Source: a bacterium (lineage in GTDB: Bacteria > UBA10199 > 2-02-FULL-44-16 > JAAZCA01). Taken from it: a DNA stretch of 64,000 nt. The notes beneath the pieces were generated by a model that was not told where the DNA came from, did not search any database, and saw only the letters and a program-made list of their open reading frames with translations. Position numbers and translations under genes: made by a program. How positions within the stretch are numbered: position 1 is the stretch's first letter; each line of letters begins with the position of its first letter. Shown in pieces: positions 1 to 64,000 of the stretch. The stretch spans positions 384,001 to 448,000 of the forward strand of contig CAXXGI010000001.1 of NCBI GenBank assembly GCA_963674695.2. The letters run 5' to 3'.

Positions 1-1699
1 CCACGGGAATACCAAGCGCGGGGTCGAGGATCGCTGCATCGAGCACCTTCAAGGTCAAGAGCGACGAGGCCTGCTCGATCCATCCCGCCTTGATGAGGAC
101 CGTGACTACGACGGCCACGACCTGCCGCTGCGTCGGGTCGACCGCATTCGACATGCGCTCGCGAAAGTCGGTCACCCAGGACGCAAGAAGCTCCCCCTGA
201 AACGACCCCTTCTTGATCCCCTGAAAAACGGCTGTGAGATCGGCGACGGCCGCCGCTGTCCGATCCGCCTGCCCCACCTCGTAGGGCAACAGGCGAACGC
301 GCGGGTCGATGAAATGGTCGACATGCCAGTCGCTCTTCTTCACGCGCCGCTGCATATCGATGATCGCCCGCGCGCGATCGAGACGAACGCCTCGTTCACG
401 ATCGGTCGCGGATGCAACCTGCGCAACCGCTTCATTGCACGCCTCGGTGTACCAGGCATAGCGGGAGATATGAATATCATCGTGCTTCAAATGTTGCACA
501 ACCGATGCTTCAAAATCTGCATCAAGCGGAAACCGATACCAAAGACGAACAGCGGCATTTCCGCCACCCTGCGGCAGAAAGTCGCGCCTCACACACAGCA
601 GCCACAGCCCGAAATCACGCAGCTCAGAAGACCTGTTCCGTCTGAGCTCGTTTATCACAAAACCATCATCTTTGTGGCGAGTCATGATCTTCGCCATACG
701 CTTGATGCTCTCAAAGCAATGCGGATACCGTTCGACGACACTCCCGAAAAAGGATGCCGCACTCTCCTCAATCTCCTGCACCTTCCTCTCCGCTGAAGAT
801 GGAGATCTGCGCCCAAACGAGTGGAAGGAAACATGCTGTCTCGCGTTCTCGCGCAACGCATCTCGTATCGACCACGCCTTGTTTATCAGCCATTCGGCCA
901 GATCGGGATTTTGCCCCAATTCCGGATTATTGAGCAGATTGAAAATCCACTCCACGCCCACCTGCTGCTCCGCACTGGCAATGAATTTCTGCACCGCATC
1001 GGTGTCGGTTGGATCGGCCAACAGGGTGTCACGATAATGCTCGAACAGCTCTTTGGGAGTACCCGTGGTCTCCAACACCTGCACCTTCATCCGTTTTGCA
1101 TCTCGGCTATTCGGCCAAAGACGCGCGAATTCAGCAATCCATCGCCGCTGTCCTTCGGCATCACCCTGCCTTTTAAAATGCTGAATGAGTTTCATCATCA
1201 GCCCATCCGCACGCGAAACCCCCCTCCCGATCGCCTTCCTCACCAGACGCTCGGCCTCGACCGCGTCACCCTTCTCCAAAGCCGCATTCACATCGCGCGT
1301 GAACCGCTTCATGCTGCCGGCCGCATCCTTCCCCTTCTTGACACGGTATGACTTTCTCTTCGCTGCCTGCATCGTCACTTCGGGTATCCTCGATGAACCG
1401 GCGCCACGAACCGCAACATCCACACCCTGCGCCGCGTACATCGAACCGGACGCATCGGAGCGAGGCGCCTCAACCGCCAGGAGGGAGAGATCGAGTCCTT
1501 CCGGAACGCGCGTCAGGTCCGGGCGTGTCGTCCAGACCGGCGGCACGAGCGCCTGAAACTGCTGCCCCAGATCCGCCAGGACCGTCGCGTCCATATCGTC
1601 GAAGCCACCGATTTCCTGGTCCATCTCCAACGAGGTTGCGGTGGCATCGAACGTGCCGATGGGAACAACCGCTCCATTGCCGATAATCCCAACACCCAT
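1..1699 (-). CDS. Hypothetical, probably alpha-helical (TPR-like) protein; 3' end runs off the window
   Basis: Hand translation from ATG 1699 (GGAGGA RBS upstream) gives MGVGIIGNGAVVPIGTFDATATSLEMDQEIGG... and stays open to position 1 (~566 codons). It is absent from the ORF track because there is no stop in the window. Confidence 0.7.
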   Translation of the reverse strand, partial: MGVGIIGNGAVVPIGTFDATATSLEMDQEIGGFDDMDATVLADLGQQFQALVPPVWTTRPDLTRVPEGLDLSLLAVEAPRSDASGSMYAAQGVDVAVRGAGSSRIPEVTMQAAKRKSYRVKKGKDAAGSMKRFTRDVNAALEKGDAVEAERLVRKAIGRGVSRADGLMMKLIQHFKRQGDAEGQRRWIAEFARLWPNSRDAKRMKVQVLETTGTPKELFEHYRDTLLADPTDTDAVQKFIASAEQQVGVEWIFNLLNNPELGQNPDLAEWLINKAWSIRDALRENARQHVSFHSFGRRSPSSAERKVQEIEESAASFFGSVVERYPHCFESIKRMAKIMTRHKDDGFVINELRRNRSSELRDFGLWLLCVRRDFLPQGGGNAAVRLWYRFPLDADFEASVVQHLKHDDIHISRYAWYTEACNEAVAQVASATDRERGVRLDRARAIIDMQRRVKKSDWHVDHFIDPRVRLLPYEVGQADRTAAAVADLTAVFQGIKKGSFQGELLASWVTDFRERMSNAVDPTQRQVVAVVVTVLIKAGWIEQASSLLTLKVLDAAILDPALGIPV

Positions 1700-1919
1700 G
1701 GAAGTCCTCCTCGAACCTGTTGTCCTCTTCCCGTGAAGGGGATGTTTTTTTCATACCCCTTCCCCAAAAAGCAATAAAATATTATGCGACGCTTTAAAAT
1801 GTCATTTTTTCATCCCCGCCACGCTCCCCTTTTGTGCGGAACTCCGGGCTGATGTTGACAACACCCCGTCTTATCCGCAATATCCCCTAAATTTCACCAT
1901 CGCATGGAAGGATGAACCT

Positions 1920-2639
1920 ATGAACGCACTCGCTCTCATCGGCCTTTTGGCCCAAACCGCAGAAACCGTCGTGGAGACCAACGTCAGCGCTGGTCAGCAG
2001 AGTTTCATGCAGCTCGTCCTGAGCGCCAACATCGTGGTGCAACTGACGCTGCTGCTGCTGGTCTTCTTCTCCGTCGTCTCCTGGGCGATCATCGGCAGCA
2101 AGTATCGCCAGCTCAAGAAGAACAAAAAGCGCTCGAACCGATTCTTCCAGTTCTTCTGGCAGGCCAAATCGGTCGACGCGATCGTCGCTAAGGGCAACTT
2201 TCGCGTCAGCCCCGCCTTCAACATCTTTAAGGTGGGCGTGGATACGGTGCGCGACAATCGGGATCCGCGCGCCGCGCAGGTCGTGGAGAAGGAGATCAAG
2301 CGCGCCACCGAAGACGAGATCGAGCAGATGGAATACGGCATTCCGTTTCTGGCCACGACCGCCAGCGCCTGCCCGTTTTTGGGTCTCTTCGGAACGGTCT
2401 GGGGCGTACTCTTCGCCTTCTGGAAGATCGGGCGCACGGGCACGTCGAGCCTGGCGATCATCGGACCCCATCTGGCCGAGGCGCTTTTGACCACCGCCAT
2501 CGGACTCATCGCCGCCATTCCGGCGATCATCTTCTATAACTATTACGTCACGCGCGTACGTGTGATGTCGAAGGATCTCTCCGATTTCGCCGATGACCTG
2601 AACACACGCATCGATCGCGAATATTTCAGCGCCGTCTGA
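1920..2639 (+). CDS. tolQ: TolQ (MotA/TolQ/ExbB proton channel)
   Basis: Motifs FLATTASACPFLGLFGTVWG and AEALLTTAIGLIAAIPA; first gene of the tolQRAB cluster. Confidence 0.93.
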   Translation: MNALALIGLLAQTAETVVETNVSAGQQSFMQLVLSANIVVQLTLLLLVFFSVVSWAIIGSKYRQLKKNKKRSNRFFQFFWQAKSVDAIVAKGNFRVSPAFNIFKVGVDTVRDNRDPRAAQVVEKEIKRATEDEIEQMEYGIPFLATTASACPFLGLFGTVWGVLFAFWKIGRTGTSSLAIIGPHLAEALLTTAIGLIAAIPAIIFYNYYVTRVRVMSKDLSDFADDLNTRIDREYFSAV

Positions 2640-2651
2640 CGAGGAATACCC

Positions 2652-3113
2652 ATGGCCATCACCGTTCGCTCGCACAACTCGCTGCAGTCGATGATCAACG
2701 TGACCCCCTTGGTCGACGTAGCGCTCACCCTTCTCATCGTCTTCATGATGACGGCACCCATGCTGCAACAGGGGCTTCCGGTGAACCTGCCCGAAGCGGC
2801 CGCGCCCGCGCTCAAGCGCAGCAAGGCGGACGTGATCCTGACCGTCCAGTCCGGCGGCAAGATCTTCATCGGCGATGACCAGGAGACCATTCCGCTCGAC
2901 GAACTCGAGGGACGGCTGGGCGCGCTCTATTCAGCCAAGCAGGAGAAGGATCTCTTCGTCAAGGCCGACAGCGAACTGCTCTACGGCACGGTGGTGAAAA
3001 TCATGTCGATCGCGAAACGCGCGGGGGTCGACCGCATCGGCATGATCACCCAGCCGGAATCCGAAGCTCCCCCCACGTCGAACGCAACCCCAGGAACCAC
3101 ATCATCCTCGTGA
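2652..3113 (+). CDS. tolR: TolR (ExbD/TolR family)
   Basis: INVTPLVDVALTLLIVFMMTAPM transmembrane motif; KADSELLYGTVVKIM. Confidence 0.93.
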   Translation: MAITVRSHNSLQSMINVTPLVDVALTLLIVFMMTAPMLQQGLPVNLPEAAAPALKRSKADVILTVQSGGKIFIGDDQETIPLDELEGRLGALYSAKQEKDLFVKADSELLYGTVVKIMSIAKRAGVDRIGMITQPESEAPPTSNATPGTTSSS

Positions 3114-3976
3114 GGGCGAAACCGCACGTGAGAATGCTCTCGCACAAAGCGCCCCCGCTCAAGGGGGCCTTCATCATCTCGGCCATCGTCCATGTGGCGA
3201 TGTTTACCACCCTTGTGGCCGCACCGAAGCTGTTGCTCCCGATCAGCGAACGCCCGATGCGCATCGACGTCATGTGGGTGGAACTGCCGCGCGGCACGAG
3301 CGACGATATCGGGCTGGGCATCAAGAAATCGGAAACCCTTCCCCGCAGCACGATCGAGGAACAGAAGAAACTCTTCGAACCGGAAGGTACGGATCAGAAG
3401 GTCTCGCAGAAGATGCTCGAACCGAAGATGAAGGCTCCGCCGGAAAAACCCAAACCGAAGGAAAAGACAAAACGCCCCGAGATCCCCATCTCGAAGAAGA
3501 TGGCGGTGAAGAAGACCAAGCCCCGCCGCCGCAGCGCCATCGATAATGCCCTGGCCAAGATCGATCGGCAACTTTCGCGCCGCGTCGTCCCGGAGGCCGC
3601 GCAGGTCGACAAGAACAACGAGGGATATAAATACGGCACCAGCAACAAACCGCTGCGGGTCAAACCCTCGAACCCGGAATACATCAAATACCAGGCGATG
3701 GTGCGCGCCAAGATCATCCGCCAGTGGATCGTCCCCTCCCGCTTCACCGAGGAGGGGCAGGGCAGTTTCAACGCACGACTCGAAGTGCTCGTGAACACCG
3801 ACGGCGATGTCACCTCGATTCGCTGGGCCTCCCCCTCGGGGAACGCCACCTTCGACCAATCGGCAGTGCGCGCCGTGCGCAAGGCCTCGCCCTTCCCCAA
3901 ACCCCCCGACATCCTCGCCTGGGAGGCCTACAATGAGGGATTCCTCATCGAATTCGATCCGAGACTGAAACGATAG
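3110..3976 (+). CDS. tolA: TolA / TonB C-terminal domain protein
   Basis: N-terminal TM with SxxxH (ISAIVHV), Lys/Pro-rich linker, C-terminal SGNATFDQSAVRAVRKASPFPKPP; lies between tolR and tolB. Confidence 0.85.
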   Translation: MRAKPHVRMLSHKAPPLKGAFIISAIVHVAMFTTLVAAPKLLLPISERPMRIDVMWVELPRGTSDDIGLGIKKSETLPRSTIEEQKKLFEPEGTDQKVSQKMLEPKMKAPPEKPKPKEKTKRPEIPISKKMAVKKTKPRRRSAIDNALAKIDRQLSRRVVPEAAQVDKNNEGYKYGTSNKPLRVKPSNPEYIKYQAMVRAKIIRQWIVPSRFTEEGQGSFNARLEVLVNTDGDVTSIRWASPSGNATFDQSAVRAVRKASPFPKPPDILAWEAYNEGFLIEFDPRLKR

Positions 3977-4027
3977 GATGTGAAAAAAGGCGTTGAATCG
4001 CGCCCTCGCATATACGATAGTCCGATC

Positions 4028-5302
4028 ATGAAAAAACTTATCATCCTTGTCCTGGCGCTCATCGCCTTCACCGCCACCACCGCTCACGCGCGCATCTACA
4101 TTCCGATCGATCAGCCGGCCGATCAGAAGTTTCCAATTGCCATTCCGGACATCAGCACCGGCATGGGAAAGAAGATCGCCGACATCATTCGCAACGACAT
4201 GACGCTCTCGGGCTATTTCCGCCTGATCCCAATCTCGGCCATCAAGGCCGTCGCCAAAAAAGAGGGAATCACCGCCGAGTCGATGAACTTCTCCTTTTGG
4301 AAGGCGGTCGAAGCGCAGGGCGTGGTCAAGGGCGAGGTCAAACGCAAGAGCGGCAAACTCATGGTCACGCTGCGCCTCTTTGACCCCTATCTCGGCGAAA
4401 TGCTGGTGGGCAAACAGTACAAGGCCGACAAAAAGCATCTGCGCGAAATCGCCCACCGTTTCTCCGACGAGATCATGGAGGCGCTCACCGGTATCCGCGG
4501 CGTCTTCAATACCAAGATCGCTTATTCGGCCGTCACCGGAAAGGGGCGCAAAGAGATCTTCGTCATGGACATGGATGGGTTCAATCCCGCTGCGATCACC
4601 AAGAACAAATCGATCAATATCAGCCCGAGTTGGTCGCCGGACGGCAAACAACTCGTCTTCACGTCCTACATGCGCGGAAACCCCGACCTCTACATCATGA
4701 AGCTGGGCGGACGCGGTTTGCGCAAGATCTCACCGGGGTCGGGCTCGAACATCACGCCGGCCTGGCAGCCGACGGGAAAACTCATCGCGTTCGCCTCATC
4801 GGTAAAGGGCACCTCCAACCTCTATACGATCGCGGCGCGCGGCCGAAAGATGCGCCCGCTCACGCGCAGCTCCACGATCGACATCGCCCCCTCCTGGGCC
4901 CCCGACGGTCAGCAGCTCGTCTTCTCCTCCGAACGCGCGGGAGGACTCCACCTCTTCCGCACCTCCTTGGGCGGCGGGGTCAACCGGCTCACCTATGTAG
5001 GGTATCAGAACGACATGCCGGACTGGTCCCCGATGGGCGACAAGATCGTCTTCGCCGGACGCGACATGGGCGCCTTCGACATCTTCATCATGAACGACGA
5101 CGGCAGCAACATCCAGCGGCTCACGATCGGAGCGGGCAACAACGAACACCCGACCTTCTCGCCGGACGGCCGCTTCGTCACCTTCTCCTCCACGCGCGAA
5201 GGGGCGGCATCGATCTTCATGATGCGCGCAGACGGCTCGAACCAGACGCGCATCTCCAAGGGGAATGGTCTCCTGCCCAGCTGGGGTCCGCAGGTGAAGT
5301 AG
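4028..5302 (+). CDS. tolB: TolB beta-propeller protein
   Basis: Signal peptide, TolB N-domain (IAHRFSDEIMEALTG) and repeated PD40 motifs (PSWSPDGKQLVF, PSWAPDGQQLVFSS, PTFSPDGRFVTFSS). Confidence 0.95.
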   Translation: MKKLIILVLALIAFTATTAHARIYIPIDQPADQKFPIAIPDISTGMGKKIADIIRNDMTLSGYFRLIPISAIKAVAKKEGITAESMNFSFWKAVEAQGVVKGEVKRKSGKLMVTLRLFDPYLGEMLVGKQYKADKKHLREIAHRFSDEIMEALTGIRGVFNTKIAYSAVTGKGRKEIFVMDMDGFNPAAITKNKSINISPSWSPDGKQLVFTSYMRGNPDLYIMKLGGRGLRKISPGSGSNITPAWQPTGKLIAFASSVKGTSNLYTIAARGRKMRPLTRSSTIDIAPSWAPDGQQLVFSSERAGGLHLFRTSLGGGVNRLTYVGYQNDMPDWSPMGDKIVFAGRDMGAFDIFIMNDDGSNIQRLTIGAGNNEHPTFSPDGRFVTFSSTREGAASIFMMRADGSNQTRISKGNGLLPSWGPQVK

Positions 5303-5346
5303 AAAACTCGTGATATCGTTAATCGTAGTCTCGTAGTATCGTTGAA

Positions 5347-5384
5347 ACGAGACCACGAAACCACGAGACCACGAGACCACGAGA
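5347..5384. repeat. 8-bp tandem repeat (ACGAGACC) x ~4.7
   Basis: acgagacc acgaaacc acgagacc acgagacc acgaga, directly upstream of the ppx ATG. Confidence 0.9.
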
Positions 5385-5385
5385 T

Positions 5386-6288
5386 ATGTACGCATCCATC
5401 GACATCGGTACGAATTCGATTTTGCTCCTCATCGGCGAGCCGAATGATGACGGATCGGTGCAGATCCTGGCCGACCGGGCGGATATCACCCGCCTTGGGG
5501 AGAAGGTGGAAAAGACCGGGAAACTCTCGGATGAAGCGATCAACCGAACGCTGGAGACGCTCGGCGGACTCTGGGAACTGTGCCACCGTCACAAGGTGCA
5601 GCGCATCGCCTGTGTCGGCACCGAGGTCCTGCGCCGAGCACAGAATGCAGCCGACTTCGCCTTCGTCGTCAAGCGCACCTACAATATCGACATCGACATC
5701 ATCACGCCCGAGCGTGAAGCCCAACTCACCTTTCTGGGCGCCACCCGCGATTTCGGCGAGGACAACATCGTCTGCGACATCGGCGGGGGTTCGACCGAAA
5801 TCACCCACCGCGATGACGCGGGTGAGCTCAAATCGGTGAGCCTCCCCATCGGATGCGTGACATTGACCGAACGCTTTCTCAAGAGCGATCCCCCGAAGGA
5901 CAAACAGTGCCTCGCGGCGATCGAGGAAATCCAGAAACGGGTGACGGACATTACACCGAACGGGCGAAGGATGATCGTCACCGCCGGAACCGCAACCACG
6001 CTCATGGCCATGCACCTGGGCCTCGAGAAATACGATGCCGCCCGCGTGCACGGCCAGACTCTCACCGAAGAGATGCTCGCCGACCTCTTCGGACAGCTGC
6101 GCGCAGTCTCGCTTCGCCACCGCAAAAAGATCGTCGGGCTCGATCCGAAGCGCGCCGACGTCATCATCGCCGGGGCCATCATCCTGGATGAACTCATGGA
6201 TCGTCTGGGAAAAGACGAGGTCACGGTGAGCGACCGGGGGGTCAAGTGGGGGCTCTTCTATGAGGCGTTCTGTAAGACCGCTCCCTAG
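5386..6288 (+). CDS. ppx: Ppx/GppA phosphatase family protein
   Basis: Motifs ASIDIGTNS, ITRLGE, DIGGGSTE, RADVIIAGA. Confidence 0.92.
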   Translation: MYASIDIGTNSILLLIGEPNDDGSVQILADRADITRLGEKVEKTGKLSDEAINRTLETLGGLWELCHRHKVQRIACVGTEVLRRAQNAADFAFVVKRTYNIDIDIITPEREAQLTFLGATRDFGEDNIVCDIGGGSTEITHRDDAGELKSVSLPIGCVTLTERFLKSDPPKDKQCLAAIEEIQKRVTDITPNGRRMIVTAGTATTLMAMHLGLEKYDAARVHGQTLTEEMLADLFGQLRAVSLRHRKKIVGLDPKRADVIIAGAIILDELMDRLGKDEVTVSDRGVKWGLFYEAFCKTAP

Positions 6289-6310
6289 CGAACCAAGCAG
6301 AAACCAACGC

Positions 6311-7243
6311 CTATCGCCGCTTCCGATAGAACTCGTTCGAATGCACCGCCAGGTGGGGAAAACCATCCGGCCCCGGAAGGACGAGGCGAAACTTTCCGAA
6401 AAGCGCTCGATCCTCAGGCTTCCACTGCGTGCGCCACACTTCGCCCGGAGCCAACTGAACCGCATTCGGAATCGATAACGTTCCTGCCGGCTCCCACTTT
6501 CCCCGGCGGAAGCGTTCAACGGTGATCGCGCTGTCGAAGGAGCGCGGTGCTCGCGTGATGTTCATCACCTCGACGTCGATGACCTCATCAGGGAGATACA
6601 GGTTGCGATCGGTGATCACCTGCCACTTCGCCCCCTTGCGCATCGCCATGAGCAAACGCCCGGGCCGATCCGGGAGATCCCAACGGCGCACATCGCCCGT
6701 GTCGATATGAACGAAATCGAACGCGGGATAGTATCCCACGCCGCCGACCTTGAGCGAACGGGCGTACGAGGAGACGATCTCCTCGGTCACTTCGTCAAGA
6801 TGGATGTCCGCCGCCCGTCCCTCCAGATGCAGGCTCTCCTCGGAGACATTGACGTTCTTCTCCTTGAGTTCCTTGTTGAGCTTTGGGCTGCGGTAACCCG
6901 AGATAAGTTCCACGCAATCGACGGCGAAATGGTCCTGGAGGTGATCGAGCAGTTCGATGAGTTCGATGTCGATCGGATGTTCCTGTTTGTCCGAGCGCGA
7001 GCGAAAGAGGTATTGAATCTCATCGAGTCCCTTTTGGCGATACCGCTTCCCCTTCCGATAATTCACCTCAATCGCCCGATCCTCGTGGTAGTTGTAGAGG
7101 CAGAGTTTTCCGTCTCCCGCCGAAAACGACGTGGAAATCCTCTGCTTCGGAGAAACATTTTTCACCGGTTGTGCCGATACCGCAACGGCAACAAGGAGCG
7201 AAACACCGATGATAAACAGTGAAATAAAACGGTGGCAAAACAT
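6311..7243 (-). CDS. YcbK/DUF882 (peptidase M15-like) secreted protein with C-terminal extension
   Basis: Motifs ISGYRSPKLN, SLHLEGRAADIH, GGVGYYPAFDFVHIDTGDVRRW; signal peptide from ATG 7243. Confidence 0.88.
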   Translation of the reverse strand: MFCHRFISLFIIGVSLLVAVAVSAQPVKNVSPKQRISTSFSAGDGKLCLYNYHEDRAIEVNYRKGKRYRQKGLDEIQYLFRSRSDKQEHPIDIELIELLDHLQDHFAVDCVELISGYRSPKLNKELKEKNVNVSEESLHLEGRAADIHLDEVTEEIVSSYARSLKVGGVGYYPAFDFVHIDTGDVRRWDLPDRPGRLLMAMRKGAKWQVITDRNLYLPDEVIDVEVMNITRAPRSFDSAITVERFRRGKWEPAGTLSIPNAVQLAPGEVWRTQWKPEDRALFGKFRLVLPGPDGFPHLAVHSNEFYRKRR

Positions 7244-7451
7244 GACTTCTCCTATCCCATGATCCAATAGCAGATATGTCCGGTAAAGAAGGCGGGCGTG
7301 AGCATGATGATGGCCATCACACCGAGCGGATCGCTGATGATCGTCTGGGCTTGTTCCATGGATGAGCTCCTTGAGAGGGCGATGGACAGCAAGCACCTCA
7401 TCAAGAACCCATTCATGTGGGATTGTCAAATGGTTGGGAACAGCCGAGCGA

Positions 7452-7553
7452 TTTTCATTCTGAGCCCTTCGACTCCGCTCAGGGTAAACTCCCGTCGAAG
7501 AATCTCATGAGATCCCTCGACTACGCCCTCCGGGCTTCGCTCGGGATGACAAC
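7452..7553. repeat. REP-like palindromic element (TCATTCTGAGC...GAAGAATCT / CTTCGACTxCGC...ATGACAA)
   Basis: Imperfect inverted arms. Shares the CCCTTCGACT(A/C)CGCTCAGG module with 18513-18530 and the ATGACAA end with the ATTCCC repeats. Confidence 0.65.
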
Positions 7554-7560
7554 GACATAT

Positions 7561-10314
7561 TTATTCCTCTTCTTCTTCAATGCGTGCGGATTTTACGGTG
7601 AAGGGGGCGCAGGCGATGTTGATCTCGTGGATCGTCGCATCAAACATATTGCTCACCACCCCCACGAGCGCCTTACCCTCGTCACACGTGCGCACATCGT
7701 GTCCGGATCCGTCGCGGGTCACCCCTTTCATATTCGTCCACGTCATATAGGCGGGAAGCGTTCCGAGATCAATCGTATCGGCATCCCGAAAGAACGCGAT
7801 CGGCGTGCAGCGCAGGGCCAGACCGCTCAGTCCGTGATAGCTATGACTGGTTCGCGTCTTCGAAATCGTATAGTGATCGGCGGCCACGCCCGTGGCCACA
7901 TGTCCACGCGGACAGGCCATGCGCGTTCCGGCCTCGATGTCATACAGGTTCTGCACATCCTCCGGCCCCGTCATATAGCCGTAGGTCACGTTATTGAATC
8001 CGGGCAAAAAGAATTCCCCCTCACAACGCTGCCCATTACAGCCGGTCCTCGCCGAAAAAATATCGCCGATATCCCGATAGAGCGGCATGAGGGAGGTGAC
8101 CGCATCTCGCGCCGGTTTTGCATTTCCATTCCACCATCGTTCCACCGCAATGCCTGTCATGAGCGGAAGGCCCTCATCGCGCCAGGCATCCCAATCGCCC
8201 GTTGCATCCATTTCAGCGGCACCGTCATTGCCCATCGCCCAGCCCTCGATCGCATGATCGTCCTCGACCGCCAACTCGACCGTCCAGGAGGGATATTTCT
8301 CCTCGTTTTGAATGGGGCGGCACTTGAGCCCCAGGTTGTGGATCATCGTGTCGCCCTCATCCACATATCCCCAGATACCGCTGGCCACGCCCTCCTCGCA
8401 GGAACTGCGATAGCGGGTCGAGAGCCAGTGCGCACAGAACTGCCCCTGGCATTCGGCGCGCTCCTCGATCGGATCGGCCGGTTTGGCGCGATGATCGTCG
8501 TCGCGTCCGCGATCGGCAAGCGTCCCGACGGGCTTGAGAAAGAGGGAGAAGGTCTCGCCGGTGAAGGGGGCCTCCTGCTGCGCGTCATTGATGCGCACGC
8601 GACCGTGGCCGTCCACAGCGATGCACTCGATGCCGAGCGCACCGACGTTGCGTCCGCCGCTGGAATACCCCTTCGTCGCGAAGAGGCGCGAGACGGCATA
8701 GCCCAAGGGGCACAGGCGCGTCTGCTCGCTGCGGCGACTGTCATCGGCATCATCCTGGCCGACAAAAGCGAGCGTATCGTTGCTTCCCACGAGCCCGCCC
8801 TTGCCGTCCTTCGCTTCAAAGCGCGGGGTCCACGACTTACAGACCGGCGCGATGCCGTCGATATCGCCGCCATTGATGAATTTGAATCCGATCAGGAGTT
8901 GTCCATCCGGGCAGGAGGCATCGAAGCGCTTCTTTCCCTCGTTGCTGCCACCGACCGTACTCGGCGCGGTCTCCTCTTCGCCGAGCGCGAGGACGTTGTC
9001 GATCTTCCACTGAGCGAGGCTTTCCTGCAACGCCTTGCACCCCTCATCCCATCCGACCACATCCTGCGCGTGCGCACCCTTGGGATCGAAACGCTGATAC
9101 TGCTTGCCGATCGCATCCGCCTGCATCACCAGGCTCGCGCGCTTGGCCGTGCATTCGCCGATGGCCGTCGTCTCGTCGTTCGGCTTGCCATAAAACCCCT
9201 TCCACGCCTCAAGGATATCGTCCTGTGCGCGAAGCGCCTCGTTGCACTGATCATCCGCCTTCTGCTCGCACCCATCGGTGCGATGATTGGTCTCATCCTT
9301 GACGGTCGTCTCCAGCGCTTCGAGCGCGGCCTTCTCGATTGTGAGATCAGCCAGCCGCGTCTCGAGCCCGGCGCAGGCCGAGCCGTCGTCGGAGAGCGCT
9401 GGCGCCGCTTCCACCTCGGCGATCGTCACCGACATGCCAGAAAACCGCGGAAGTTCCGTGGGCAATGCAGTGAGGCTCGAACGCTGTGCCTCGCATGCGA
9501 TCACCGTGCGTTCGGCCGAAATGGGATGTTCCTGCTTGAGCAGACGTCTCCCGCCCATGATCCAGACAAAGGCATACTCCTTGGCATCGTCCCAACGTTG
9601 CGGCTGATGGCACGCGCTCACCTCTTGCGAGGAAACCGCCTTCTGAAACGGCTCGAAGTAGATATCGTCCGCGATGCGATCCCAATCCTGCATCACCCGT
9701 CCGAAACGCATGCCCACCTGCTCAAAACGCGCATCCGTCTCGCGCACCGTCTCGACGATGCGCGCACCGATCTCGGCGAGCGCGTGGCGATCCCAGCAGT
9801 CGTCGCCCTTGCTCGCGCCCATGACGCACTCGGGGAGCATCGCATCGCCCTGTTCACAGCGCCCAAGTTTTGCGGCCAGTTCGGCGATCTCCTCTTTTGA
9901 AGCCTCATGACTGCGAATCGTTCCGGAGGCCAGGATCTCGCTGCAGGAACGCGCAGCGCAGGCCACATCGCGCTTGGCCACCAGGCCGTCGGCGGCGAAG
10001 AGCTGTTCGCGCAAATCGGCGACATCGCCTTCGAGTTCCTCGACATCGCCGCGCATGCGTTCGCAGCGGCGGACCCCGGCTTCGTCGTCGTCATCGTCAT
10101 CGATGACATCATCGTCGTCATCGTCACCGAGATCGACCGTTCCCGGCTCACCGCAGAGCGGACCGACGCAGAGATCGGGGGCATCGATGACGATGGTGTC
10201 GTCAGAGATATCCAGGCCGAGATCACCCTCGCCGCCGACACCGTTTCCGGCGCTACAGGCTGAGAGCAGGGTCAAAGAGAGGACGAAGAGAAAGAGAATG
10301 ACGAGTTGCCGCAT
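7561..10314 (-). CDS. Large Cys-rich lipoprotein, paralog 1 (acidic linker, coiled coil, C-terminal beta-prism/VMO-I-like repeats)
   Basis: GGAGG RBS and lipobox LSAC; poly-Asp tract; repeated CPxGxxxxG...C motifs (SCPDGQLLIG, LCPLGYAVS, ACPRGHVATG, TCDEGKALVG). Confidence 0.85.
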   Translation of the reverse strand: MRQLVILFLFVLSLTLLSACSAGNGVGGEGDLGLDISDDTIVIDAPDLCVGPLCGEPGTVDLGDDDDDDVIDDDDDDEAGVRRCERMRGDVEELEGDVADLREQLFAADGLVAKRDVACAARSCSEILASGTIRSHEASKEEIAELAAKLGRCEQGDAMLPECVMGASKGDDCWDRHALAEIGARIVETVRETDARFEQVGMRFGRVMQDWDRIADDIYFEPFQKAVSSQEVSACHQPQRWDDAKEYAFVWIMGGRRLLKQEHPISAERTVIACEAQRSSLTALPTELPRFSGMSVTIAEVEAAPALSDDGSACAGLETRLADLTIEKAALEALETTVKDETNHRTDGCEQKADDQCNEALRAQDDILEAWKGFYGKPNDETTAIGECTAKRASLVMQADAIGKQYQRFDPKGAHAQDVVGWDEGCKALQESLAQWKIDNVLALGEEETAPSTVGGSNEGKKRFDASCPDGQLLIGFKFINGGDIDGIAPVCKSWTPRFEAKDGKGGLVGSNDTLAFVGQDDADDSRRSEQTRLCPLGYAVSRLFATKGYSSGGRNVGALGIECIAVDGHGRVRINDAQQEAPFTGETFSLFLKPVGTLADRGRDDDHRAKPADPIEERAECQGQFCAHWLSTRYRSSCEEGVASGIWGYVDEGDTMIHNLGLKCRPIQNEEKYPSWTVELAVEDDHAIEGWAMGNDGAAEMDATGDWDAWRDEGLPLMTGIAVERWWNGNAKPARDAVTSLMPLYRDIGDIFSARTGCNGQRCEGEFFLPGFNNVTYGYMTGPEDVQNLYDIEAGTRMACPRGHVATGVAADHYTISKTRTSHSYHGLSGLALRCTPIAFFRDADTIDLGTLPAYMTWTNMKGVTRDGSGHDVRTCDEGKALVGVVSNMFDATIHEINIACAPFTVKSARIEEEEE

Positions 10315-10334
10315 AGGAATTTCCTCCATTCCTA

Positions 10335-10396
10335 TTATCGGCTGTAGGGGGGTGCAGAAGTGCCTTGAAACGGGGAAAGCGTGGACGAAAGAGAAC
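10335..10396 (-). promoter_or_regulatory. sigma28-like promoter with upstream GTGGAC-N4-GAGAAC box
   Basis: Minus strand CACTT-N15-GCCGATAA (10362-10335); box at 10381-10396. Confidence 0.65.
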
Positions 10397-10453
10397 AAAA
10401 TTCCCCAATGATTTCAAGGATACTATTTAGAATGGACGAGGAGAACCGCGTCC

Positions 10454-13252
10454 TCACTCATCGTCATCCGCATGAACCGTGATGTCCAGATTGGCGCAGT
10501 GCATCTGGACCTGATAGACGAAATCGTTGCACCAGTTGCCCGTGAGGCCGTAGGCCACCTGGTCTTCATCACAAGACCCATTGTATTGTGTCTCGGAACC
10601 GAGCGACGTCGCCGCGCCATATTCCACACCATGCATGCTCGTCCAGACCTGCAGGCTGTCCTTTTTGGCGAGGACGATTCCCTTCTTTCGATTCCACACC
10701 AGGGGACTGCACTTGAGCGCCGCACCGCGCATGCCGCTGAAACGAGGCTCTTCCTGACGGTTGTTGCCGCTGACGGCGATGCCCGTCACCAAGTGCCCTG
10801 GGGGACAGGCGATCTCTGCACCCTTTGTGGAGTAATCGATCGCGTTGTCGATCGCATCGACGCCGATCAGGAGACTGTCATCCCAAAGATCATTTTCATC
10901 GAGCATATCGCGGCCAACGAGATCAGCCAACACACGCGGCTCCTCTTCAAAGAGGTTTGTCTTACGATAGAGCGGTGCAACTTGCTTCAACGCCCGACGT
11001 CGATAGTTTCCCCATGTTGCTGTCACATGCCACCGAGCACTGATGCCGATCAAACCCCGAAGCAGCGGATAGGACTCATCATCATCCATCAGGTTATCGA
11101 TGGCACTGATCCATGTACTTCCATCATCACCCTTCGCCGTTCCCAGCCATGGCGTCGCGCTCACCGTTCCACTCGCCGCCACGGTGATCTCGCGCACCGG
11201 CCAGACATCGTTGCTCTCATTGACAAATGAACGACAACGCAACGCGAGCCACCGCACCATGCTCTCCTCGCGTTCAACGACATCGATCCCGGCAGCAACG
11301 CCGTTCTCACAACGGCTGGCAAAGCGCGTATCGACCCAGTGCGCACAGAAAACCCCGTTACAATCGGAACGCTCATGGATAGCACCGCTTTGATATGAAT
11401 AATCATCCACACGATTGCTACCCTCTTTTTTATTCAACCAGACATGATGACCGTTGGCACCTTCATCGTTGTCCATTGCCCCTGCCGGACCGATGAAGAC
11501 GACCAGCGGCGAGGTCGTGCTCGCGCCATTTGCCTTCACGCGAATGCGACCGTAGCCATCGACGGCCACGCACTCGAGGGCGAGCGAACCGACGTTGCGG
11601 CCATGCGCATACTTTCCGCTGGTCATATAGAGCGAGCGAACGACATAGTCTTTCGGACAATAGAGCGATTCTTCATGCTGCCCCTCGGTCTCACCGTAAT
11701 AGGTACCACGCTCCCGGAAGGCGGAGAGCCCATCGCCATAGAGAAGCCCTTCTCCTTCACCCTCTCGCCACTGACGATAGACCGGCTGCAGGCCATCGAT
11801 ATCGCCAGTACCGTCTTCGCCCACCTGCAGACGAAATCCAATGAGGAGAGCATCATCCGCTTCGGGCTCGTCGATCTTCTTCACCAATCCCGATGGATAG
11901 GGGAGGCTCTCGGTCGTAACGGGGAGCGGCTTCACCTCTCCCAGCCGGACGAGGGTTCTGTCTTTCCACGTCTTGAGCGTACCCGCGAGGCGCTCGCACC
12001 CCGCCTCCCAACCGCTTACCCCTGTAGCGAGTTCACCCTTGGGATCGAAATTGTGATACAGCTCTCCCATCGCCGCGGCCTTCAGCCTGAGATCCTTGCG
12101 CTTGACTATGCACTCGTCGCTGGCCTCTCCATAATACCCATCCCACGCTTCATAGATATCTTCCTGCGCACGAAACGCCACGTCACACTGATCCTCAGCC
12201 TTCCGCTCACACCCATCGGTGTGATCATTGGTCTCATCCTTGACGGTCGTTTCGAGCGTTTCGAGCGCGGCCTTCTCGATCTCGAGATTGGCCAGCCTCG
12301 TCTCGAGGCCCGCGCAGGCCGAGCCATCGTCTTCGAGCGTCGGGGCCAGCTCCACCTCGGCAGTCGTCACCGCCATGCCGGAAAAACGCGGGAGCTCCGT
12401 GGGCAGGGGCGGAAGGGAATCGAATTCTGTCTTTTTCACCACCGCCATGCGTTCGGGAGGAATCGGTTGATCCTTGAAGGCATGCCCTGCCATGACCCAC
12501 GTAAAGAGATCCTGCTTGGCCATGCTCCAATCCTTTTTCTGATAGCAGGCGCTGATCTTTTCTTTCGAAACGTCGCTTTCGAATGTAGTAAAATAGGGGT
12601 CGGCGGAAATCACATTCCACTTTTCTTGGCTCGACCCAAACGCATCTCCGATTTTTTCGAACCGACCATCCGTCTCATTTCTCGTCTCGATGAAGCGCTC
12701 GCCGATCTCTACAAGCGAGTGGTGATCCCAACAGTCATCATTCTTCCCTGCACCCATCGGACAGGCGGCGATGCTCTCATCGCCCTGCTCACAGAGCGCG
12801 AATGTTGTCTTCAACTCCGCAATATCCTCCTTCGATGCTTCATAGCTGCGGAGCGTCCCGGAGGCGAGGATCTCGCTGCAGGAGCGCGCGGCACACTCCG
12901 CATCGCGCTTGGCCACGAGGCCATCGGCGGCGAAGAGCTGTTCACGCAAATCCGCGATATCGCCTTCGATATCTTCGACATCGCCGCGCATGCGTTCGCA
13001 GCGGCGCAGTTCTTCTTCGGGATCGTCAGGATTGTCCGGATCGTCAGGATTGTCCGGATCGTCAGGATTATCGGGGTCGTCAGGGTCGCCGCAGAGCGGG
13101 CCGACGCAGATATCGGGAGGGTCGATGATGATGTTGTCGTCGGGGCCGTCGAGACCGAGGTCGCCCTTGCCGCCGACACCGTTTCCGGCGCTACAGGCTG
13201 AGAGCAGGGTCAAAGAGAGGACGAAGAGAAAGAGAATGACGAGTTGCCGCAT
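10454..13252 (-). CDS. Large Cys-rich lipoprotein, paralog 2
   Basis: Signal peptide identical to paralog 1 (MRQLVILFLFVLSLTLLSAC); shares RRCERMRGDVE, FCAHW..R..S.CE.GVA and ACPPGHLVTG. Confidence 0.85.
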   Translation of the reverse strand: MRQLVILFLFVLSLTLLSACSAGNGVGGKGDLGLDGPDDNIIIDPPDICVGPLCGDPDDPDNPDDPDNPDDPDNPDDPEEELRRCERMRGDVEDIEGDIADLREQLFAADGLVAKRDAECAARSCSEILASGTLRSYEASKEDIAELKTTFALCEQGDESIAACPMGAGKNDDCWDHHSLVEIGERFIETRNETDGRFEKIGDAFGSSQEKWNVISADPYFTTFESDVSKEKISACYQKKDWSMAKQDLFTWVMAGHAFKDQPIPPERMAVVKKTEFDSLPPLPTELPRFSGMAVTTAEVELAPTLEDDGSACAGLETRLANLEIEKAALETLETTVKDETNDHTDGCERKAEDQCDVAFRAQEDIYEAWDGYYGEASDECIVKRKDLRLKAAAMGELYHNFDPKGELATGVSGWEAGCERLAGTLKTWKDRTLVRLGEVKPLPVTTESLPYPSGLVKKIDEPEADDALLIGFRLQVGEDGTGDIDGLQPVYRQWREGEGEGLLYGDGLSAFRERGTYYGETEGQHEESLYCPKDYVVRSLYMTSGKYAHGRNVGSLALECVAVDGYGRIRVKANGASTTSPLVVFIGPAGAMDNDEGANGHHVWLNKKEGSNRVDDYSYQSGAIHERSDCNGVFCAHWVDTRFASRCENGVAAGIDVVEREESMVRWLALRCRSFVNESNDVWPVREITVAASGTVSATPWLGTAKGDDGSTWISAIDNLMDDDESYPLLRGLIGISARWHVTATWGNYRRRALKQVAPLYRKTNLFEEEPRVLADLVGRDMLDENDLWDDSLLIGVDAIDNAIDYSTKGAEIACPPGHLVTGIAVSGNNRQEEPRFSGMRGAALKCSPLVWNRKKGIVLAKKDSLQVWTSMHGVEYGAATSLGSETQYNGSCDEDQVAYGLTGNWCNDFVYQVQMHCANLDITVHADDDE
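13020..13090. repeat. In-frame 18-bp tandem repeat encoding (DDPDNP)n
   Basis: ggatcgtcaggattgtcc units inside paralog 2; protein reads DPDDPDNPDDPDNPDDPDNPDDP. Confidence 0.9.
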
Positions 13253-13272
13253 AGGAAGAACCTCCATTCCTA

Positions 13273-13335
13273 TTATCGGCTGCAACGGGGGCAGGAGGTG
13301 TGCGCGGGCACCAAAAACCGTTCACTTATGAGTAC
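13273..13335 (-). promoter_or_regulatory. sigma28-like promoter with upstream GTTCAC-N4-GAGTAC box
   Basis: Minus strand CACCT-N15-GCCGATAA (13300-13273); box at 13320-13335. Confidence 0.6.
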
Positions 13336-13497
13336 GCAGAAAGAAAACAATATCGGGAGGTTTCATTACTCCTGTCGCTTGCGGGGTTCAGAATATCCGT
13401 CACCATCCACATGACCCGGCGGGTCAGCTGACCTTGACGCTCCAGTCCTCGAATTGCTTCCGATAGGTTTCATACCCGGATTTTCCCTGGATGGGCG

Positions 13498-16254
13498 CTA
13501 TTCTTCCGGATCGGCCCAGGAGGTGGCCTTGATCGTGAGCGGAGCGCAGACGGCAGAGACCCTTCGCACAAACGCATCGGTGCGATTACCCACGATACCC
13601 ACGACCACCTCATCATCGTTTTCGCAGATTTCCTCCCACTGAGCATCACCGTCCTCGCTCGTTCCCTTCATGCTCGTCCAGGTCATATACTTCTTCGCGT
13701 CTCCCTGTTTAATCGCATCGGAATCCTTGAAATACGCGATCGGTGTACACCGCAGCGCAACCCCTCGAGTCTGTGTCAGCATATATCTTCCCCTATAACG
13801 TTTCCCCGCAATGCCGGTGACGACATGACCGGCCGGGCAGGAGATTTTGGTCCCCCAATCGTTCAGCCGATCCACATCCCCATTGTCATAGTTCGTCATG
13901 CTGTTGACAAAACTGGGGATGATCATTTCACCAAAGCAGAGCGGATCGTCCGAGCCCCCGCAGATCACGCCATCAACGAACAGATCCCGAGGTTGCCGAA
14001 AAACGGGCGTCAAAAAAGAGACCGCATATTCCCCAGATGAATTCGATCCACTCACATCCTTTTCCATACGAGACACACGGATACCGGTCACGACGGGACT
14101 TCCCTCCCCTTCCCAGGCATCCCAATCGGGCTCGACCGTCTTCTTGATCTTCTCTTGTTTTTCAAAAAACACTTTTTCCACATTGTACCGCTCCGCACTC
14201 TCATCGACCTTGATCTCGACGGACCATGACTTGTATTTTCCCTCGTTCTCGAACGGACGGCAGTTGAGCCAGAGTTCATGGATGCGCGTATCCTTCTCAT
14301 TCGTGTAGCCATGGAGACCGGTCGCAACGCCGTCTTCGCACGCGCTCTGAAATCGCGTGAGCGGCCAGTGGGCACAGAACTGCCCATAACAATCCTCGCG
14401 ATCCTTGATCAACTTACTCGCCCGATCATCAGGATGGGTATCATCGCCGACTTTTCCGACCGGGGTCAGGTGGAGCGTGAGGAATTTCCCCGTATCATAG
14501 TCATCTTCATCCGCGGCATGGAGGCGCACGCGACCATGGCCATCGATGGCCACGCACTGGGCCGCGAGCGAGCCGACGTTGCGACCAGAACCGGAGTGTC
14601 CCTTGGTCATGAAGATACGGCTGATCGCGTATCCGGCCGGGCAACGCATCTGCGAAGAGGACTGCCCGTCTTTTTTCTTCTGACGACCGAACGATCCCCC
14701 CGATGTCCGCTCTCCCACCAGACCGCCGATACCGTCTTCGCTCTCCATCGCGGGAATCCAGTCCTGATAAATAGGCGTCACACCGGTGAGATCGCCCCCG
14801 CTCCAGAGGTCGAAGCCGACGAGGACTCGGTTGCTGACGGCATTTGTCACAAAATGCGTCCACTCCACCCGATCCCCTGCCTGTGGGTGCCAATTCGGAT
14901 CGCCGGTGGAGGTGCGATTCTCCTCGCCCAGCCGAAGGACGTTGTCCTTCTTCCAGACCTCAAACTCCTTCTTCATCAGCGCACAACTCGTCAACCCATC
15001 CTGCATCGCTGAAGCGATATCGCCCGTCGACGCGAACAACAGATACTTCTCGCCAACCTGTGCGGCCTTCTCCACGAGCGCGCTGCGCTTGACCATGCAC
15101 CCACCGATGGCAGTCGTCTCGTCCTTGCGCTTCCCATAAAACGTCTTCCACGCCTCATAGATATCGTCCTGCGCGCGCAACGCCTCGTTGCACTGATCCT
15201 CCGCCTTCCGCTTGCAGCCATTTTCACGACCGTTCGTTTCATCTTTGACCGCATCCTGCAGATTTTTCAGTGCCGTCTTCTCCGCCTCGAGATTCGCCAG
15301 CCGCGTCTCGAGCCCTTCACAGGCCGAGCCATCGTCGAAGAGTGCTCGCGCCGCTGCAACCAAAGCGGGTGCGACCGCAATGCCACCAAACTGAGGAAGA
15401 ACCTCTGGAGGCACGGGGAGAGAGGAACTCGCCACGGATGTCTGTTCCGCTGCAATCGGATGGGCATCGACCCGGCGCAGAAGCGACCGGCCTCCGACGA
15501 GCTCTGTTCCGATACCACCCCGTCTTTCCGTGTCGAGGCAGGCATCGATATGCGCGGAATCGCTCGCATTGCGAAAGGCTTCGAGATAGCCGTCCGCCCG
15601 GATGTCATCCTCTTGGTCGGCCAAGAGGGTGTAGACCTTCGCCTGGGCCTGAACGCGCGGTTCGGTCTTTTTTGCGACCCGGCCGATCTCGGTGGCGATC
15701 CCTGAGAGCGAATAGTGATCCCAGCAATCGTCCTTGCCGTTGGCACCCATGGTGCATTTGGAAATGCTCGCATCGCCCTTTTCACAGCGCCCAAACTCCG
15801 CGGCCAGATCGGCGATTTTCTCTTTCGAGGCCTCATGGCTCCGGATCGTCCCGGAGGCCACAATCGCTTCACAGGAGCGCGCGCTACAAGTTGCATCGCG
15901 CTGGGCCACGAGACCGTCGGCCGCAAAGAGGCGTTCGCGCAGATCCGCGACATCGCCTTCGATCTCCTCGACATCGTCGCGCATCGCCTCGCAGCGGCGG
16001 ACCTCAACTTCGGCCTCTTCCGCTTCATCCTCAACATCATTGTCGACATCAGCATCGTCAGCATCACCATCATCATCGTTCTCGTCATCGCTGCAAAGCG
16101 GGCCGACGCAGAGATCGGGGCCATCGACGATGATACTATCGTCGGGACCATCGAGGACGAGGTCCCCCTCGCCATCGACGCCATTTCCGGCGCTGCAGGC
16201 GGAGAAAGCGATAATCATGAACGTGATGAGGATGAGGGAGGAGATATTCCGCAT
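13498..16254 (-). CDS. Large Cys-rich lipoprotein, paralog 3
   Basis: Lipobox FSAC followed by SAGNGV; same block architecture as paralogs 1 and 2 (CPAGYAISR, FCAHWPLTRFQSACEDGVATG, SCPAGHVVTG). Confidence 0.85.
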   Translation of the reverse strand: MRNISSLILITFMIIAFSACSAGNGVDGEGDLVLDGPDDSIIVDGPDLCVGPLCSDDENDDDGDADDADVDNDVEDEAEEAEVEVRRCEAMRDDVEEIEGDVADLRERLFAADGLVAQRDATCSARSCEAIVASGTIRSHEASKEKIADLAAEFGRCEKGDASISKCTMGANGKDDCWDHYSLSGIATEIGRVAKKTEPRVQAQAKVYTLLADQEDDIRADGYLEAFRNASDSAHIDACLDTERRGGIGTELVGGRSLLRRVDAHPIAAEQTSVASSSLPVPPEVLPQFGGIAVAPALVAAARALFDDGSACEGLETRLANLEAEKTALKNLQDAVKDETNGRENGCKRKAEDQCNEALRAQDDIYEAWKTFYGKRKDETTAIGGCMVKRSALVEKAAQVGEKYLLFASTGDIASAMQDGLTSCALMKKEFEVWKKDNVLRLGEENRTSTGDPNWHPQAGDRVEWTHFVTNAVSNRVLVGFDLWSGGDLTGVTPIYQDWIPAMESEDGIGGLVGERTSGGSFGRQKKKDGQSSSQMRCPAGYAISRIFMTKGHSGSGRNVGSLAAQCVAIDGHGRVRLHAADEDDYDTGKFLTLHLTPVGKVGDDTHPDDRASKLIKDREDCYGQFCAHWPLTRFQSACEDGVATGLHGYTNEKDTRIHELWLNCRPFENEGKYKSWSVEIKVDESAERYNVEKVFFEKQEKIKKTVEPDWDAWEGEGSPVVTGIRVSRMEKDVSGSNSSGEYAVSFLTPVFRQPRDLFVDGVICGGSDDPLCFGEMIIPSFVNSMTNYDNGDVDRLNDWGTKISCPAGHVVTGIAGKRYRGRYMLTQTRGVALRCTPIAYFKDSDAIKQGDAKKYMTWTSMKGTSEDGDAQWEEICENDDEVVVGIVGNRTDAFVRRVSAVCAPLTIKATSWADPEE

Positions 16255-16261
16255 GTTAGGA

Positions 16262-16323
16262 TTATCGGCAGGCCGGGGGGGCAAAGGTGCCGCGAAACGG
16301 AGATACCGTGGACAGAAGAGAAC
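16262..16323 (-). promoter_or_regulatory. sigma28-like promoter (probably leaderless) with GTGGAC-N4-GAGAAC box
   Basis: CACCT-N15-GCCGATAA, only 7 nt before the ATG, no SD; box at 16308-16323. Confidence 0.65.
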
Positions 16324-16506
16324 GAATTTCCTGAATCATTTCAAGGTTACTCGATAGAACTGACCGACGGAAAAAAGAGGCGAGAACGTGACAGCATTGA
16401 AATGGAGGTTGACGGATCGGGCAGGCGCATGCTACCCCGACGCCACTAATCAGCTTAGAATTCAAGTGTTTACAACGTTTTGGATTTTATAAACGAAGGA
16501 GGCATC

Positions 16507-18399
16507 ATGAACGCACGCAGCGCAGGGGCCGAACCAGCCCTCGACCTGAACACCACCTCGAAGATCGGGCAGCAGGGGCGCACAATCGTGCGCGGTCGCA
16601 CCCGGCCCGGATTTCTCAACGAACAGCAGCCGAGCATGACCTATTCGGGCCACCCGATCCGTGAGGTCCCCTGGACACTCCCCTACTGGACCACCTCGCT
16701 CTGCCCCGAGTGCAAGGCGATCATCCGCGCGCGCAAATATGCCGAAGATGGATGCGTCTATATGGAAAAAGAGTGCGCCGAACACGGCTACTTCCGCGAA
16801 CGCCTCTCGCGCGACACGAACTTCTATCTGCAGATGTTCACCAATCGCTATGGCGACAATCGCGGCTTTTCGAATCCGCTGGCGCGAACCGATGCGAAAG
16901 CGGAATGCCCCAGCAACTGTGGCATCTGCAACATGCACCACTCGCATACCTGCATGTCCAACGTGGATCTCACCAACCGGTGCGACATGCGCTGCCCGGT
17001 CTGTTTCGCCAACGCCGCGGCCATGGGCTATATCACCGAACCGGGCCTCGACCAGGTGCGCGCGATGCTCGAGACCCTTCGCAACCGCAAGCCCGTGCCG
17101 TGCAAGGTGGTGCAGTTCTCGGGCGGAGAGCCCACCTGCCATCCGCAGTTCATCGAGATCCTCCAGATGGCCAAGGGCATGGGGTTCGAGCACATCCAGA
17201 TCGCGACCAACGGCAAGAACATGTCCGATCTCGACTTCGCACGCCGCTGCCGCGAAGCGGGGTTGGCGAGCCTCTATCTGCAGTTCGACGGCGTCACCGA
17301 CGAGGTTTATAGCAAGACGCGTGCGGAAAAGGACCTGTTGCGCGTGAAGCTGCAGGTGCTGGAGGTCTGCCGCGAGGTGGGCCTGCGCGTCGTGCTGGTG
17401 CCAACGATCATTCGCGGACTCAACGACCATCACGTCGGTGCGATCACCCGCTTTGCGTGCGACAACTCCGATGTCGTCACGGGCGTCTCCTTTCAGCCGG
17501 TCTGCTTCACCGGGCGCATCTCGGAGAAGGATCGCACGGAGCAGCGCTATACCATCACGGATCTCGCGCTCGATATCGAAGGACAGACCAGCGGGCTCAT
17601 GCCGAGCGTGAACTGGTTTCCGCTCGGGGCCACACAACCGCTCTCGAAACTCTCGGAGGCATTCGCGGGAAAACCCGCCTTCTTCGTCTCCTGCCACCCG
17701 GACTGCGGCGGCGGCGGATATCTCTTCATCAACCCGAACGATCCGAACGAGATCGTCCCGCTCACACAGTTCTTCGACTTGAACGGCGCACTGGCCGACG
17801 TAAACTCGCTGGCGCAGCGCATCGCTCGGCGCCGCAGCCGCCTCTGGTATCGGTGGGCCACCGCCCTCGGGCTCAAGAAATCCGCCGATCTCATCGGGGG
17901 CTTGGGCGCACTGCGCATTCTCAAACGCCACTTTGATGAGAGCAAGGCGCCGACAGGCTTAACGCTCAAGCGCATCTTGGGCGTCATCGAGGGTTATCGC
18001 AACACGCGGCGCGGGCGACAGACCGACGCCGAGCGCACCTTCAGCTACAACACCGTCTTCATCGCGGGCATGCACTTCCAGGACGTCTACAACTATGACA
18101 CCGAGCGCACGCGTCGCTGTGTGATCCATCAGTCGGCGCCGGATGGGAAGATGTATCCGTTCTGCACCTATAACTCCGGCCCCTACTATCGCGAGCGCGT
18201 CGAGGAGCAGATGCAGACGACGACGGCGGATGACTATGTGGCCAGCAGCGATACGCACGCGAGCGACGATCGGAAGAAGCGTTTCAACCCGGATCCCAAA
18301 CTGCGCGAGATCGTCGTGAAGGACTACGGCGTGGGCAATGCGGGCGATCACTTTGAAATCCCGGAGAACTACGGCTGTTGTTCGACGGCGAAGGCTTGA
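16507..18399 (+). CDS. Radical SAM protein of the MJ0619 / tetraether lipid synthase (Tes, GDGT-MAS) family
   Basis: N-terminal SLCPEC...KECAEHG, CPSNCGICNMH, radical SAM motif CDMRCPVC, QFSGGEPT, SCHPDCG, MHFQDVYNYD..R..RCVIH, PFCTYN; GAAGGAGG RBS. Confidence 0.88.
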   Translation: MNARSAGAEPALDLNTTSKIGQQGRTIVRGRTRPGFLNEQQPSMTYSGHPIREVPWTLPYWTTSLCPECKAIIRARKYAEDGCVYMEKECAEHGYFRERLSRDTNFYLQMFTNRYGDNRGFSNPLARTDAKAECPSNCGICNMHHSHTCMSNVDLTNRCDMRCPVCFANAAAMGYITEPGLDQVRAMLETLRNRKPVPCKVVQFSGGEPTCHPQFIEILQMAKGMGFEHIQIATNGKNMSDLDFARRCREAGLASLYLQFDGVTDEVYSKTRAEKDLLRVKLQVLEVCREVGLRVVLVPTIIRGLNDHHVGAITRFACDNSDVVTGVSFQPVCFTGRISEKDRTEQRYTITDLALDIEGQTSGLMPSVNWFPLGATQPLSKLSEAFAGKPAFFVSCHPDCGGGGYLFINPNDPNEIVPLTQFFDLNGALADVNSLAQRIARRRSRLWYRWATALGLKKSADLIGGLGALRILKRHFDESKAPTGLTLKRILGVIEGYRNTRRGRQTDAERTFSYNTVFIAGMHFQDVYNYDTERTRRCVIHQSAPDGKMYPFCTYNSGPYYRERVEEQMQTTTADDYVASSDTHASDDRKKRFNPDPKLREIVVKDYGVGNAGDHFEIPENYGCCSTAKA

Positions 18400-18443
18400 C
18401 GGCCGTGACACGTGACACGTAACACGTGATTCGTACAAAAACG

Positions 18444-18479
18444 TAAAAAGACCGGCGCTCACAAGCGCCGGTCTTTTTA
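18444..18479 (+). terminator. Rho-independent terminator, likely bidirectional
   Basis: taaaaagaccggcgct-caca-agcgccggtcttttta, between convergent genes. Confidence 0.85.
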
Positions 18480-18500
18480 CATGGACGAAAAGCACTGCCG

Positions 18501-18690
18501 TTGTCATTCCCGCCCTTCGACTACGCTCAGGACAGGCTCCAGCGGGAATCTCGCTGTATCGTAAAAATCGAGATTCCCGCCTTCGCGGGAATGACAAACA
18601 GAGGCGGGAATGACAAACAGAGGCGGAGATGACAAACAGAGGCGGGAATGACAAACAGAGGCGGAGATGACAAACGGAGAAATGACACTG
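18501..18690. repeat. dRS3-like ATTCCC-N8-GGGAAT REP pair followed by 19-bp tandem repeats
   Basis: gtcattcccgc...gcgggaatctcg / cgagattcccgccttcgcgggaatgacaa, then about 4 copies of gaggcgg(ga/ag)atgacaaaca. Confidence 0.85.
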
Positions 18691-18703
18691 TTTGGAATCC
18701 GTT

Positions 18704-19396
18704 TCACTCCGACCAGAGCAGGCGTTCGCGGATGCGGCGCTCGGCGCGGGCAAAACGCGCGCGATATTTTGGGTGGGTGATCATCTTGGGGTTGGGCAGG
18801 AGCGAGGCGAGCTTCGCCGCCTGAACGATGTTCAGACCTGAGGCGCTCGTGCCGACGTGATAGCGCGCGCCGAGCTCGGCGCCGTAGATGCGCGGCGCAA
18901 ACTCGGCGACGTTGAGATACATTTCAAGAATGCGCTCCTTGGAGAGCATCGTCTCCATCGCGAGTGCAAGCCAGACCTCGTTCCACTTGCGCATCCACGT
19001 CCGTTTCGGGCCGAGGAATATATTCTTGGCCGTCTGCATCGTGATGGACGATGCGCCCCGCACGACACGCCCCGCACGAATATTGGCGAGAATCGAGTTG
19101 GCGATGAGAACGCCATCGAGGCCATGATGCGCGAAGAAGCGCGGATCCTCCGCCTCGATCACCGCACGGCGCAAGATGGGCGCGATGCGATCAAGGGCAA
19201 CCCACTGCTGTACGACCGGACGCGAACAGCTCCGCATGAAGGGCGTGGTCGTCGGGTTCTGCTCACGCAACTGCGCCACCGCAGACACGCCCCGTCCGAT
19301 GAGGAGCATGCCCGCGATAAAGGCACAGACGATACCGATGGAAATCAATCGCTTCAAAAGGGCAGATCCTCCTGGGAAAGAGCATGCGCCGTTCAC
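18704..19396 (-). CDS. mtgA: Monofunctional peptidoglycan transglycosylase
   Basis: GT51 motifs EDPRFFAHHG, GASSITMQTAKN, RKWNE, KERILEMYLN; start uncertain. Confidence 0.9.
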   Translation of the reverse strand: MNGACSFPGGSALLKRLISIGIVCAFIAGMLLIGRGVSAVAQLREQNPTTTPFMRSCSRPVVQQWVALDRIAPILRRAVIEAEDPRFFAHHGLDGVLIANSILANIRAGRVVRGASSITMQTAKNIFLGPKRTWMRKWNEVWLALAMETMLSKERILEMYLNVAEFAPRIYGAELGARYHVGTSASGLNIVQAAKLASLLPNPKMITHPKYRARFARAERRIRERLLWSE

Positions 19397-20478
19397 CGCG
19401 GAAATTCCTGCGAAGCCACTTCAATCGTATGTCCCGTCACACCCGGCGCCCACATCTCTGCCTTGAGGGCATCGACGCTGGAGAAGCTCGAATAGGTCAG
19501 CACCGATCCCTCGCCAGTGACCAGCAACGGTTTGCAGGGATAGCCGTATTTCCCTGAAACCCCCTTTGAACACTTGTTGGTAAACTGCCCGAGTCCGGTG
19601 GGATTTCCATCCACCAGTACGCCAGCGGTGCTATAGCTGATTCCATCGTGTTCTTGAAGAAAGTCGATCGCCTGGGCGATAAGACCGTTATCGTTGCCAT
19701 CCCAGGACAGACTTCCCATCATCCGTTTGAAGTTGTCATAGAACCCCTCCATGTGGCCAGCAAAGTCTTTTTGCTGACCATCTTTATCCTCATGATACAT
19801 CCCGTGCAGCCAGGTCGGAACATAAACGATCGCCTCTTGTCCTTCCGGCACGAACCACGAAACACGGTAGACGCCGCGATCATTCCGCCCATTCTCGCGA
19901 TCATGGTCCGTCTGATCGACAAACTCGACATTGAGGGCAAACACATCCGCATCGTCATCGTCGCCCGTCTGCGTTCCGGTGCCATTGCCATGTCCGCCAC
20001 CGCCGGTCACACCATCGTCGTCATCATCATCATCGTCATCGCCAACGACCGCTTCGCCATCGATGACGAGTTCCACGGTATTCGATTCCAGAATCCCATC
20101 CTCCGTCTCGCGCAGGACCTTCACGGAGACACTCCCCGCCTCGATCGCGGGCACGGTGAACGGGACCTGCCCGTCGATGGCATCGGGCTCGGCCGAGCTC
20201 ATCAGGCCCGAGAGAAAAGCGTTGCTGCTCACCGTAGCCACGATGGTCTGGTCTCCCACCATCACCTCGTCGGTCGTCGCATCCAGCCCCTCGCCGTAGA
20301 GGATGACGGTCTCGCCCGGGGCCGCACTGGAAACGCTGATCCCGTCCACACGGAGGCCATTGCCACCACCGCCGGGACCATCGCCACCGCCGCCAAAACC
20401 GGAATCATCGCCGCCACCGGAACAGCCGGCCGACATGAGTACCCCCACCAGGATCAGCACTATTGATTTCCGATGCAT
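19393..20478 (-). CDS. Lipoprotein with IPT/TIG-like domain and Gly/Asp-rich linkers
   Basis: TAAGGAGG RBS, lipobox SAGC, Ig-like motif SSAAPGETVILYGEGL...VPAIEAGSVSVKV, poly-Asp tract. Confidence 0.75.
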   Translation of the reverse strand: MHRKSIVLILVGVLMSAGCSGGGDDSGFGGGGDGPGGGGNGLRVDGISVSSAAPGETVILYGEGLDATTDEVMVGDQTIVATVSSNAFLSGLMSSAEPDAIDGQVPFTVPAIEAGSVSVKVLRETEDGILESNTVELVIDGEAVVGDDDDDDDDDGVTGGGGHGNGTGTQTGDDDDADVFALNVEFVDQTDHDRENGRNDRGVYRVSWFVPEGQEAIVYVPTWLHGMYHEDKDGQQKDFAGHMEGFYDNFKRMMGSLSWDGNDNGLIAQAIDFLQEHDGISYSTAGVLVDGNPTGLGQFTNKCSKGVSGKYGYPCKPLLVTGEGSVLTYSSFSSVDALKAEMWAPGVTGHTIEVASQEFPR

Positions 20479-20511
20479 ACAACCTCCTTATAATACATTC
20501 CCCAGTTAGGT

Positions 20512-20648
20512 GTATCGGCTGCCGACCCCCCGCATATCCTCTCGAGACCGATTTATCGTGCACGGGCGTACACACGGCGATTGCGGTGCCACTCAGAATT
20601 GTCGACTTCCCCTATACGAACGCACAGGATGGGTGTATACTAGTCCAC
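20512..20648. promoter_or_regulatory. Divergent control region with two 16-bp palindromic boxes and a sigma28-like -10
   Basis: GTGCAC-gggc-GTACAC (20558-20573), GTGTAT-acta-GTCCAC (20633-20648), and minus-strand GCCGATAC (20519-20512). Confidence 0.6.
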
Positions 20649-20688
20649 ACTGAATATTGGCACCGGACAGTTCTAGGTGGAGGCAGCG

Positions 20689-21537
20689 ATGGTCAGCATC
20701 TATCAATATCTGGACTACCGAAAATTCCTGCTCGACTATTACGAGGAGAAGAAACGCACGACCAAGACGATGTCCTACCGCAACTTCGCGCGCGCAGCGG
20801 GGCTTGCCGGGTGGAACTATTTAAAGCTCGTCGTCGACGGCAAGCGCAACCTCTCGGCCAGCTCTATCGCCAAGTTCGCCAAGGCGCTCAAACTCAAAAA
20901 ACGCGAGACTGACTTTTTCAGCATCCTGGTCAGCATGAACCAGAGCAGCGATCCGGAGGAGAAGAGCCGCTATTACGAAAAGCTGATGACCTTCCGGCGG
21001 TTCAACGAAATTCACCGGATGGAGAACGACATCTATCAGCTGCTCAGCCGCTGGTATATCGCTGCGGTGCACGAGCTGGTGGCGCTGCCGGATTTCGACA
21101 CGGATCCGCGCTGGATCGCGCAGCAGCTGCGCCCCAACATCACGATCGCCGAAGCGAAGAAGGCACTCGAGATTCTGCAGCACCTGGGGCTGATCAAGAT
21201 CGATCGTGAAAAGAATATGACCGTGCAGACCAAGGGACACTTCGCGACCCCCGATCAGGTCAGCGGCATCGCCATCTTCAACTTTCAGAAGGAGATGCTG
21301 GCACTGGCGCACAACGCCCTGCGCTATCGCTCCTCGCGCATCCGCGACATCTCGGGACTGACCATCGCGCTCTCGCCGGAGGGGTTCGACACCGCCAAGG
21401 ACATGATCCGCGAGTTCCGTCGCGGCCTGCACGCCAAGCTGGCCACGGGGGGACAACCCACCGCCGTCTATCAGCTCAACTTTCAGATCTTTCCGCTCAG
21501 CGAGGTCAAGGCGACCCGCGCCGCTCCTTCCGAATAA
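20689..21537 (+). CDS. TIGR02147 family protein (N-terminal HTH plus DUF4423)
   Basis: Motifs YLDYRKFLLDYYEEKK, SYRNFARAAG, YLKLVVDGKRNLS, WYIAAVHELV, VYQLNFQIFPL. Confidence 0.9.
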   Translation: MVSIYQYLDYRKFLLDYYEEKKRTTKTMSYRNFARAAGLAGWNYLKLVVDGKRNLSASSIAKFAKALKLKKRETDFFSILVSMNQSSDPEEKSRYYEKLMTFRRFNEIHRMENDIYQLLSRWYIAAVHELVALPDFDTDPRWIAQQLRPNITIAEAKKALEILQHLGLIKIDREKNMTVQTKGHFATPDQVSGIAIFNFQKEMLALAHNALRYRSSRIRDISGLTIALSPEGFDTAKDMIREFRRGLHAKLATGGQPTAVYQLNFQIFPLSEVKATRAAPSE

Positions 21538-21675
21538 ATTCTGCATATTCAGGTCGGATTGGTGAGAAAGTGGGTACAGGTGTACACACCTGCGCCTGCA
21601 AAAAAGCACTATTTTACCATTGCCTTCAAGGCGTTCGACCGATCCTGACCCGTTTTTTCGCCTCGGCTCCCCACG

Positions 21676-21703
21676 CAACCGAACCCCACGCCAGAACCGA
21701 TAA
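21676..21703 (+). promoter_or_regulatory. sigma28-like promoter
   Basis: CAACC-N15-ACCGATAA upstream of ATG 21736; a palindromic box GGGTAC-aggt-GTACAC lies at 21572-21587. Confidence 0.55.
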
Positions 21704-21735
21704 CCCAGATAGAAACGACGCATCGAGGAGGAGTC

Positions 21736-22434
21736 ATGAATATCCGCATCGCATTGACCATCATCATCTGCCTCTGCTTCATGAGCGCGTGCAGCGTGAG
21801 CCGCAGCATCGAGGTGGGAAATCCCCTCGAGACCGAAGCGCCTGAACCCAACTCCTCCTATACGAACCATGCGTTCGGCGTGGCGATGACGGTGCGATCG
21901 GATTTCCAGATCGCCGAGGAGGAAGCGAGCTTTGTCCGTTTCGAGGATGATGCCACCTCGTTCGTACAGTGCACGTTCGCCTGGGGAAACTGTCCGGCAT
22001 CCGTCGCGGCCGCTATCGATGAGACCGATTACATCCACCAGTACCTGAGCGCCCTGTCGATGTATGATGACCGAGCCGTCTGCATTACAGTCGAGGGCGT
22101 CATCAGACCGGGGATCAGCGCTGATGACGACAGGCCAATCGTTGCGATCGATACCGACCACACGCCGGGAGATCCGAACACCGATACAACCGAGCCGGGT
22201 CCACAGGCCGGCGATGGAGCGAAGGAGACGCCCTCCTGCACCGACGCGACCTGTGCCGAAGCACCGGCGACGGTGCCAGGCGATGGGGTCAGCAGCCGCA
22301 CGCCTCCGACACCGGTCGATGCGGATGAAGCAAGCGCCGAAGAGGAGGAAGATGCCCCCGCATGCACCGACGAGACCTGTGCCGAGGCCCCGAGCACCGG
22401 TCTGGGTGGCAGCATCGGCGGTTTGATGCCTTAA
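21736..22434 (+). CDS. Lipoprotein with SIEVGNP motif and acidic/Pro tail carrying two CTDxTCAEAP repeats
   Basis: GAGGAG RBS, lipobox MSAC, SRSIEVGNP. Confidence 0.8.
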   Translation: MNIRIALTIIICLCFMSACSVSRSIEVGNPLETEAPEPNSSYTNHAFGVAMTVRSDFQIAEEEASFVRFEDDATSFVQCTFAWGNCPASVAAAIDETDYIHQYLSALSMYDDRAVCITVEGVIRPGISADDDRPIVAIDTDHTPGDPNTDTTEPGPQAGDGAKETPSCTDATCAEAPATVPGDGVSSRTPPTPVDADEASAEEEEDAPACTDETCAEAPSTGLGGSIGGLMP

Positions 22435-22506
22435 GGTCCATTTCCCCCCTTTTTCCATCGAATGATCGTCAAAATATTGACGGTCATTCTTTTTTTGGCA
22501 AAAAAG

Positions 22507-22534
22507 CAACTCCATCCCCCCTGGCTGCCGATAA
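22507..22534 (+). promoter_or_regulatory. sigma28-like promoter
   Basis: CAACT-N15-GCCGATAA upstream of the second SIEVGNP lipoprotein. Confidence 0.55.
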
Positions 22535-22633
22535 CTCTGACAGATCTGAATGGCACTGAACGCCGATAGGAAAGTGGTTGATATGGCACATCTCTTGCTT
22601 CATTTAAGACGTGGTACCCAGGAGAGGACGCTC

Positions 22634-23458
22634 ATGAAACGGATCCTTATGGCGCTAGCCCTGTTCGCCCTGCTTGCAGGAGGGGTTGGCTGCACCGGCA
22701 TGCAGAAGAGCATCGAGGTGGGCAATCCGCAGGAAGAAGAGACGCCGATGCCCGTCTTGGAAGTTGAGAACGAATATTACGGCGTCACCGTGAAAGTGCG
22801 CGAAGACTTCCAGTTCAGCGCACAGAGCGATAGCGCCTGGGTTCTCGAAAAGTTCCCCTCCACCGTCAAACTCGATTTCAGCTGGGATGACGGCAACTGC
22901 CCACCGTTGGAATCGACCCATGAAGAGGACGGCTTTGTCATCGTCGAAAAGCGAGAGTCCGTCCTGTCGACGAAGGAAGACCGCGGTGTCTGCATTGAAA
23001 CCTATGGCCGGATCATGAACAACGAGATCATCCCGGGGGGCAGTGACCCAGTCGATACCGACCCGAACGATATGGTGATAGCAAATGACGGCGTCGACCC
23101 GAACAAGCTCAACGATCCGAATAAAGATCCGCTGGGGAATCTCTCCGGAGGAGGGGGCGGATCCGGCGGCGGCGAAAAGGAAATCTACGACGGCGAAGAG
23201 GACCCCGAGATCGTCGTGCGCAGCAATACGGGTGGCGGCGGAGGTTCCCCTGTCGCCCCGCACGACTACGATATGCATACCAACACCCCCCCTGGCGAAA
23301 TCCAGACCCAGCCCGGCGAAGGCTACATACACGATGGCGACGCGATGGAACGCGCCGACGACAGTCCCTACCAACGTCAGCAGGGTGATTACCGTTGGAG
23401 AACTCCCTCTCGGGGCACGATACAGATTCCCGGCGACGACGACGATGATGACGATTGA
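22634..23458 (+). CDS. Lipoprotein with SIEVGNP motif, paralog of 21736-22434
   Basis: Lipobox GVGC, QKSIEVGNP; shares N..(F/Y)GV...VR.DFQ, F.W..(G)NCP and DR.VCI with the upstream paralog. Confidence 0.8.
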   Translation: MKRILMALALFALLAGGVGCTGMQKSIEVGNPQEEETPMPVLEVENEYYGVTVKVREDFQFSAQSDSAWVLEKFPSTVKLDFSWDDGNCPPLESTHEEDGFVIVEKRESVLSTKEDRGVCIETYGRIMNNEIIPGGSDPVDTDPNDMVIANDGVDPNKLNDPNKDPLGNLSGGGGGSGGGEKEIYDGEEDPEIVVRSNTGGGGGSPVAPHDYDMHTNTPPGEIQTQPGEGYIHDGDAMERADDSPYQRQQGDYRWRTPSRGTIQIPGDDDDDDD

Positions 23459-23470
23459 GATCGACGAAAA

Positions 23471-23508
23471 CAAAAAAGCCCGGCACCATTTGGCGCCGGG
23501 CTTTTTTG
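23471..23508. terminator. Bidirectional Rho-independent terminator
   Basis: caaaaaagcccggcacc-attt-ggcgccgggcttttttg, between convergent genes. Confidence 0.85.
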
Positions 23509-23525
23509 TATCCATCACCTATTGA

Positions 23526-23978
23526 TCAGGAGACCTTGCACAGACAGTTCGCGCAGAGGTTCCCCGAGGCACAGGCATGCACCTCTTCGCCAATCCTGCC
23601 CCGAACATTCTCATCGACACTGCGCGGGGTGACCTCCCACAACCCCGCCTCGATCAACCATTTGCGGATCGTCTCGCGGGAAAGATCGAGCCCCTTGCTG
23701 TCCACGACATCCCGAACGAACATGCTGATCGCACGCCCTCGATAGCATTCGCGATAGAGGCCAACGACCTCATCCTTGATGATGGTGGGCTTGGCCCGAT
23801 TCGACCGCCGCCCCTTGAGCCCGTGCACGAGGCCATCGGCACCACGCGCCTTGAAGCGAATGACGCGACGCCCGATCGTGCGCGTACTGCATCCCAGAAT
23901 GACCGCCGCCTCCTTATAGGAGAGCACCCCATTCAACACTCGCTCCAACACCTCTGTCTGATACGCGATCGTCATCAT
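23526..23978 (-). CDS. Transposase-like (IS481/ISNCY N-terminal) HTH protein with C-terminal Cys cluster, no DDE domain; paralog A
   Basis: EAAVILGCSTRTIGRRVIRFKARGADGLVHGLKGRRSNR and LSRETIRKWLIEAGLW, ending HACASGNLCANCLCKVS; GGGAGG RBS. Confidence 0.8.
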   Translation of the reverse strand: MMTIAYQTEVLERVLNGVLSYKEAAVILGCSTRTIGRRVIRFKARGADGLVHGLKGRRSNRAKPTIIKDEVVGLYRECYRGRAISMFVRDVVDSKGLDLSRETIRKWLIEAGLWEVTPRSVDENVRGRIGEEVHACASGNLCANCLCKVS

Positions 23979-24040
23979 GCCTCCCGGTCTGTTGCAGTCC
24001 TCGCTGGTTTTTGTTTTGCTGCTGCCGTGTTCTGTCTGAA

Positions 24041-24102
24041 TTATCGGCAGCTCCGCCCCAAATGGTGCGCGACAAAACAATAAAGCGTGGACTTCTGTAC
24101 AC
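24041..24102 (-). promoter_or_regulatory. sigma28-like promoter with GTGGAC-N4-GTACAC box
   Basis: CACCA-N14-GCCGATAA on the minus strand; box at 24087-24102. Confidence 0.65.
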
Positions 24103-24265
24103 ATTCAATTCAATGATTATTTAAGAATTTCATGGAGATATGGTAATTATCGCCAAGGCAAATACATGCACATTTAACACCAAAGAACACCCTTGTACGC
24201 AGGCGTCACCCCCATCGACATCGAGGGAAAATGCTGTATCTCATCGGAATGATGGGGATAAAGAA

Positions 24266-24294
24266 AACCCCGACCAGGATCACTGGTCGGGGTT
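24266..24294 (-). terminator. Hairpin terminator after HTH paralog B
   Basis: aaccccgaccag-gatca-ctggtcggggtt, followed by a T-rich tract on the minus strand. Confidence 0.7.
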
Positions 24295-24333
24295 CGGATA
24301 GATATCGATCGATCAGAAGGAAATACACCGTTT

Positions 24334-24810
24334 CTACGACACCTTGTTCAGACACTCCCTGCAGTCATGCGCCTCGGCACAGGCACACGGGGCAACAACG
24401 GGTTCTCCCTGCGGCGTCCCTTCGATCGCCGTCGGTACTGAGGACTGACAGGGGCGACCACGGCATCCCGCCTCCCACAGGCCCGCTTCGATGAGCCACT
24501 TGCGGATCGTCTCGCGGGAGAGGTCGATCCCCTTGCGTTCGACCTGACGGATGAAATCGCTGAGCGACTTCACTTCAGCCTGTTCCTGGAAGATCAGGAC
24601 CACCTGCTCCTTCAGATTCTCCGGCTTGGCGCGATTGCTGCGTCGACCCGTCAGACGATGCATCAGGCCGTCGGCGCCCAGGAGTTTATACCGGGCCAGT
24701 TTACGCTGCACCGTACGGATGCTGCAGGACATGAGCCCGGAAGCCTCCTGATGCGTGATCTGTCCTGCGATGATGCTGTCGAGCACTGCCTTCTGATATC
24801 GAATACTCAT
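24334..24810 (-). CDS. Transposase-like HTH protein with C-terminal Cys cluster; paralog B
   Basis: EASGLMSCSIRTVQRKLARYKLLGADGLMHRLTGRRSNRAKP and LSRETIRKWLIEAGLW, ending CACAEAHDCRECLNKVS. Confidence 0.8.
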   Translation of the reverse strand: MSIRYQKAVLDSIIAGQITHQEASGLMSCSIRTVQRKLARYKLLGADGLMHRLTGRRSNRAKPENLKEQVVLIFQEQAEVKSLSDFIRQVERKGIDLSRETIRKWLIEAGLWEAGCRGRPCQSSVPTAIEGTPQGEPVVAPCACAEAHDCRECLNKVS

Positions 24811-24859
24811 GTGATGTCCCCAATCTGTTGTGACGCCCCCTGTGTCAGTTCTGTCTGGA

Positions 24860-25051
24860 TTATCGGTTGGCGACAGATGAAAGGTGTGCGGCAAGATACG
24901 AAAGCGTGCACAGCGAAACACGTGGCTGTGTACAGATGTACACAGCCGGACCCTATCTATGTAATTGAATTTATTGAATTCTTCTTGTCCGCGACAGGCG
25001 AAAAAGGCGAAAAAAGGAGGGGTTTGTGTACAGCTGTGCACAGTCGTGTAC
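24860..25051 (-). promoter_or_regulatory. sigma28-like promoter with a cluster of GTGNAC-N4-GTNCAC boxes
   Basis: CACCT-N14-ACCGATAA; boxes at 24906-24921, 24928-24943 (GTGTAC-agat-GTACAC) and 25026-25041. Confidence 0.65.
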
Positions 25052-25119
25052 CGCCACATCGTCACATTGACGAGGCTCGATAGATCGTAGAGCCATTATA
25101 ATGATAGCGGTGGAACGGG

Positions 25120-25226
25120 TGTCATTCCCGCGAAGGCGGGAATCTCGATTTTTCAAGCACATCGAGATTCCCGCCTTCGCGGGAATGACAACAAATCGAG
25201 ATTCCCGCCTTCGCGGGAATGACAAC
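25120..25226. repeat. dRS3-like ATTCCC-N8-GGGAAT repeat cluster (3 units)
   Basis: gtcattcccgcgaaggcgggaatctcga plus two copies of tcgagattcccgccttcgcgggaatgacaac. Confidence 0.9.
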
Positions 25227-25257
25227 GATCGGCATAATCGTCTTTTGCGGACAACCC

Positions 25258-26862
25258 CTAATGAATGATATCGGGATCCTTCTCGGGTCTGCGGCGGTCG
25301 ATCGTTTCGGCGGTGGAGATCTCGCCGGTGACCTCCTCTTCGGCGGGCGATTCGGGGGAGGCGAAGACCTCGACGCGGTTGCGACCGAGCTCCTTGGCGC
25401 GATAGAGAGCGATATCGGCGTGATCGATCAAGTCGTCCATCTCGGAGACATCGTCGGGAAAGGTCGCCACGCCGCTCGAGATCGTGATGCGCCGGGTCTG
25501 CCGATGCTTCTCGGTGAGAAAGTGATGTTCATCGACGAGCAGGCGCACCTTTTCGGCCACCGCGGTCGCACCGTGTTTGTCCGTATCGGGAAGCAGGAGC
25601 ACAAATTCCTCGCCGCCGAAACGGGCCACGGTATCCACCTCGCGCAGGTTGCGTTTGAGCAGCGCCCCGATCTGCCGCAAGACCACATCCCCCTGCAGAT
25701 GCCCAAAGGTATCGTTGTAGGCCTTGAAGTGATCGACATCGATCATCACCAGCGACAGCATCCGGCGAAAACGCACTGCGCGTTTCCACTCCATCTGGAG
25801 CATCTGCTGAAAGTGTCGACGGTTGTTGATGCCGGTCAGCTCATCGCGCACGGAGAGCTCGCGCGTTCGCGTGTAGAGGCGCGCGTTCGCGATCGCCAAC
25901 GCCACCTGGCCAGCCACGAGCGAGAGCATCTTCACATCCTGATAGGAGAAGCTGCTCTTGCCATGCCGTGAAAAGTTGATGACGCCGAGCACCTCATCCT
26001 TGAAGACGAGGGGGATGGACAGGAACGACGAGGTCTGCGCAGGCCGCTCGCGCTTGTAGTGAAGAAAGCGCGTCTCACGACTCGTGTCCTTGATATAGAT
26101 CTTGCGACCCGTCTCCGCCACAAGCCCGGTGATCCCCTCACCCGCACGAAAACTGGTGCGCAGGATCTCATCCTCGTCCTCGAAGCCATAGGCCGCCAAC
26201 ACCTGCAACGCCTCTCCCTTGTCATCGTAGACGAGCAACGCAAATTCGTTGATGCGCAGGTATTTCTGCAAGGTCACGGTGATCGTGCTGTAGAGACGTT
26301 CCAAATCGATGATCGAGTTGACCTCCTGGCCGATCTCGTAGATGAGCGAGAGATCGCGCACCAGGTATTCGAGCGTCTTGTTCGTCCGCTCGATAATGGA
26401 ATTTTTTTCCTCGAGACGATGACGCAACTGGGACTGCTCCTGCATCAACACCACATCCTGATCCGCCTGAATATTGCTGGCAGACAGGTCCGTCACCTTC
26501 GACACCAACCGATTGAAGGCATGCGTAATGAGCCCCAGTTCGTCGTCGGCCAAGACCGGTGCGCGAATGAGAAAATCCCCCTCCTCGGCACGACGCATGG
26601 CCTTCATCAAATGCGTGAGCGGACGATCGAGAAAGATATGGATCGCCGCCGTCGCCGCACATGCGGCCACCAGCACCTGCATCGCCGTGATGAGGATACG
26701 CACATCGATGCCCAAGAGTTTTCCGGAAAGATCGACGCGTCCCGATGCAGCGAGCGCGAGTTCCGCCCCCCAGACGAGGACGTAGGCGATACCCGTGGTC
26801 AACACCACTTTGACGGGAATGGAGAGGCGACACCGAATGTTGTCCGGGCCAAAACCGCTCAC
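25258..26862 (-). CDS. Membrane-bound diguanylate cyclase (2 TM, HAMP, GAF, GGDEF)
   Basis: HAMP DELGLITHAFNRL, GAF FLSIPLVFKDEVLGVI, DELTGINNRR, RxxD I-site (REVD) and intact GGEEF. Confidence 0.93.
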   Translation of the reverse strand: MSGFGPDNIRCRLSIPVKVVLTTGIAYVLVWGAELALAASGRVDLSGKLLGIDVRILITAMQVLVAACAATAAIHIFLDRPLTHLMKAMRRAEEGDFLIRAPVLADDELGLITHAFNRLVSKVTDLSASNIQADQDVVLMQEQSQLRHRLEEKNSIIERTNKTLEYLVRDLSLIYEIGQEVNSIIDLERLYSTITVTLQKYLRINEFALLVYDDKGEALQVLAAYGFEDEDEILRTSFRAGEGITGLVAETGRKIYIKDTSRETRFLHYKRERPAQTSSFLSIPLVFKDEVLGVINFSRHGKSSFSYQDVKMLSLVAGQVALAIANARLYTRTRELSVRDELTGINNRRHFQQMLQMEWKRAVRFRRMLSLVMIDVDHFKAYNDTFGHLQGDVVLRQIGALLKRNLREVDTVARFGGEEFVLLLPDTDKHGATAVAEKVRLLVDEHHFLTEKHRQTRRITISSGVATFPDDVSEMDDLIDHADIALYRAKELGRNRVEVFASPESPAEEEVTGEISTAETIDRRRPEKDPDIIH

Positions 26863-27100
26863 GAAAATACTCCGTTTCTCAAGAGGAACCCTTTTGACAT
26901 GCCTCGCACAGGGAGGACCTTGCCGATCCCCCTCCTTCCGTCCTTCTTATCGGTGCCACGTCGAAATTGTTGCTCGGTTTTTTCGTCTTTTTCTCGTTTA
27001 TTATCAATACGTTGAAATGACGCCCCCAGGCCGCACCGATCGTCCCCCCACGCGGACCCCGCTCACGGTTCAGTTGACGCGCGCGCGGCACTGCCCCAAT

Positions 27101-28231
27101 ATGCGCCCCATGCGTCTTCCCGGTTGCATCACCCTCATGATCGTCACCCTCATCGCGTTCGCGCCATCGCTCCATGCCGCGCCACCGCCCGAGATCCGCG
27201 TGCTCGTCGCAGGCTCTCTCACGGTGATCGACATCCACGGCGAGCCGATGCACACATCCACCGACGCGCGCACACACTCCATGGAGCTGGGGAGCCCCGT
27301 GCGCATCACCGCTGGACCGAAGGGACTGACCCTGGACGGACGCATGCTTGGCCAAACGATCACGATCACCAATCGCGAACGGCTCTATCACATTGGGCAG
27401 CGCACCTTCCGCGGAATGCTGACGCTCCGGTGGAAGGAACACGGAAAGCTCGATGTCGTCAATACGCTCCCGCTCGAGGAATACCTGGTCGGCCTGGTGG
27501 GCAGCGAGATCCGTGCCGACTGGCCGACGGAATCGGTCAAGACCCAGATCGTCGCCGCCCGCAGCTATGCGCTCGCACGGATGCGCGCCGCACATGCCGC
27601 ACACCAACCCTACGACGTCACCGGCACGACACTCAGCCAGGTCTATCACGGCGCGCACCTGGACGACCCGCGTTCAGTCGCGGCCGCCAAAGCCACGCGT
27701 GGCGAAGCGCTCTATCGCAGCGGACACCTCTTTCGCGCCTGGTATCACAGCTGCTGCGGAGGACAGACCGAACACGCCCACAACGTCTGGGCGGGTGAGA
27801 GCGGACCACCGACGGCCACCGGGAACTGGTGCGCGCGCTCGCCGAAATTCAACTGGCAGTATGAAATCGACACCACCACATTTGCCCAGAAGATGACGGC
27901 AGCGGGATTTCCATTGACGAACGTCCTCTCCGTTGCGACCACCACGCTCGCCGATTCGCCGCGCGTCGAACACCTGCTCGTCACCGATGCGGGCGGCATG
28001 CAGATGATTCCGGCGACGAAGCTGCGCGCCACCTTGAGTTATCGTGAATTTCAGAGCACCTGGTTCGAGGTGAAACTTTCGGGGAAAAAACTCCTCTTCA
28101 CCGGTCGCGGCTATGGCCACGGCGTAGGGATGTGTCAGTGGGGAGCCAAAGCGATGGCCGAGGCCGGACACACCTACCGCGAAATCCTGGCCAACTACTA
28201 CCCGGACGCTGAGGTGCGAAAGGCATACTGA
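27101..28231 (+). CDS. SpoIID/LytB domain protein (lytic transglycosylase-like)
   Basis: Motifs VNTLPLEEYLVGLVGSE, YHSCCGGQTE, GRGYGHGVGMCQWGA, ILANYYP. Confidence 0.9.
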   Translation: MRPMRLPGCITLMIVTLIAFAPSLHAAPPPEIRVLVAGSLTVIDIHGEPMHTSTDARTHSMELGSPVRITAGPKGLTLDGRMLGQTITITNRERLYHIGQRTFRGMLTLRWKEHGKLDVVNTLPLEEYLVGLVGSEIRADWPTESVKTQIVAARSYALARMRAAHAAHQPYDVTGTTLSQVYHGAHLDDPRSVAAAKATRGEALYRSGHLFRAWYHSCCGGQTEHAHNVWAGESGPPTATGNWCARSPKFNWQYEIDTTTFAQKMTAAGFPLTNVLSVATTTLADSPRVEHLLVTDAGGMQMIPATKLRATLSYREFQSTWFEVKLSGKKLLFTGRGYGHGVGMCQWGAKAMAEAGHTYREILANYYPDAEVRKAY

Positions 28232-28235
28232 CCGT

Positions 28236-29348
28236 ATGAACGTATCCGACTTCAATTACGAGCACCCCAAAGAACTCATCGCGCAACAGCCGTGTGAGAA
28301 GCGCGATGCCGCGCGCATGATGGTCGTCGATCGCGGCGCGCGCACCTGGAAGCATCGGGGCGTTATCGATCTGCCGGAGCTGCTCGAACCCGGCGACCTT
28401 CTCGTGCTCAACGACTCGCGCGTCATTCCCGCCCGACTCTTCGGCACGAACCACAGCGGACTGCCGATCGAACTGCTCGTCGTCGAACCGGGCCAGGGTC
28501 CGGGAGTCTGGCGCTGTCTCATCCAGAAAGCCAAGCGCCTGCGGCGCGGCGATCGCTTTCACTTCGGCATGCATGCCGTGGCCGAGGTCACCGGACACGA
28601 AGCGCCCTACCTCCTTGTCCGCTTCCGCCCGGATGCACTCGAACTGGCGATGAAGCACCACGGCGTTCCGCCGCTGCCACCCTATATCGAACGCGAGGGG
28701 TTCGAGGCCTATTCCGCCCAGGATCGCGAGCGCTATCAGACGACCTTCGCCCGGACGCCCGGCTCGGCTGCAGCGCCGACCGCGGGCCTTCACCTGAGCG
28801 AGCGTCTGCTCGAACGGATCACAGCGCGCGGCGTCGAGATGGCGCAGATCACGCTGCACGTCGGCATCGACACGTTCACCCCGGTGCGCGCAGAAACGAC
28901 GGAGGACCACCGCATGCACGGCGAGCGCGTGGAGGTCCCGATCGAGACCGTCGAGGCGGTCGCCAAGGCCAAGCGCGAAGGCCGACGCGTGATCGCCGTG
29001 GGCACCACCACGACCCGAGCCCTGGAATCCGCCTGCCACACGGGTCACGGGTCACGGGTCACGGGTCACGAAGACGGTGATCATGACTCCCATCCGCGAA
29101 TTCATTTCGGAGATAAAGACAGCACGGCGATGAAATACGGCTCTTGGGTGACCGACCTCTTCATCACGCCCGGCTTCGAATTTCAGGTCGTCGACGCGAT
29201 GCTCACCAACTTCCACATTCCGAAATCGACGCTCCTGATGATGGTCTCAGCATTCGCCGACCGCGCCTTCATCCTCGAATGCTATGCCGAGGCCGTGCGC
29301 GAACGCTACCGGCTCTTCTCGTATGGGGATTGCATGCTGATCGAGTGA
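28236..29348 (+). CDS. queA: S-adenosylmethionine:tRNA ribosyltransferase-isomerase
   Basis: Motifs LNDSRVIPARL, PPLPPYI, GSAAAPTAGLH, AVGTTTTRALES, TNFHIPKSTL, FSYGDCM. Confidence 0.96.
   Translation: MNVSDFNYEHPKELIAQQPCEKRDAARMMVVDRGARTWKHRGVIDLPELLEPGDLLVLNDSRVIPARLFGTNHSGLPIELLVVEPGQGPGVWRCLIQKAKRLRRGDRFHFGMHAVAEVTGHEAPYLLVRFRPDALELAMKHHGVPPLPPYIEREGFEAYSAQDRERYQTTFARTPGSAAAPTAGLHLSERLLERITARGVEMAQITLHVGIDTFTPVRAETTEDHRMHGERVEVPIETVEAVAKAKREGRRVIAVGTTTTRALESACHTGHGSRVTGHEDGDHDSHPRIHFGDKDSTAMKYGSWVTDLFITPGFEFQVVDAMLTNFHIPKSTLLMMVSAFADRAFILECYAEAVRERYRLFSYGDCMLIE
29039..29070. repeat. 7-bp microsatellite (CACGGGT) x4.5 inside queA
   Basis: cacgggt cacgggt cacgggt cacgggt cacg; frame stays open and encodes [10 protein letters not shown]. 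Confidence 0.92.
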
Positions 29349-29364
29349 TCGAACATCAATGCGA

Positions 29365-29919
29365 TCATTCGGTTTGGGAAAAATTGGCCGGAGGAATATC
29401 CATTTTCGACCACGGGCACGCCGCGCGGGTGAAAAAGATTTCGCGGTCGCAACCGGGGAGATTGTCGGCCCAAAACCCCTTCCACCCATACGCTCCAAGC
29501 ACAACCCATCCGGGGCTGATCACGCCCACCAACCCCTTAAAATGCGCCGCATCCAGATGGGCATCAAAGCCCTGGATGAAGGAATAATTCGGCGAACGCC
29601 CTTCGATCATCGCCGCGGCCGCCTCCAAAAGACCCTGCTCGATCAAGAACGTATACGGATGATCGACCAAATTCGTCTCGATCGCAAAGGCGTGCAATCC
29701 CTCGATCGAACGGAGGAGTTTTTTCACGCCGGAACGAACTCGTGCATGGCGTTTTTCGGGACCGAACCGCGTCTGATAGACTTGCCAAAGTTTGTGCAGA
29801 TCGACACCGCGAAACTTCTCGTCATAGGGGGATACATCCCCCTTGGCATCCAACGCATCAAGAGCCGCAAAGGCCCGCAAAACAGGCGCTGCCCACTTTT
29901 GCGCATTCATCTTCCACAT
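29365..29919 (-). CDS. Hypothetical protein
   Basis: 184-codon ORF with a GGAGG RBS, filling the gap between queA and porin 1; no recognised motif. Confidence 0.6.
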   Translation of the reverse strand: MWKMNAQKWAAPVLRAFAALDALDAKGDVSPYDEKFRGVDLHKLWQVYQTRFGPEKRHARVRSGVKKLLRSIEGLHAFAIETNLVDHPYTFLIEQGLLEAAAAMIEGRSPNYSFIQGFDAHLDAAHFKGLVGVISPGWVVLGAYGWKGFWADNLPGCDREIFFTRAACPWSKMDIPPANFSQTE

Positions 29920-30022
29920 AGAAACCTCCTGGTGTGCGCGAGTTCTCTACCGCCCCAAACCCCCATCCGTCAAGCCCCGCCGCTTGTCCTCTGATCTCAA
30001 ATATGCAAGGATAGCGGCGTTT

Positions 30023-31159
30023 ATGAGACATCTTGTCCTGGTCATCCTGATCACCCTCTTTGCCGCACTCCCGCGGCTTGGCGTCTGTGCGGATGGAAAT
30101 ATCCTCGGCGGCTTCGAGATCACGGGGTTTTTGAACGTCGGCGCTGGATTTCAGCACTACAGCCGCGATCCGATCACCAAAAATTTAAACGGCGGCAGCG
30201 CCTTCGGAGGCAGCTTGGGCGCGGTCCTGCCGGGGGTCAATGGCGGCCCCGCTCCGGTTCCGGGCGAAGACTACCTGCTCGCCTTCATCGATAACCTGGA
30301 ACTCGATATCGTCAAATCCTTCGGCAAGAGGGCAAGGCTTCGCGCCGATCTCTATTTCGCCCGACCGCTCTCCGGTTCGGCCGTCGGAACCACATCGGTC
30401 GAACACGCCTATCTGGCCGTCACGCTCTCGGAAAAATACGGTGCCGAGCTCGCGCTCGGGCGCATCGGCCTGGAGACGGGGATCGAGCCGTATGAACGCT
30501 ATTCACTCGATACGATCTCCGAGAGCGTGCTCTCGAACGCCAGCATGTACCCCGGCCCCGTCACGGCGATGCAGCTCGCCTTCACACCGATCGACGACGT
30601 CACGCTCTATCTGCTCGCCGCCAACGGCATGACCGACGACACGCTCATCCGCACCACCGCCATCCCCTCCGGCATCGGCATCGTCGAAGTCAACTGGGGC
30701 GATCCGGATCAGGGCAACGGCATCGTCATCACCGCGGATGTCAGCCCCGACTCGGACGCCAACGGGCATCTGACCTATGGCGGCAACATCGACCTCTATC
30801 AGTATGTGCTGCCCAACCTGCAACTCTCGCTTGAGGGGCTGGCGCGCCGTGACAACGCTATAGCCGGCGGCGTGAACACGACCTACGCCGCAGCCCTCGG
30901 CAATCTGCGCTGGGACATCACCAAGCGTTGGTATGCGGTCTTCAAATACGCCTATGCCTGGCAGTCGGCGGCGGGAAACGGTTTCTACAACCTCACCGGC
31001 GCGCACCAACAGCTGCATGAGGCCTGGATCGGTTTTGGGCATTACCTGGCCGACACGGTGAAGCTCAAGTGGGAGGTGCGCATGGACGTCACCGACCCGG
31101 CCGTCGGCGCTACCCAGTGGATCGCCAGCAGTGCTATCGGCATCGGCTGCGCATTCTGA
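30023..31159 (+). CDS. Outer-membrane beta-barrel (porin-like), paralog 1
   Basis: Signal peptide, amphipathic strands, C-terminal Phe; shares ARLRADL(Y/F)F and [11 protein letters not shown] with 32516-33682. Confidence 0.75.
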   Translation: MRHLVLVILITLFAALPRLGVCADGNILGGFEITGFLNVGAGFQHYSRDPITKNLNGGSAFGGSLGAVLPGVNGGPAPVPGEDYLLAFIDNLELDIVKSFGKRARLRADLYFARPLSGSAVGTTSVEHAYLAVTLSEKYGAELALGRIGLETGIEPYERYSLDTISESVLSNASMYPGPVTAMQLAFTPIDDVTLYLLAANGMTDDTLIRTTAIPSGIGIVEVNWGDPDQGNGIVITADVSPDSDANGHLTYGGNIDLYQYVLPNLQLSLEGLARRDNAIAGGVNTTYAAALGNLRWDITKRWYAVFKYAYAWQSAAGNGFYNLTGAHQQLHEAWIGFGHYLADTVKLKWEVRMDVTDPAVGATQWIASSAIGIGCAF

Positions 31160-31182
31160 AGAACGTTGAAGGAGGCAGTGCC

Positions 31183-32418
31183 ATGGCCTGGTTCATCGAT
31201 CCGATCCGGCGCAACAGTCTCATCATCGGAATAGTTGGGGTGCTCCTCATCGCCGCCAGCTCGTTTTTCTTCATCCGCACCAGCAATCGCTTCTTCATCC
31301 GCCTCATGGGGGAAAACCTGATCTTTGCTGCCGCCGACCTCGCCGCCGACCTCGACGGCGACGCGCATGCACGGCTTCGCACGCCCACCGACATGGACAG
31401 CGCCGCATATACCACCATATCGAACATGCTGGAGAGAATCCGCACCTACTCCAAGTCCATCGTCGACACCTACACCGTCCGCATGGTCGATGGGGAGCTA
31501 CAGCTGATCCTGAGTCCACCGGTCGATTACGATCACAACGGGAAGATCGAAGGAGAGCTGGAGGAACGCGACGACATCGGCACACCCTATGGCGAGGACC
31601 CCGAACCCGAGATGGTCGGCGCCTTCAACGGAAAATCCACCGCCGCGAAGGGGTTTTCCGACGACCGATGGGGGACGTGGCTCACCGCCTGCGCCCCGAT
31701 TCGCACCTCGGCGGGTCTGGTCGACGGCGCGGTCTGCGTCGACGAGAGCGCCCATCACGTGAGAGGGCAGATGCGCCAGGTCATGGCCATGACGGTGGCG
31801 CTAGCGACGATCGCCTCCGGCCTGCTCATCCTGATGCTCATCAGTTATCTCCGTGCGCGCACGGAACTGGCCGGTCGCCGCAGGGCCGAGCGCCAGCGCG
31901 AAGAGGCACTGCAGCGCTTTGAAGGCGCCATGGAAGCGACGCCCATGGTCGCGACGCAGGGGTTTTCCCCCGACGGCCACATCCTCTACTGGAACCCGGC
32001 ATCGGAGCAGCTCTATGGCCATAGCCGCACCGAGGTCATCGGAAAACTGCTCGCGGATCTATTGCTCGCACCGGAAGAGGTAAAGAAATTTCAGGAGCTC
32101 CTCGATGACATCGTCGCGGGACACGTGGAAACGAAGCCTCGCGAATGGACCGTGCGACATCAGGACGGAACAACGCGGCATGTCCTGTCCAGCATGTTTC
32201 CCATCCGCGAACAGGGCACCATCTCGACCATCTTCTGCATGGATGTCGACGTCACCGCCGAACACCAGGCGCGCAGCGACCTCAAAAAACAACTCCAGCT
32301 GATGGAGCGCTTCAATCAAGCGGCGATGGGTCGCGAAATGCGCATCCTCGAGCTCAAGGCTGAAATCAATACCCTCCTCAAGACGCTCGGACGCACCGAA
32401 AAATTCACGATCGTCTGA
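31183..32418 (+). CDS. Membrane sensor (2 TM, Cache-like, PAS) lacking a catalytic output domain
   Basis: GGAGG RBS; DRWGTWLTACAPI; PAS ILYWNPASEQLYGHSRTEVIGK...MDVDVT; ends in coiled coil ERFNQAAMGREMRILELKAEIN. Confidence 0.8.
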   Translation: MAWFIDPIRRNSLIIGIVGVLLIAASSFFFIRTSNRFFIRLMGENLIFAAADLAADLDGDAHARLRTPTDMDSAAYTTISNMLERIRTYSKSIVDTYTVRMVDGELQLILSPPVDYDHNGKIEGELEERDDIGTPYGEDPEPEMVGAFNGKSTAAKGFSDDRWGTWLTACAPIRTSAGLVDGAVCVDESAHHVRGQMRQVMAMTVALATIASGLLILMLISYLRARTELAGRRRAERQREEALQRFEGAMEATPMVATQGFSPDGHILYWNPASEQLYGHSRTEVIGKLLADLLLAPEEVKKFQELLDDIVAGHVETKPREWTVRHQDGTTRHVLSSMFPIREQGTISTIFCMDVDVTAEHQARSDLKKQLQLMERFNQAAMGREMRILELKAEINTLLKTLGRTEKFTIV

Positions 32419-32515
32419 TCCTCCCAGACCATCCCGACGATACCGTCTTTTCCTTGTGCTCGCCCGCCTCTTGTGGAAATCTCCCCTCACGCATTTCTTT
32501 CCTCCTGGGGGGTCG

Positions 32516-35207
<2,692 letters not shown>

Positions 35208-35295
35208 GCTCGTTGTCGATCCGTTCTCTCACGAACCCCCGCACGGCATCACGGGCGTGCGGGTTTGACCATACATTCGCGAAGGATACACACCG

Positions 35296-37026
35296 ATGAT
35301 GCCCAACTCTTGGAAATGGAAACTGGTCCTGTTGGTCGGACTGATCGCGATCTCCCTCTACCTGCTCGTGCCGACGCTCTTCGGCTTTCAGGAGCGCCTC
35401 GAGCGCGCCGAGGCCGAAGGGATGCAACGCCCTTGGTATTTCTCCGTCTTCCCCGAAAAGGGAATCAACCTGGGGCTCGACCTGCGCGGCGGCATCTACA
35501 TGGAGTTCGAGGTCGAGACGGGAAAAGCCATCAGCAACAAGGTCGACATGATCATCGGCGACCTCACGCGTGAGATGAAGAACGATGAGATTGCCTTCAC
35601 CACCATTCGCCAAGACCCCTCGACGCACGCGATCACCATTGCTGGACTTGGCCCCGACGGCAACGCTCGCATCGGGGACATGGTGACCAACACCTGGTCG
35701 AACGTCCTGACCCCTGAGTCGAGCACCGCCGACAGCGCAACGCTCGGCCTGCTGGAGAGCTATGCCTCCTACCTACGCGAGCTGATCATCAAGCAGGCGC
35801 TGGAGAAGGTGCGCAACCGCATCGATCGCTACGGTGTGGCCGAGCCCTCGATCCAACGCTTGGGCTCCGACCGCATCGCGGTGGAGCTCCCGGGCATCAA
35901 GGATCCGGACCGCGCAATCGGCATCATCAAGAAGGCGGGCCAGCTCGAATTCAAGATCATCTCCGACGACATGGACGAAGCCAAACTTCGCCCCCTCATC
36001 GCCGAAGCGCGCAAGGAGCTGAATCTTCCCAACGACTATTCCCTCAAGACCACCGAGCGCATCAACGAGCAGTTGCGTGAGAAGCTTCCGCCGGACACCG
36101 AGATCGCCTTCGAGCTGCAATACGATCCGGTCACGCGCCAGGTCACCGGGGCCGTCCCCTATCTCCTCTATCGCCGCGCCGAAGTGACCGGCGAGATGCT
36201 CAAGAACACCCAGGTCAACGTGCAGAACAACGAACCCTACGTCAGCCTCACCTTCGACGCCCAGGGAACGCAGCTCTTCGGTGAGACCACGACCAAACAT
36301 ACAGGAAAACGGATGGCCATCCTGCTCGACGGCACGGTGACCAAGGCACCCGTAATCCGAGAGCCGATCCTCGGCGGACAGGCGCAGATCACGCTCGGCT
36401 ACGGCGGCTATGGCGACCTGCTCAAGGAGGCCGAGGACCTCACCCTCGTGTTGCAGGAGGGCGCGCTGCCCGCGCAGCTCACCGAGGCCACCAAGACGAT
36501 CGTCGGCCCGAGCCTGGGTGCCGATTCGATCCATAAGGGAATCGTCGCCACGGTCATCGGCGCCATCCTCGTCTTCATCTTCATGATGATCTATTATAAG
36601 TGGTCGGGGGTCATCGCCGACATCGCCCTCATGATCAACCTGATGTTCATCCTCTCAGCGCTCGCGCTCTTTCAGGCCACGCTCACGCTTCCGGGTATCG
36701 CGGGAATCGTGCTGACACTGGGTATGGCGGTAGATGCCAACGTGTTGATCTTCGAGCGCATCCGCGAAGAACTGCGGTCGGGAAAGCCTGTGCGCCAAGC
36801 CATCGACGGCGGCTATCACAATGCCATGCGCACGATCATCGACGCCAACGTCACCACGCTCATCGCAGCGGTCGTGCTCTACCAATTCGGCACCGGGCCC
36901 ATCAAAGGCTTCGCCGTCACGCTGACCATCGGTCTGCTGGTGAGCATGTATACGGCCTGCGTCTGCACCCGCATGGTGTATGATTACTTCCTGACCAAGC
37001 GTCACATGACGAAGGTGAGCATCTAA
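35296..37026 (+). CDS. secD: Protein translocase subunit SecD
   Basis: Motifs LGLDLRGG, RNRIDRYGVAEP, VGPSLG, GMAVDANVLIFERIREE. Confidence 0.97.
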   Translation: MMPNSWKWKLVLLVGLIAISLYLLVPTLFGFQERLERAEAEGMQRPWYFSVFPEKGINLGLDLRGGIYMEFEVETGKAISNKVDMIIGDLTREMKNDEIAFTTIRQDPSTHAITIAGLGPDGNARIGDMVTNTWSNVLTPESSTADSATLGLLESYASYLRELIIKQALEKVRNRIDRYGVAEPSIQRLGSDRIAVELPGIKDPDRAIGIIKKAGQLEFKIISDDMDEAKLRPLIAEARKELNLPNDYSLKTTERINEQLREKLPPDTEIAFELQYDPVTRQVTGAVPYLLYRRAEVTGEMLKNTQVNVQNNEPYVSLTFDAQGTQLFGETTTKHTGKRMAILLDGTVTKAPVIREPILGGQAQITLGYGGYGDLLKEAEDLTLVLQEGALPAQLTEATKTIVGPSLGADSIHKGIVATVIGAILVFIFMMIYYKWSGVIADIALMINLMFILSALALFQATLTLPGIAGIVLTLGMAVDANVLIFERIREELRSGKPVRQAIDGGYHNAMRTIIDANVTTLIAAVVLYQFGTGPIKGFAVTLTIGLLVSMYTACVCTRMVYDYFLTKRHMTKVSI

Positions 37027-37095
37027 AAAAGTTCGATGGTCCGTCGGTTCGATGGTCCGATGGTACAGGCGAACGAACACAAGAGGGTTTTCTCC

Positions 37096-38010
37096 ATGAA
37101 ACAACCGCGATTCAACTTGCCGTTCATCAAATACCGCTACGCCTTCATCGCCCTGTCGGTGATCGCCGTGGTCGCATCGCTCGTCCTGTTCGCGACCAAG
37201 GGGTTCAACTACGGCATCGACTTCAAAGGCGGTGCAAAGATTGAATTTCAATTCACCGAACCGGTGACCGAGAACCAGGTGCGCGAAGCGCTGGCCCCGC
37301 TCGATCTGGGAGATGTCAGCGTCGTGCGCTTCGGCGAAGCCTCCGACAACCGCATGAGCATCAAGGTTGAACTCCCGGAAGAGCATGCCGGTATCGGCGA
37401 ATCCATCTTCACCGCACTGACAACCGCTTTTGGCGAAGGCAACGTAAAACTCGAACAGGAGGAGACCGTCGGCCCCCGCGTGGGCGAAGAACTGCGCCGA
37501 AAAGCGTGGCTCACCATCCTCTTCTCCTGGGTATTGATGCTCATCTACATCGGATATCGCTTCGACTTTCTTTTCGCCCCCGGCGCGGTTATCGCCCTCA
37601 TGCACGACGTCATCATCACGCTGGGTTTCTTCGCGCTCCTGGGAAAAGAGATCAACCTCGCCATCCTCGCGGCGATCCTCACCCTCATCGGCTATTCGAT
37701 CAACGATACCATCGTCGTCTTCGATCGCATCCGCGAAAACAAAAACCGTATTTCGCCGTCGACCATCATGGATGTCGTCAACGAGTGCCTCAACGCGACG
37801 CTCGCGCGAACCATCATCACATCGCTGACCGTGCTCTTCGTGGTCGTGGTGCTCTTCTTCAAAGGCGGCGGCACGCTCCACGACTTCGCCTTTGCACTGA
37901 TCGTCGGCGTGATCGTCGGAACCTATTCCTCGATCTTCATCGCCTCGCCCGTCTATGTCGGCCTCTATGATAACTGGCCACGCATTCGGAAACTCTGGGC
38001 GAAACGGTAA
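37096..38010 (+). CDS. secF: Protein translocase subunit SecF
   Basis: Motifs GIDFKGG, GYSINDTIVVFDRIRE, GTYSSIFIA. Confidence 0.97.
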   Translation: MKQPRFNLPFIKYRYAFIALSVIAVVASLVLFATKGFNYGIDFKGGAKIEFQFTEPVTENQVREALAPLDLGDVSVVRFGEASDNRMSIKVELPEEHAGIGESIFTALTTAFGEGNVKLEQEETVGPRVGEELRRKAWLTILFSWVLMLIYIGYRFDFLFAPGAVIALMHDVIITLGFFALLGKEINLAILAAILTLIGYSINDTIVVFDRIRENKNRISPSTIMDVVNECLNATLARTIITSLTVLFVVVVLFFKGGGTLHDFAFALIVGVIVGTYSSIFIASPVYVGLYDNWPRIRKLWAKR

Positions 38011-38011
38011 A

Positions 38012-38043
38012 ATCGAGATTCCCGCCTCCGCGGGAATGACAAC
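38012..38043. repeat. Single dRS3-like ATTCCC-N8-GGGAAT unit
   Basis: atcgagattcccgcctccgcgggaatgacaac. Confidence 0.85.
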
Positions 38044-38072
38044 ACAATGGTAAACGCTTACGTATCTCTCCT

Positions 38073-39779
38073 ATGTCCTACACGTGGACCATCAACACGA
38101 TTGACCTGGAGGCAGCTGCACAGCTTGCCCGTGCGCTCGAGCTGCATCCGATCGTTGCCCAGATCATGATTGGGCGCGGCATCACCCAACCCGAGGCCGC
38201 GCGCCGTTGGCTCGAACCGGAACTGGCCGGACTCCCCGATCCGGATACGCTCCCGGATATGATGCTCGCCACCGAACGCCTTGCCCATGCGATTTCAAAC
38301 GGGGAACGCATCGCCCTCTTCGGCGATTATGACGTGGACGGCGTCTCCGGAACGGCACTGGTCGTGCGCGCCCTGCGTCACCTGGGCGCTGCCCCCCTCT
38401 TCATGCTTCCTTCCCGTCATGGGGAAGGCTATGGGCTGACGACCGCTGCGGTCGAAGCACTGCATGAGCGTGGAGCATCGCTCATCGTCACCGTGGACAA
38501 CGGGACACGCTCATTCGCTGAAGTCGAGCATGCGCGCTCGCTCGGCATGGACGTCATCATTACCGATCATCACGACGCTTCTGCCGGACGGCCGGATGCC
38601 ATCGCCGTGGTCAATCCACAACTCGATGAGCAGCATCCCGAGAACGCGGTCCTGTCCGGCTGCGGCGTGGCATTCATGCTCATGCTGTCGCTGCGCCGAA
38701 ACCTGCGAAATGCCGGCGTTGCCAACGCCGCCACTCTCAACGGCAAGCGTCTGCTCGATCTCGTTGCGCTCGGCACAATTGCCGATATCGTCCCGCTCAC
38801 CGGCCCCAACCGCATTCTCGTGCGCCACGGCTTACAGGAACTCGCTGCGGGAGAACGGGCGGGCGTTCGCGCACTGATGCAAGTGAGCCGAACGTCTCCC
38901 GACGCCCTCACACCGATCACGGTCGCCTTTCAACTCGCTCCGCGGCTCAATGCCGCCGGCCGTATGGGAAGCGCCGAACCGGCGCTCAACCTGCTGCTCA
39001 CCGATGACCCCGATGAGGCCGTGGCACTCGCGACAGAGCTCGACCGAACCAATCAGGAGCGTCGTCAGCTCGAATCGAATATCCTGGCGGAGATCGACAA
39101 AGAACTTTCCGCGGAGGAAGCGCCCCATAGGCCTCGTGGACTGGTCCTGGCCGGATCGGACTGGCATGTGGGTGTGCTGGGTATCGTCGCCTCCAAACTC
39201 GCACGTCGCCTCAACCTCCCTGTGGCCGTCTTCACCACATCGACGACCCCCGCCCGCGGCTCCGCTCGGGCTCCGAATGCGGTCAATCTGATGACCGCGC
39301 TTGGATCCTGCGCCGACCTCCTGGTGCGCTACGGAGGGCATGCCCAGGCCGCCGGCATGTCGATCGATCCGAAGCGGATGGACGCCTTTCGCACCCGTTT
39401 CGACCAATCCTGCCGTCTGCTCTGCTCGGAAACAGCCGGCCCACAGACCGTCGTGGATGCCCTGGTCGATCCGAAGGATGTGAGCCTCGATCTGGTGGAA
39501 CAGCTCGATCGCCTGGAACCCTTCGGCGCCGGAAACCCCGAACCCGTACTCGGCATGCACCACCTCGACGTGGTCGAGCGCCGCATCGTGGGAAAGGGAC
39601 ATCTCAAACTCACGCTCGCGCGCGAAGGCCAGCGTTTCGAGGCCATCGGCTTCTCCTTCGCCGATCGGTTGCAGGAGAGCTGCTCGCGCGTGAGTGCCGC
39701 CTTCGTTCCCCAGATGAACACCTGGAACGGCGTGACGAGCATCCAGCTCAAGCTCAAGGATATCCAGCCGGAGGAATGA
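38073..39779 (+). CDS. recJ: ssDNA-specific exonuclease RecJ
   Basis: DHH motifs GDYDVDG, TVDNG, ITDHH, PRLNAAGR, GGHAQAAG, EPFGAGNPEP. Confidence 0.95.
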   Translation: MSYTWTINTIDLEAAAQLARALELHPIVAQIMIGRGITQPEAARRWLEPELAGLPDPDTLPDMMLATERLAHAISNGERIALFGDYDVDGVSGTALVVRALRHLGAAPLFMLPSRHGEGYGLTTAAVEALHERGASLIVTVDNGTRSFAEVEHARSLGMDVIITDHHDASAGRPDAIAVVNPQLDEQHPENAVLSGCGVAFMLMLSLRRNLRNAGVANAATLNGKRLLDLVALGTIADIVPLTGPNRILVRHGLQELAAGERAGVRALMQVSRTSPDALTPITVAFQLAPRLNAAGRMGSAEPALNLLLTDDPDEAVALATELDRTNQERRQLESNILAEIDKELSAEEAPHRPRGLVLAGSDWHVGVLGIVASKLARRLNLPVAVFTTSTTPARGSARAPNAVNLMTALGSCADLLVRYGGHAQAAGMSIDPKRMDAFRTRFDQSCRLLCSETAGPQTVVDALVDPKDVSLDLVEQLDRLEPFGAGNPEPVLGMHHLDVVERRIVGKGHLKLTLAREGQRFEAIGFSFADRLQESCSRVSAAFVPQMNTWNGVTSIQLKLKDIQPEE

Positions 39780-40147
39780 TGTTCGAAATCGTCGTCGGCC
39801 GAACCTTTCCGGCCGAACATGCCCTGCATCTCAATAGCGAACAGATCGAAGCACCACACGCCCACGACTGGCGCTGTGAGGTCTGCCTTCACAGCGACAC
39901 GCTCGATGACGCTGGATGCGTCATCGACTTCCGCGAGGTCGACGCCGCACTCGATCGCGCGATCGAACCGATCGCCGGCACCGCACTCCAGGAACACCCG
40001 TTCTTTGCGGGAACGAGCCCATCGGCGGAAAATGTCGCGCACTATCTCTATCGCTGTCTCAACCAATCGCTCGCAGGAGGCAGTGCCCACATCGTACGCG
40101 TCACCACATGGGAGGACGCCGAGCACGGAGCATCGTATTGGGAATGA
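39776..40147 (+). CDS. queD: 6-carboxytetrahydropterin synthase
   Basis: Motifs AEH...PHAHDW, VIDF, SPSAENVA; operonic with queC and queE. Confidence 0.88.
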   Translation: MMFEIVVGRTFPAEHALHLNSEQIEAPHAHDWRCEVCLHSDTLDDAGCVIDFREVDAALDRAIEPIAGTALQEHPFFAGTSPSAENVAHYLYRCLNQSLAGGSAHIVRVTTWEDAEHGASYWE

Positions 40148-40830
40148 AACCGACCGCCATCACATTGCTCTCCGGGGGCCTCGACAGCGCTGTGGCAACG
40201 CAGCTCGCCGCACGCGAATCTGAGATCGCATTGGCGCTCACCTTCGACTACGGCCAGCGCGCTGCCGAACGTGAAATCGCGATCGCGCAGCGCCTTTGCG
40301 CCGACCGCGAGATCGAGCATCGCGTCGTCGCGCTCCCCTGGCTTGGGGGTGAAACCGCGACCGCCCTGGTCGACCGCACCCACGCCCTCCCGGAGCGAAC
40401 GCCCGACGGAGTCGATGCCAACGCCCAAGACAGCGCCGCTGCCGTCTGGGTCCCGGCACGCAATGCAATCTTCATCGCTATCGCCGCCGCCTATGCCGAA
40501 GCGCGTGGAGCGAAACGAATCATCGCCGGCTTCAACATTGAGGAAGCCCAGACCTTTCCCGACAATTCGCAGGGTTTTGTCGATGCCGCCAACGCCCTGC
40601 TGGCATTTGCCACCCGGACGAACGTGCGCGTGGACAGCCCGACCGTCGGAATGTCCAAACCCGAGATCGCGCGCGCCTTCCTCGACCTAAAGATCGCGCC
40701 GAGCGACTTCTGGTGTTGTTATGAAGGAGCGGAAACACTCTGTGGCCGATGCGAATCCTGCGCCCGAACCAAACGCGCCTTTCAAACGATCGGGGCGTGG
40801 GAAACAATCGCCGCGCGATTCGACACCTGA
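40144..40830 (+). CDS. queC: 7-cyano-7-deazaguanine synthase
   Basis: Motifs LLSGGLDS, FDYGQR, WVPARN, and Zn site CY...CGRCESC. Confidence 0.93.
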   Translation: MKPTAITLLSGGLDSAVATQLAARESEIALALTFDYGQRAAEREIAIAQRLCADREIEHRVVALPWLGGETATALVDRTHALPERTPDGVDANAQDSAAAVWVPARNAIFIAIAAAYAEARGAKRIIAGFNIEEAQTFPDNSQGFVDAANALLAFATRTNVRVDSPTVGMSKPEIARAFLDLKIAPSDFWCCYEGAETLCGRCESCARTKRAFQTIGAWETIAARFDT

Positions 40831-40908
40831 ACCAAACCTGACCTCTGGAGGTGCTCCTGACGTGGCGCATGGCGAAGCGATCCGTTTTGGCCTACGAGGA
40901 ACACAACG

Positions 40909-41463
40909 ATGAAGACTCACTGGATCGACGACACAATCACCTATGATGGAACGCAACTGCGTTCCTGCTGGATCACGGAGCAGACCGGTCAGACCGGTGA
41001 TGCCATCGCGGCCTTCGTCGGGCCCGCCGATGTCCCGATCGAAAACATGGTCGACCTCGACGACGTCGCCGCGAACGCCCCGATTTATTCGCCCCTGATG
41101 CTCCACCTCCTCATCGAACACGCGGGCGCCGACATCGCTCTGGGCGTGGCGCGGCAACGACTGCTCACGGCCATCATCGCCGAACTCCTGCACGAGAGCG
41201 GCGCGACCGATCTCGTGCGTCGCGGCGACGACCTCTTCGACGGTGAACGAAAACTCTCCGTCTCGATCGCCACGACCTCTGCGCAGGACACGCTCATCCA
41301 CTTCGCCCTCAACATCGAATGCGAGGGAACGCCCGTGCCAACGCAGGGGCTGGCCCACTACGGCATCGACCCCCAGCAGTTGGGCGAAGCGATCATGCGC
41401 CGCTACGCCGAAGAGATCGCCCAGATGGCCCATGCATGCACAAAAGTACGCTCGGTCCCCTGA
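40909..41463 (+). CDS. DUF366 family protein (BPL/LplA-like fold)
   Basis: Motifs YDGTQLRSCW, F.GPADV...MVDLDD, MLHLLIEH, RQRLL, RRGDDLF..RKLSVSIAT. Confidence 0.8.
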   Translation: MKTHWIDDTITYDGTQLRSCWITEQTGQTGDAIAAFVGPADVPIENMVDLDDVAANAPIYSPLMLHLLIEHAGADIALGVARQRLLTAIIAELLHESGATDLVRRGDDLFDGERKLSVSIATTSAQDTLIHFALNIECEGTPVPTQGLAHYGIDPQQLGEAIMRRYAEEIAQMAHACTKVRSVP

Positions 41464-41551
41464 AGAAAAACACCGCCTATCCGATTGAATTTAAAGCGCT
41501 TTTCATTTTCAACTATTTTCTTTCTGCCGCCAACGCTATGCACGCCCGCAC

Positions 41552-42295
41552 ATGCAAACCACCGCACAGATCGTCGAAATCTTCAGCTCCCGTCAGGGCG
41601 AGGGGCTCTATGTCGGAAAGCCCATGACCTTCCTGCGCTTTGGGCGCTGTGGCCTGCGCTGTCAATACTGCGACACGCCCCAGGGGCTGTGCCATCAGGA
41701 GTCATTTCGCGTCGAGTCGCCCGCAGGATCGGAGTCCTTCGTCGACGAACACAACCCGGTCTCCGCCGCGCGCCTGAGCGAACTGGTCGCGACATTCGAT
41801 GATCCGGTGCTGGCCATCACCGGCGGCGAACCCTTGGAACAGGCCGACTTTCTCGTGCATTGGCTTCCCTCGCAGACGCCGCGCCGAACCATCATGCTCG
41901 AGACCAACGGCATCCACGTGGAGGAGCTCAAGAGGGTCCTCCCCTTCCTGCACATCGTCAGCATGGACATCAAACTCCCCTCGGCGACCGGTCGCCGAGC
42001 CCGCTGGGAGGAACACAAGGCGTTTCTCGAAACAGCGCTGTCCCGAACCGCCGAGGTCTACGCCAAGATCATCGTCACCGCGGAGACGACCGATCGCGAC
42101 ATCGAACGTGCCCTCGACCTGATTGGGCGCACCAACAAGCACATCCCGCTGATCATCCAACCCGCCTCCGCAACACTCACCTTCCATCACCCCGCAACAA
42201 CCGAGCGCATCGAATCGCTCGCACGCCTCTGCGGTGTCTACCTCCCCAATGTGCAGGTCATCCCGCAGATGCACAAACAGTGGGGCGTGCTTTAG
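41552..42295 (+). CDS. queE: 7-carboxy-7-deazaguanine synthase (radical SAM)
   Basis: Motifs EIFSSRQGEG, CGLRCQYCDT, ITGGEPL, IPQMHK. Confidence 0.92.
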   Translation: MQTTAQIVEIFSSRQGEGLYVGKPMTFLRFGRCGLRCQYCDTPQGLCHQESFRVESPAGSESFVDEHNPVSAARLSELVATFDDPVLAITGGEPLEQADFLVHWLPSQTPRRTIMLETNGIHVEELKRVLPFLHIVSMDIKLPSATGRRARWEEHKAFLETALSRTAEVYAKIIVTAETTDRDIERALDLIGRTNKHIPLIIQPASATLTFHHPATTERIESLARLCGVYLPNVQVIPQMHKQWGVL

Positions 42296-42331
42296 CACGC
42301 CATCATCCTGCATGCTCCACAACATGACTGT

Positions 42332-42532
42332 CTGCCACGGCATCCTCCCCTCCGTCGCTCGAGCGCGCTCGCCTCCCTACTCGCCGTGAAAAGATCGCTG
42401 GGTTCAAAAACACGAATTGCGGATCTTCCTTCGTCAGATCGCAACTCGTGAACCCAGTCGATCTTTTCACGACTCATACGGTCGGTCTCGCAGACGCGCT
42501 TTTAGGCTCCTCCGGGAAGGATACCGTGGCAG
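42332..42532. repeat. Nested-hairpin repeat element, diverged member of the 49893/55897 family
   Basis: Outer arms ctgccacggcatcc / ggataccgtggcag; inner 87-bp hairpin 42385-42471; shared segment gtctcgca(g/a)acgcgc...ctcctccgggaagg. Confidence 0.7.
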
Positions 42533-42605
42533 GCAGGAAGGCAGTCTATACGACCCTGGGCGATTATGAACCAACACCGAAAGGGGATCTCGACGTACAC
42601 TGACA

Positions 42606-42662
42606 ATCGAGATTCCCGCTGGAGCCTGCCCTCGAATAATTGAATCGGGGGCGGGAATGACT
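42606..42662. repeat. dRS3-like unit with expanded loop
   Basis: atcgagattcccgc-[tggagcctgccctcgaataattgaatcgggg]-gcgggaatgac. Confidence 0.7.
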
Positions 42663-42688
42663 CCTCACCAACTGACGACACGCCCTGG

Positions 42689-42952
42689 CTACCTGTAGAT
42701 TTCTCTCCGATGACCGATGTCGATGACGACGATCACGAGACGCGAGCGCCGGATTTCGTAGATAATTCGATAGGAACCCATACGGTATTTGTGAAGCCCC
42801 TTGAGTTGTCCCCGAAGGGGCGTGCCGATATCCGGATCTTCGGCAATGCGATCGATGGCACGCGCGAGGCGCTTCCCAAATGCCGGCTGGGCTTTCATAA
42901 GCGTGGCAAACGATTTCTCGGCTTGTTTGGTCAATTCAACACGATAGGACAT
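42689..42952 (-). CDS. RelE/ParE family toxin
   Basis: MSYRVELTKQAEK...GTPLRGQLKGLHKYRMGSYRIIYEI...IDIGHRREIYR. Confidence 0.92.
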   Translation of the reverse strand: MSYRVELTKQAEKSFATLMKAQPAFGKRLARAIDRIAEDPDIGTPLRGQLKGLHKYRMGSYRIIYEIRRSRLVIVVIDIGHRREIYR

Positions 42953-42963
42953 CTCAAAACTCC

Positions 42964-43233
42964 CTAGAGATGATACTTTTCTTTGATCACCTTCCAATCA
43001 ACCGTCCGTCCCGAGCGCGCTTCCGCAAACCCCTTTTTGATTCGTTTGAGGTTCTCCTTATCCTGAACTTCTTCCGCCGTATCCACGAGAGCTTCAAAAT
43101 CATCGAGGGAAAGGAGCACTGCCACCGGCCTGCCATGCTTAGAAACGATATAGCGATCCAGCTCCTCATCGACCTCGTCGATGATTCCCGACAGGTTGGG
43201 GCGCAAATCTTTGAGCGTAATGTGATTATACAT
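42964..43233 (-). CDS. Phd/YefM family antitoxin
   Basis: ITLKDLRPNLSGIIDEV...IVSKHGRPVAVLLSLDDFE; directly upstream of the toxin; GGAGGA RBS. Confidence 0.92.
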   Translation of the reverse strand: MYNHITLKDLRPNLSGIIDEVDEELDRYIVSKHGRPVAVLLSLDDFEALVDTAEEVQDKENLKRIKKGFAEARSGRTVDWKVIKEKYHL

Positions 43234-43595
43234 GATATCCTCCGGGCCTCTTCAAAAGAGTACACTATAGGGTACACCATGTCAATCATCCAATGCAGCT
43301 CCGCTCACGCTGGGATCGATAGTGCGAGGGTCTATAAGATGATGGGTCAGGTGAGCAGTGAGAGGAAAGGCAAAAAAAAGAACTCTCGCCTCACTGTCCA
43401 TACACAGATTATTCATCATAGAATATGCGTGTTGGCGAACCCTTTGGAAATTCTGAACTGCAGATGCATTTTGCAAATGTTAGAACCAAGAGGTCAATAC
43501 CGACAGACAATAATATGCAACCTTTTCAAACAAACCGACTTCTTTGACTCGATATTCATTTCTACTGTGAAAACATGTGCCATTAATTTTGTCTT

Positions 43596-43805
43596 TCATT
43601 TCGTGGCACAGCTTATATTTCTCGCATAATCTGCAATTTCGCTATCTAAATCTGCCCTTGCTTCCTCTTCGCTATCGCCCTCTCCAATCAAGAACATGTT
43701 ATTCCTACTCTCGAGACAGTCCATAAATTGAAAACGGAAGGATGTAACACAACTGCCTTGATCGTATTTTTCAATAAAAGCATTTGTATGAGCGATGTAT
43801 GACAT
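43596..43805 (-). CDS. Small hypothetical protein in an AT-rich segment
   Basis: 69 codons preceded by GGAGG; no recognised motif. Confidence 0.35.
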   Translation of the reverse strand: MSYIAHTNAFIEKYDQGSCVTSFRFQFMDCLESRNNMFLIGEGDSEEEARADLDSEIADYARNISCATK

Positions 43806-44128
43806 GGACGACCTCCGTTACGAAATCATTACGTTATCTTTCCAACAATCACTAGTGGTATCGCCCACCTCAGAAAAAAGTTGCTTGGTTCCCCCCCCCC
43901 CCCAAATCCGACAGTTCCAAGTTGGCATGAAATATCACGCCGTTATCCGGAAAACTTTTCAAAAAATGTCGGCCGGATTTCGTTAAAAAAAGCGGCGCGC
44001 GGAGGTGTTTTCTCCGTTTGGCCGTCGTGTGCGCCGTCTTAAGGAGCTCTCGTGCTGTATTACAAACGCACCTCGCCGGCGGTTTCTGTTTTCCTCGTCT
44101 TCGTTTCTCCCGCGTCCTTCCTGTGCCC

Positions 44129-45003
44129 TCATGGCATCGCCATGTCTGCGATGAGTCGTCTCGCATCCCGATAGATCGCAAACGACGGATGCCCGTGGCA
44201 GAGTTTGACGATCATCTGCCGTCCGGTCTTGATGACGCGCCCGGCGATGCAGAAGAGCCAGAGCCGCAGCTTCTTGAGTCGGCAGGTGGAGAGCTCTTCT
44301 GGCAGGGCGTGCAGTTGGAGCGCCCTCACAAGATTCTGAGCGATGCACTGGATCCGCCACCACGCGGCGTTGGCGCCGAATGCGGCGCAGGGAAGCACGC
44401 CTCCGGCGAGGTCGCTCTTGATCTGTTTGTTGACGTGCTCGATCGTCCCGCCTCGCTCGTGGTGCCACCGGATGAGGCGATCGCCCGCCCAGTCCATATT
44501 GGTGACGATGAGCTCATAGCGATCCTTGCGTGTCACTTCCTCTATGGCTTCATCCTGAATGAGCTCCCATTGCTCCCTGCGTCTTTCTGGTGACGAGATA
44601 GCGATACGTTCGCTTCCGCATATCCTCCTGTGATCCGTTTGCGCTCACCCAGTCGATCTCGGCCCACTCGCGTGCGGATTCGCTTCACGCCCTTCGGGAT
44701 CACCGAGAGACACCGCTTGAAAAACCCCAGGACGTCGTGCGCGGGGGCGACGTTTCCGTCCCGAAACTCGTCGGCGATGACGATCCCAAGCTCCGCGATC
44801 GTGCCGATGACCGATTCGAGGAGCCGCCACTCCTCCCAGCCCTTTCCCTTGAGTGTGAGCGTTCGACGCACGAATCGGGGCAGACCCAGGGCGATCATCA
44901 TCTCGTGCAGCGGAGGCAGGCCACCGAACCCGGTGAGCGTATCGTTGCGATCCATCATTTCACACTTGAACGGAAGGAGAGTTTGGCGTAGAGGTTTGGT
45001 CAT
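44129..45003 (-). pseudogene. IS1380-family transposase remnant, split and internally deleted
   Basis: N-fragment LTGFGGLPPL...EFRDGNV and C-fragment IVTN...WHHERGGTIEHVNKQIKSDL.GG.LP...FGANAAW are separate ORFs, together much shorter than a full transposase. Confidence 0.8.
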
Positions 45004-45286
45004 TGGGAAGTTCCTTTTTCTCGTGTGGGATGGAGTCTCAAACCCTTTCTACACGAGCTTTTCCGAGAGGAAAGAGGGGCTTCCCTTTTTTTATGCGATC
45101 TCTCTCCCGCCGAAACTCCAACCATAATAATGAAGGGGATACCCACCGCCGGATGTGGACAGGGCACCTCTGGAAGGTACCCTGCCCACATCCAACCGTG
45201 GATATCCCAGCTCTATTATCATCAAGCGTCAAAAAAACCTCGTCGCCGTCAAATGAATTCAGGATATGCGCCAAAGTGGTCGATCT

Positions 45287-45404
45287 CGACCACCACGAAC
45301 GGCCTTCGTAGCGGTCCTCGATGACCACTTTTGAGCACCGCGCCCCAAACTGGCAAAAACCGACCACCACGAACGGCCTTCGTGGCGGTCGTCGATGACC
45401 ACTT
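45287..45404. repeat. Two ~44-bp internally palindromic direct repeats
   Basis: cgaccaccacgaacggccttcgt(a/g)gcggtc(c/g)tcgatgaccacttt, twice; a separate hairpin sits at ~45150-45193. Confidence 0.8.
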
Positions 45405-46058
45405 TGCTTCGCGGCGTGTCGTCCTGGCGAAGGATTACCCGCACCCGATTCGTTCGGCGGCAGAAGTCTCCGAATTCTGCTGTGAGCAAGGATGTCGCGA
45501 ATTTTGGTGCCGAAGCTTGGCGAAGTGACTGTCCCCTATAATCGGTCCCGATTTTCACCCTCAGGGTGAAGATCGGATCATCTTCAATGCTTCGCCTTCT
45601 CAATCCCTGCCGACATCTCCGCGCGCAATCACCGTTCTTCCTGTCGGATGGGGGATCAATGACCGATTTTTTGGAGAATCCCTTGGCATTTTTGTCCGGG
45701 ACGCAACTTTGGGGTTCGGGCGGTCGATAATACCCTTGAACCCAGGATAAATCGCTGTTTCCCAGCACAAGGAGAACCCCATTATGTCGCTGTTCGACCT
45801 CGCCCATCGCATCGGCCAAGGCCAAGCGACCCCCTTCGACGCCCAGCGCCCGAAGGAGACGTCAGCGATCTCCTCCGAGACCCAGGATCCGTGGGACGAC
45901 GTCACGCAGAAGGAGATCCTGCTCCCACGTGAGGACTCGACGCAGTATACGGCATGTTCAGGCCCGGAAAATTCCATCCCGAAATCCTCACCAAAAATTA
46001 ACAGAATCTGGAAGTAACCTCCCTTGCCATCTGATCGAGGCTGGGCTATGCCGCAGCC

Positions 46059-47219
46059 ATGATTTCCGGCATGACATACGAGGATCGCGAACGGGAGTTT
46101 CTCGCCCCCTATGCGGTCCACAGCGCACAGAGCCGCGGTAGACAGCATGCGGAAGAGGCCTGTCCGCTCCGCACCTGTTTTCAGCGCGATCGCGATCGCA
46201 TCGTCCATTCCGAGGCCTTCCGCCGACTCGAGTACAAGACCCAGGTCTTCGTCAACCACGAGGGCGACTACTATCGCACGCGGCTCACCCACACACTCGA
46301 GGTCGCCCAGATCTCGCGCGGGCTGGCGCGCACGCTGCGACTCAACGAGGACCTGGCCGAAGCGATCGCCCTGGCACATGATCTGGGCCATACGCCCTTC
46401 GGCCATCGCGGCGAGACCGCGCTCAACGACCTGATGGCAGAGCACGGCGGGTTTGAACACAATCGGCAGAGCTATCGCGTGGTCACGCTACTCGAACGAC
46501 GCTATCCGGATTTTCTGGGCTTGAATCTCTCGCTCGAGGTCCTCGACGGAATTGTCAAACACGCCACCGAATACGACGCGCCGAACCTCGACGGCATGGA
46601 GCTGGGGACCGAGCGCTTCCCCACCATGGAGGCACAGGTCGTCAATATCGCCGACGAGATCGCCTACATGAATCACGATCTCGACGACGGCCTGGAATCG
46701 GGCATGCTCATCCCGAGTGAAATCGATGCGGTCGCGCTCTGGCGCACGACCCATGGGGCAGCGCTCAAAGACCACCCCAACGCATCGCCCCGAATGGCCA
46801 AATATCAGACGATCCGCCGCCTCATCCACCTGCTCGTCTCGGACCTCGCGGAGGCGACCAAGAGCCGCATCGACACGATGAACCTGTCCTCATTGGATGA
46901 AGTCGTCCAATGCCCGAATCAGATCGTGGCCTTCAGCGAAGAGATCACCGCGCAGGCCAAGGAGCTCAAGGATTTCCTCTTCTCCCATCTCTATCGACAC
47001 TACCGCGTGGAACGCATGGCCGACAAATCGACGCGCATCTTGAACGCCCTCTTTGAAACGTATCTCAATAACCCGAAGGTATTGCCGCCCGCGCTCGAAG
47101 CGACCATTCGCACCGAGGGGCACGCCCACCGCCGCATCTGCGACTATATGGCGGGCATGACCGATCGGTATGCCCTGGGAGAATACGCAAAACTGTTCGA
47201 TCCGAATGCAACGGTTTGA
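46059..47219 (+). CDS. dgt: Deoxyguanosinetriphosphate triphosphohydrolase
   Basis: Motifs FQRDRDRIVHS.AFRRL..KTQVF, RTRLTHTLEV, AHDLGHTPFGH, DYMAGMTD. Confidence 0.95.
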   Translation: MISGMTYEDREREFLAPYAVHSAQSRGRQHAEEACPLRTCFQRDRDRIVHSEAFRRLEYKTQVFVNHEGDYYRTRLTHTLEVAQISRGLARTLRLNEDLAEAIALAHDLGHTPFGHRGETALNDLMAEHGGFEHNRQSYRVVTLLERRYPDFLGLNLSLEVLDGIVKHATEYDAPNLDGMELGTERFPTMEAQVVNIADEIAYMNHDLDDGLESGMLIPSEIDAVALWRTTHGAALKDHPNASPRMAKYQTIRRLIHLLVSDLAEATKSRIDTMNLSSLDEVVQCPNQIVAFSEEITAQAKELKDFLFSHLYRHYRVERMADKSTRILNALFETYLNNPKVLPPALEATIRTEGHAHRRICDYMAGMTDRYALGEYAKLFDPNATV

Positions 47220-47236
47220 GGAAAGGTTTCCGAATA

Positions 47237-48373
47237 ATGACCAGCGATCAGAGTCCCTCACATCCCCTGGCGTTTGTCGTTCGGGCCTTCGGTTTTATCG
47301 TATTGCTCTTTTTCTTCCTCGTCGCCATCAGCCTCCTGGGAGGATCCTTCAAGCTCCTGGGCAAAGGCGTCGCCGAATCGCTCATCACGACGACCGCAAA
47401 TCCCTTCGCGGGGCTGCTCATCGGCATCCTCTCTACCGCCATCGTCCAGAGCTCATCGGTGACCACCTCCATGGTCGTGGCCCTCGTCTCCGGCGGAGCG
47501 CTCTCGGTGCAGAGCGCGGTGCCCATCGTCATGGGTGCCAACATCGGCACCACGATCACCTGCGCGCTGGTCTCGGTCGGGCACATCACGCGCAACGATG
47601 AATTCGAACGCGCCTATGCCGGTGCCAACGTCCACGATATCTTCAACATCATGAGCGTGATCGTCATCCTTCCCTTGCAGCTGGCCACGGGCTTCCTCAA
47701 CAAAGCCGCCTCCGTGATGGCTGGCTTCTTCTACGGAATGGAATCGAGCACATTCTCCAGCCCCATCAAGGTGGCCGTCAAACCGATCGTGAAGGCCGTT
47801 CATCACTTTTTTCTCGATACGATGGCCCTGTCCGACAAAACGACCGGCATTCTTTCCATCATCCTGGCCGCACTCCTGATCTTCCTGACGCTCTCGTTCA
47901 TGGTCAAGGCGATGCGCGCGATCACCGCATCACGCCTGGAGCACTGGATTCAGCGCATCTTCTCAGCAAATATCTACATCATCTTTGCCATCGGCATCGT
48001 CATCACCGCTATCATCCAGTCGAGCTCGATCACGACCTCGATCATGGTACCGATGGTCGGCGCAGGATTGGTCACCATCGAACAGGCCTTCCCGATCACC
48101 GTCGGCGCCAACATCGGAACGACTGTCACCGCCATCCTGGCGGCGCTCGCCGGCAATCAGGCGGGGCTCACGATCGCGTTTGTCCACCTCATCTTCAACC
48201 TCTGCGGCACGCTCCTCTTCTTCGTCCCCCCCTGGACGCGCCGCATTCCAGTAGCCATTTCGAAGTGGTTGGCCTCTATATTCGTTCGAAATAAAAAGCT
48301 TGTGGTGATCTACATCGCTATGCTTTTCTTTGTCCTCCCGCTGATCGGCATGTACATCAGCAGCAAATGGTAA
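47237..48373 (+). CDS. Na+/phosphate cotransporter (NptA/SLC34-like)
   Basis: Two QSSS...GANIGTT repeats; multiple TM helices. Confidence 0.92.
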   Translation: MTSDQSPSHPLAFVVRAFGFIVLLFFFLVAISLLGGSFKLLGKGVAESLITTTANPFAGLLIGILSTAIVQSSSVTTSMVVALVSGGALSVQSAVPIVMGANIGTTITCALVSVGHITRNDEFERAYAGANVHDIFNIMSVIVILPLQLATGFLNKAASVMAGFFYGMESSTFSSPIKVAVKPIVKAVHHFFLDTMALSDKTTGILSIILAALLIFLTLSFMVKAMRAITASRLEHWIQRIFSANIYIIFAIGIVITAIIQSSSITTSIMVPMVGAGLVTIEQAFPITVGANIGTTVTAILAALAGNQAGLTIAFVHLIFNLCGTLLFFVPPWTRRIPVAISKWLASIFVRNKKLVVIYIAMLFFVLPLIGMYISSKW

Positions 48374-48389
48374 CGAAAGGAGACCGACC

Positions 48390-49064
48390 ATGGTCCTGAA
48401 AGAACTCTTGAGCCTCTGGCACGACGATTCTGCGCTGGATGAAACCTTTCGGCGCTTCGATGAAATGATCATATCCGCGAAGGAGATGTTTTCGCTTTCG
48501 ACAACATTCCTCATCAGCGATGACAACCCGGACGGAACGGGAAAACAGTTGAGCAAGATGGATGGAAAGCTCAACACCCTGCAGCAGGTCATTCGCCGCG
48601 ACATCATCACGCATATCTCCGTACAGGGAACGGGCGATATGGTCCCCAGCCTGATGCTCACCAGCATCATCAAGGACGCCGAACGCATCGGCGATTACTG
48701 CAAGAACATCCATGAAGTGGCGCGAAAGGCATCATACATCAACACCGATCCACTCTTCCCGGATCTCGTCGAAATGCGCGCCAAGATCCTCATCTGGTTC
48801 GACCAGACCAAACGCTCTTTTGACCGCCAGGATCGAGAGCTCGCGGAGAATACGCGCGAAGAGGCCTACCTCCATGAAAAGAGCTGCGACCGCCTCCTGT
48901 GGGACCTGGCCTCCGATAACAAGGGCCGCAATGCCGTCGCCGCCGCCCTGATGTTGCGTTTCTTCAAGCGCGTTGCCGCCCACCTGGGCAACATCTGTTC
49001 GAGCGTCGTCCAGCCGCTGGACAAGATCGATTATTACGATCTCTCCGAGAAAGAAGAAGCCTAA
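48390..49064 (+). CDS. PhoU domain protein
   Basis: KDAERIGDYCKNI and RVAAHLGNI; follows the Na/Pi transporter. Confidence 0.85.
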   Translation: MVLKELLSLWHDDSALDETFRRFDEMIISAKEMFSLSTTFLISDDNPDGTGKQLSKMDGKLNTLQQVIRRDIITHISVQGTGDMVPSLMLTSIIKDAERIGDYCKNIHEVARKASYINTDPLFPDLVEMRAKILIWFDQTKRSFDRQDRELAENTREEAYLHEKSCDRLLWDLASDNKGRNAVAAALMLRFFKRVAAHLGNICSSVVQPLDKIDYYDLSEKEEA

Positions 49065-49176
49065 TCGAGAACGACGAACGCCCATGATCTGCCGCGTCAT
49101 TTTCTATTGCGCGCCGCATATTGTACGCTTTCCTCCCCCGTCTATGATCAGCCCACGTGAAATGGGAGGGACTATC

Positions 49177-49851
49177 GTGAAGCCATCGGCACATCGGTCA
49201 CATTATCTCCGTTTCCTCAGCATCCTGCTGCTCTGCGTCTGCGCCTGGCTCTCTCTGCTGGGAACGCGCCCCGCATCTGCCGCTGAGAACAACGAACGCC
49301 GCTTCGACGTCACCATGCGCCTGGGCGCCCAATTCGTCACCCTGCCGGATGCCCCCTTCTTCTGGGCCGAGGGTCGCGATAGCATCACCGTCCAAGGTCG
49401 CCATGAGGGCGCGGTCATTCCAGGCGAATCGATCCCGCGCATGGTCTTTCAAGCTAAACACCCCCCCCTCGACCTCAAGGCGCTGACCGTCGTCATCGAA
49501 GGCATCCCCGGCACCTGGATTCAGATCGACTGGGCCGACTATCCGACCATCCGCCTCACAGAGGTCGACCTTCGCGTGCAGGCCTTCGACGTCCCCAAGA
49601 ATGAACTCATGCCCGCGACGCAACCGATCCTCGATATCGTCCTATCCAACATCTCGCTCTCCACCGAACCCATCGATGTGGAGGGGGTGACCAGTGCCGG
49701 CTATGTCGATGCGATGAAACTCGAGGTCCAGGTCGTAGGCGAGGCCCTCCTCCCCGAAGACCCCCACCCGCTCTACACCGAATGGCTCGCAAACGAACCG
49801 ATCCTCCTCGAACTCATCGTCCGCGCCCACAACCCCTTCAGCAAGAAGTAG
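49177..49851 (+). CDS. Hypothetical secreted protein
   Basis: GGGAGG RBS, GTG start, signal peptide ending ASA; no recognised domain. Confidence 0.65.
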   Translation: MKPSAHRSHYLRFLSILLLCVCAWLSLLGTRPASAAENNERRFDVTMRLGAQFVTLPDAPFFWAEGRDSITVQGRHEGAVIPGESIPRMVFQAKHPPLDLKALTVVIEGIPGTWIQIDWADYPTIRLTEVDLRVQAFDVPKNELMPATQPILDIVLSNISLSTEPIDVEGVTSAGYVDAMKLEVQVVGEALLPEDPHPLYTEWLANEPILLELIVRAHNPFSKK

Positions 49852-49892
49852 CCCAACCAGAGACAATCAAAGAAGAGCACAGAGCACACATC

Positions 49893-50254
49893 GTCCGGCA
49901 GTGTGTTTGTAGGGTTATCATGATCCAACCGGGTGAAATGCCTTGCATGTGCGCCCTACTTCCGCACCGCGAGCCGGACCCTTCCCGGAGGAGTATAAAG
50001 GCGCGTTTGCGAGACGAGCGTATCCCGAAGCAATAAAATCCGTTTGGCTTCACGACATTGAGAGCCGACGGAGGAGGATCCTCAATGTCGATGAAGACAA
50101 CGGATTTTTTGCGAGGGGTAGCGAGCGAAGCGCGCCCTCACGACGAAGGGAAGGGTCCGGCTCGCGGTGCGGAAAGAGCGAAGCGGAAGCGCACATGCAA
50201 GGCATTTCACCCGGTTGGATCATCCGGCGGTCCCCGCAAAACACACTGCCGGAC
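49893..50254. repeat. 362-bp nested inverted-repeat element (REPIN/MITE-like)
   Basis: Terminal gtccggcagtgtgttt / aaacacactgccggac; arms atgatccaaccgggtgaaatgccttgcatgtgcgc and ttccgcaccgcgagccggacccttccc with their reverse complements; central hairpin. Confidence 0.88.
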
Positions 50255-50309
50255 TGACGCGCTCATTTGTTCCAATATACAGGATGTAGATTGCTGTGCG
50301 AATGATGAA

Positions 50310-52571
50310 TCAGTTCTTTGCCGTGGGCGGTGAAGCGATGGGAATTGGTGGGTAGAGGCGTTGCATGGTCCAGAGGCTTGCCAGGACCTTCTTCACGTAG
50401 AGGTTGGTCTCGCTGTAGGGGATCTCTTCGATCCATTCTTCGATGTCGTTCATTTCCCCATTGCCGAGCCAGCGCCCGACGGCCTCTTCGCCGGCGTTGT
50501 AGGACGCGATGTGCGCGACGGGGTTTCCGGGAAAGAGTCCGGACAGTTTTTCGAGATACTGCGCACCGAACCCGATGTTGACCGCCGGGCGATAGAGCAT
50601 GCGCCGATCGACCATGCCTTCACCGACATCGCTCGCCAAGCGATTGGCGGTCGTCGGCATCAGCTGCATCAGCCCCACCGCTCCTGCGGGAGAGACGACC
50701 CACGGACGAAAGGTCGACTCGTTGCGCATGATCGCCCAGATGAGCATCGGATCGACCGTACACTCGCGCGCGAGCGCCCCTACGATCGGACGATAGGCCT
50801 CGGGATAAGCGGCCTGCCAGACGAAGCGATCGAAACCCTTCCCTTTCGGAATTCCCCGCTTGAGCGTTCCGCGATGACGGCGCACCGAAAGGCGGTAGGC
50901 AAGGTTGTGCGCGAAGTTGCGTGATGCCAGCCACATCACCTCGTCTGCGAGTTCGGGATACCGCTTGAGATCGACGACGCGGAGTTCACGCGCAGCCTCC
51001 TCATGGAGCCCAAGGCCATCATAGAATCGCGCGCGCGCCATATGGATCGATTCGGTCTCGGCCGTCTCGTCCGGCGCCCACTGACTGTCCTGGCCCCCCA
51101 TCCAAGAGACGCGCGCAAACTGCTCGGTGGTCAAACGCTTCCCGGCAAGGCGTCGGCGCGCGATCTCTCCGTAATAGCCCTTCGGATATTTGCGGCGCAC
51201 CTCGGTATAGACCGCCCGCGCCTGTTCGCGACGGCCCGCTTTTTCGAGGGCCCGCCCCTTCCAGTAGAGGACGCGATCAGCGATGCGAATGCGTTTTGCC
51301 GCACCCCCGAGCAATCCATCAAAGACAGCGATCGCATCGTCAGATTGGCCGCGCATATACTCGCACCACCCCATATGCCAACGCGCGAGCGTCTTGGTCT
51401 TGCTCCCTCCATGCATCTCGGCCACGTGTCGAAAATGCGGAATCGCCTCCGCATACTTTCCCTCATCCATATAGAGGTACGCGATCTTGTACGCGATATT
51501 GGCAGCGCGACGCGAACGCGGATTCTCGCGGGCGAGCATCCGCTTGCGCATTGCAATCGCTTTTTCGTAGTCGTCCTTCTTCGCATAGGTCGTGGCGAGT
51601 GTGGCCGAGACCCCGCCGACGTATCCTCGGGCACGTGGATCGGCCAGCAGCTCCTGCATAAGCGCGATGGCCTCGTCATAGCGATGTGTCCAGCGGTAAC
51701 ACCGCGCGAGCAACCAGCGTGCGCGCACCTCGTTCTCGGAGCCCAACCCCTCGCGTTCGAGCAACGCCTTCAGGCGAACAGCCGCCTCGTCCCACTGCGA
51801 ACGATCGACGAACGACTGGGCCAAGCGATATTGTTGTTGGGGATGGTCCAGCCACTTGCGAACATCGACGCCAAAACGCCGACGCACATCCCCGATGAGG
51901 GAGGAGAGATCGCGAAGCTCTTCCTCGCTGCCCGCATTGACCGCCAGCGCCTTCACCCGCGCCACGGCCGTCTCCGCCTGACCGGATTCAATCGCCAGCT
52001 CGGCGTTGACGCGATCGATGCGCGCCTGCCTCTCGATCGAGAGATGCTTCTCGCGCGAAAGAACTCGCAGCGCTTCGCTCGCCTCACGAAATCGCCGCAT
52101 GCCGACGAGCGCACGCACGCGTTCGAATTCGGCATCACGCGCCCAAACGCTTTCGGGAAAACGATCCTTCAGAAGGTCGAGAAAGGTGAGCGCCTGCGGA
52201 AAATGCCCGAGTTCGATCGCCGCGACACCGCGCTCATAGAACACTGTGTCCTCCACGAGGGGAAGCGCATCGGCCACCTTGGCGAGAAAGGTCTCGGCCT
52301 CCTTCCACCGCCTCTTTTGAAAATGGGCATACCCGAGGACAAAATCCCACTCCGGAACGGAATACTGCTTCGCACGGACGGCAAAATCGGAGAGTCCCTG
52401 CACGACCTCGTCGAGGGATAAGGCTGTAGCCTGCACCGAACGGCGAGGTGCGGTCTCGGCAACCTGCGCCTGCGCCGCAGAAGCGCGGCCCGCACACCCG
52501 GTCGCGGCGAAGACAACGATCGTACCGATGAAACAGATGGCAATGTTCACGACACGCATGGGAGATAACAT
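50310..52571 (-). CDS. Soluble lytic transglycosylase with TPR repeats
   Basis: SLT motifs AIMRNESTF, SPAGAVGLMQLMPTTA, ASYNAG, IPYSETNLYVKKV; N-terminal TPRs. Confidence 0.92.
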   Translation of the reverse strand: MLSPMRVVNIAICFIGTIVVFAATGCAGRASAAQAQVAETAPRRSVQATALSLDEVVQGLSDFAVRAKQYSVPEWDFVLGYAHFQKRRWKEAETFLAKVADALPLVEDTVFYERGVAAIELGHFPQALTFLDLLKDRFPESVWARDAEFERVRALVGMRRFREASEALRVLSREKHLSIERQARIDRVNAELAIESGQAETAVARVKALAVNAGSEEELRDLSSLIGDVRRRFGVDVRKWLDHPQQQYRLAQSFVDRSQWDEAAVRLKALLEREGLGSENEVRARWLLARCYRWTHRYDEAIALMQELLADPRARGYVGGVSATLATTYAKKDDYEKAIAMRKRMLARENPRSRRAANIAYKIAYLYMDEGKYAEAIPHFRHVAEMHGGSKTKTLARWHMGWCEYMRGQSDDAIAVFDGLLGGAAKRIRIADRVLYWKGRALEKAGRREQARAVYTEVRRKYPKGYYGEIARRRLAGKRLTTEQFARVSWMGGQDSQWAPDETAETESIHMARARFYDGLGLHEEAARELRVVDLKRYPELADEVMWLASRNFAHNLAYRLSVRRHRGTLKRGIPKGKGFDRFVWQAAYPEAYRPIVGALARECTVDPMLIWAIMRNESTFRPWVVSPAGAVGLMQLMPTTANRLASDVGEGMVDRRMLYRPAVNIGFGAQYLEKLSGLFPGNPVAHIASYNAGEEAVGRWLGNGEMNDIEEWIEEIPYSETNLYVKKVLASLWTMQRLYPPIPIASPPTAKN

Positions 52572-52597
52572 TTTCTTGAGACGAACTGTTCAATAGT

Positions 52598-52668
52598 TGT
52601 CATTCCCGCGAAGGCGGGAATCTCGAAGTGGGTGAAAAATCGAGATTCCCGCCTTCGCGGGAATGACA
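52598..52668. repeat. Inverted pair of dRS3-like units
   Basis: tgtcattcccgcgaaggcgggaatctcga ... tcgagattcccgccttcgcgggaatgaca. Confidence 0.9.
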
Positions 52669-52714
52669 GCAAAAAGCCCTCTTCCCTCTAAGCGATTATC
52701 ACCCGTCACGGCTC

Positions 52715-55700
52715 TTAAAACGCCGCGCCCAACGTCAGGATGAAGATACCGTCCTTGATGCTCTGACCGAAGATCGGGTCGGTGAGCGCCGCGACGCGAC
52801 CGCGGTTGAGGACGATGATGGCATAGCCGATGCGACCGTGGATGGGAAGGCCATGGCCGACGATGAAGTTCCCGCGCAGCTCGGCGCCGACGCCGAGCAG
52901 AAATTCGTCGAAGAAGGTGTTCAAGGAATCGCAGCCACCCTCATGCGCATTCCAGGCGTTGCCGTAATCGGCAAAGACCGCCGCGCTGATGTCCTTCAAG
53001 AAGAACGGCGCGGTGCCGAGACCGAATTGCGGCTCGACGAGCGGAAAGCGATACTCGCCCGAGAAGAGCATGGCACGTGTCCGCGAGAGCGCTGATACCG
53101 GAAGGCCGCGCAGGGGAAAGTAATTGTAGGTTCCGCCGCCGCCGAAGTTCCCCTCGCCGAGCGCACCACCCATACCGAAGGTTCCCTGCACGAGTCGATC
53201 GCCCCAGGTCATACCGCCGGCAGCGCGAAGGGCAAAGACCGTCATCCAGGGGAGTTTGATGAATTCGCGCCAGTCGCCGGAGAAGATCACCTGCTCGTTG
53301 CGATCGCCGGAACCAAAGTATTTATTCTGGACGATCGTCGTGAGCCGAATATCGCGCCCGTTCTCGCGGCTGATCGACGCGGGATACCGCTCGGTGTCGC
53401 GATAGTTGTACTTGAAACGAAGACCGGCGAAGTGACCGAGGTTGAGCACCGCTCGCTCCGCCGCCGTGAGCTTGGTCTTCGGCATGTGGTCTTCGAAGAA
53501 GTAGGCGACCTGGAAGCCGTGACTCCCCCAGGGGACACCCACCGAGGCCGCGACCGCGCGACGTTTTTCATAGAAGTGAACGGTGCGCGAGAGCGTCGGG
53601 GTCACAGAATTGACAAACGAGATCATACCGAAATCGACGGCGTAGTCGGCCAGAATCACGCTGAAGACCGGCCGATACCGGCTGTACCAGTATTGCAAGC
53701 TGTAGCCGAGATGCCGCGCATCGACGCGATAGTTGAGCGAGGCCAGCCAGTTGTGCCAACGCAGCACATCCGCACCGCCGGTCATGATCGAAGCGAAGAC
53801 CGTGTCACTCGTATAGGCGACGTTGGGCAGAACAAAGCGCGGAAGGAAGAGCGACTGCCCGAAGGCGACGTACTTCTCGACCGGATACTTCTTGAATCCC
53901 GTCGCTCCGAGCGAGGCCGTGCCGATTCCTGCCGGATCGGGGACGCCCTTTCCGCCCCCCGTCGGGCGACTGTCGTCGCCGAGCTGAAAGTGCTTCGGAT
54001 AGGTACTGCCGGAGCCACCGTAGAGACCGAGGCCCGCATCGCCGACCGCCTTGCCCTTGCATCGCTCAAGATCATGATCGGCCGGGCGCACCCAGGTCCC
54101 AAAGCGCGCGATGACGAGACCATCCGGGGTATAGTATTCGCCCACAATCCCCGCGCCGACGGCCGTCGTCGGCTGGAAGGCACCGCTCACGACGTTCGTG
54201 ATACGGCAGGGCTTGCGCTCGCCGTGCGCGGAGACGCGATAGAAGTTGGAGATCCCCGTCTCGTCCGAGGAGTAGATGACGTCATTGCCATCCGGCGCCC
54301 AGACCGGATGGGCCTCGATGACGAGCCCGCGCGTCTTCGTCAACCGAACGGGATTGGTGCCATCGATATTGAGGCGGTAGATGCGCCAACCGTGGTCCGG
54401 CTGCCACATGGAAACGACGATGAAGCGTCCGCAGGGAGAGACGCGCGGATTAGCAAACTGCGTATGCGGCGCCACGTTCGGCGTGAGCAGGGTCACATCG
54501 CGCGTCTTGACATCGATGCGATTCAGGGTGTCGGTACTGCCATCCCCCTTCACGAAGATGAGGTTCTTCCCATCCGGCGTAAAATCCGGATCGCGCGCGC
54601 GCTGCCCAACGGTGAGGCGCCGAAAACGCTGCTTACGCTTTTTCGCATCGCGGTCATAGATCCAGAGGTCGTAGAACTTATAATAGCGTTTATACCCGCC
54701 CATCTTGGAGTAGGCGATTGTGCGCCCATCCGGACTGAAGGAGAACTGGTTCGCCGCAACCTTCTTCTTGATGCGTTCATCCTCGCCCGTCTCGATATTG
54801 TAGAGGTGCATCTCCGGCGGACCGAAGGGCGATGTCTGCGTATAGACGAGCTCGCGTCCATCGCGCGAGAGCGTCGGCGACCAATACCGCCGCTGCTCCT
54901 TCACCGGCACGAGCGTCTCAGCGGGGGTAACGCCCTCGGCGGTGAGCGCCGCATCGACAGCGGCAAACCGTTTCAGGAGGTGCCGCTTCCACTCCATCCA
55001 GAGTTCGTAGAAGGTCTTGCCGTAGACCTGGCGCGCCTGATGATTGATCATGGCCAGCATGATCGAGCGACGCACGCGCCCATCGAACTCCATGAAGCGA
55101 TCTTCGCCATAGGTGCTGATCAACCACTCGACGAATTCGATGCCATAGAGGTAGGCCGCGGCGTATCCGGGCCATTTCCAACTCAGGCCGTCGGCGAAAC
55201 TGATCGGGGGAAAACTATCCGAGAGGATCGCGGTGCGAATGGCCATCTCGCTGTAGGAGCCGCGCCCGCGCCCGCCCTTGGTGAAGACCGTCTCATCCCA
55301 CTGGGCGATTCCCTCGCGCAACCAGGTCGGGCTGATCCCGGAAGGGCTCACGGTCTTACCCAGGAGCACGCGCACCGGCCACCAGATGCCACCGAAGGCG
55401 TCGATCTGGACGATGTGCGTAAATTCGTGGACGAGCAACATCCGCAGCCAGTCATCATAGTGCGCCAGCGACGAATCGGGACTGGGCGGTACGGTATAGA
55501 TGATCATCCAGTTATACGGGAGCACGGCCGCCATGCCGTTGGAATCGTCGGTGCGATCGGTCAGGACCACCTCGGTGTAGCTCCAGGGCTTGCGCCCCCA
55601 CTTCTCAGTAACCAGGGGGAAGACCTCTTCGAGGATGTTGGCGGATTTCTGGGCGATAGGCTCAATCCGCTCGGGAAAGCGGATGCGAAAGTGCGGCGTC

Positions 55701-55837
55701 TTGATCGTCTTCCAATCGACCGACGGATCGAACGACGCCGCGCGCACCGGCGCCGCGGCCAGAAGCACCGCAACCACCGAAAAAACAAGCAGAAATGTCC
55801 GGAGCAACCCCCGAGCGCAATGCCACATAGCGCGCAT
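52715..55837 (-). CDS. Omp85/BamA-TamA family protein with N-terminal HExxH metallopeptidase-like domain and PD40 propeller
   Basis: HEFTH...WLREGIA, PD40 repeats (FSFSPDG, PDFTPDG, PVWAPDG), barrel motifs FPLRG, EYRFPL, FADYGNAW, GVGAELR, terminal Phe. Confidence 0.88.
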   Translation of the reverse strand: MRAMWHCARGLLRTFLLVFSVVAVLLAAAPVRAASFDPSVDWKTIKTPHFRIRFPERIEPIAQKSANILEEVFPLVTEKWGRKPWSYTEVVLTDRTDDSNGMAAVLPYNWMIIYTVPPSPDSSLAHYDDWLRMLLVHEFTHIVQIDAFGGIWWPVRVLLGKTVSPSGISPTWLREGIAQWDETVFTKGGRGRGSYSEMAIRTAILSDSFPPISFADGLSWKWPGYAAAYLYGIEFVEWLISTYGEDRFMEFDGRVRRSIMLAMINHQARQVYGKTFYELWMEWKRHLLKRFAAVDAALTAEGVTPAETLVPVKEQRRYWSPTLSRDGRELVYTQTSPFGPPEMHLYNIETGEDERIKKKVAANQFSFSPDGRTIAYSKMGGYKRYYKFYDLWIYDRDAKKRKQRFRRLTVGQRARDPDFTPDGKNLIFVKGDGSTDTLNRIDVKTRDVTLLTPNVAPHTQFANPRVSPCGRFIVVSMWQPDHGWRIYRLNIDGTNPVRLTKTRGLVIEAHPVWAPDGNDVIYSSDETGISNFYRVSAHGERKPCRITNVVSGAFQPTTAVGAGIVGEYYTPDGLVIARFGTWVRPADHDLERCKGKAVGDAGLGLYGGSGSTYPKHFQLGDDSRPTGGGKGVPDPAGIGTASLGATGFKKYPVEKYVAFGQSLFLPRFVLPNVAYTSDTVFASIMTGGADVLRWHNWLASLNYRVDARHLGYSLQYWYSRYRPVFSVILADYAVDFGMISFVNSVTPTLSRTVHFYEKRRAVAASVGVPWGSHGFQVAYFFEDHMPKTKLTAAERAVLNLGHFAGLRFKYNYRDTERYPASISRENGRDIRLTTIVQNKYFGSGDRNEQVIFSGDWREFIKLPWMTVFALRAAGGMTWGDRLVQGTFGMGGALGEGNFGGGGTYNYFPLRGLPVSALSRTRAMLFSGEYRFPLVEPQFGLGTAPFFLKDISAAVFADYGNAWNAHEGGCDSLNTFFDEFLLGVGAELRGNFIVGHGLPIHGRIGYAIIVLNRGRVAALTDPIFGQSIKDGIFILTLGAAF

Positions 55838-55896
55838 AAACTATCGGAATTCATCACGAATCACAACTTCTTTTGTGTGGCAAGGCAGACGCCCCT

Positions 55897-56140
55897 TCGT
55901 CACTGCGCTGAAGCATCCTTCCCTTCGTCGTAGGGCGCGCTTCGCTCGCTACCCCTTGCACACAATCCGTTGTCTTCATCGGTATTGAGGATCCTCCTCC
56001 GTCGGCTCTCAATACCGTGAAGCCAATCGGATTTTGTGCTTCGGGATACGCTCGTCTCGCAAACGCGCCTTTATACTCCTCCGGGAAGGATGCTTCAGCG
56101 CAGTGACGACGAGAGATCCCCTCCAAACACACTGTCGGAC
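55897..56140. repeat. Nested-hairpin element; core shared with 49893-50254 in reverse orientation, different arms
   Basis: 27-bp perfect arms tcgtcactgcgctgaagcatccttccc / gggaaggatgcttcagcgcagtgacga around a core nearly identical to ~49986-50150. Confidence 0.88.
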
Positions 56141-56182
56141 TTTTATCTCACCACTCGGCCTTCCCGACGACGTGTTTTTCGA

Positions 56183-56875
56183 TTATTCTTTCATCGCCCA
56201 TCGGGCGGTGGCTTTGGCGTGGATGCGCGTCGTGTCGAAGAGCGGGATCGAGACGTGTTGTTGTTGGATGAGGAGCGGAATTTCGGTGCACCCGAGGATG
56301 AGCCCTTCGGCGCCGCGCCCGACCAGGCCTTCGATGATGTGCATGAATGAATCGCGCGAACGCTCGACGATTCTGCCGTGCACGAGTTCCTCGAAGATCA
56401 CCTTGTGGACGAACTGTCGTTCCTCCTCCTCGGGGATCATGATTTCAATGCCGTGCGATTGCATGGACTCCTGATAGAATCCATCCTCCATCGTGAAGGC
56501 GGTCCCCAGGAGGGCAATCCGTTTGAGCTTCTGCTTCGTAATCGCCGCAGCGGTCGCCTCGACGATATGCAGGAGGGAAATGTCGACCGCATCTTCAACC
56601 GTTCGCGCCACTTTGTGCAGGCTGTTCGAACCGATCACGAGGAGATCGGCCCCGCCCGCTTCCAGCCGCTTCGCCTCGACGATCAACTGACGCGCAATCT
56701 CGTCCCAATTTCCCGCCACCGCCAGCGCCACCAACGGATCGAAGTCGACGCTCGACAGCAGCAGGGGCGCCGAATGATGGCCGCCTTTCACTTCGGCGAC
56801 GACTTCATTGATGATGCGATAATAATCGATCGTCGACTGCCAACCCACTCCACCGATCATGCCGATCCGTTTCAT
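56183..56875 (-). CDS. Aspartate/glutamate racemase family (YgeA/RacX-like)
   Basis: Motifs IGMIGGVGWQST..YY, LLGTAFTME, ILGCTEIP; GAGG RBS before ATG 56875. Confidence 0.92.
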   Translation of the reverse strand: MKRIGMIGGVGWQSTIDYYRIINEVVAEVKGGHHSAPLLLSSVDFDPLVALAVAGNWDEIARQLIVEAKRLEAGGADLLVIGSNSLHKVARTVEDAVDISLLHIVEATAAAITKQKLKRIALLGTAFTMEDGFYQESMQSHGIEIMIPEEEERQFVHKVIFEELVHGRIVERSRDSFMHIIEGLVGRGAEGLILGCTEIPLLIQQQHVSIPLFDTTRIHAKATARWAMKE

Positions 56876-56900
56876 ATCGCCTCCCCTCTCGAAGACATCA

Positions 56901-57205
56901 TCCGGCAGTGTGAGCGGAGGGGATATCTTCTGATCATGATCCAACCGGGTAAAATATTTTGTATGTGCGCCTCGTGGAGAGAACCGTTTTGGCCTGCGAA
57001 GACCCGCTGGTTGAGATCGGAGATCTCAATTCCGAGTGCTGTCTGAGCCCGCCAAAAATATGATGCGCTCTTATTCCGCTGGCGGGCGAGTTCACGAGGA
57101 AAAGCGGGTCGAGTCAGATGCCAAAACGTGTGAACGGAGCGGAAGCGCACATACAAGATATTTTACCCGGTTGGATCATGACATCCCCTCCAAACACACT
57201 GCCGA
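56901..57205. repeat. Nested-hairpin element; arms shared with 49893-50254, different core
   Basis: tccggcagtgtg...atgatccaaccgggtaaaatattttgtatgtgcgc / gcgcacatacaagatattttacccggttggatcat...cacactgccga. Confidence 0.85.
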
Positions 57206-57289
57206 ACTTTTGTCTCACCACTCGGCCTTACCGACGACGTGTTTTTCAATCACCTCTCCATCGCCACATCGTTCCACGAGGAGGACTTC

Positions 57290-59386
57290 TCATAGGATCA
57301 ATCGGCCGACCTGGTTGACGAGGAGGACGACGAGGTAGGCGAGTGCGGTGAGGCCGAAGAATTGCAGGAGCGCCCAGCGAATGCTGCCGGACTCGCGCCA
57401 GGTGACCGCGACGGTCGCCATGCAGGGGGTGGCGATGAGGCAGAAGAGGATGACGCAGAGACCGGTGAGCGGCGTATAGCGCCGCTGCAGACGTCTGATG
57501 AGCGAGCCCCGATCGGTATCGGCATCACCGATAGAAAAGATAATGGAGAGTTGCGAGACGAAGACCTCCTTGGCGGCGAACGCCCCGAGAAGCGCGGTGT
57601 TGATCCGCCAATCGAATCCCAGGGGCTTTGTCACGACCTCCATCGCGTGCCCGACGCGCCCGGCGATGGAATAGCGCAGGTCCTCCGCGGCGTGTGCACG
57701 CGCGATCGCCTGCGGCATAGCCCGTCCGCCCCCCTCCACCCACTCGTCCATCGTGTATGTCTTCGGTTTTGGGAACGACGTGAACACCCACATGATGATC
57801 GAGATCAGAAGAATCACCGTTCCGGCCTTGCGCAGATACATCCAGGACCGCTGCCACATATGCAGAACAATCCCCTTGAGCGTCGGCATGCGATACGGCG
57901 GCAGCTCCATGACAAACGGCGTGGACTCGCCGCGCAGGAGTGTGGAGCGCAGGAGACGCACGACGAGCACCGCGAGCAAAACGCCCGTGAGGTAGATCAG
58001 CCAGAGCACGCGCGCGCGCCACACCTCCGGAAAGAACGCGGGGATGAAGAGGGCATAGATGGGGAGCCTCGCGCCGCAACTCATGAGCGGGATGACCATC
58101 ATCGTGGCGAGCCGATCGCGCCGATTTTCGAGCGTACGCGTGGCCATGATGGCCGGGACCGAACAGCCGAATCCCACGAGCATCGGGATGAAGGATTTCC
58201 CGTGCAGGCCGATGCGGTGCATGAGCCGATCCATGATGAAGGCGACGCGCGCCATGTAACCGGTGTCCTCGAGAAGCGCGATGCCGAGAAAGAGCAGAAC
58301 GATGTTGGGCAGAAAGATCACCACGCCGCCGACGCCGCCGATGACGCCGTCGATGACGAGCGACTTGAGCGGGCCGTCCGGCCAATGGGTGCTCAAGAAA
58401 GAGGCCAACCACCCGAAACCCGAGTCGAGCCACTCCATCGGCGCCTGGCCGAGCGTAAAGGTCATCCAAAAGACGAGGTACATGAAGCCGAGAAAGATCG
58501 GAATGCCGAGCATGCGATGGGTGAGCAGATCGTCGATCCGATCGGAGAGCCAGCGGCGCGTGTTGGCCTCCTGCCGCAGGATCTCGCGATAGAGCCCTGC
58601 CGCGAACCCATACTGCCGCTCGGCGATGAAGACCGCGAGCGCGTCGCCATGGTGCCCCTCCATCCGACGGCGCAGCTGCGCGGAAAAAGAAAGGATGCGC
58701 ATCGACTGCGCGGGAAAGCGCTTGCGCACGAGGTGCTTGATCTCCTCATCCTCTTCGAGCAACCGGATGGCCGCCCACCGATCCTCATAGGGCGCGAGCT
58801 TTCCCGCACCGGCCGCGCGCAGGCGCGCCTCCATATCGTCGATGAGCCCGCCGAGTTCATCGCCATAATCCAGATCGATCTGGGAAGCGGGTTTTTGCGC
58901 CGCACGCCCAATGGCATTTTTGAGTTCATGCAGACCGACGCCCTTGCTGCCGACGGTCTCGACGACCTCGCAGCCGAGCCGCTCGGCGAGGATGTCCAGA
59001 TCCAAGACCTGACCGGCCGCGCGCGCGCGATCGGTCATGTTGAGGACGAGCACCAGGCGCACGCCTATCTCCACGAGCTGCGCGACGAGATAGGCATGGC
59101 GCTCGAAGTTGGTGGCATCGATCACATCGACGACGACATCGGGCCGCTCCTGGATGAGAAAGTCGCGCGCCACGCGTTCGTCGAGCGAGGCCGCCGAAAG
59201 GCTATAGGTGCCGGGCAGGTCGACGACGTTCACTTCCACACCCTTGTGGGTATACTCCCCTTCCTTTTTTTCCACCGTCACGCCCGAATAGTTTCCGACG
59301 TGCTGATGCGTTCCGGTCAGCGCGTTGAAGATGGTGGTCTTGCCCGAGTTTGGATTTCCCGCGATGGCGACGGTGAGGTGATTCAT
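57290..59386 (-). CDS. feoB: Ferrous iron transporter B
   Basis: GTPase motifs GNPNSGKTT, VGNYSGVTVE, DLPGTYSL; membrane motifs GFGCSVPA and FVMELPPY. Confidence 0.96.
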   Translation of the reverse strand: MNHLTVAIAGNPNSGKTTIFNALTGTHQHVGNYSGVTVEKKEGEYTHKGVEVNVVDLPGTYSLSAASLDERVARDFLIQERPDVVVDVIDATNFERHAYLVAQLVEIGVRLVLVLNMTDRARAAGQVLDLDILAERLGCEVVETVGSKGVGLHELKNAIGRAAQKPASQIDLDYGDELGGLIDDMEARLRAAGAGKLAPYEDRWAAIRLLEEDEEIKHLVRKRFPAQSMRILSFSAQLRRRMEGHHGDALAVFIAERQYGFAAGLYREILRQEANTRRWLSDRIDDLLTHRMLGIPIFLGFMYLVFWMTFTLGQAPMEWLDSGFGWLASFLSTHWPDGPLKSLVIDGVIGGVGGVVIFLPNIVLLFLGIALLEDTGYMARVAFIMDRLMHRIGLHGKSFIPMLVGFGCSVPAIMATRTLENRRDRLATMMVIPLMSCGARLPIYALFIPAFFPEVWRARVLWLIYLTGVLLAVLVVRLLRSTLLRGESTPFVMELPPYRMPTLKGIVLHMWQRSWMYLRKAGTVILLISIIMWVFTSFPKPKTYTMDEWVEGGGRAMPQAIARAHAAEDLRYSIAGRVGHAMEVVTKPLGFDWRINTALLGAFAAKEVFVSQLSIIFSIGDADTDRGSLIRRLQRRYTPLTGLCVILFCLIATPCMATVAVTWRESGSIRWALLQFFGLTALAYLVVLLVNQVGRLIL

Positions 59387-60066
59387 GCGCCCCCTTCAAC
59401 CGGTTCGACGGCGATGGTGGCGGCCTCCTTCTTCCGAAGGGAGACGCTCGCCCCCTTGATGCGAATCTCGAGGGGATCGCCGAAGGGCGCGGCGCGCTGA
59501 ACGGATACCTCAGCACCGCAGACGACCCCCATCTCGATGAGTCGGCGACGCAGCCCCCCACACCCCATGATGCCCACCACGCGCACGGTCCGGCCGGGCT
59601 CGACCTCGTCCAGGGTGAGCATCTGTTCGAGGACCCTGGTGCGCCCTCGACCGCGGCCACGGCGATGCCCCCGGCAGGGGATCTCGTCGCACTCCGCGAG
59701 TTCATCCAGATACGCCGACAGCGCCACCACCGTCTTGTCGCTCACCAGGTGTTCGATGGCGCAGGCATCGCGCTCGGCCACCGGCTCATCGATATCGAGC
59801 ACGCCGACGAGCAGGTGTTTGAAGAGCGCATGTCGATTGGCGGTGCGCAGCGCAATCTTGCGTCCTGCAGGGGTAAGCGCAATGGCATTGGAGCGATCGT
59901 GTCGCACCAGGCCCTGTTTTTCCAAACGCTTCATCGCCCCGGTCACCGAAGGCATCGAGACGTTGCGGTGCGCCGCGATATCGCTCACGCGCGCGCCGCC
60001 CCCGAGACCACCGATCTCGATGATCGATTCGAGGTAATCCTCTTGACTGGGGGAGATCTCCGGCAT
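59383..60066 (-). CDS. DtxR/MntR family metal-dependent repressor with C-terminal FeoA domain
   Basis: EDYLESI, VSMPSVTGAMKRL, AERDACAIEH; FeoA motif RRLIEMG...APFGDPL...LRKKEA. Confidence 0.92.
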   Translation of the reverse strand: MPEISPSQEDYLESIIEIGGLGGGARVSDIAAHRNVSMPSVTGAMKRLEKQGLVRHDRSNAIALTPAGRKIALRTANRHALFKHLLVGVLDIDEPVAERDACAIEHLVSDKTVVALSAYLDELAECDEIPCRGHRRGRGRGRTRVLEQMLTLDEVEPGRTVRVVGIMGCGGLRRRLIEMGVVCGAEVSVQRAAPFGDPLEIRIKGASVSLRKKEAATIAVEPVEGGA

Positions 60067-60076
60067 ATGGACTCCA

Positions 60077-60098
60077 TTAGTTAGCCGAGCCTAACTAA
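60077..60098. promoter_or_regulatory. DtxR-type operator palindrome
   Basis: TTAGTTAG-ccgagc-CTAACTAA, just upstream of the dtxR-feoA start; resembles DtxR/IdeR TTAGG...CCTAA boxes. Confidence 0.7.
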
Positions 60099-60140
60099 CG
60101 GAGAAGACCCATTAGGTCAACAGGAAACCGAGGAGAAACG

Positions 60141-60746
60141 ATGACGAAACGCGACCGGACCATCCGCTTTTTTGACGAACGTGCCCACGACTGGGAGAAG
60201 CGGCACACACCGCCCTCCCCGGAACGTCTCGATGAAGTCGTCGCGCTGGCAAACCTCGCTGCTGAATCGACGGTCGTCGATATCGGCTGCGGCGTGGGGG
60301 TGCTGATCCCAGCACTGCTGGGAGCCATGGGAGATTCGGGACGCATCGTCGCCGTCGACCCCGCCCCGCGCATGATCGAGGGACTCTGCGCCCGCCACCC
60401 CGACCCCCGCATCGAGACACGCGTGGAGACGCTTGAAGAGAACACCATCCCGCAAGAAAGCGCCGATGCGATCATCTGCTTCTCCTGCTTTCCGCACATG
60501 CACGATCAGCAACAGGCAATCGCGAGTGCCGCGCGCATCCTCAAACCCGGGGGTCGCCTCGTCATCGCCCACTTCTCAAGCCGCGCAGAGATCAACGACT
60601 TTCATACCACGGCCCACGCCGAGGTGAGCGCCCACACGCTCCCCGACCGTGCAGAGATGGAGCAGATGATCCGGAACGCGGGACTTGCGCCCACGCATTT
60701 TATCGACGAACCCGGACGCTATGAAATCGTTGCGATCAAACGCTAA
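60141..60746 (+). CDS. Class I SAM-dependent methyltransferase
   Basis: VVDIGCGVG...ILKPGGRLVI. Confidence 0.88.
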   Translation: MTKRDRTIRFFDERAHDWEKRHTPPSPERLDEVVALANLAAESTVVDIGCGVGVLIPALLGAMGDSGRIVAVDPAPRMIEGLCARHPDPRIETRVETLEENTIPQESADAIICFSCFPHMHDQQQAIASAARILKPGGRLVIAHFSSRAEINDFHTTAHAEVSAHTLPDRAEMEQMIRNAGLAPTHFIDEPGRYEIVAIKR

Positions 60747-60775
60747 AAAAAGGCGGAGCCTTTCGGCCCCGCCTC
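60745..60775. terminator. Rho-independent terminator
   Basis: aaaaaaaggcggagcc-tttc-ggccccgcct, between convergent genes. Confidence 0.7.
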
Positions 60776-60797
60776 GCATCCCCCATCCCTTTTCCGA

Positions 60798-62750
60798 TCA
60801 GTATTTCACCGCAAAATCGAAGCTCGCCTTGGTGAATCCCAGATAGCGATCCTCGACCTCCTTCATACGCACGAGCTTTGATCCCTCGCCCGCAGTGAAA
60901 TCGTCGATCAGCGTCTTGGCTGAAGCCGCATCGCCGGAGGCCATGACCTGCCCCGTCTTCCGCATCAGCCCCTCGATCGACGCGGGGAGCTTGTCGTAGT
61001 TGATCTGAAAACGCCCGAGGACGCCGTCGTTCTGGGGATCGACGTTGGGCACCCACGTCAGCGCCCCGTCGCGGACGAACGTCCCGATCTGGATCGCCGC
61101 CAGTTGACTATAGGCCTTGGGATTGCCCGTGGCGGTGAACATGCCGCGCGAGATGTGGTTGAAACACCAATCGATGGCGGCCGTGTAGATCTCGTTGGCG
61201 CGCTTCTGATCGAAGTACCCCTTGCCGCGCAGGTAGTCGATGAACCAGATGCCACCGGTCTGGGCCTTCAGCTCCTCGAGCACCATGGCATTGCGTCCGC
61301 CGAAGATCTCCTCGGGCGTCTTGCCGTCCACCTTGAACGCCGAGTGCGGCCCGAAGTTGTGCGTCGCCTCGTGCAGAATGGTCGTGATCAGCCCCGCCTC
61401 GTTGTCCTCGGGATAGAGCTTCATCGCACTCGCATCGAGCATCGAGGAGGCCTTGGCGCGCATGATCCGCTTGGAATCCGGATCGGTGTAGAAGTTGGTC
61501 ATCGCCATCGTGCGACGACGGTTTTCCTCAGCCACCTTCCCCCAGTTGGGCAACGACTGTCCGATCATCGCGCCGAGGTTTGAGCGCGCATCGCCGGAAT
61601 ACATCACCACGCGGACGAAGTCCGGGAAGGTGAAGGAGACATCGCGCGCGTCATAGGCCGGCCCGATCAGGTCGGCAAACCCCTGTTCCATGTCCTTCTT
61701 GAGGGGCTCGAGCCGCCCCTGCCACTTGAGCGAACTCTGATCGTTGATGCCGAAATCGAGTTCGAAACCCGCCTTGAGCTGACAGGGATCGAAGTAGGTC
61801 TCATCGGGCGCTACGCGCAGGAACCACTTGCTGTTGCTGCTATTCATCGCGGCCCAGGCCTCGTCCGGCTCGCTCCAGTCGTTGTTCTCAAATCCCTTGG
61901 CCGCCGCGAGCAGATAGCGCTTGAAGGCCTCCTCCTTCTCGTCGAGCGTGGCCGCCGCCGCGCGCAATTCCGTGGCCACCGCGCGCATCCGATCGCCGTA
62001 GACCTCGGTGAGCGGCAGCGCGATCAGCTTCCCTCCGCGCTCGCGCACGACGGTAAAGGGATCCATCAGCTCCTTGGCGTTGGACTGTTCGGAAAGCCGC
62101 TTGCACATCGCCTCGTCCTGCTTCATCCCCTCGGGATAGGCATCCGAGATCTTCTCGGGAAAGCTGGCCACCGCATTGCAAAAGGGATTGGACTGCGTCT
62201 TGGGCGCCGCACACCAGGGCTCCTGGTTGCGATGGTAGAGCGCCCGGCTCATCGTGTCGCTCTCCGGAATTTGCTGGAGATATTTATAGGCACCCTTCTG
62301 GACCTGATAGAGTTCGTCGATGAGCTTTCCCGCCGCCATGAGGTGACCCACGAGCGTGCGCTCATTCTCGGGGCTATCGGTAAAATCGGTCCGGATGAGG
62401 GTCAGCCGCCCCTGGTCGAGTTCCTTGGCCACCGCATCGAGGCGCGCGGTCGCCACCATTTCAAGATAGGCCTGTTCAAACGCCTCGGTGAATTTTCCCT
62501 TCTGGACATACTTCGCGATGTCGATGCCATCGCGGCTCGAGCCGAGCTCATTCGGATCGACCAACCCATTCTCGTTGGTGTCCTCCATCCAATAGAAGGG
62601 AAGGTTGCGCAACACGACGATGCGGTTGAAATCGGTACGATCGAGCTTGGGCACGCCGAACTGCGTGGCCGACGGTTTGGGTTTGAACATCTTGCACCCC
62701 ATACAGGCGGCGGTGAGCATGAGCAGAACGACGATTCCTTTTCGCATCAT
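60798..62750 (-). CDS. Peptidase M49 (DPP-III-like) zinc metallopeptidase, probable lipoprotein
   Basis: GQSLPN, TILHEATHNFGP, LEELKA; GGAGG RBS before MMRKGIVVLLMLTAAC. The ORF-track extension to 63386 is a shadow of the + strand gene. Confidence 0.8.
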   Translation of the reverse strand: MMRKGIVVLLMLTAACMGCKMFKPKPSATQFGVPKLDRTDFNRIVVLRNLPFYWMEDTNENGLVDPNELGSSRDGIDIAKYVQKGKFTEAFEQAYLEMVATARLDAVAKELDQGRLTLIRTDFTDSPENERTLVGHLMAAGKLIDELYQVQKGAYKYLQQIPESDTMSRALYHRNQEPWCAAPKTQSNPFCNAVASFPEKISDAYPEGMKQDEAMCKRLSEQSNAKELMDPFTVVRERGGKLIALPLTEVYGDRMRAVATELRAAAATLDEKEEAFKRYLLAAAKGFENNDWSEPDEAWAAMNSSNSKWFLRVAPDETYFDPCQLKAGFELDFGINDQSSLKWQGRLEPLKKDMEQGFADLIGPAYDARDVSFTFPDFVRVVMYSGDARSNLGAMIGQSLPNWGKVAEENRRRTMAMTNFYTDPDSKRIMRAKASSMLDASAMKLYPEDNEAGLITTILHEATHNFGPHSAFKVDGKTPEEIFGGRNAMVLEELKAQTGGIWFIDYLRGKGYFDQKRANEIYTAAIDWCFNHISRGMFTATGNPKAYSQLAAIQIGTFVRDGALTWVPNVDPQNDGVLGRFQINYDKLPASIEGLMRKTGQVMASGDAASAKTLIDDFTAGEGSKLVRMKEVEDRYLGFTKASFDFAVKY

Positions 62751-62843
62751 AAAGCCTCCTTGAATGCATGTGGGCGGATCTTTCCCCGGACGCGCGCGAT
62801 TGTCAAATGACATACGAGGCTGGAGTACGCTATAAGGGGGGAA

Positions 62844-64000
62844 ATGAAACGAATCCTCACCGTTATCGCGCTGATCCTGCTTTTCACCCAGACCGCGCAG
62901 GCCCACCCCTTCAGCACGCGTCTGTGGGGGCACCGTCTGGATGCCACCGCCACCGGCCGGGCGATCGCCATCGACTATACCATCGAGGTTCCGGTCACGA
63001 AGCTCGTGCTGATGATGAACCGCTTCAAATCGATGCACACACTCGAACGCATCGGACCGGAGGAGGAGAGACAGTTCAACGAGGAGATGGTCGATCACCT
63101 CACGAAGGGGATCAGCGTTGCCATCGATGGAAACCCCGTCGCCACCGCCTGGAATCCGAACTACGCGCGAACGTATGATAACGGCGAACCGGGGTTTTAC
63201 GAATACCATCTCCACCTGATCGCCCCCCTTCCCGAAGGGAATGAGCCGCATCGGATCGCCATCACCAACGACAACTTCCGGATGCAGCGAGCGGTCTTTC
63301 GCAACCAGGCCCAGGGGCGCGACGGCGTGGAGACGACGGCCATCAGCAAACCGACGGAAACGGAGTGGTCGGAGATGGACGAGCACCGCACGCTGACATT
63401 CAGCGTCGCTCCGGGCCAGGGGCAGACGTCACCGGCGCATACGACGGAGGCAGACACAGAGGGGGTATCCGCCGACTCGACGCTCGTGGACTATCTCAAA
63501 ACGCGCGAAATCACCGCGCGCGTGTTCGCCCTGGCGCTGATCGCCGCGCTCCTGCTGGGCGCGCTGCACGCCCTCTCGCCGGGACACGGCAAGGCGCTGG
63601 TGGCCGCCTATCTCGTGGGGAGCCACGGCACCGTGGGACACGCCATGCTCTTGGGCCTCATCGTCACGCTCACCCACGTAGCGAGCGTCATCGTCCTGGG
63701 GCTCGTGGGGCTTTTCGCCGCGCAGTATATCGTTCCGGAATACTATACGCCCTTCGTCTCGCTCTTCTCCGGCGCCCTCATCGTCGGCATCGGCCTCTAT
63801 CTCTTCGTGCGCCGCCTCATTCCGCGCCGGCATCATCACCATCATCATCAGGAATCGTCCGCGCCCACCCTCCGCCAGCTCCTCGTCCTGGGCATCTCCG
63901 GCGGCATCGTCCCCTGCCCCACCGCGACGGTCGTCATGCTCACGGCGATTGCCATCGGACGCATCGGCTTCGGGCTGGCGCTGATCGCCGTCTTCTCGGT
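62844..64000 (+). CDS. RcnA/NiCoT-type nickel/cobalt transporter with N-terminal periplasmic domain; runs off the window
   Basis: Signal peptide AQA-HP, then GALHALSPGHGK, THVASV, a His6 tract and GISGGIVPCP; open to the window end. Confidence 0.88.
   Translation, partial: MKRILTVIALILLFTQTAQAHPFSTRLWGHRLDATATGRAIAIDYTIEVPVTKLVLMMNRFKSMHTLERIGPEEERQFNEEMVDHLTKGISVAIDGNPVATAWNPNYARTYDNGEPGFYEYHLHLIAPLPEGNEPHRIAITNDNFRMQRAVFRNQAQGRDGVETTAISKPTETEWSEMDEHRTLTFSVAPGQGQTSPAHTTEADTEGVSADSTLVDYLKTREITARVFALALIAALLLGALHALSPGHGKALVAAYLVGSHGTVGHAMLLGLIVTLTHVASVIVLGLVGLFAAQYIVPEYYTPFVSLFSGALIVGIGLYLFVRRLIPRRHHHHHHQESSAPTLRQLLVLGISGGIVPCPTATVVMLTAIAIGRIGFGLALIAVFS

Follow-up and report, generated by a model that had tools for sequence, protein, structure and literature searches.

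Six minus-strand promoters in the window (the whole 64,000-nt stretch of DNA analysed here) carry a GTNNNC-N4-GTNNAC box that ends 38–39 nt upstream of an RCCGATAM −10 element, and these boxes are probably the operators of a transcription factor of the TIGR02147/DUF4423 family, most likely the product of the gene at 20689–21537. Sequence comparison indicates that TIGR02147/DUF4423 proteins constitute a large and so far uncharacterised family of regulators, with the box as their binding site. The initial annotation of this DNA had already put the TIGR02147 protein forward as the reader of the boxes, and this is supported by the palindromes found in front of the genes of the family itself, by a shared spacing peak at 38–40 nt, by half-sites that track the recognition helix and by the occurrence of GTRYAC-N4-GTRYAC just before TIGR02147 genes in seven other genomes. 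Together these observations also generalise the proposal.

All six minus-strand −10/box pairs first noticed in the window are present, and so are the additional boxes listed beside them (Table 1). The −10 reads GCCGATAA in four of the six promoters, ACCGATAA in one and GCCGATAC in one. The window contains 19 RCCGATAM sites versus 5.73 ± 2.21 expected (largest value in 100 shuffles, 13), and the whole genome 478. The constant spacing stood up when all 478 sites were considered: nine of them (3 + 6) have the hexamer GT.[CA]AC at a start offset of −45 or −44, versus a mean of 0.60 (sd 0.87, maximum 4) at 125 other offsets. The pattern GTNNNCNNNNGTNNACN{37,40}CCGATAA has seven matches in the genome and none in the reversed control; it skips two of the nine sites because that at 20519 reads CCGATAC and that at 24906 reads GTGTTT. 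A weight matrix made from 14 sites gives 17 genome matches at 18 bits or more versus 2 in the reversed genome, a result with some circularity, as the 17 include the training sites. The composite is not limited to the window, since the genome has four further promoters of this kind, at C2:331147 (−), C3:276640 (+), C3:1035424 (+) and C2:357232 (−, gap 37). The perfect palindrome GTGTACATCTGTACAC has an identical copy at C1:1900.

Table 1. Boxes, −10 elements and genes of the window (positions of the whole stretch).
Feature	Position	Strand	Remark
Large lipoprotein A	7561–10314	−	paralogue of B and C; lipobox LLSAC
Lipoprotein A −10, GCCGATAA	10335–10342	−	
Lipoprotein A box, GTTCTCTTTCGTCCAC	10381–10396	−	38 nt upstream of its −10
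Large lipoprotein B	10454–13252	−	no Pfam family matched
Lipoprotein B −10, GCCGATAA	13273–13280	−	
Lipoprotein B box, GTACTCATAAGTGAAC	13320–13335	−	39 nt upstream of its −10
Large lipoprotein C	13498–16254	−	ATG 7 nt after −10
Lipoprotein C −10, GCCGATAA	16262–16269	−	
Lipoprotein C box, GTTCTCTTCTGTCCAC	16308–16323	−	38 nt upstream of its −10
Monofunctional peptidoglycan transglycosylase	18704–19396		in IPT lipoprotein run; TIGR02070, 187 bits
IPT/TIG-like lipoprotein	19393–20478	−	heads minus-strand gene run
IPT lipoprotein −10, GCCGATAC	20512–20519	−	−35 not recognisable (3/7)
IPT lipoprotein box, GTGTACGCCCGTGCAC	20558–20573	−	38 nt upstream of its −10
Box GTGTATACTAGTCCAC	20633–20648	+	ends 40 nt before TIGR02147 start codon
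TIGR02147/DUF4423 protein	20689–21537	+	282 aa; candidate binder
Box GGGTACAGGTGTACAC	21572–21587	+	108 nt upstream of −10 at 21696
Partner lipoprotein −10, ACCGATAA	21696–21703	+	
Partner lipoprotein	21736–22434	+	SIEVGNP motif
HTH1	23526–23978	−	150 aa; putative regulon member; resembles N-terminal DNA-binding part of ISNCY-type transposases
HTH1 −10, GCCGATAA	24041–24048	−	
HTH1 box, GTGTACAGAAGTCCAC	24087–24102	−	38 nt upstream of its −10
HTH2	24334–24810	−	158 aa; HTH1 paralogue, 45% identity
HTH2 −10, ACCGATAA	24860–24867	−	
HTH2 box, GTGTTTCGCTGTGCAC	24906–24921	−	38 nt upstream of its −10
Perfect palindrome GTGTACATCTGTACAC	24928–24943	none	60 nt upstream of HTH2 −10
Hexamer triple GTACAC/GTGCAC/GTACAC	25026–25051	none	10-nt phase

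The product of 20689–21537 matches TIGR02147.1 with 231.6 bits (cut-off 50) over model positions 1–271 of 272, and PF14394 (DUF4423) with 126.4 bits (cut-off 30). The genes of this family carry palindromes of their own. Among 102 distinct TIGR02147 genes gathered from the genome of the window and from relatives across the phylum, a G[TA]NNNN-N4–6 palindrome matching in at least five of six positions lies within 200 nt upstream of 63, and a perfect one upstream of 40; most of these 40 lie either at −68 to −70 (15) or between −78 and −101 (21) relative to the start codon. Perfect palindromes were found in 22 of 73 upstream regions versus 2.14 ± 1.57 (largest 11) in 200 shuffles, which mix incompletely. 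The distance from palindrome to CGATA-type −10 is 38–40 nt in 17 cases, with no other offset reaching more than three. The palindromes are orthogroup-specific and have the same geometry as the boxes of the window. When two proteins have an identical recognition-helix 7-mer, half-site and spacer are shared in 19 of 39 pairs (mean 3.7 and maximum 17 in 2000 shuffles), although palindromes and helices of relatives are partly co-inherited through kinship, so that the shuffle tests overstate independence. Examples are NFLMLV with GTGTTC-N4, NFFKLVM with GTATAC-N4, NFLKLV with GTATTC, GFLKLV with GTTTTC and NF.KFVM with GTTTAC. In a position-blind search for strict GTRYAC-N4-GTRYAC, 7 of the 49 loci outside the genome of the window lie 19–87 nt upstream of a TIGR02147 match (G037, G046, G071, G061, G050, G072 and G028). 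In many TIGR02147-bearing genomes strict GTRYAC boxes are not in excess, as would be the case if the paralogues there recognise different half-sites. In G006 and G011, paralogues with GTAYAC/GTGTAC upstream are 30–35% identical to the window protein, so the half-site is not confined to a single orthogroup.

The genome of the window encodes six TIGR02147 paralogues, three of which have a cognate-type palindrome 38 nt from a promoter within their locus: GTGTTC..GAACAC at C1:209823, GTATTC..GAATAC at C1:557131 and, as the third, that of the window. GTGTAC/GTSSAC boxes flank both the window paralogue and its sole close orthologue (G008:C16, 68% identity), whose gene clusters are syntenic, and the orthologue of the IPT lipoprotein gene also adjoins the TIGR02147 gene in G008. 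Within the order (22 genomes), the composite pattern was found in G000, the genome of the window (7), G011 (4), G008 (3), G006, G004 and G018 (1 each), with zero matches in the other 16 and none in the reversed control in all 22. The spacing is retained across genera, families and at the phylum level, and its variants differ by one helical turn in either direction: 38/39 nt is the commonest distance to the −10, 48/49 nt occurs in G022 and G020 and 28 nt in G008. G022, from another family, has spacings of 38, 39, 48, 48 and 49 nt. In G006, G011 and G018, GTATAC/GTACAC boxes and TIGR02147 genes lie on separate contigs, so adjacency is not general. The same geometry is seen on sigma28-like promoters and, in relatives, on sigma70-like ones.

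Which protein reads the GTGTAC-type boxes? It is unlikely, but conceivable, that another of the six paralogues (C2:102237 or C2:470819) does so rather than that of the window. The window gene has no standard autoregulatory layout of box, 38 nt and promoter, as its box at 20633 has neither a recognisable sigma28-like nor sigma70-like promoter beside it; C2:102237 is 53% identical to the window protein and has no assigned palindrome; and three of the five other paralogues were given different half-sites, on the evidence of their locus or of orthologues, so that two stay unassigned. Nevertheless, the window gene has four boxes no more than 150 nt away, on both sides, the densest box cluster of the genome is at most 4.5 kb from it, and its orthologue in G008 has the same box arrangement, whereas no GTGTAC-type box was found near C2:470819 and a single weak one (12.4 bits) near C2:102237. 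Strong operators are usually found close to the gene of their own regulator, and in this respect HTH1 and HTH2 also come into consideration, as proteins that would bind the GTGTAC box and control themselves and the lipoproteins, with the TIGR02147 gene as a mere target. Both their genes carry the composite promoter, the sole perfect palindrome and the phased hexamer triple lie upstream of HTH2, and the two G008 orthologues have a box at 38–39 nt. We consider this reading quite improbable, because, of 41 genomes searched, only G000 (3) and G008 (2) yielded close homologues, with more distant ones in unrelated phyla. No close homologue turned up in the box-bearing G006, G011 and G018 (11, 16 and 4 strict boxes), nor any homologue among the ORFs within 1.5 kb of their boxes. 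Besides, a box is missing from the third G000 copy, and the geometry of the boxes is identical to that of TIGR02147 gene promoters.

The palindromes might instead be bound by a dimer of another family, for example of CRP/FNR type, with TIGR02147 genes as frequent targets. The classical class I position of CRP is near −61, which a 16-bp palindrome at this place matches, and two sigma28 promoters of E. coli are CRP-activated (PMC2859248). This is, however, very improbable, since a single foreign regulator cannot explain many half-sites that track the recognition helix encoded downstream, and a second family, equally expanded, would be needed. An origin of the shared sequence without any binder, by promoter duplication or as an UP-like structural element, seems scarcely credible. 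In its favour, other promoters of the class have T tracts similar to the T-rich stretch that follows the box, and the upstream regions of lipoproteins A and C are similar over ~90 nt. These two promoters are visibly paralogous over the entire upstream region, so that the six sites are not six independent events. Against this reading, the downstream genes come from unrelated families, the nine composite sequences do not align beyond box and promoter elements, and the composite is kept in genomes of 44–65% G+C with altered half-sites and constant spacing.

With a TIGR02147 protein as the reader, a mechanism can be outlined. The proteins of this family are most likely self-regulating HTH activators that bind near −61. 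Composed of a putative N-terminal Cro/C1-type HTH and a C-terminal DUF4423, they would bind as dimers to palindromes of 16–18 bp, G(T/A)NNNC-N4–6-GNNN(T/A)C, with the promoter-proximal edge of the site 38–39 nt before the −10 and ~16–18 nt before the −35, and with variant sites one helical turn closer or farther. A site 55–65 nt upstream of the start had been predicted; with transcription starting 6–8 nt after the −10, the box centre would indeed fall between about −60.5 and −62.5. From there, the dimer may activate RNA polymerase like a class I activator, which is consistent with boxes that precede the −35 on the same side of the helix and at fixed distances (28, 38/39 or 48/49 nt) to the −10. 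We propose activation rather than repression because the box overlaps neither −35 nor −10 in any composite promoter and because GCAACTT, the −35 word of this promoter class, is poorer at box promoters: seven of nine match it in three to six of seven positions, with A to C at the fourth position or worse, unlike the 29 of 89 RCCGATAA promoter calls that match it in all seven. Each paralogue would recognise a half-site of its own, which in most cases precedes its gene (autoregulation), and in most cases the gene of a partner lipoprotein would follow immediately; a lipoprotein with the SIEVGNP motif does follow most TIGR02147 genes. The GTGTAC-type paralogue would control the largest set in the genome, about ten promoters, comprising those of the three large paralogous lipoproteins, the IPT/TIG lipoprotein operon, an LRR lipoprotein, other secreted proteins and two transposase-derived HTH proteins.

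Among known systems, C proteins of restriction-modification systems are small dimers with an HTH of Cro/C1 type; they attach to palindromic boxes in front of their own genes and activate these. C.AhdI (1y7y) and C.BclI (2b5a) are the only solved structures that match the N-terminal 50 residues, weakly (E 0.05–0.15); the putative HTH at about residues 23–72 gives E 0.15 with C.AhdI, 0.054 with C.BclI (32-sequence profile) and 0.18 with Pfam HTH_26, all weak. Both groups have palindromic boxes upstream of their own gene (to which TIGR02147 proteins are predicted to bind) and may share the type of HTH, but TIGR02147 proteins are ~280 aa long with a DUF4423 domain missing from C proteins, no restriction or methylase genes lie near the window locus, and the putative targets are lipoprotein genes. 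Class I activation sites of the CRP/FNR family lie at −61.5, −71.5 and so on. Like the boxes, they consist of two half-sites at a distance of ~10 bp that precede the −35 on the same face of the helix; they differ in the protein family, in the contact with the alpha C-terminal domain, which is presumed here, and in the geometry, which is used here on two promoter types. At two sigma28 promoters of Escherichia coli, aer and trg, CRP acts at −49.5 (Hollands et al. 2010, PMC2859248); a dimeric activator (predicted here) on a palindrome at a fixed position upstream of a GCCGATAA-type −10 is common to both systems. Here the centre would be near −61 with variants of ±10 nt, the proposed binder has a putative XRE-type HTH, the sigma is not flagellar, and the arrangement recurs at about ten promoters of one paralogue and for several paralogues in parallel.

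The RCCGATAA promoter is not special to the box genes and belongs to a general class, GCAACTT-N13/14-RCCGATAA, with 65 strict matches genome-wide versus 1 in the reversed-pattern control. Its enriched −35 word is (A)CGCAACTT, 12–15 nt upstream of the −10 8-mer. GCCGATAA is the −10 element of sigma28 (FliA/WhiG), whose −35 is of TAAA type at canonical spacing, and the word also appears in papers on sigma28. The probable reader of the class is a divergent sigma of FliA/WhiG type, for which the best candidate is encoded at C3:8530–9399 (best match TIGR02479, 132.4 bits, below the cut-off of 189.6), with two perfect class promoters upstream of its operon; this sigma would most likely serve the majority of TIGR02147-dependent promoters here. 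The sigma28 assignment made initially is thus supported in part: the −10 is canonical and the single FliA/WhiG-like sigma of the genome is the best candidate, but the −35 differs, this sigma scores below the family cut-off and no flagellin was found. A flagellar sigma28 regulon was rejected: no flagellin domain was found in a genome rated 100% complete, and the FlhA-like gene is of HrcV/SctV type (793.7 bits, cut-off 692; 683 bits for FlhA, below the FlhA cut-off), encoding a non-flagellar type III export gate. WhiG of Streptomyces (PMC12871210) is likewise a non-flagellar sigma of FliA/WhiG type. FliA/WhiG regulons share with this class the −10 and, if the candidate sigma reads it, a sigma used outside flagellar biogenesis, and differ in the TAAA-type −35, where this class has GCAACTT, in the score of the sigma and in the large size of the class.

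Concerning the genes of the window, whose starts were assigned by a heuristic, HTH1 and HTH2 were considered as ISNCY transposases and rejected, as they cover model positions 1–111 of 368 only, with 79–80 bits versus a cut-off of 250. The TIG match of the IPT lipoprotein (E 0.0014) is below the cut-off. Lipoprotein A, which matched no Pfam or NCBIfam family, is 46–49% identical to B across the aligned part and starts at an ATG 8 nt after GGAGG. The ATG of lipoprotein C follows its −10 so closely that the mRNA may be leaderless.

The six RCCGATAM −10 elements of the window, which spans C1:384001-448000, each with a 16-base palindromic box (GTNNNC-N4-GTNNAC) upstream, lie on inspection of the sequence at the positions where the initial annotation had placed them. 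Aligned with three further sites elsewhere in the source genome (G000; 3.03 Mb in three contigs, C1 to C3, 59% G+C), they share as invariant columns GT in the distal half-site, GT..ACG.T in the proximal half-site and CCGATA in the −10, with nothing else between these columns than a weak −35 and a tract rich in T. A further composite site, the tenth, lies at C2:357232. Five of the nine G000 loci with strict hexamer pairs fall within 4.5 kb of the TIGR02147/DUF4423 gene of the window, and perfect palindromes at a gap of 38–39 nt to the −10 precede five promoters, compared with around one for each other gap (254 or 233 G000 promoter calls). Across all G000 promoter calls, palindromes in general were modestly enriched where the box lies, and this idea was dropped. 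The features of the region, the boxes of relatives and the palindromes matched to TIGR02147 proteins are collected in the table.

Genes of the region, boxes in related genomes and palindromes matched to TIGR02147/DUF4423 genes or proteins (window coordinates unless a contig is named)
Feature	Position	Strand	Box or promoter	Remarks
Large paralogous lipoproteins A, B, C	7.5-25 kb region	-	
Four-gene run		-		IPT/TIG-like lipoprotein first; includes a monofunctional peptidoglycan transglycosylase
TIGR02147/DUF4423 gene	20689-21537	+	Boxes on both sides	Likewise its only close orthologue, G008:C16 (68%)
Two lipoprotein genes	21736-22434 and 22550-23458	+		
HTH1, HTH2 (small genes)	Real starts 23978 and 24810	-		
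HAMP-GAF-GGDEF diguanylate cyclase	25258-26862		Same-class promoter 26947-26954, ACCGATAA, -35 GCAACAA	Syntenic counterpart in G008 shares 71% identity
G000 paralogue	C1:208802		GTGTTC..GAACAC	In divergent region; a GAACAC half-site and the gene's -10 are 38 nt apart
G000 paralogue	C1:555431		GTATTC-N6-GAATAC at 38 nt, operon promoter	Second gene of operon
G000 paralogue	C2:636690		GAAGAC-N4-GTCTTC at C1:452990 and C3:365229	Orthology to G008:C4
G006 and G011 (one genus)			GTATAC-N4-GTAYAC	11 and 16 loci; control 1
G018			GTACAC-N4-GTGTAC	
G008			GTGGAC-N4-GTGTAC	
G022 (another family, 50% G+C)			GTGTAC-type	38, 39, 48, 48 and 49 nt from -10
G022, second box type			GTTGAC-N4-GTCAAC	38 nt
(T)SNF(L/M)MLV proteins			GTGTTC-N4-GAACAC	7/7 proteins
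NFFKLVM proteins			GTATAC-N4-GTATAC	
NFLKLV and NQLQLI proteins			GTATTC-N4/5/6-GAATAC	
GFLKLV proteins			GTTTTC-N4-GAAAAC	
NF.KFVM proteins			GTTTAC-N4-GTAAAC	

Some promoters of this kind deserve separate mention. At lipoprotein C (16252-16269), only 7 nt separate the −10 element from the ATG, so that a correctly assigned promoter would give an mRNA with little or no leader. At C2:331050-331147 (minus strand) a G+C-rich hairpin with a run of T residues lies about 60 nt downstream of a box promoter, and the next ATG preceded by a ribosome-binding site comes later; the transcript may be a small RNA or have an attenuated leader. The second plus-strand lipoprotein gene of the window has a differing palindrome, CGTCAAAATATTGACG (22467-22482), 44 nt upstream of its −10 (22527-22534), and one of the same type, GCGTCAGAAATCTGACGC, precedes the −10 of a different class promoter by 37/38 nt (C3:745108); these palindromes may represent a further operator type.

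The RCCGATAA element is part of a promoter type distributed genome-wide in G000, where GCAAC(T)T is strongly enriched 12–15 nt upstream of it. The strict form of this promoter has 65 matches versus 1 for the reversed pattern, and a looser form 233 versus 52 in the reversed genome. Because the rRNA operon carries a promoter of the TTGACA type, the RCCGATAA class appears to belong to an alternative sigma factor, and the best candidate is the single FliA/WhiG-like sigma of G000 (C3:8530-9399; 132 bits, under the family cut-off), whose operon is preceded by two perfect promoters of the class. The genes flanking it, one before and one of 165 aa after, have no family. The earlier description of these elements as variant sigma28 promoters is thus fair as a name, with a sigma that we infer, and it does not extend to flagella: no flagellin domain was found in G000, and its FlhA-like gene (C1:140946-142997) is of the non-flagellar HrcV/SctV type, above cut-off. 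The idea that the type III export cluster is tied to this promoter class was considered and dropped, since no strong class promoter is found there.

When the composite was searched for in relatives, it was present in five genomes besides G000 among the 22 of the order, with a reversed control of zero throughout. Strict counts of the box taken by itself were, in many genomes, no higher than the reversed control. In the relative from another family (G022), the spacings differ by steps of about ten nucleotides, a shift that leaves the site facing the same side of the helix. Genes downstream of the boxes in G006, G011 and G018 encode lipoproteins, thrombospondin-repeat or unknown proteins, and in these three genomes the boxes and the TIGR02147 genes are located on separate contigs. 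Many contigs of these assemblies (G011 C82, C49, C202, C240, C250, C286 and C323, and G006 C55) begin or end 66–69 nt from a GTATAC box and share the flanking word GGTGCGCTAGAAACTTGAATTCACC, indicating a multi-copy sequence directly upstream of box promoters in both genomes.

Which protein reads these boxes? One possible answer, the one that we favoured at first, is the HTH1/HTH2 pair, two small proteins whose similarity to ISNCY-type transposases is confined to the N-terminal portion that binds DNA. This pair carries the best palindromes, and both of its orthologues in G008 also have a box at 38–39 nt; however, no genome besides G000 and G008 has close homologues, so the boxes found elsewhere cannot be explained by the pair, and we dropped it as a universal binder. 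In G006, G011 and G018, no ORF within 1.5 kb of 21 box loci resembles the proteins P0001–P0003. Interpreting the −35 region of the box promoters as a sigma54 element was likewise rejected, the GG-GC spacing being wrong.

The TIGR02147/DUF4423 family offers a broader answer. It is present in 77 of the 93 genomes, all of one class, that formed the phylum comparison set, with up to 18 copies. A motif check around these genes in relatives, as the initial annotation had suggested, revealed palindromes in their own upstream regions, whose distance to a CGATA-type −10 peaks at the same 38–40 nt (39–41 when the count begins one base into the 8-mer); in these comparisons relatives are non-independent, gene starts are heuristic and the shuffle control mixes incompletely (largest value 11). 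Half-sites vary between TIGR02147 orthogroups and are conserved within each, and they go together with the residues of the recognition helix. Also, 7 of the 49 strict GTRYAC-N4-GTRYAC loci outside G000 sit 19–87 nt upstream of a TIGR02147 gene, in a cross-check blind to gene position in which two lists were compared by reading and the cases then confirmed in the sequence. Several TIGR02147 promoters in relatives look sigma70-like, with the end of the palindrome around 18 nt upstream of the −35; this unchanged geometry fits an activator acting independently of the sigma factor.

Most TIGR02147 genes are followed by a lipoprotein gene, often with overlapping stop and start, in a conserved pair; in this lipoprotein the lipobox cysteine is followed within a few residues by a motif resembling G(T/S)E(V/A)GNP. 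The pair is seen at C2:470819, C2:636690, C1:555431, C2:102237, in the window (lipoprotein 21736-22434) and at the G022 locus L115.

Among the six paralogues of G000, no palindrome could be matched to C2:102237 or C2:470819. The window gene and G008:C16 stand in a syntenic cluster of IPT lipoprotein, TIGR02147, EVGNP lipoprotein, HTH and GGDEF genes. In G022, a paralogue preceded by a GTGTAC box has the same unusual tryptophan as the window protein's helix (GWNY versus SWNF), which is no more than a hint, and the G006 and G011 paralogues with GTAYAC/GTGTAC half-sites are only 30–35% identical to the window's protein. A metagenome search for closer orthologues returned only two relatives, at 32% identity; upstream of these, the word TTTAAAACAT recurs and GT palindromes are absent. 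The box of the window gene lies just 40 nt from its ATG, and no recognisable promoter, sigma70-like sites included, was found upstream of this gene. A sigma54 promoter was rejected, as TGGCAC at 20658 is not accompanied by a −12 element; pattern matches at two mismatches or fewer were at chance (56 versus 56.5). Perfect sigma54-type words precede C2:102237 and the window gene's orthologue in G008. Another, TGGCACATCTCTTGC (22584-22598), sits between the sigma28-like −10 of the second plus-strand lipoprotein gene and what is likely this gene's true start (MKRILMALALF...), close to the latter.

Taken together, what had been observed in the window is confirmed, and the architecture of these promoters, its conservation and its co-variation with the protein support the interpretation proposed for it in a widened form. 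A protein of the TIGR02147 family very probably binds these boxes, and it is likely, with somewhat less assurance, that the paralogue of the window is the one that binds and activates. In this model the protein would bind the palindrome as a dimer through a Cro/C1-type HTH, for which the domain matches are weak, at a site centred near −61. Activation rather than repression is suggested by the fact that the site never overlaps the core promoter and that most box promoters have a weakened −35. Whether the model extends to the whole family is evenly balanced in our judgement: TIGR02147/DUF4423 proteins might be Cro/C1-type regulators that activate their own genes and spread through duplication. 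Every copy would gain a 6-N4-6 palindrome of its own by changes within a readable segment of the recognition helix, and would usually control a partner lipoprotein gene and its own group of surface or secreted proteins, on a network read in this phylum by a non-flagellar sigma28-type polymerase. If so, activator-dependent sigma28 promoters, a rare exception in E. coli, would be the rule in this candidate phylum.

With 15,061 clusters at 50% identity (E ≤ 1e-10) this is a large family, and its carriers presumably include cultured Bdellovibrio and Fibrobacter, judging from the initial annotation, the Bd3700 entry and a model named Fsuc_second. In the full texts searched, it has no published function and is named in a single paper, just as a table entry, Bd3700 'DUF4423 domain-containing', a Bdellovibrio gene reported to be upregulated during growth in prey (PMC12546842). 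The mechanism proposed here, a palindrome-binding activator that regulates itself, is ordinary; the novelty lies in the uncharacterised family and the unusual promoter class. To our knowledge, the activator-dependent sigma28-type promoters described so far are two CRP-dependent ones in E. coli. The nearest precedent is CRP acting at −49.5 on aer and trg (PMC2859248). With an operator class predicted, the promoter geometry fixed and helices matched to half-sites, the TIGR02147 family becomes testable, and regulon prediction would become possible in every genome that carries it. The present genome would provide a natural case of many such promoters, and point to genes switched together at the surface of an uncultured, non-flagellated bacterium with a type III export gate.

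Two kinds of repeats were also noted in G000. GTNYAC-class hexamers recur at spacers of 1, 8 and 15 nt (262, 207 and 157 pairs, versus 5–14 at other spacers), implying 7-nt periodic repeats, and are concentrated in a few regions such as C1:562000 and C1:122000-126000. Palindromic units TGTCATTCCCGCGAAGGCGGGAATCTCGAT, in tandem and inverted copies, are located 3′ of genes in the window (25120-25245) and at C1:208689, C1:402574, C1:557390 and C2:638445; they resemble REP-type intergenic elements, and a related unit is found in another relative (G015, locus L068).
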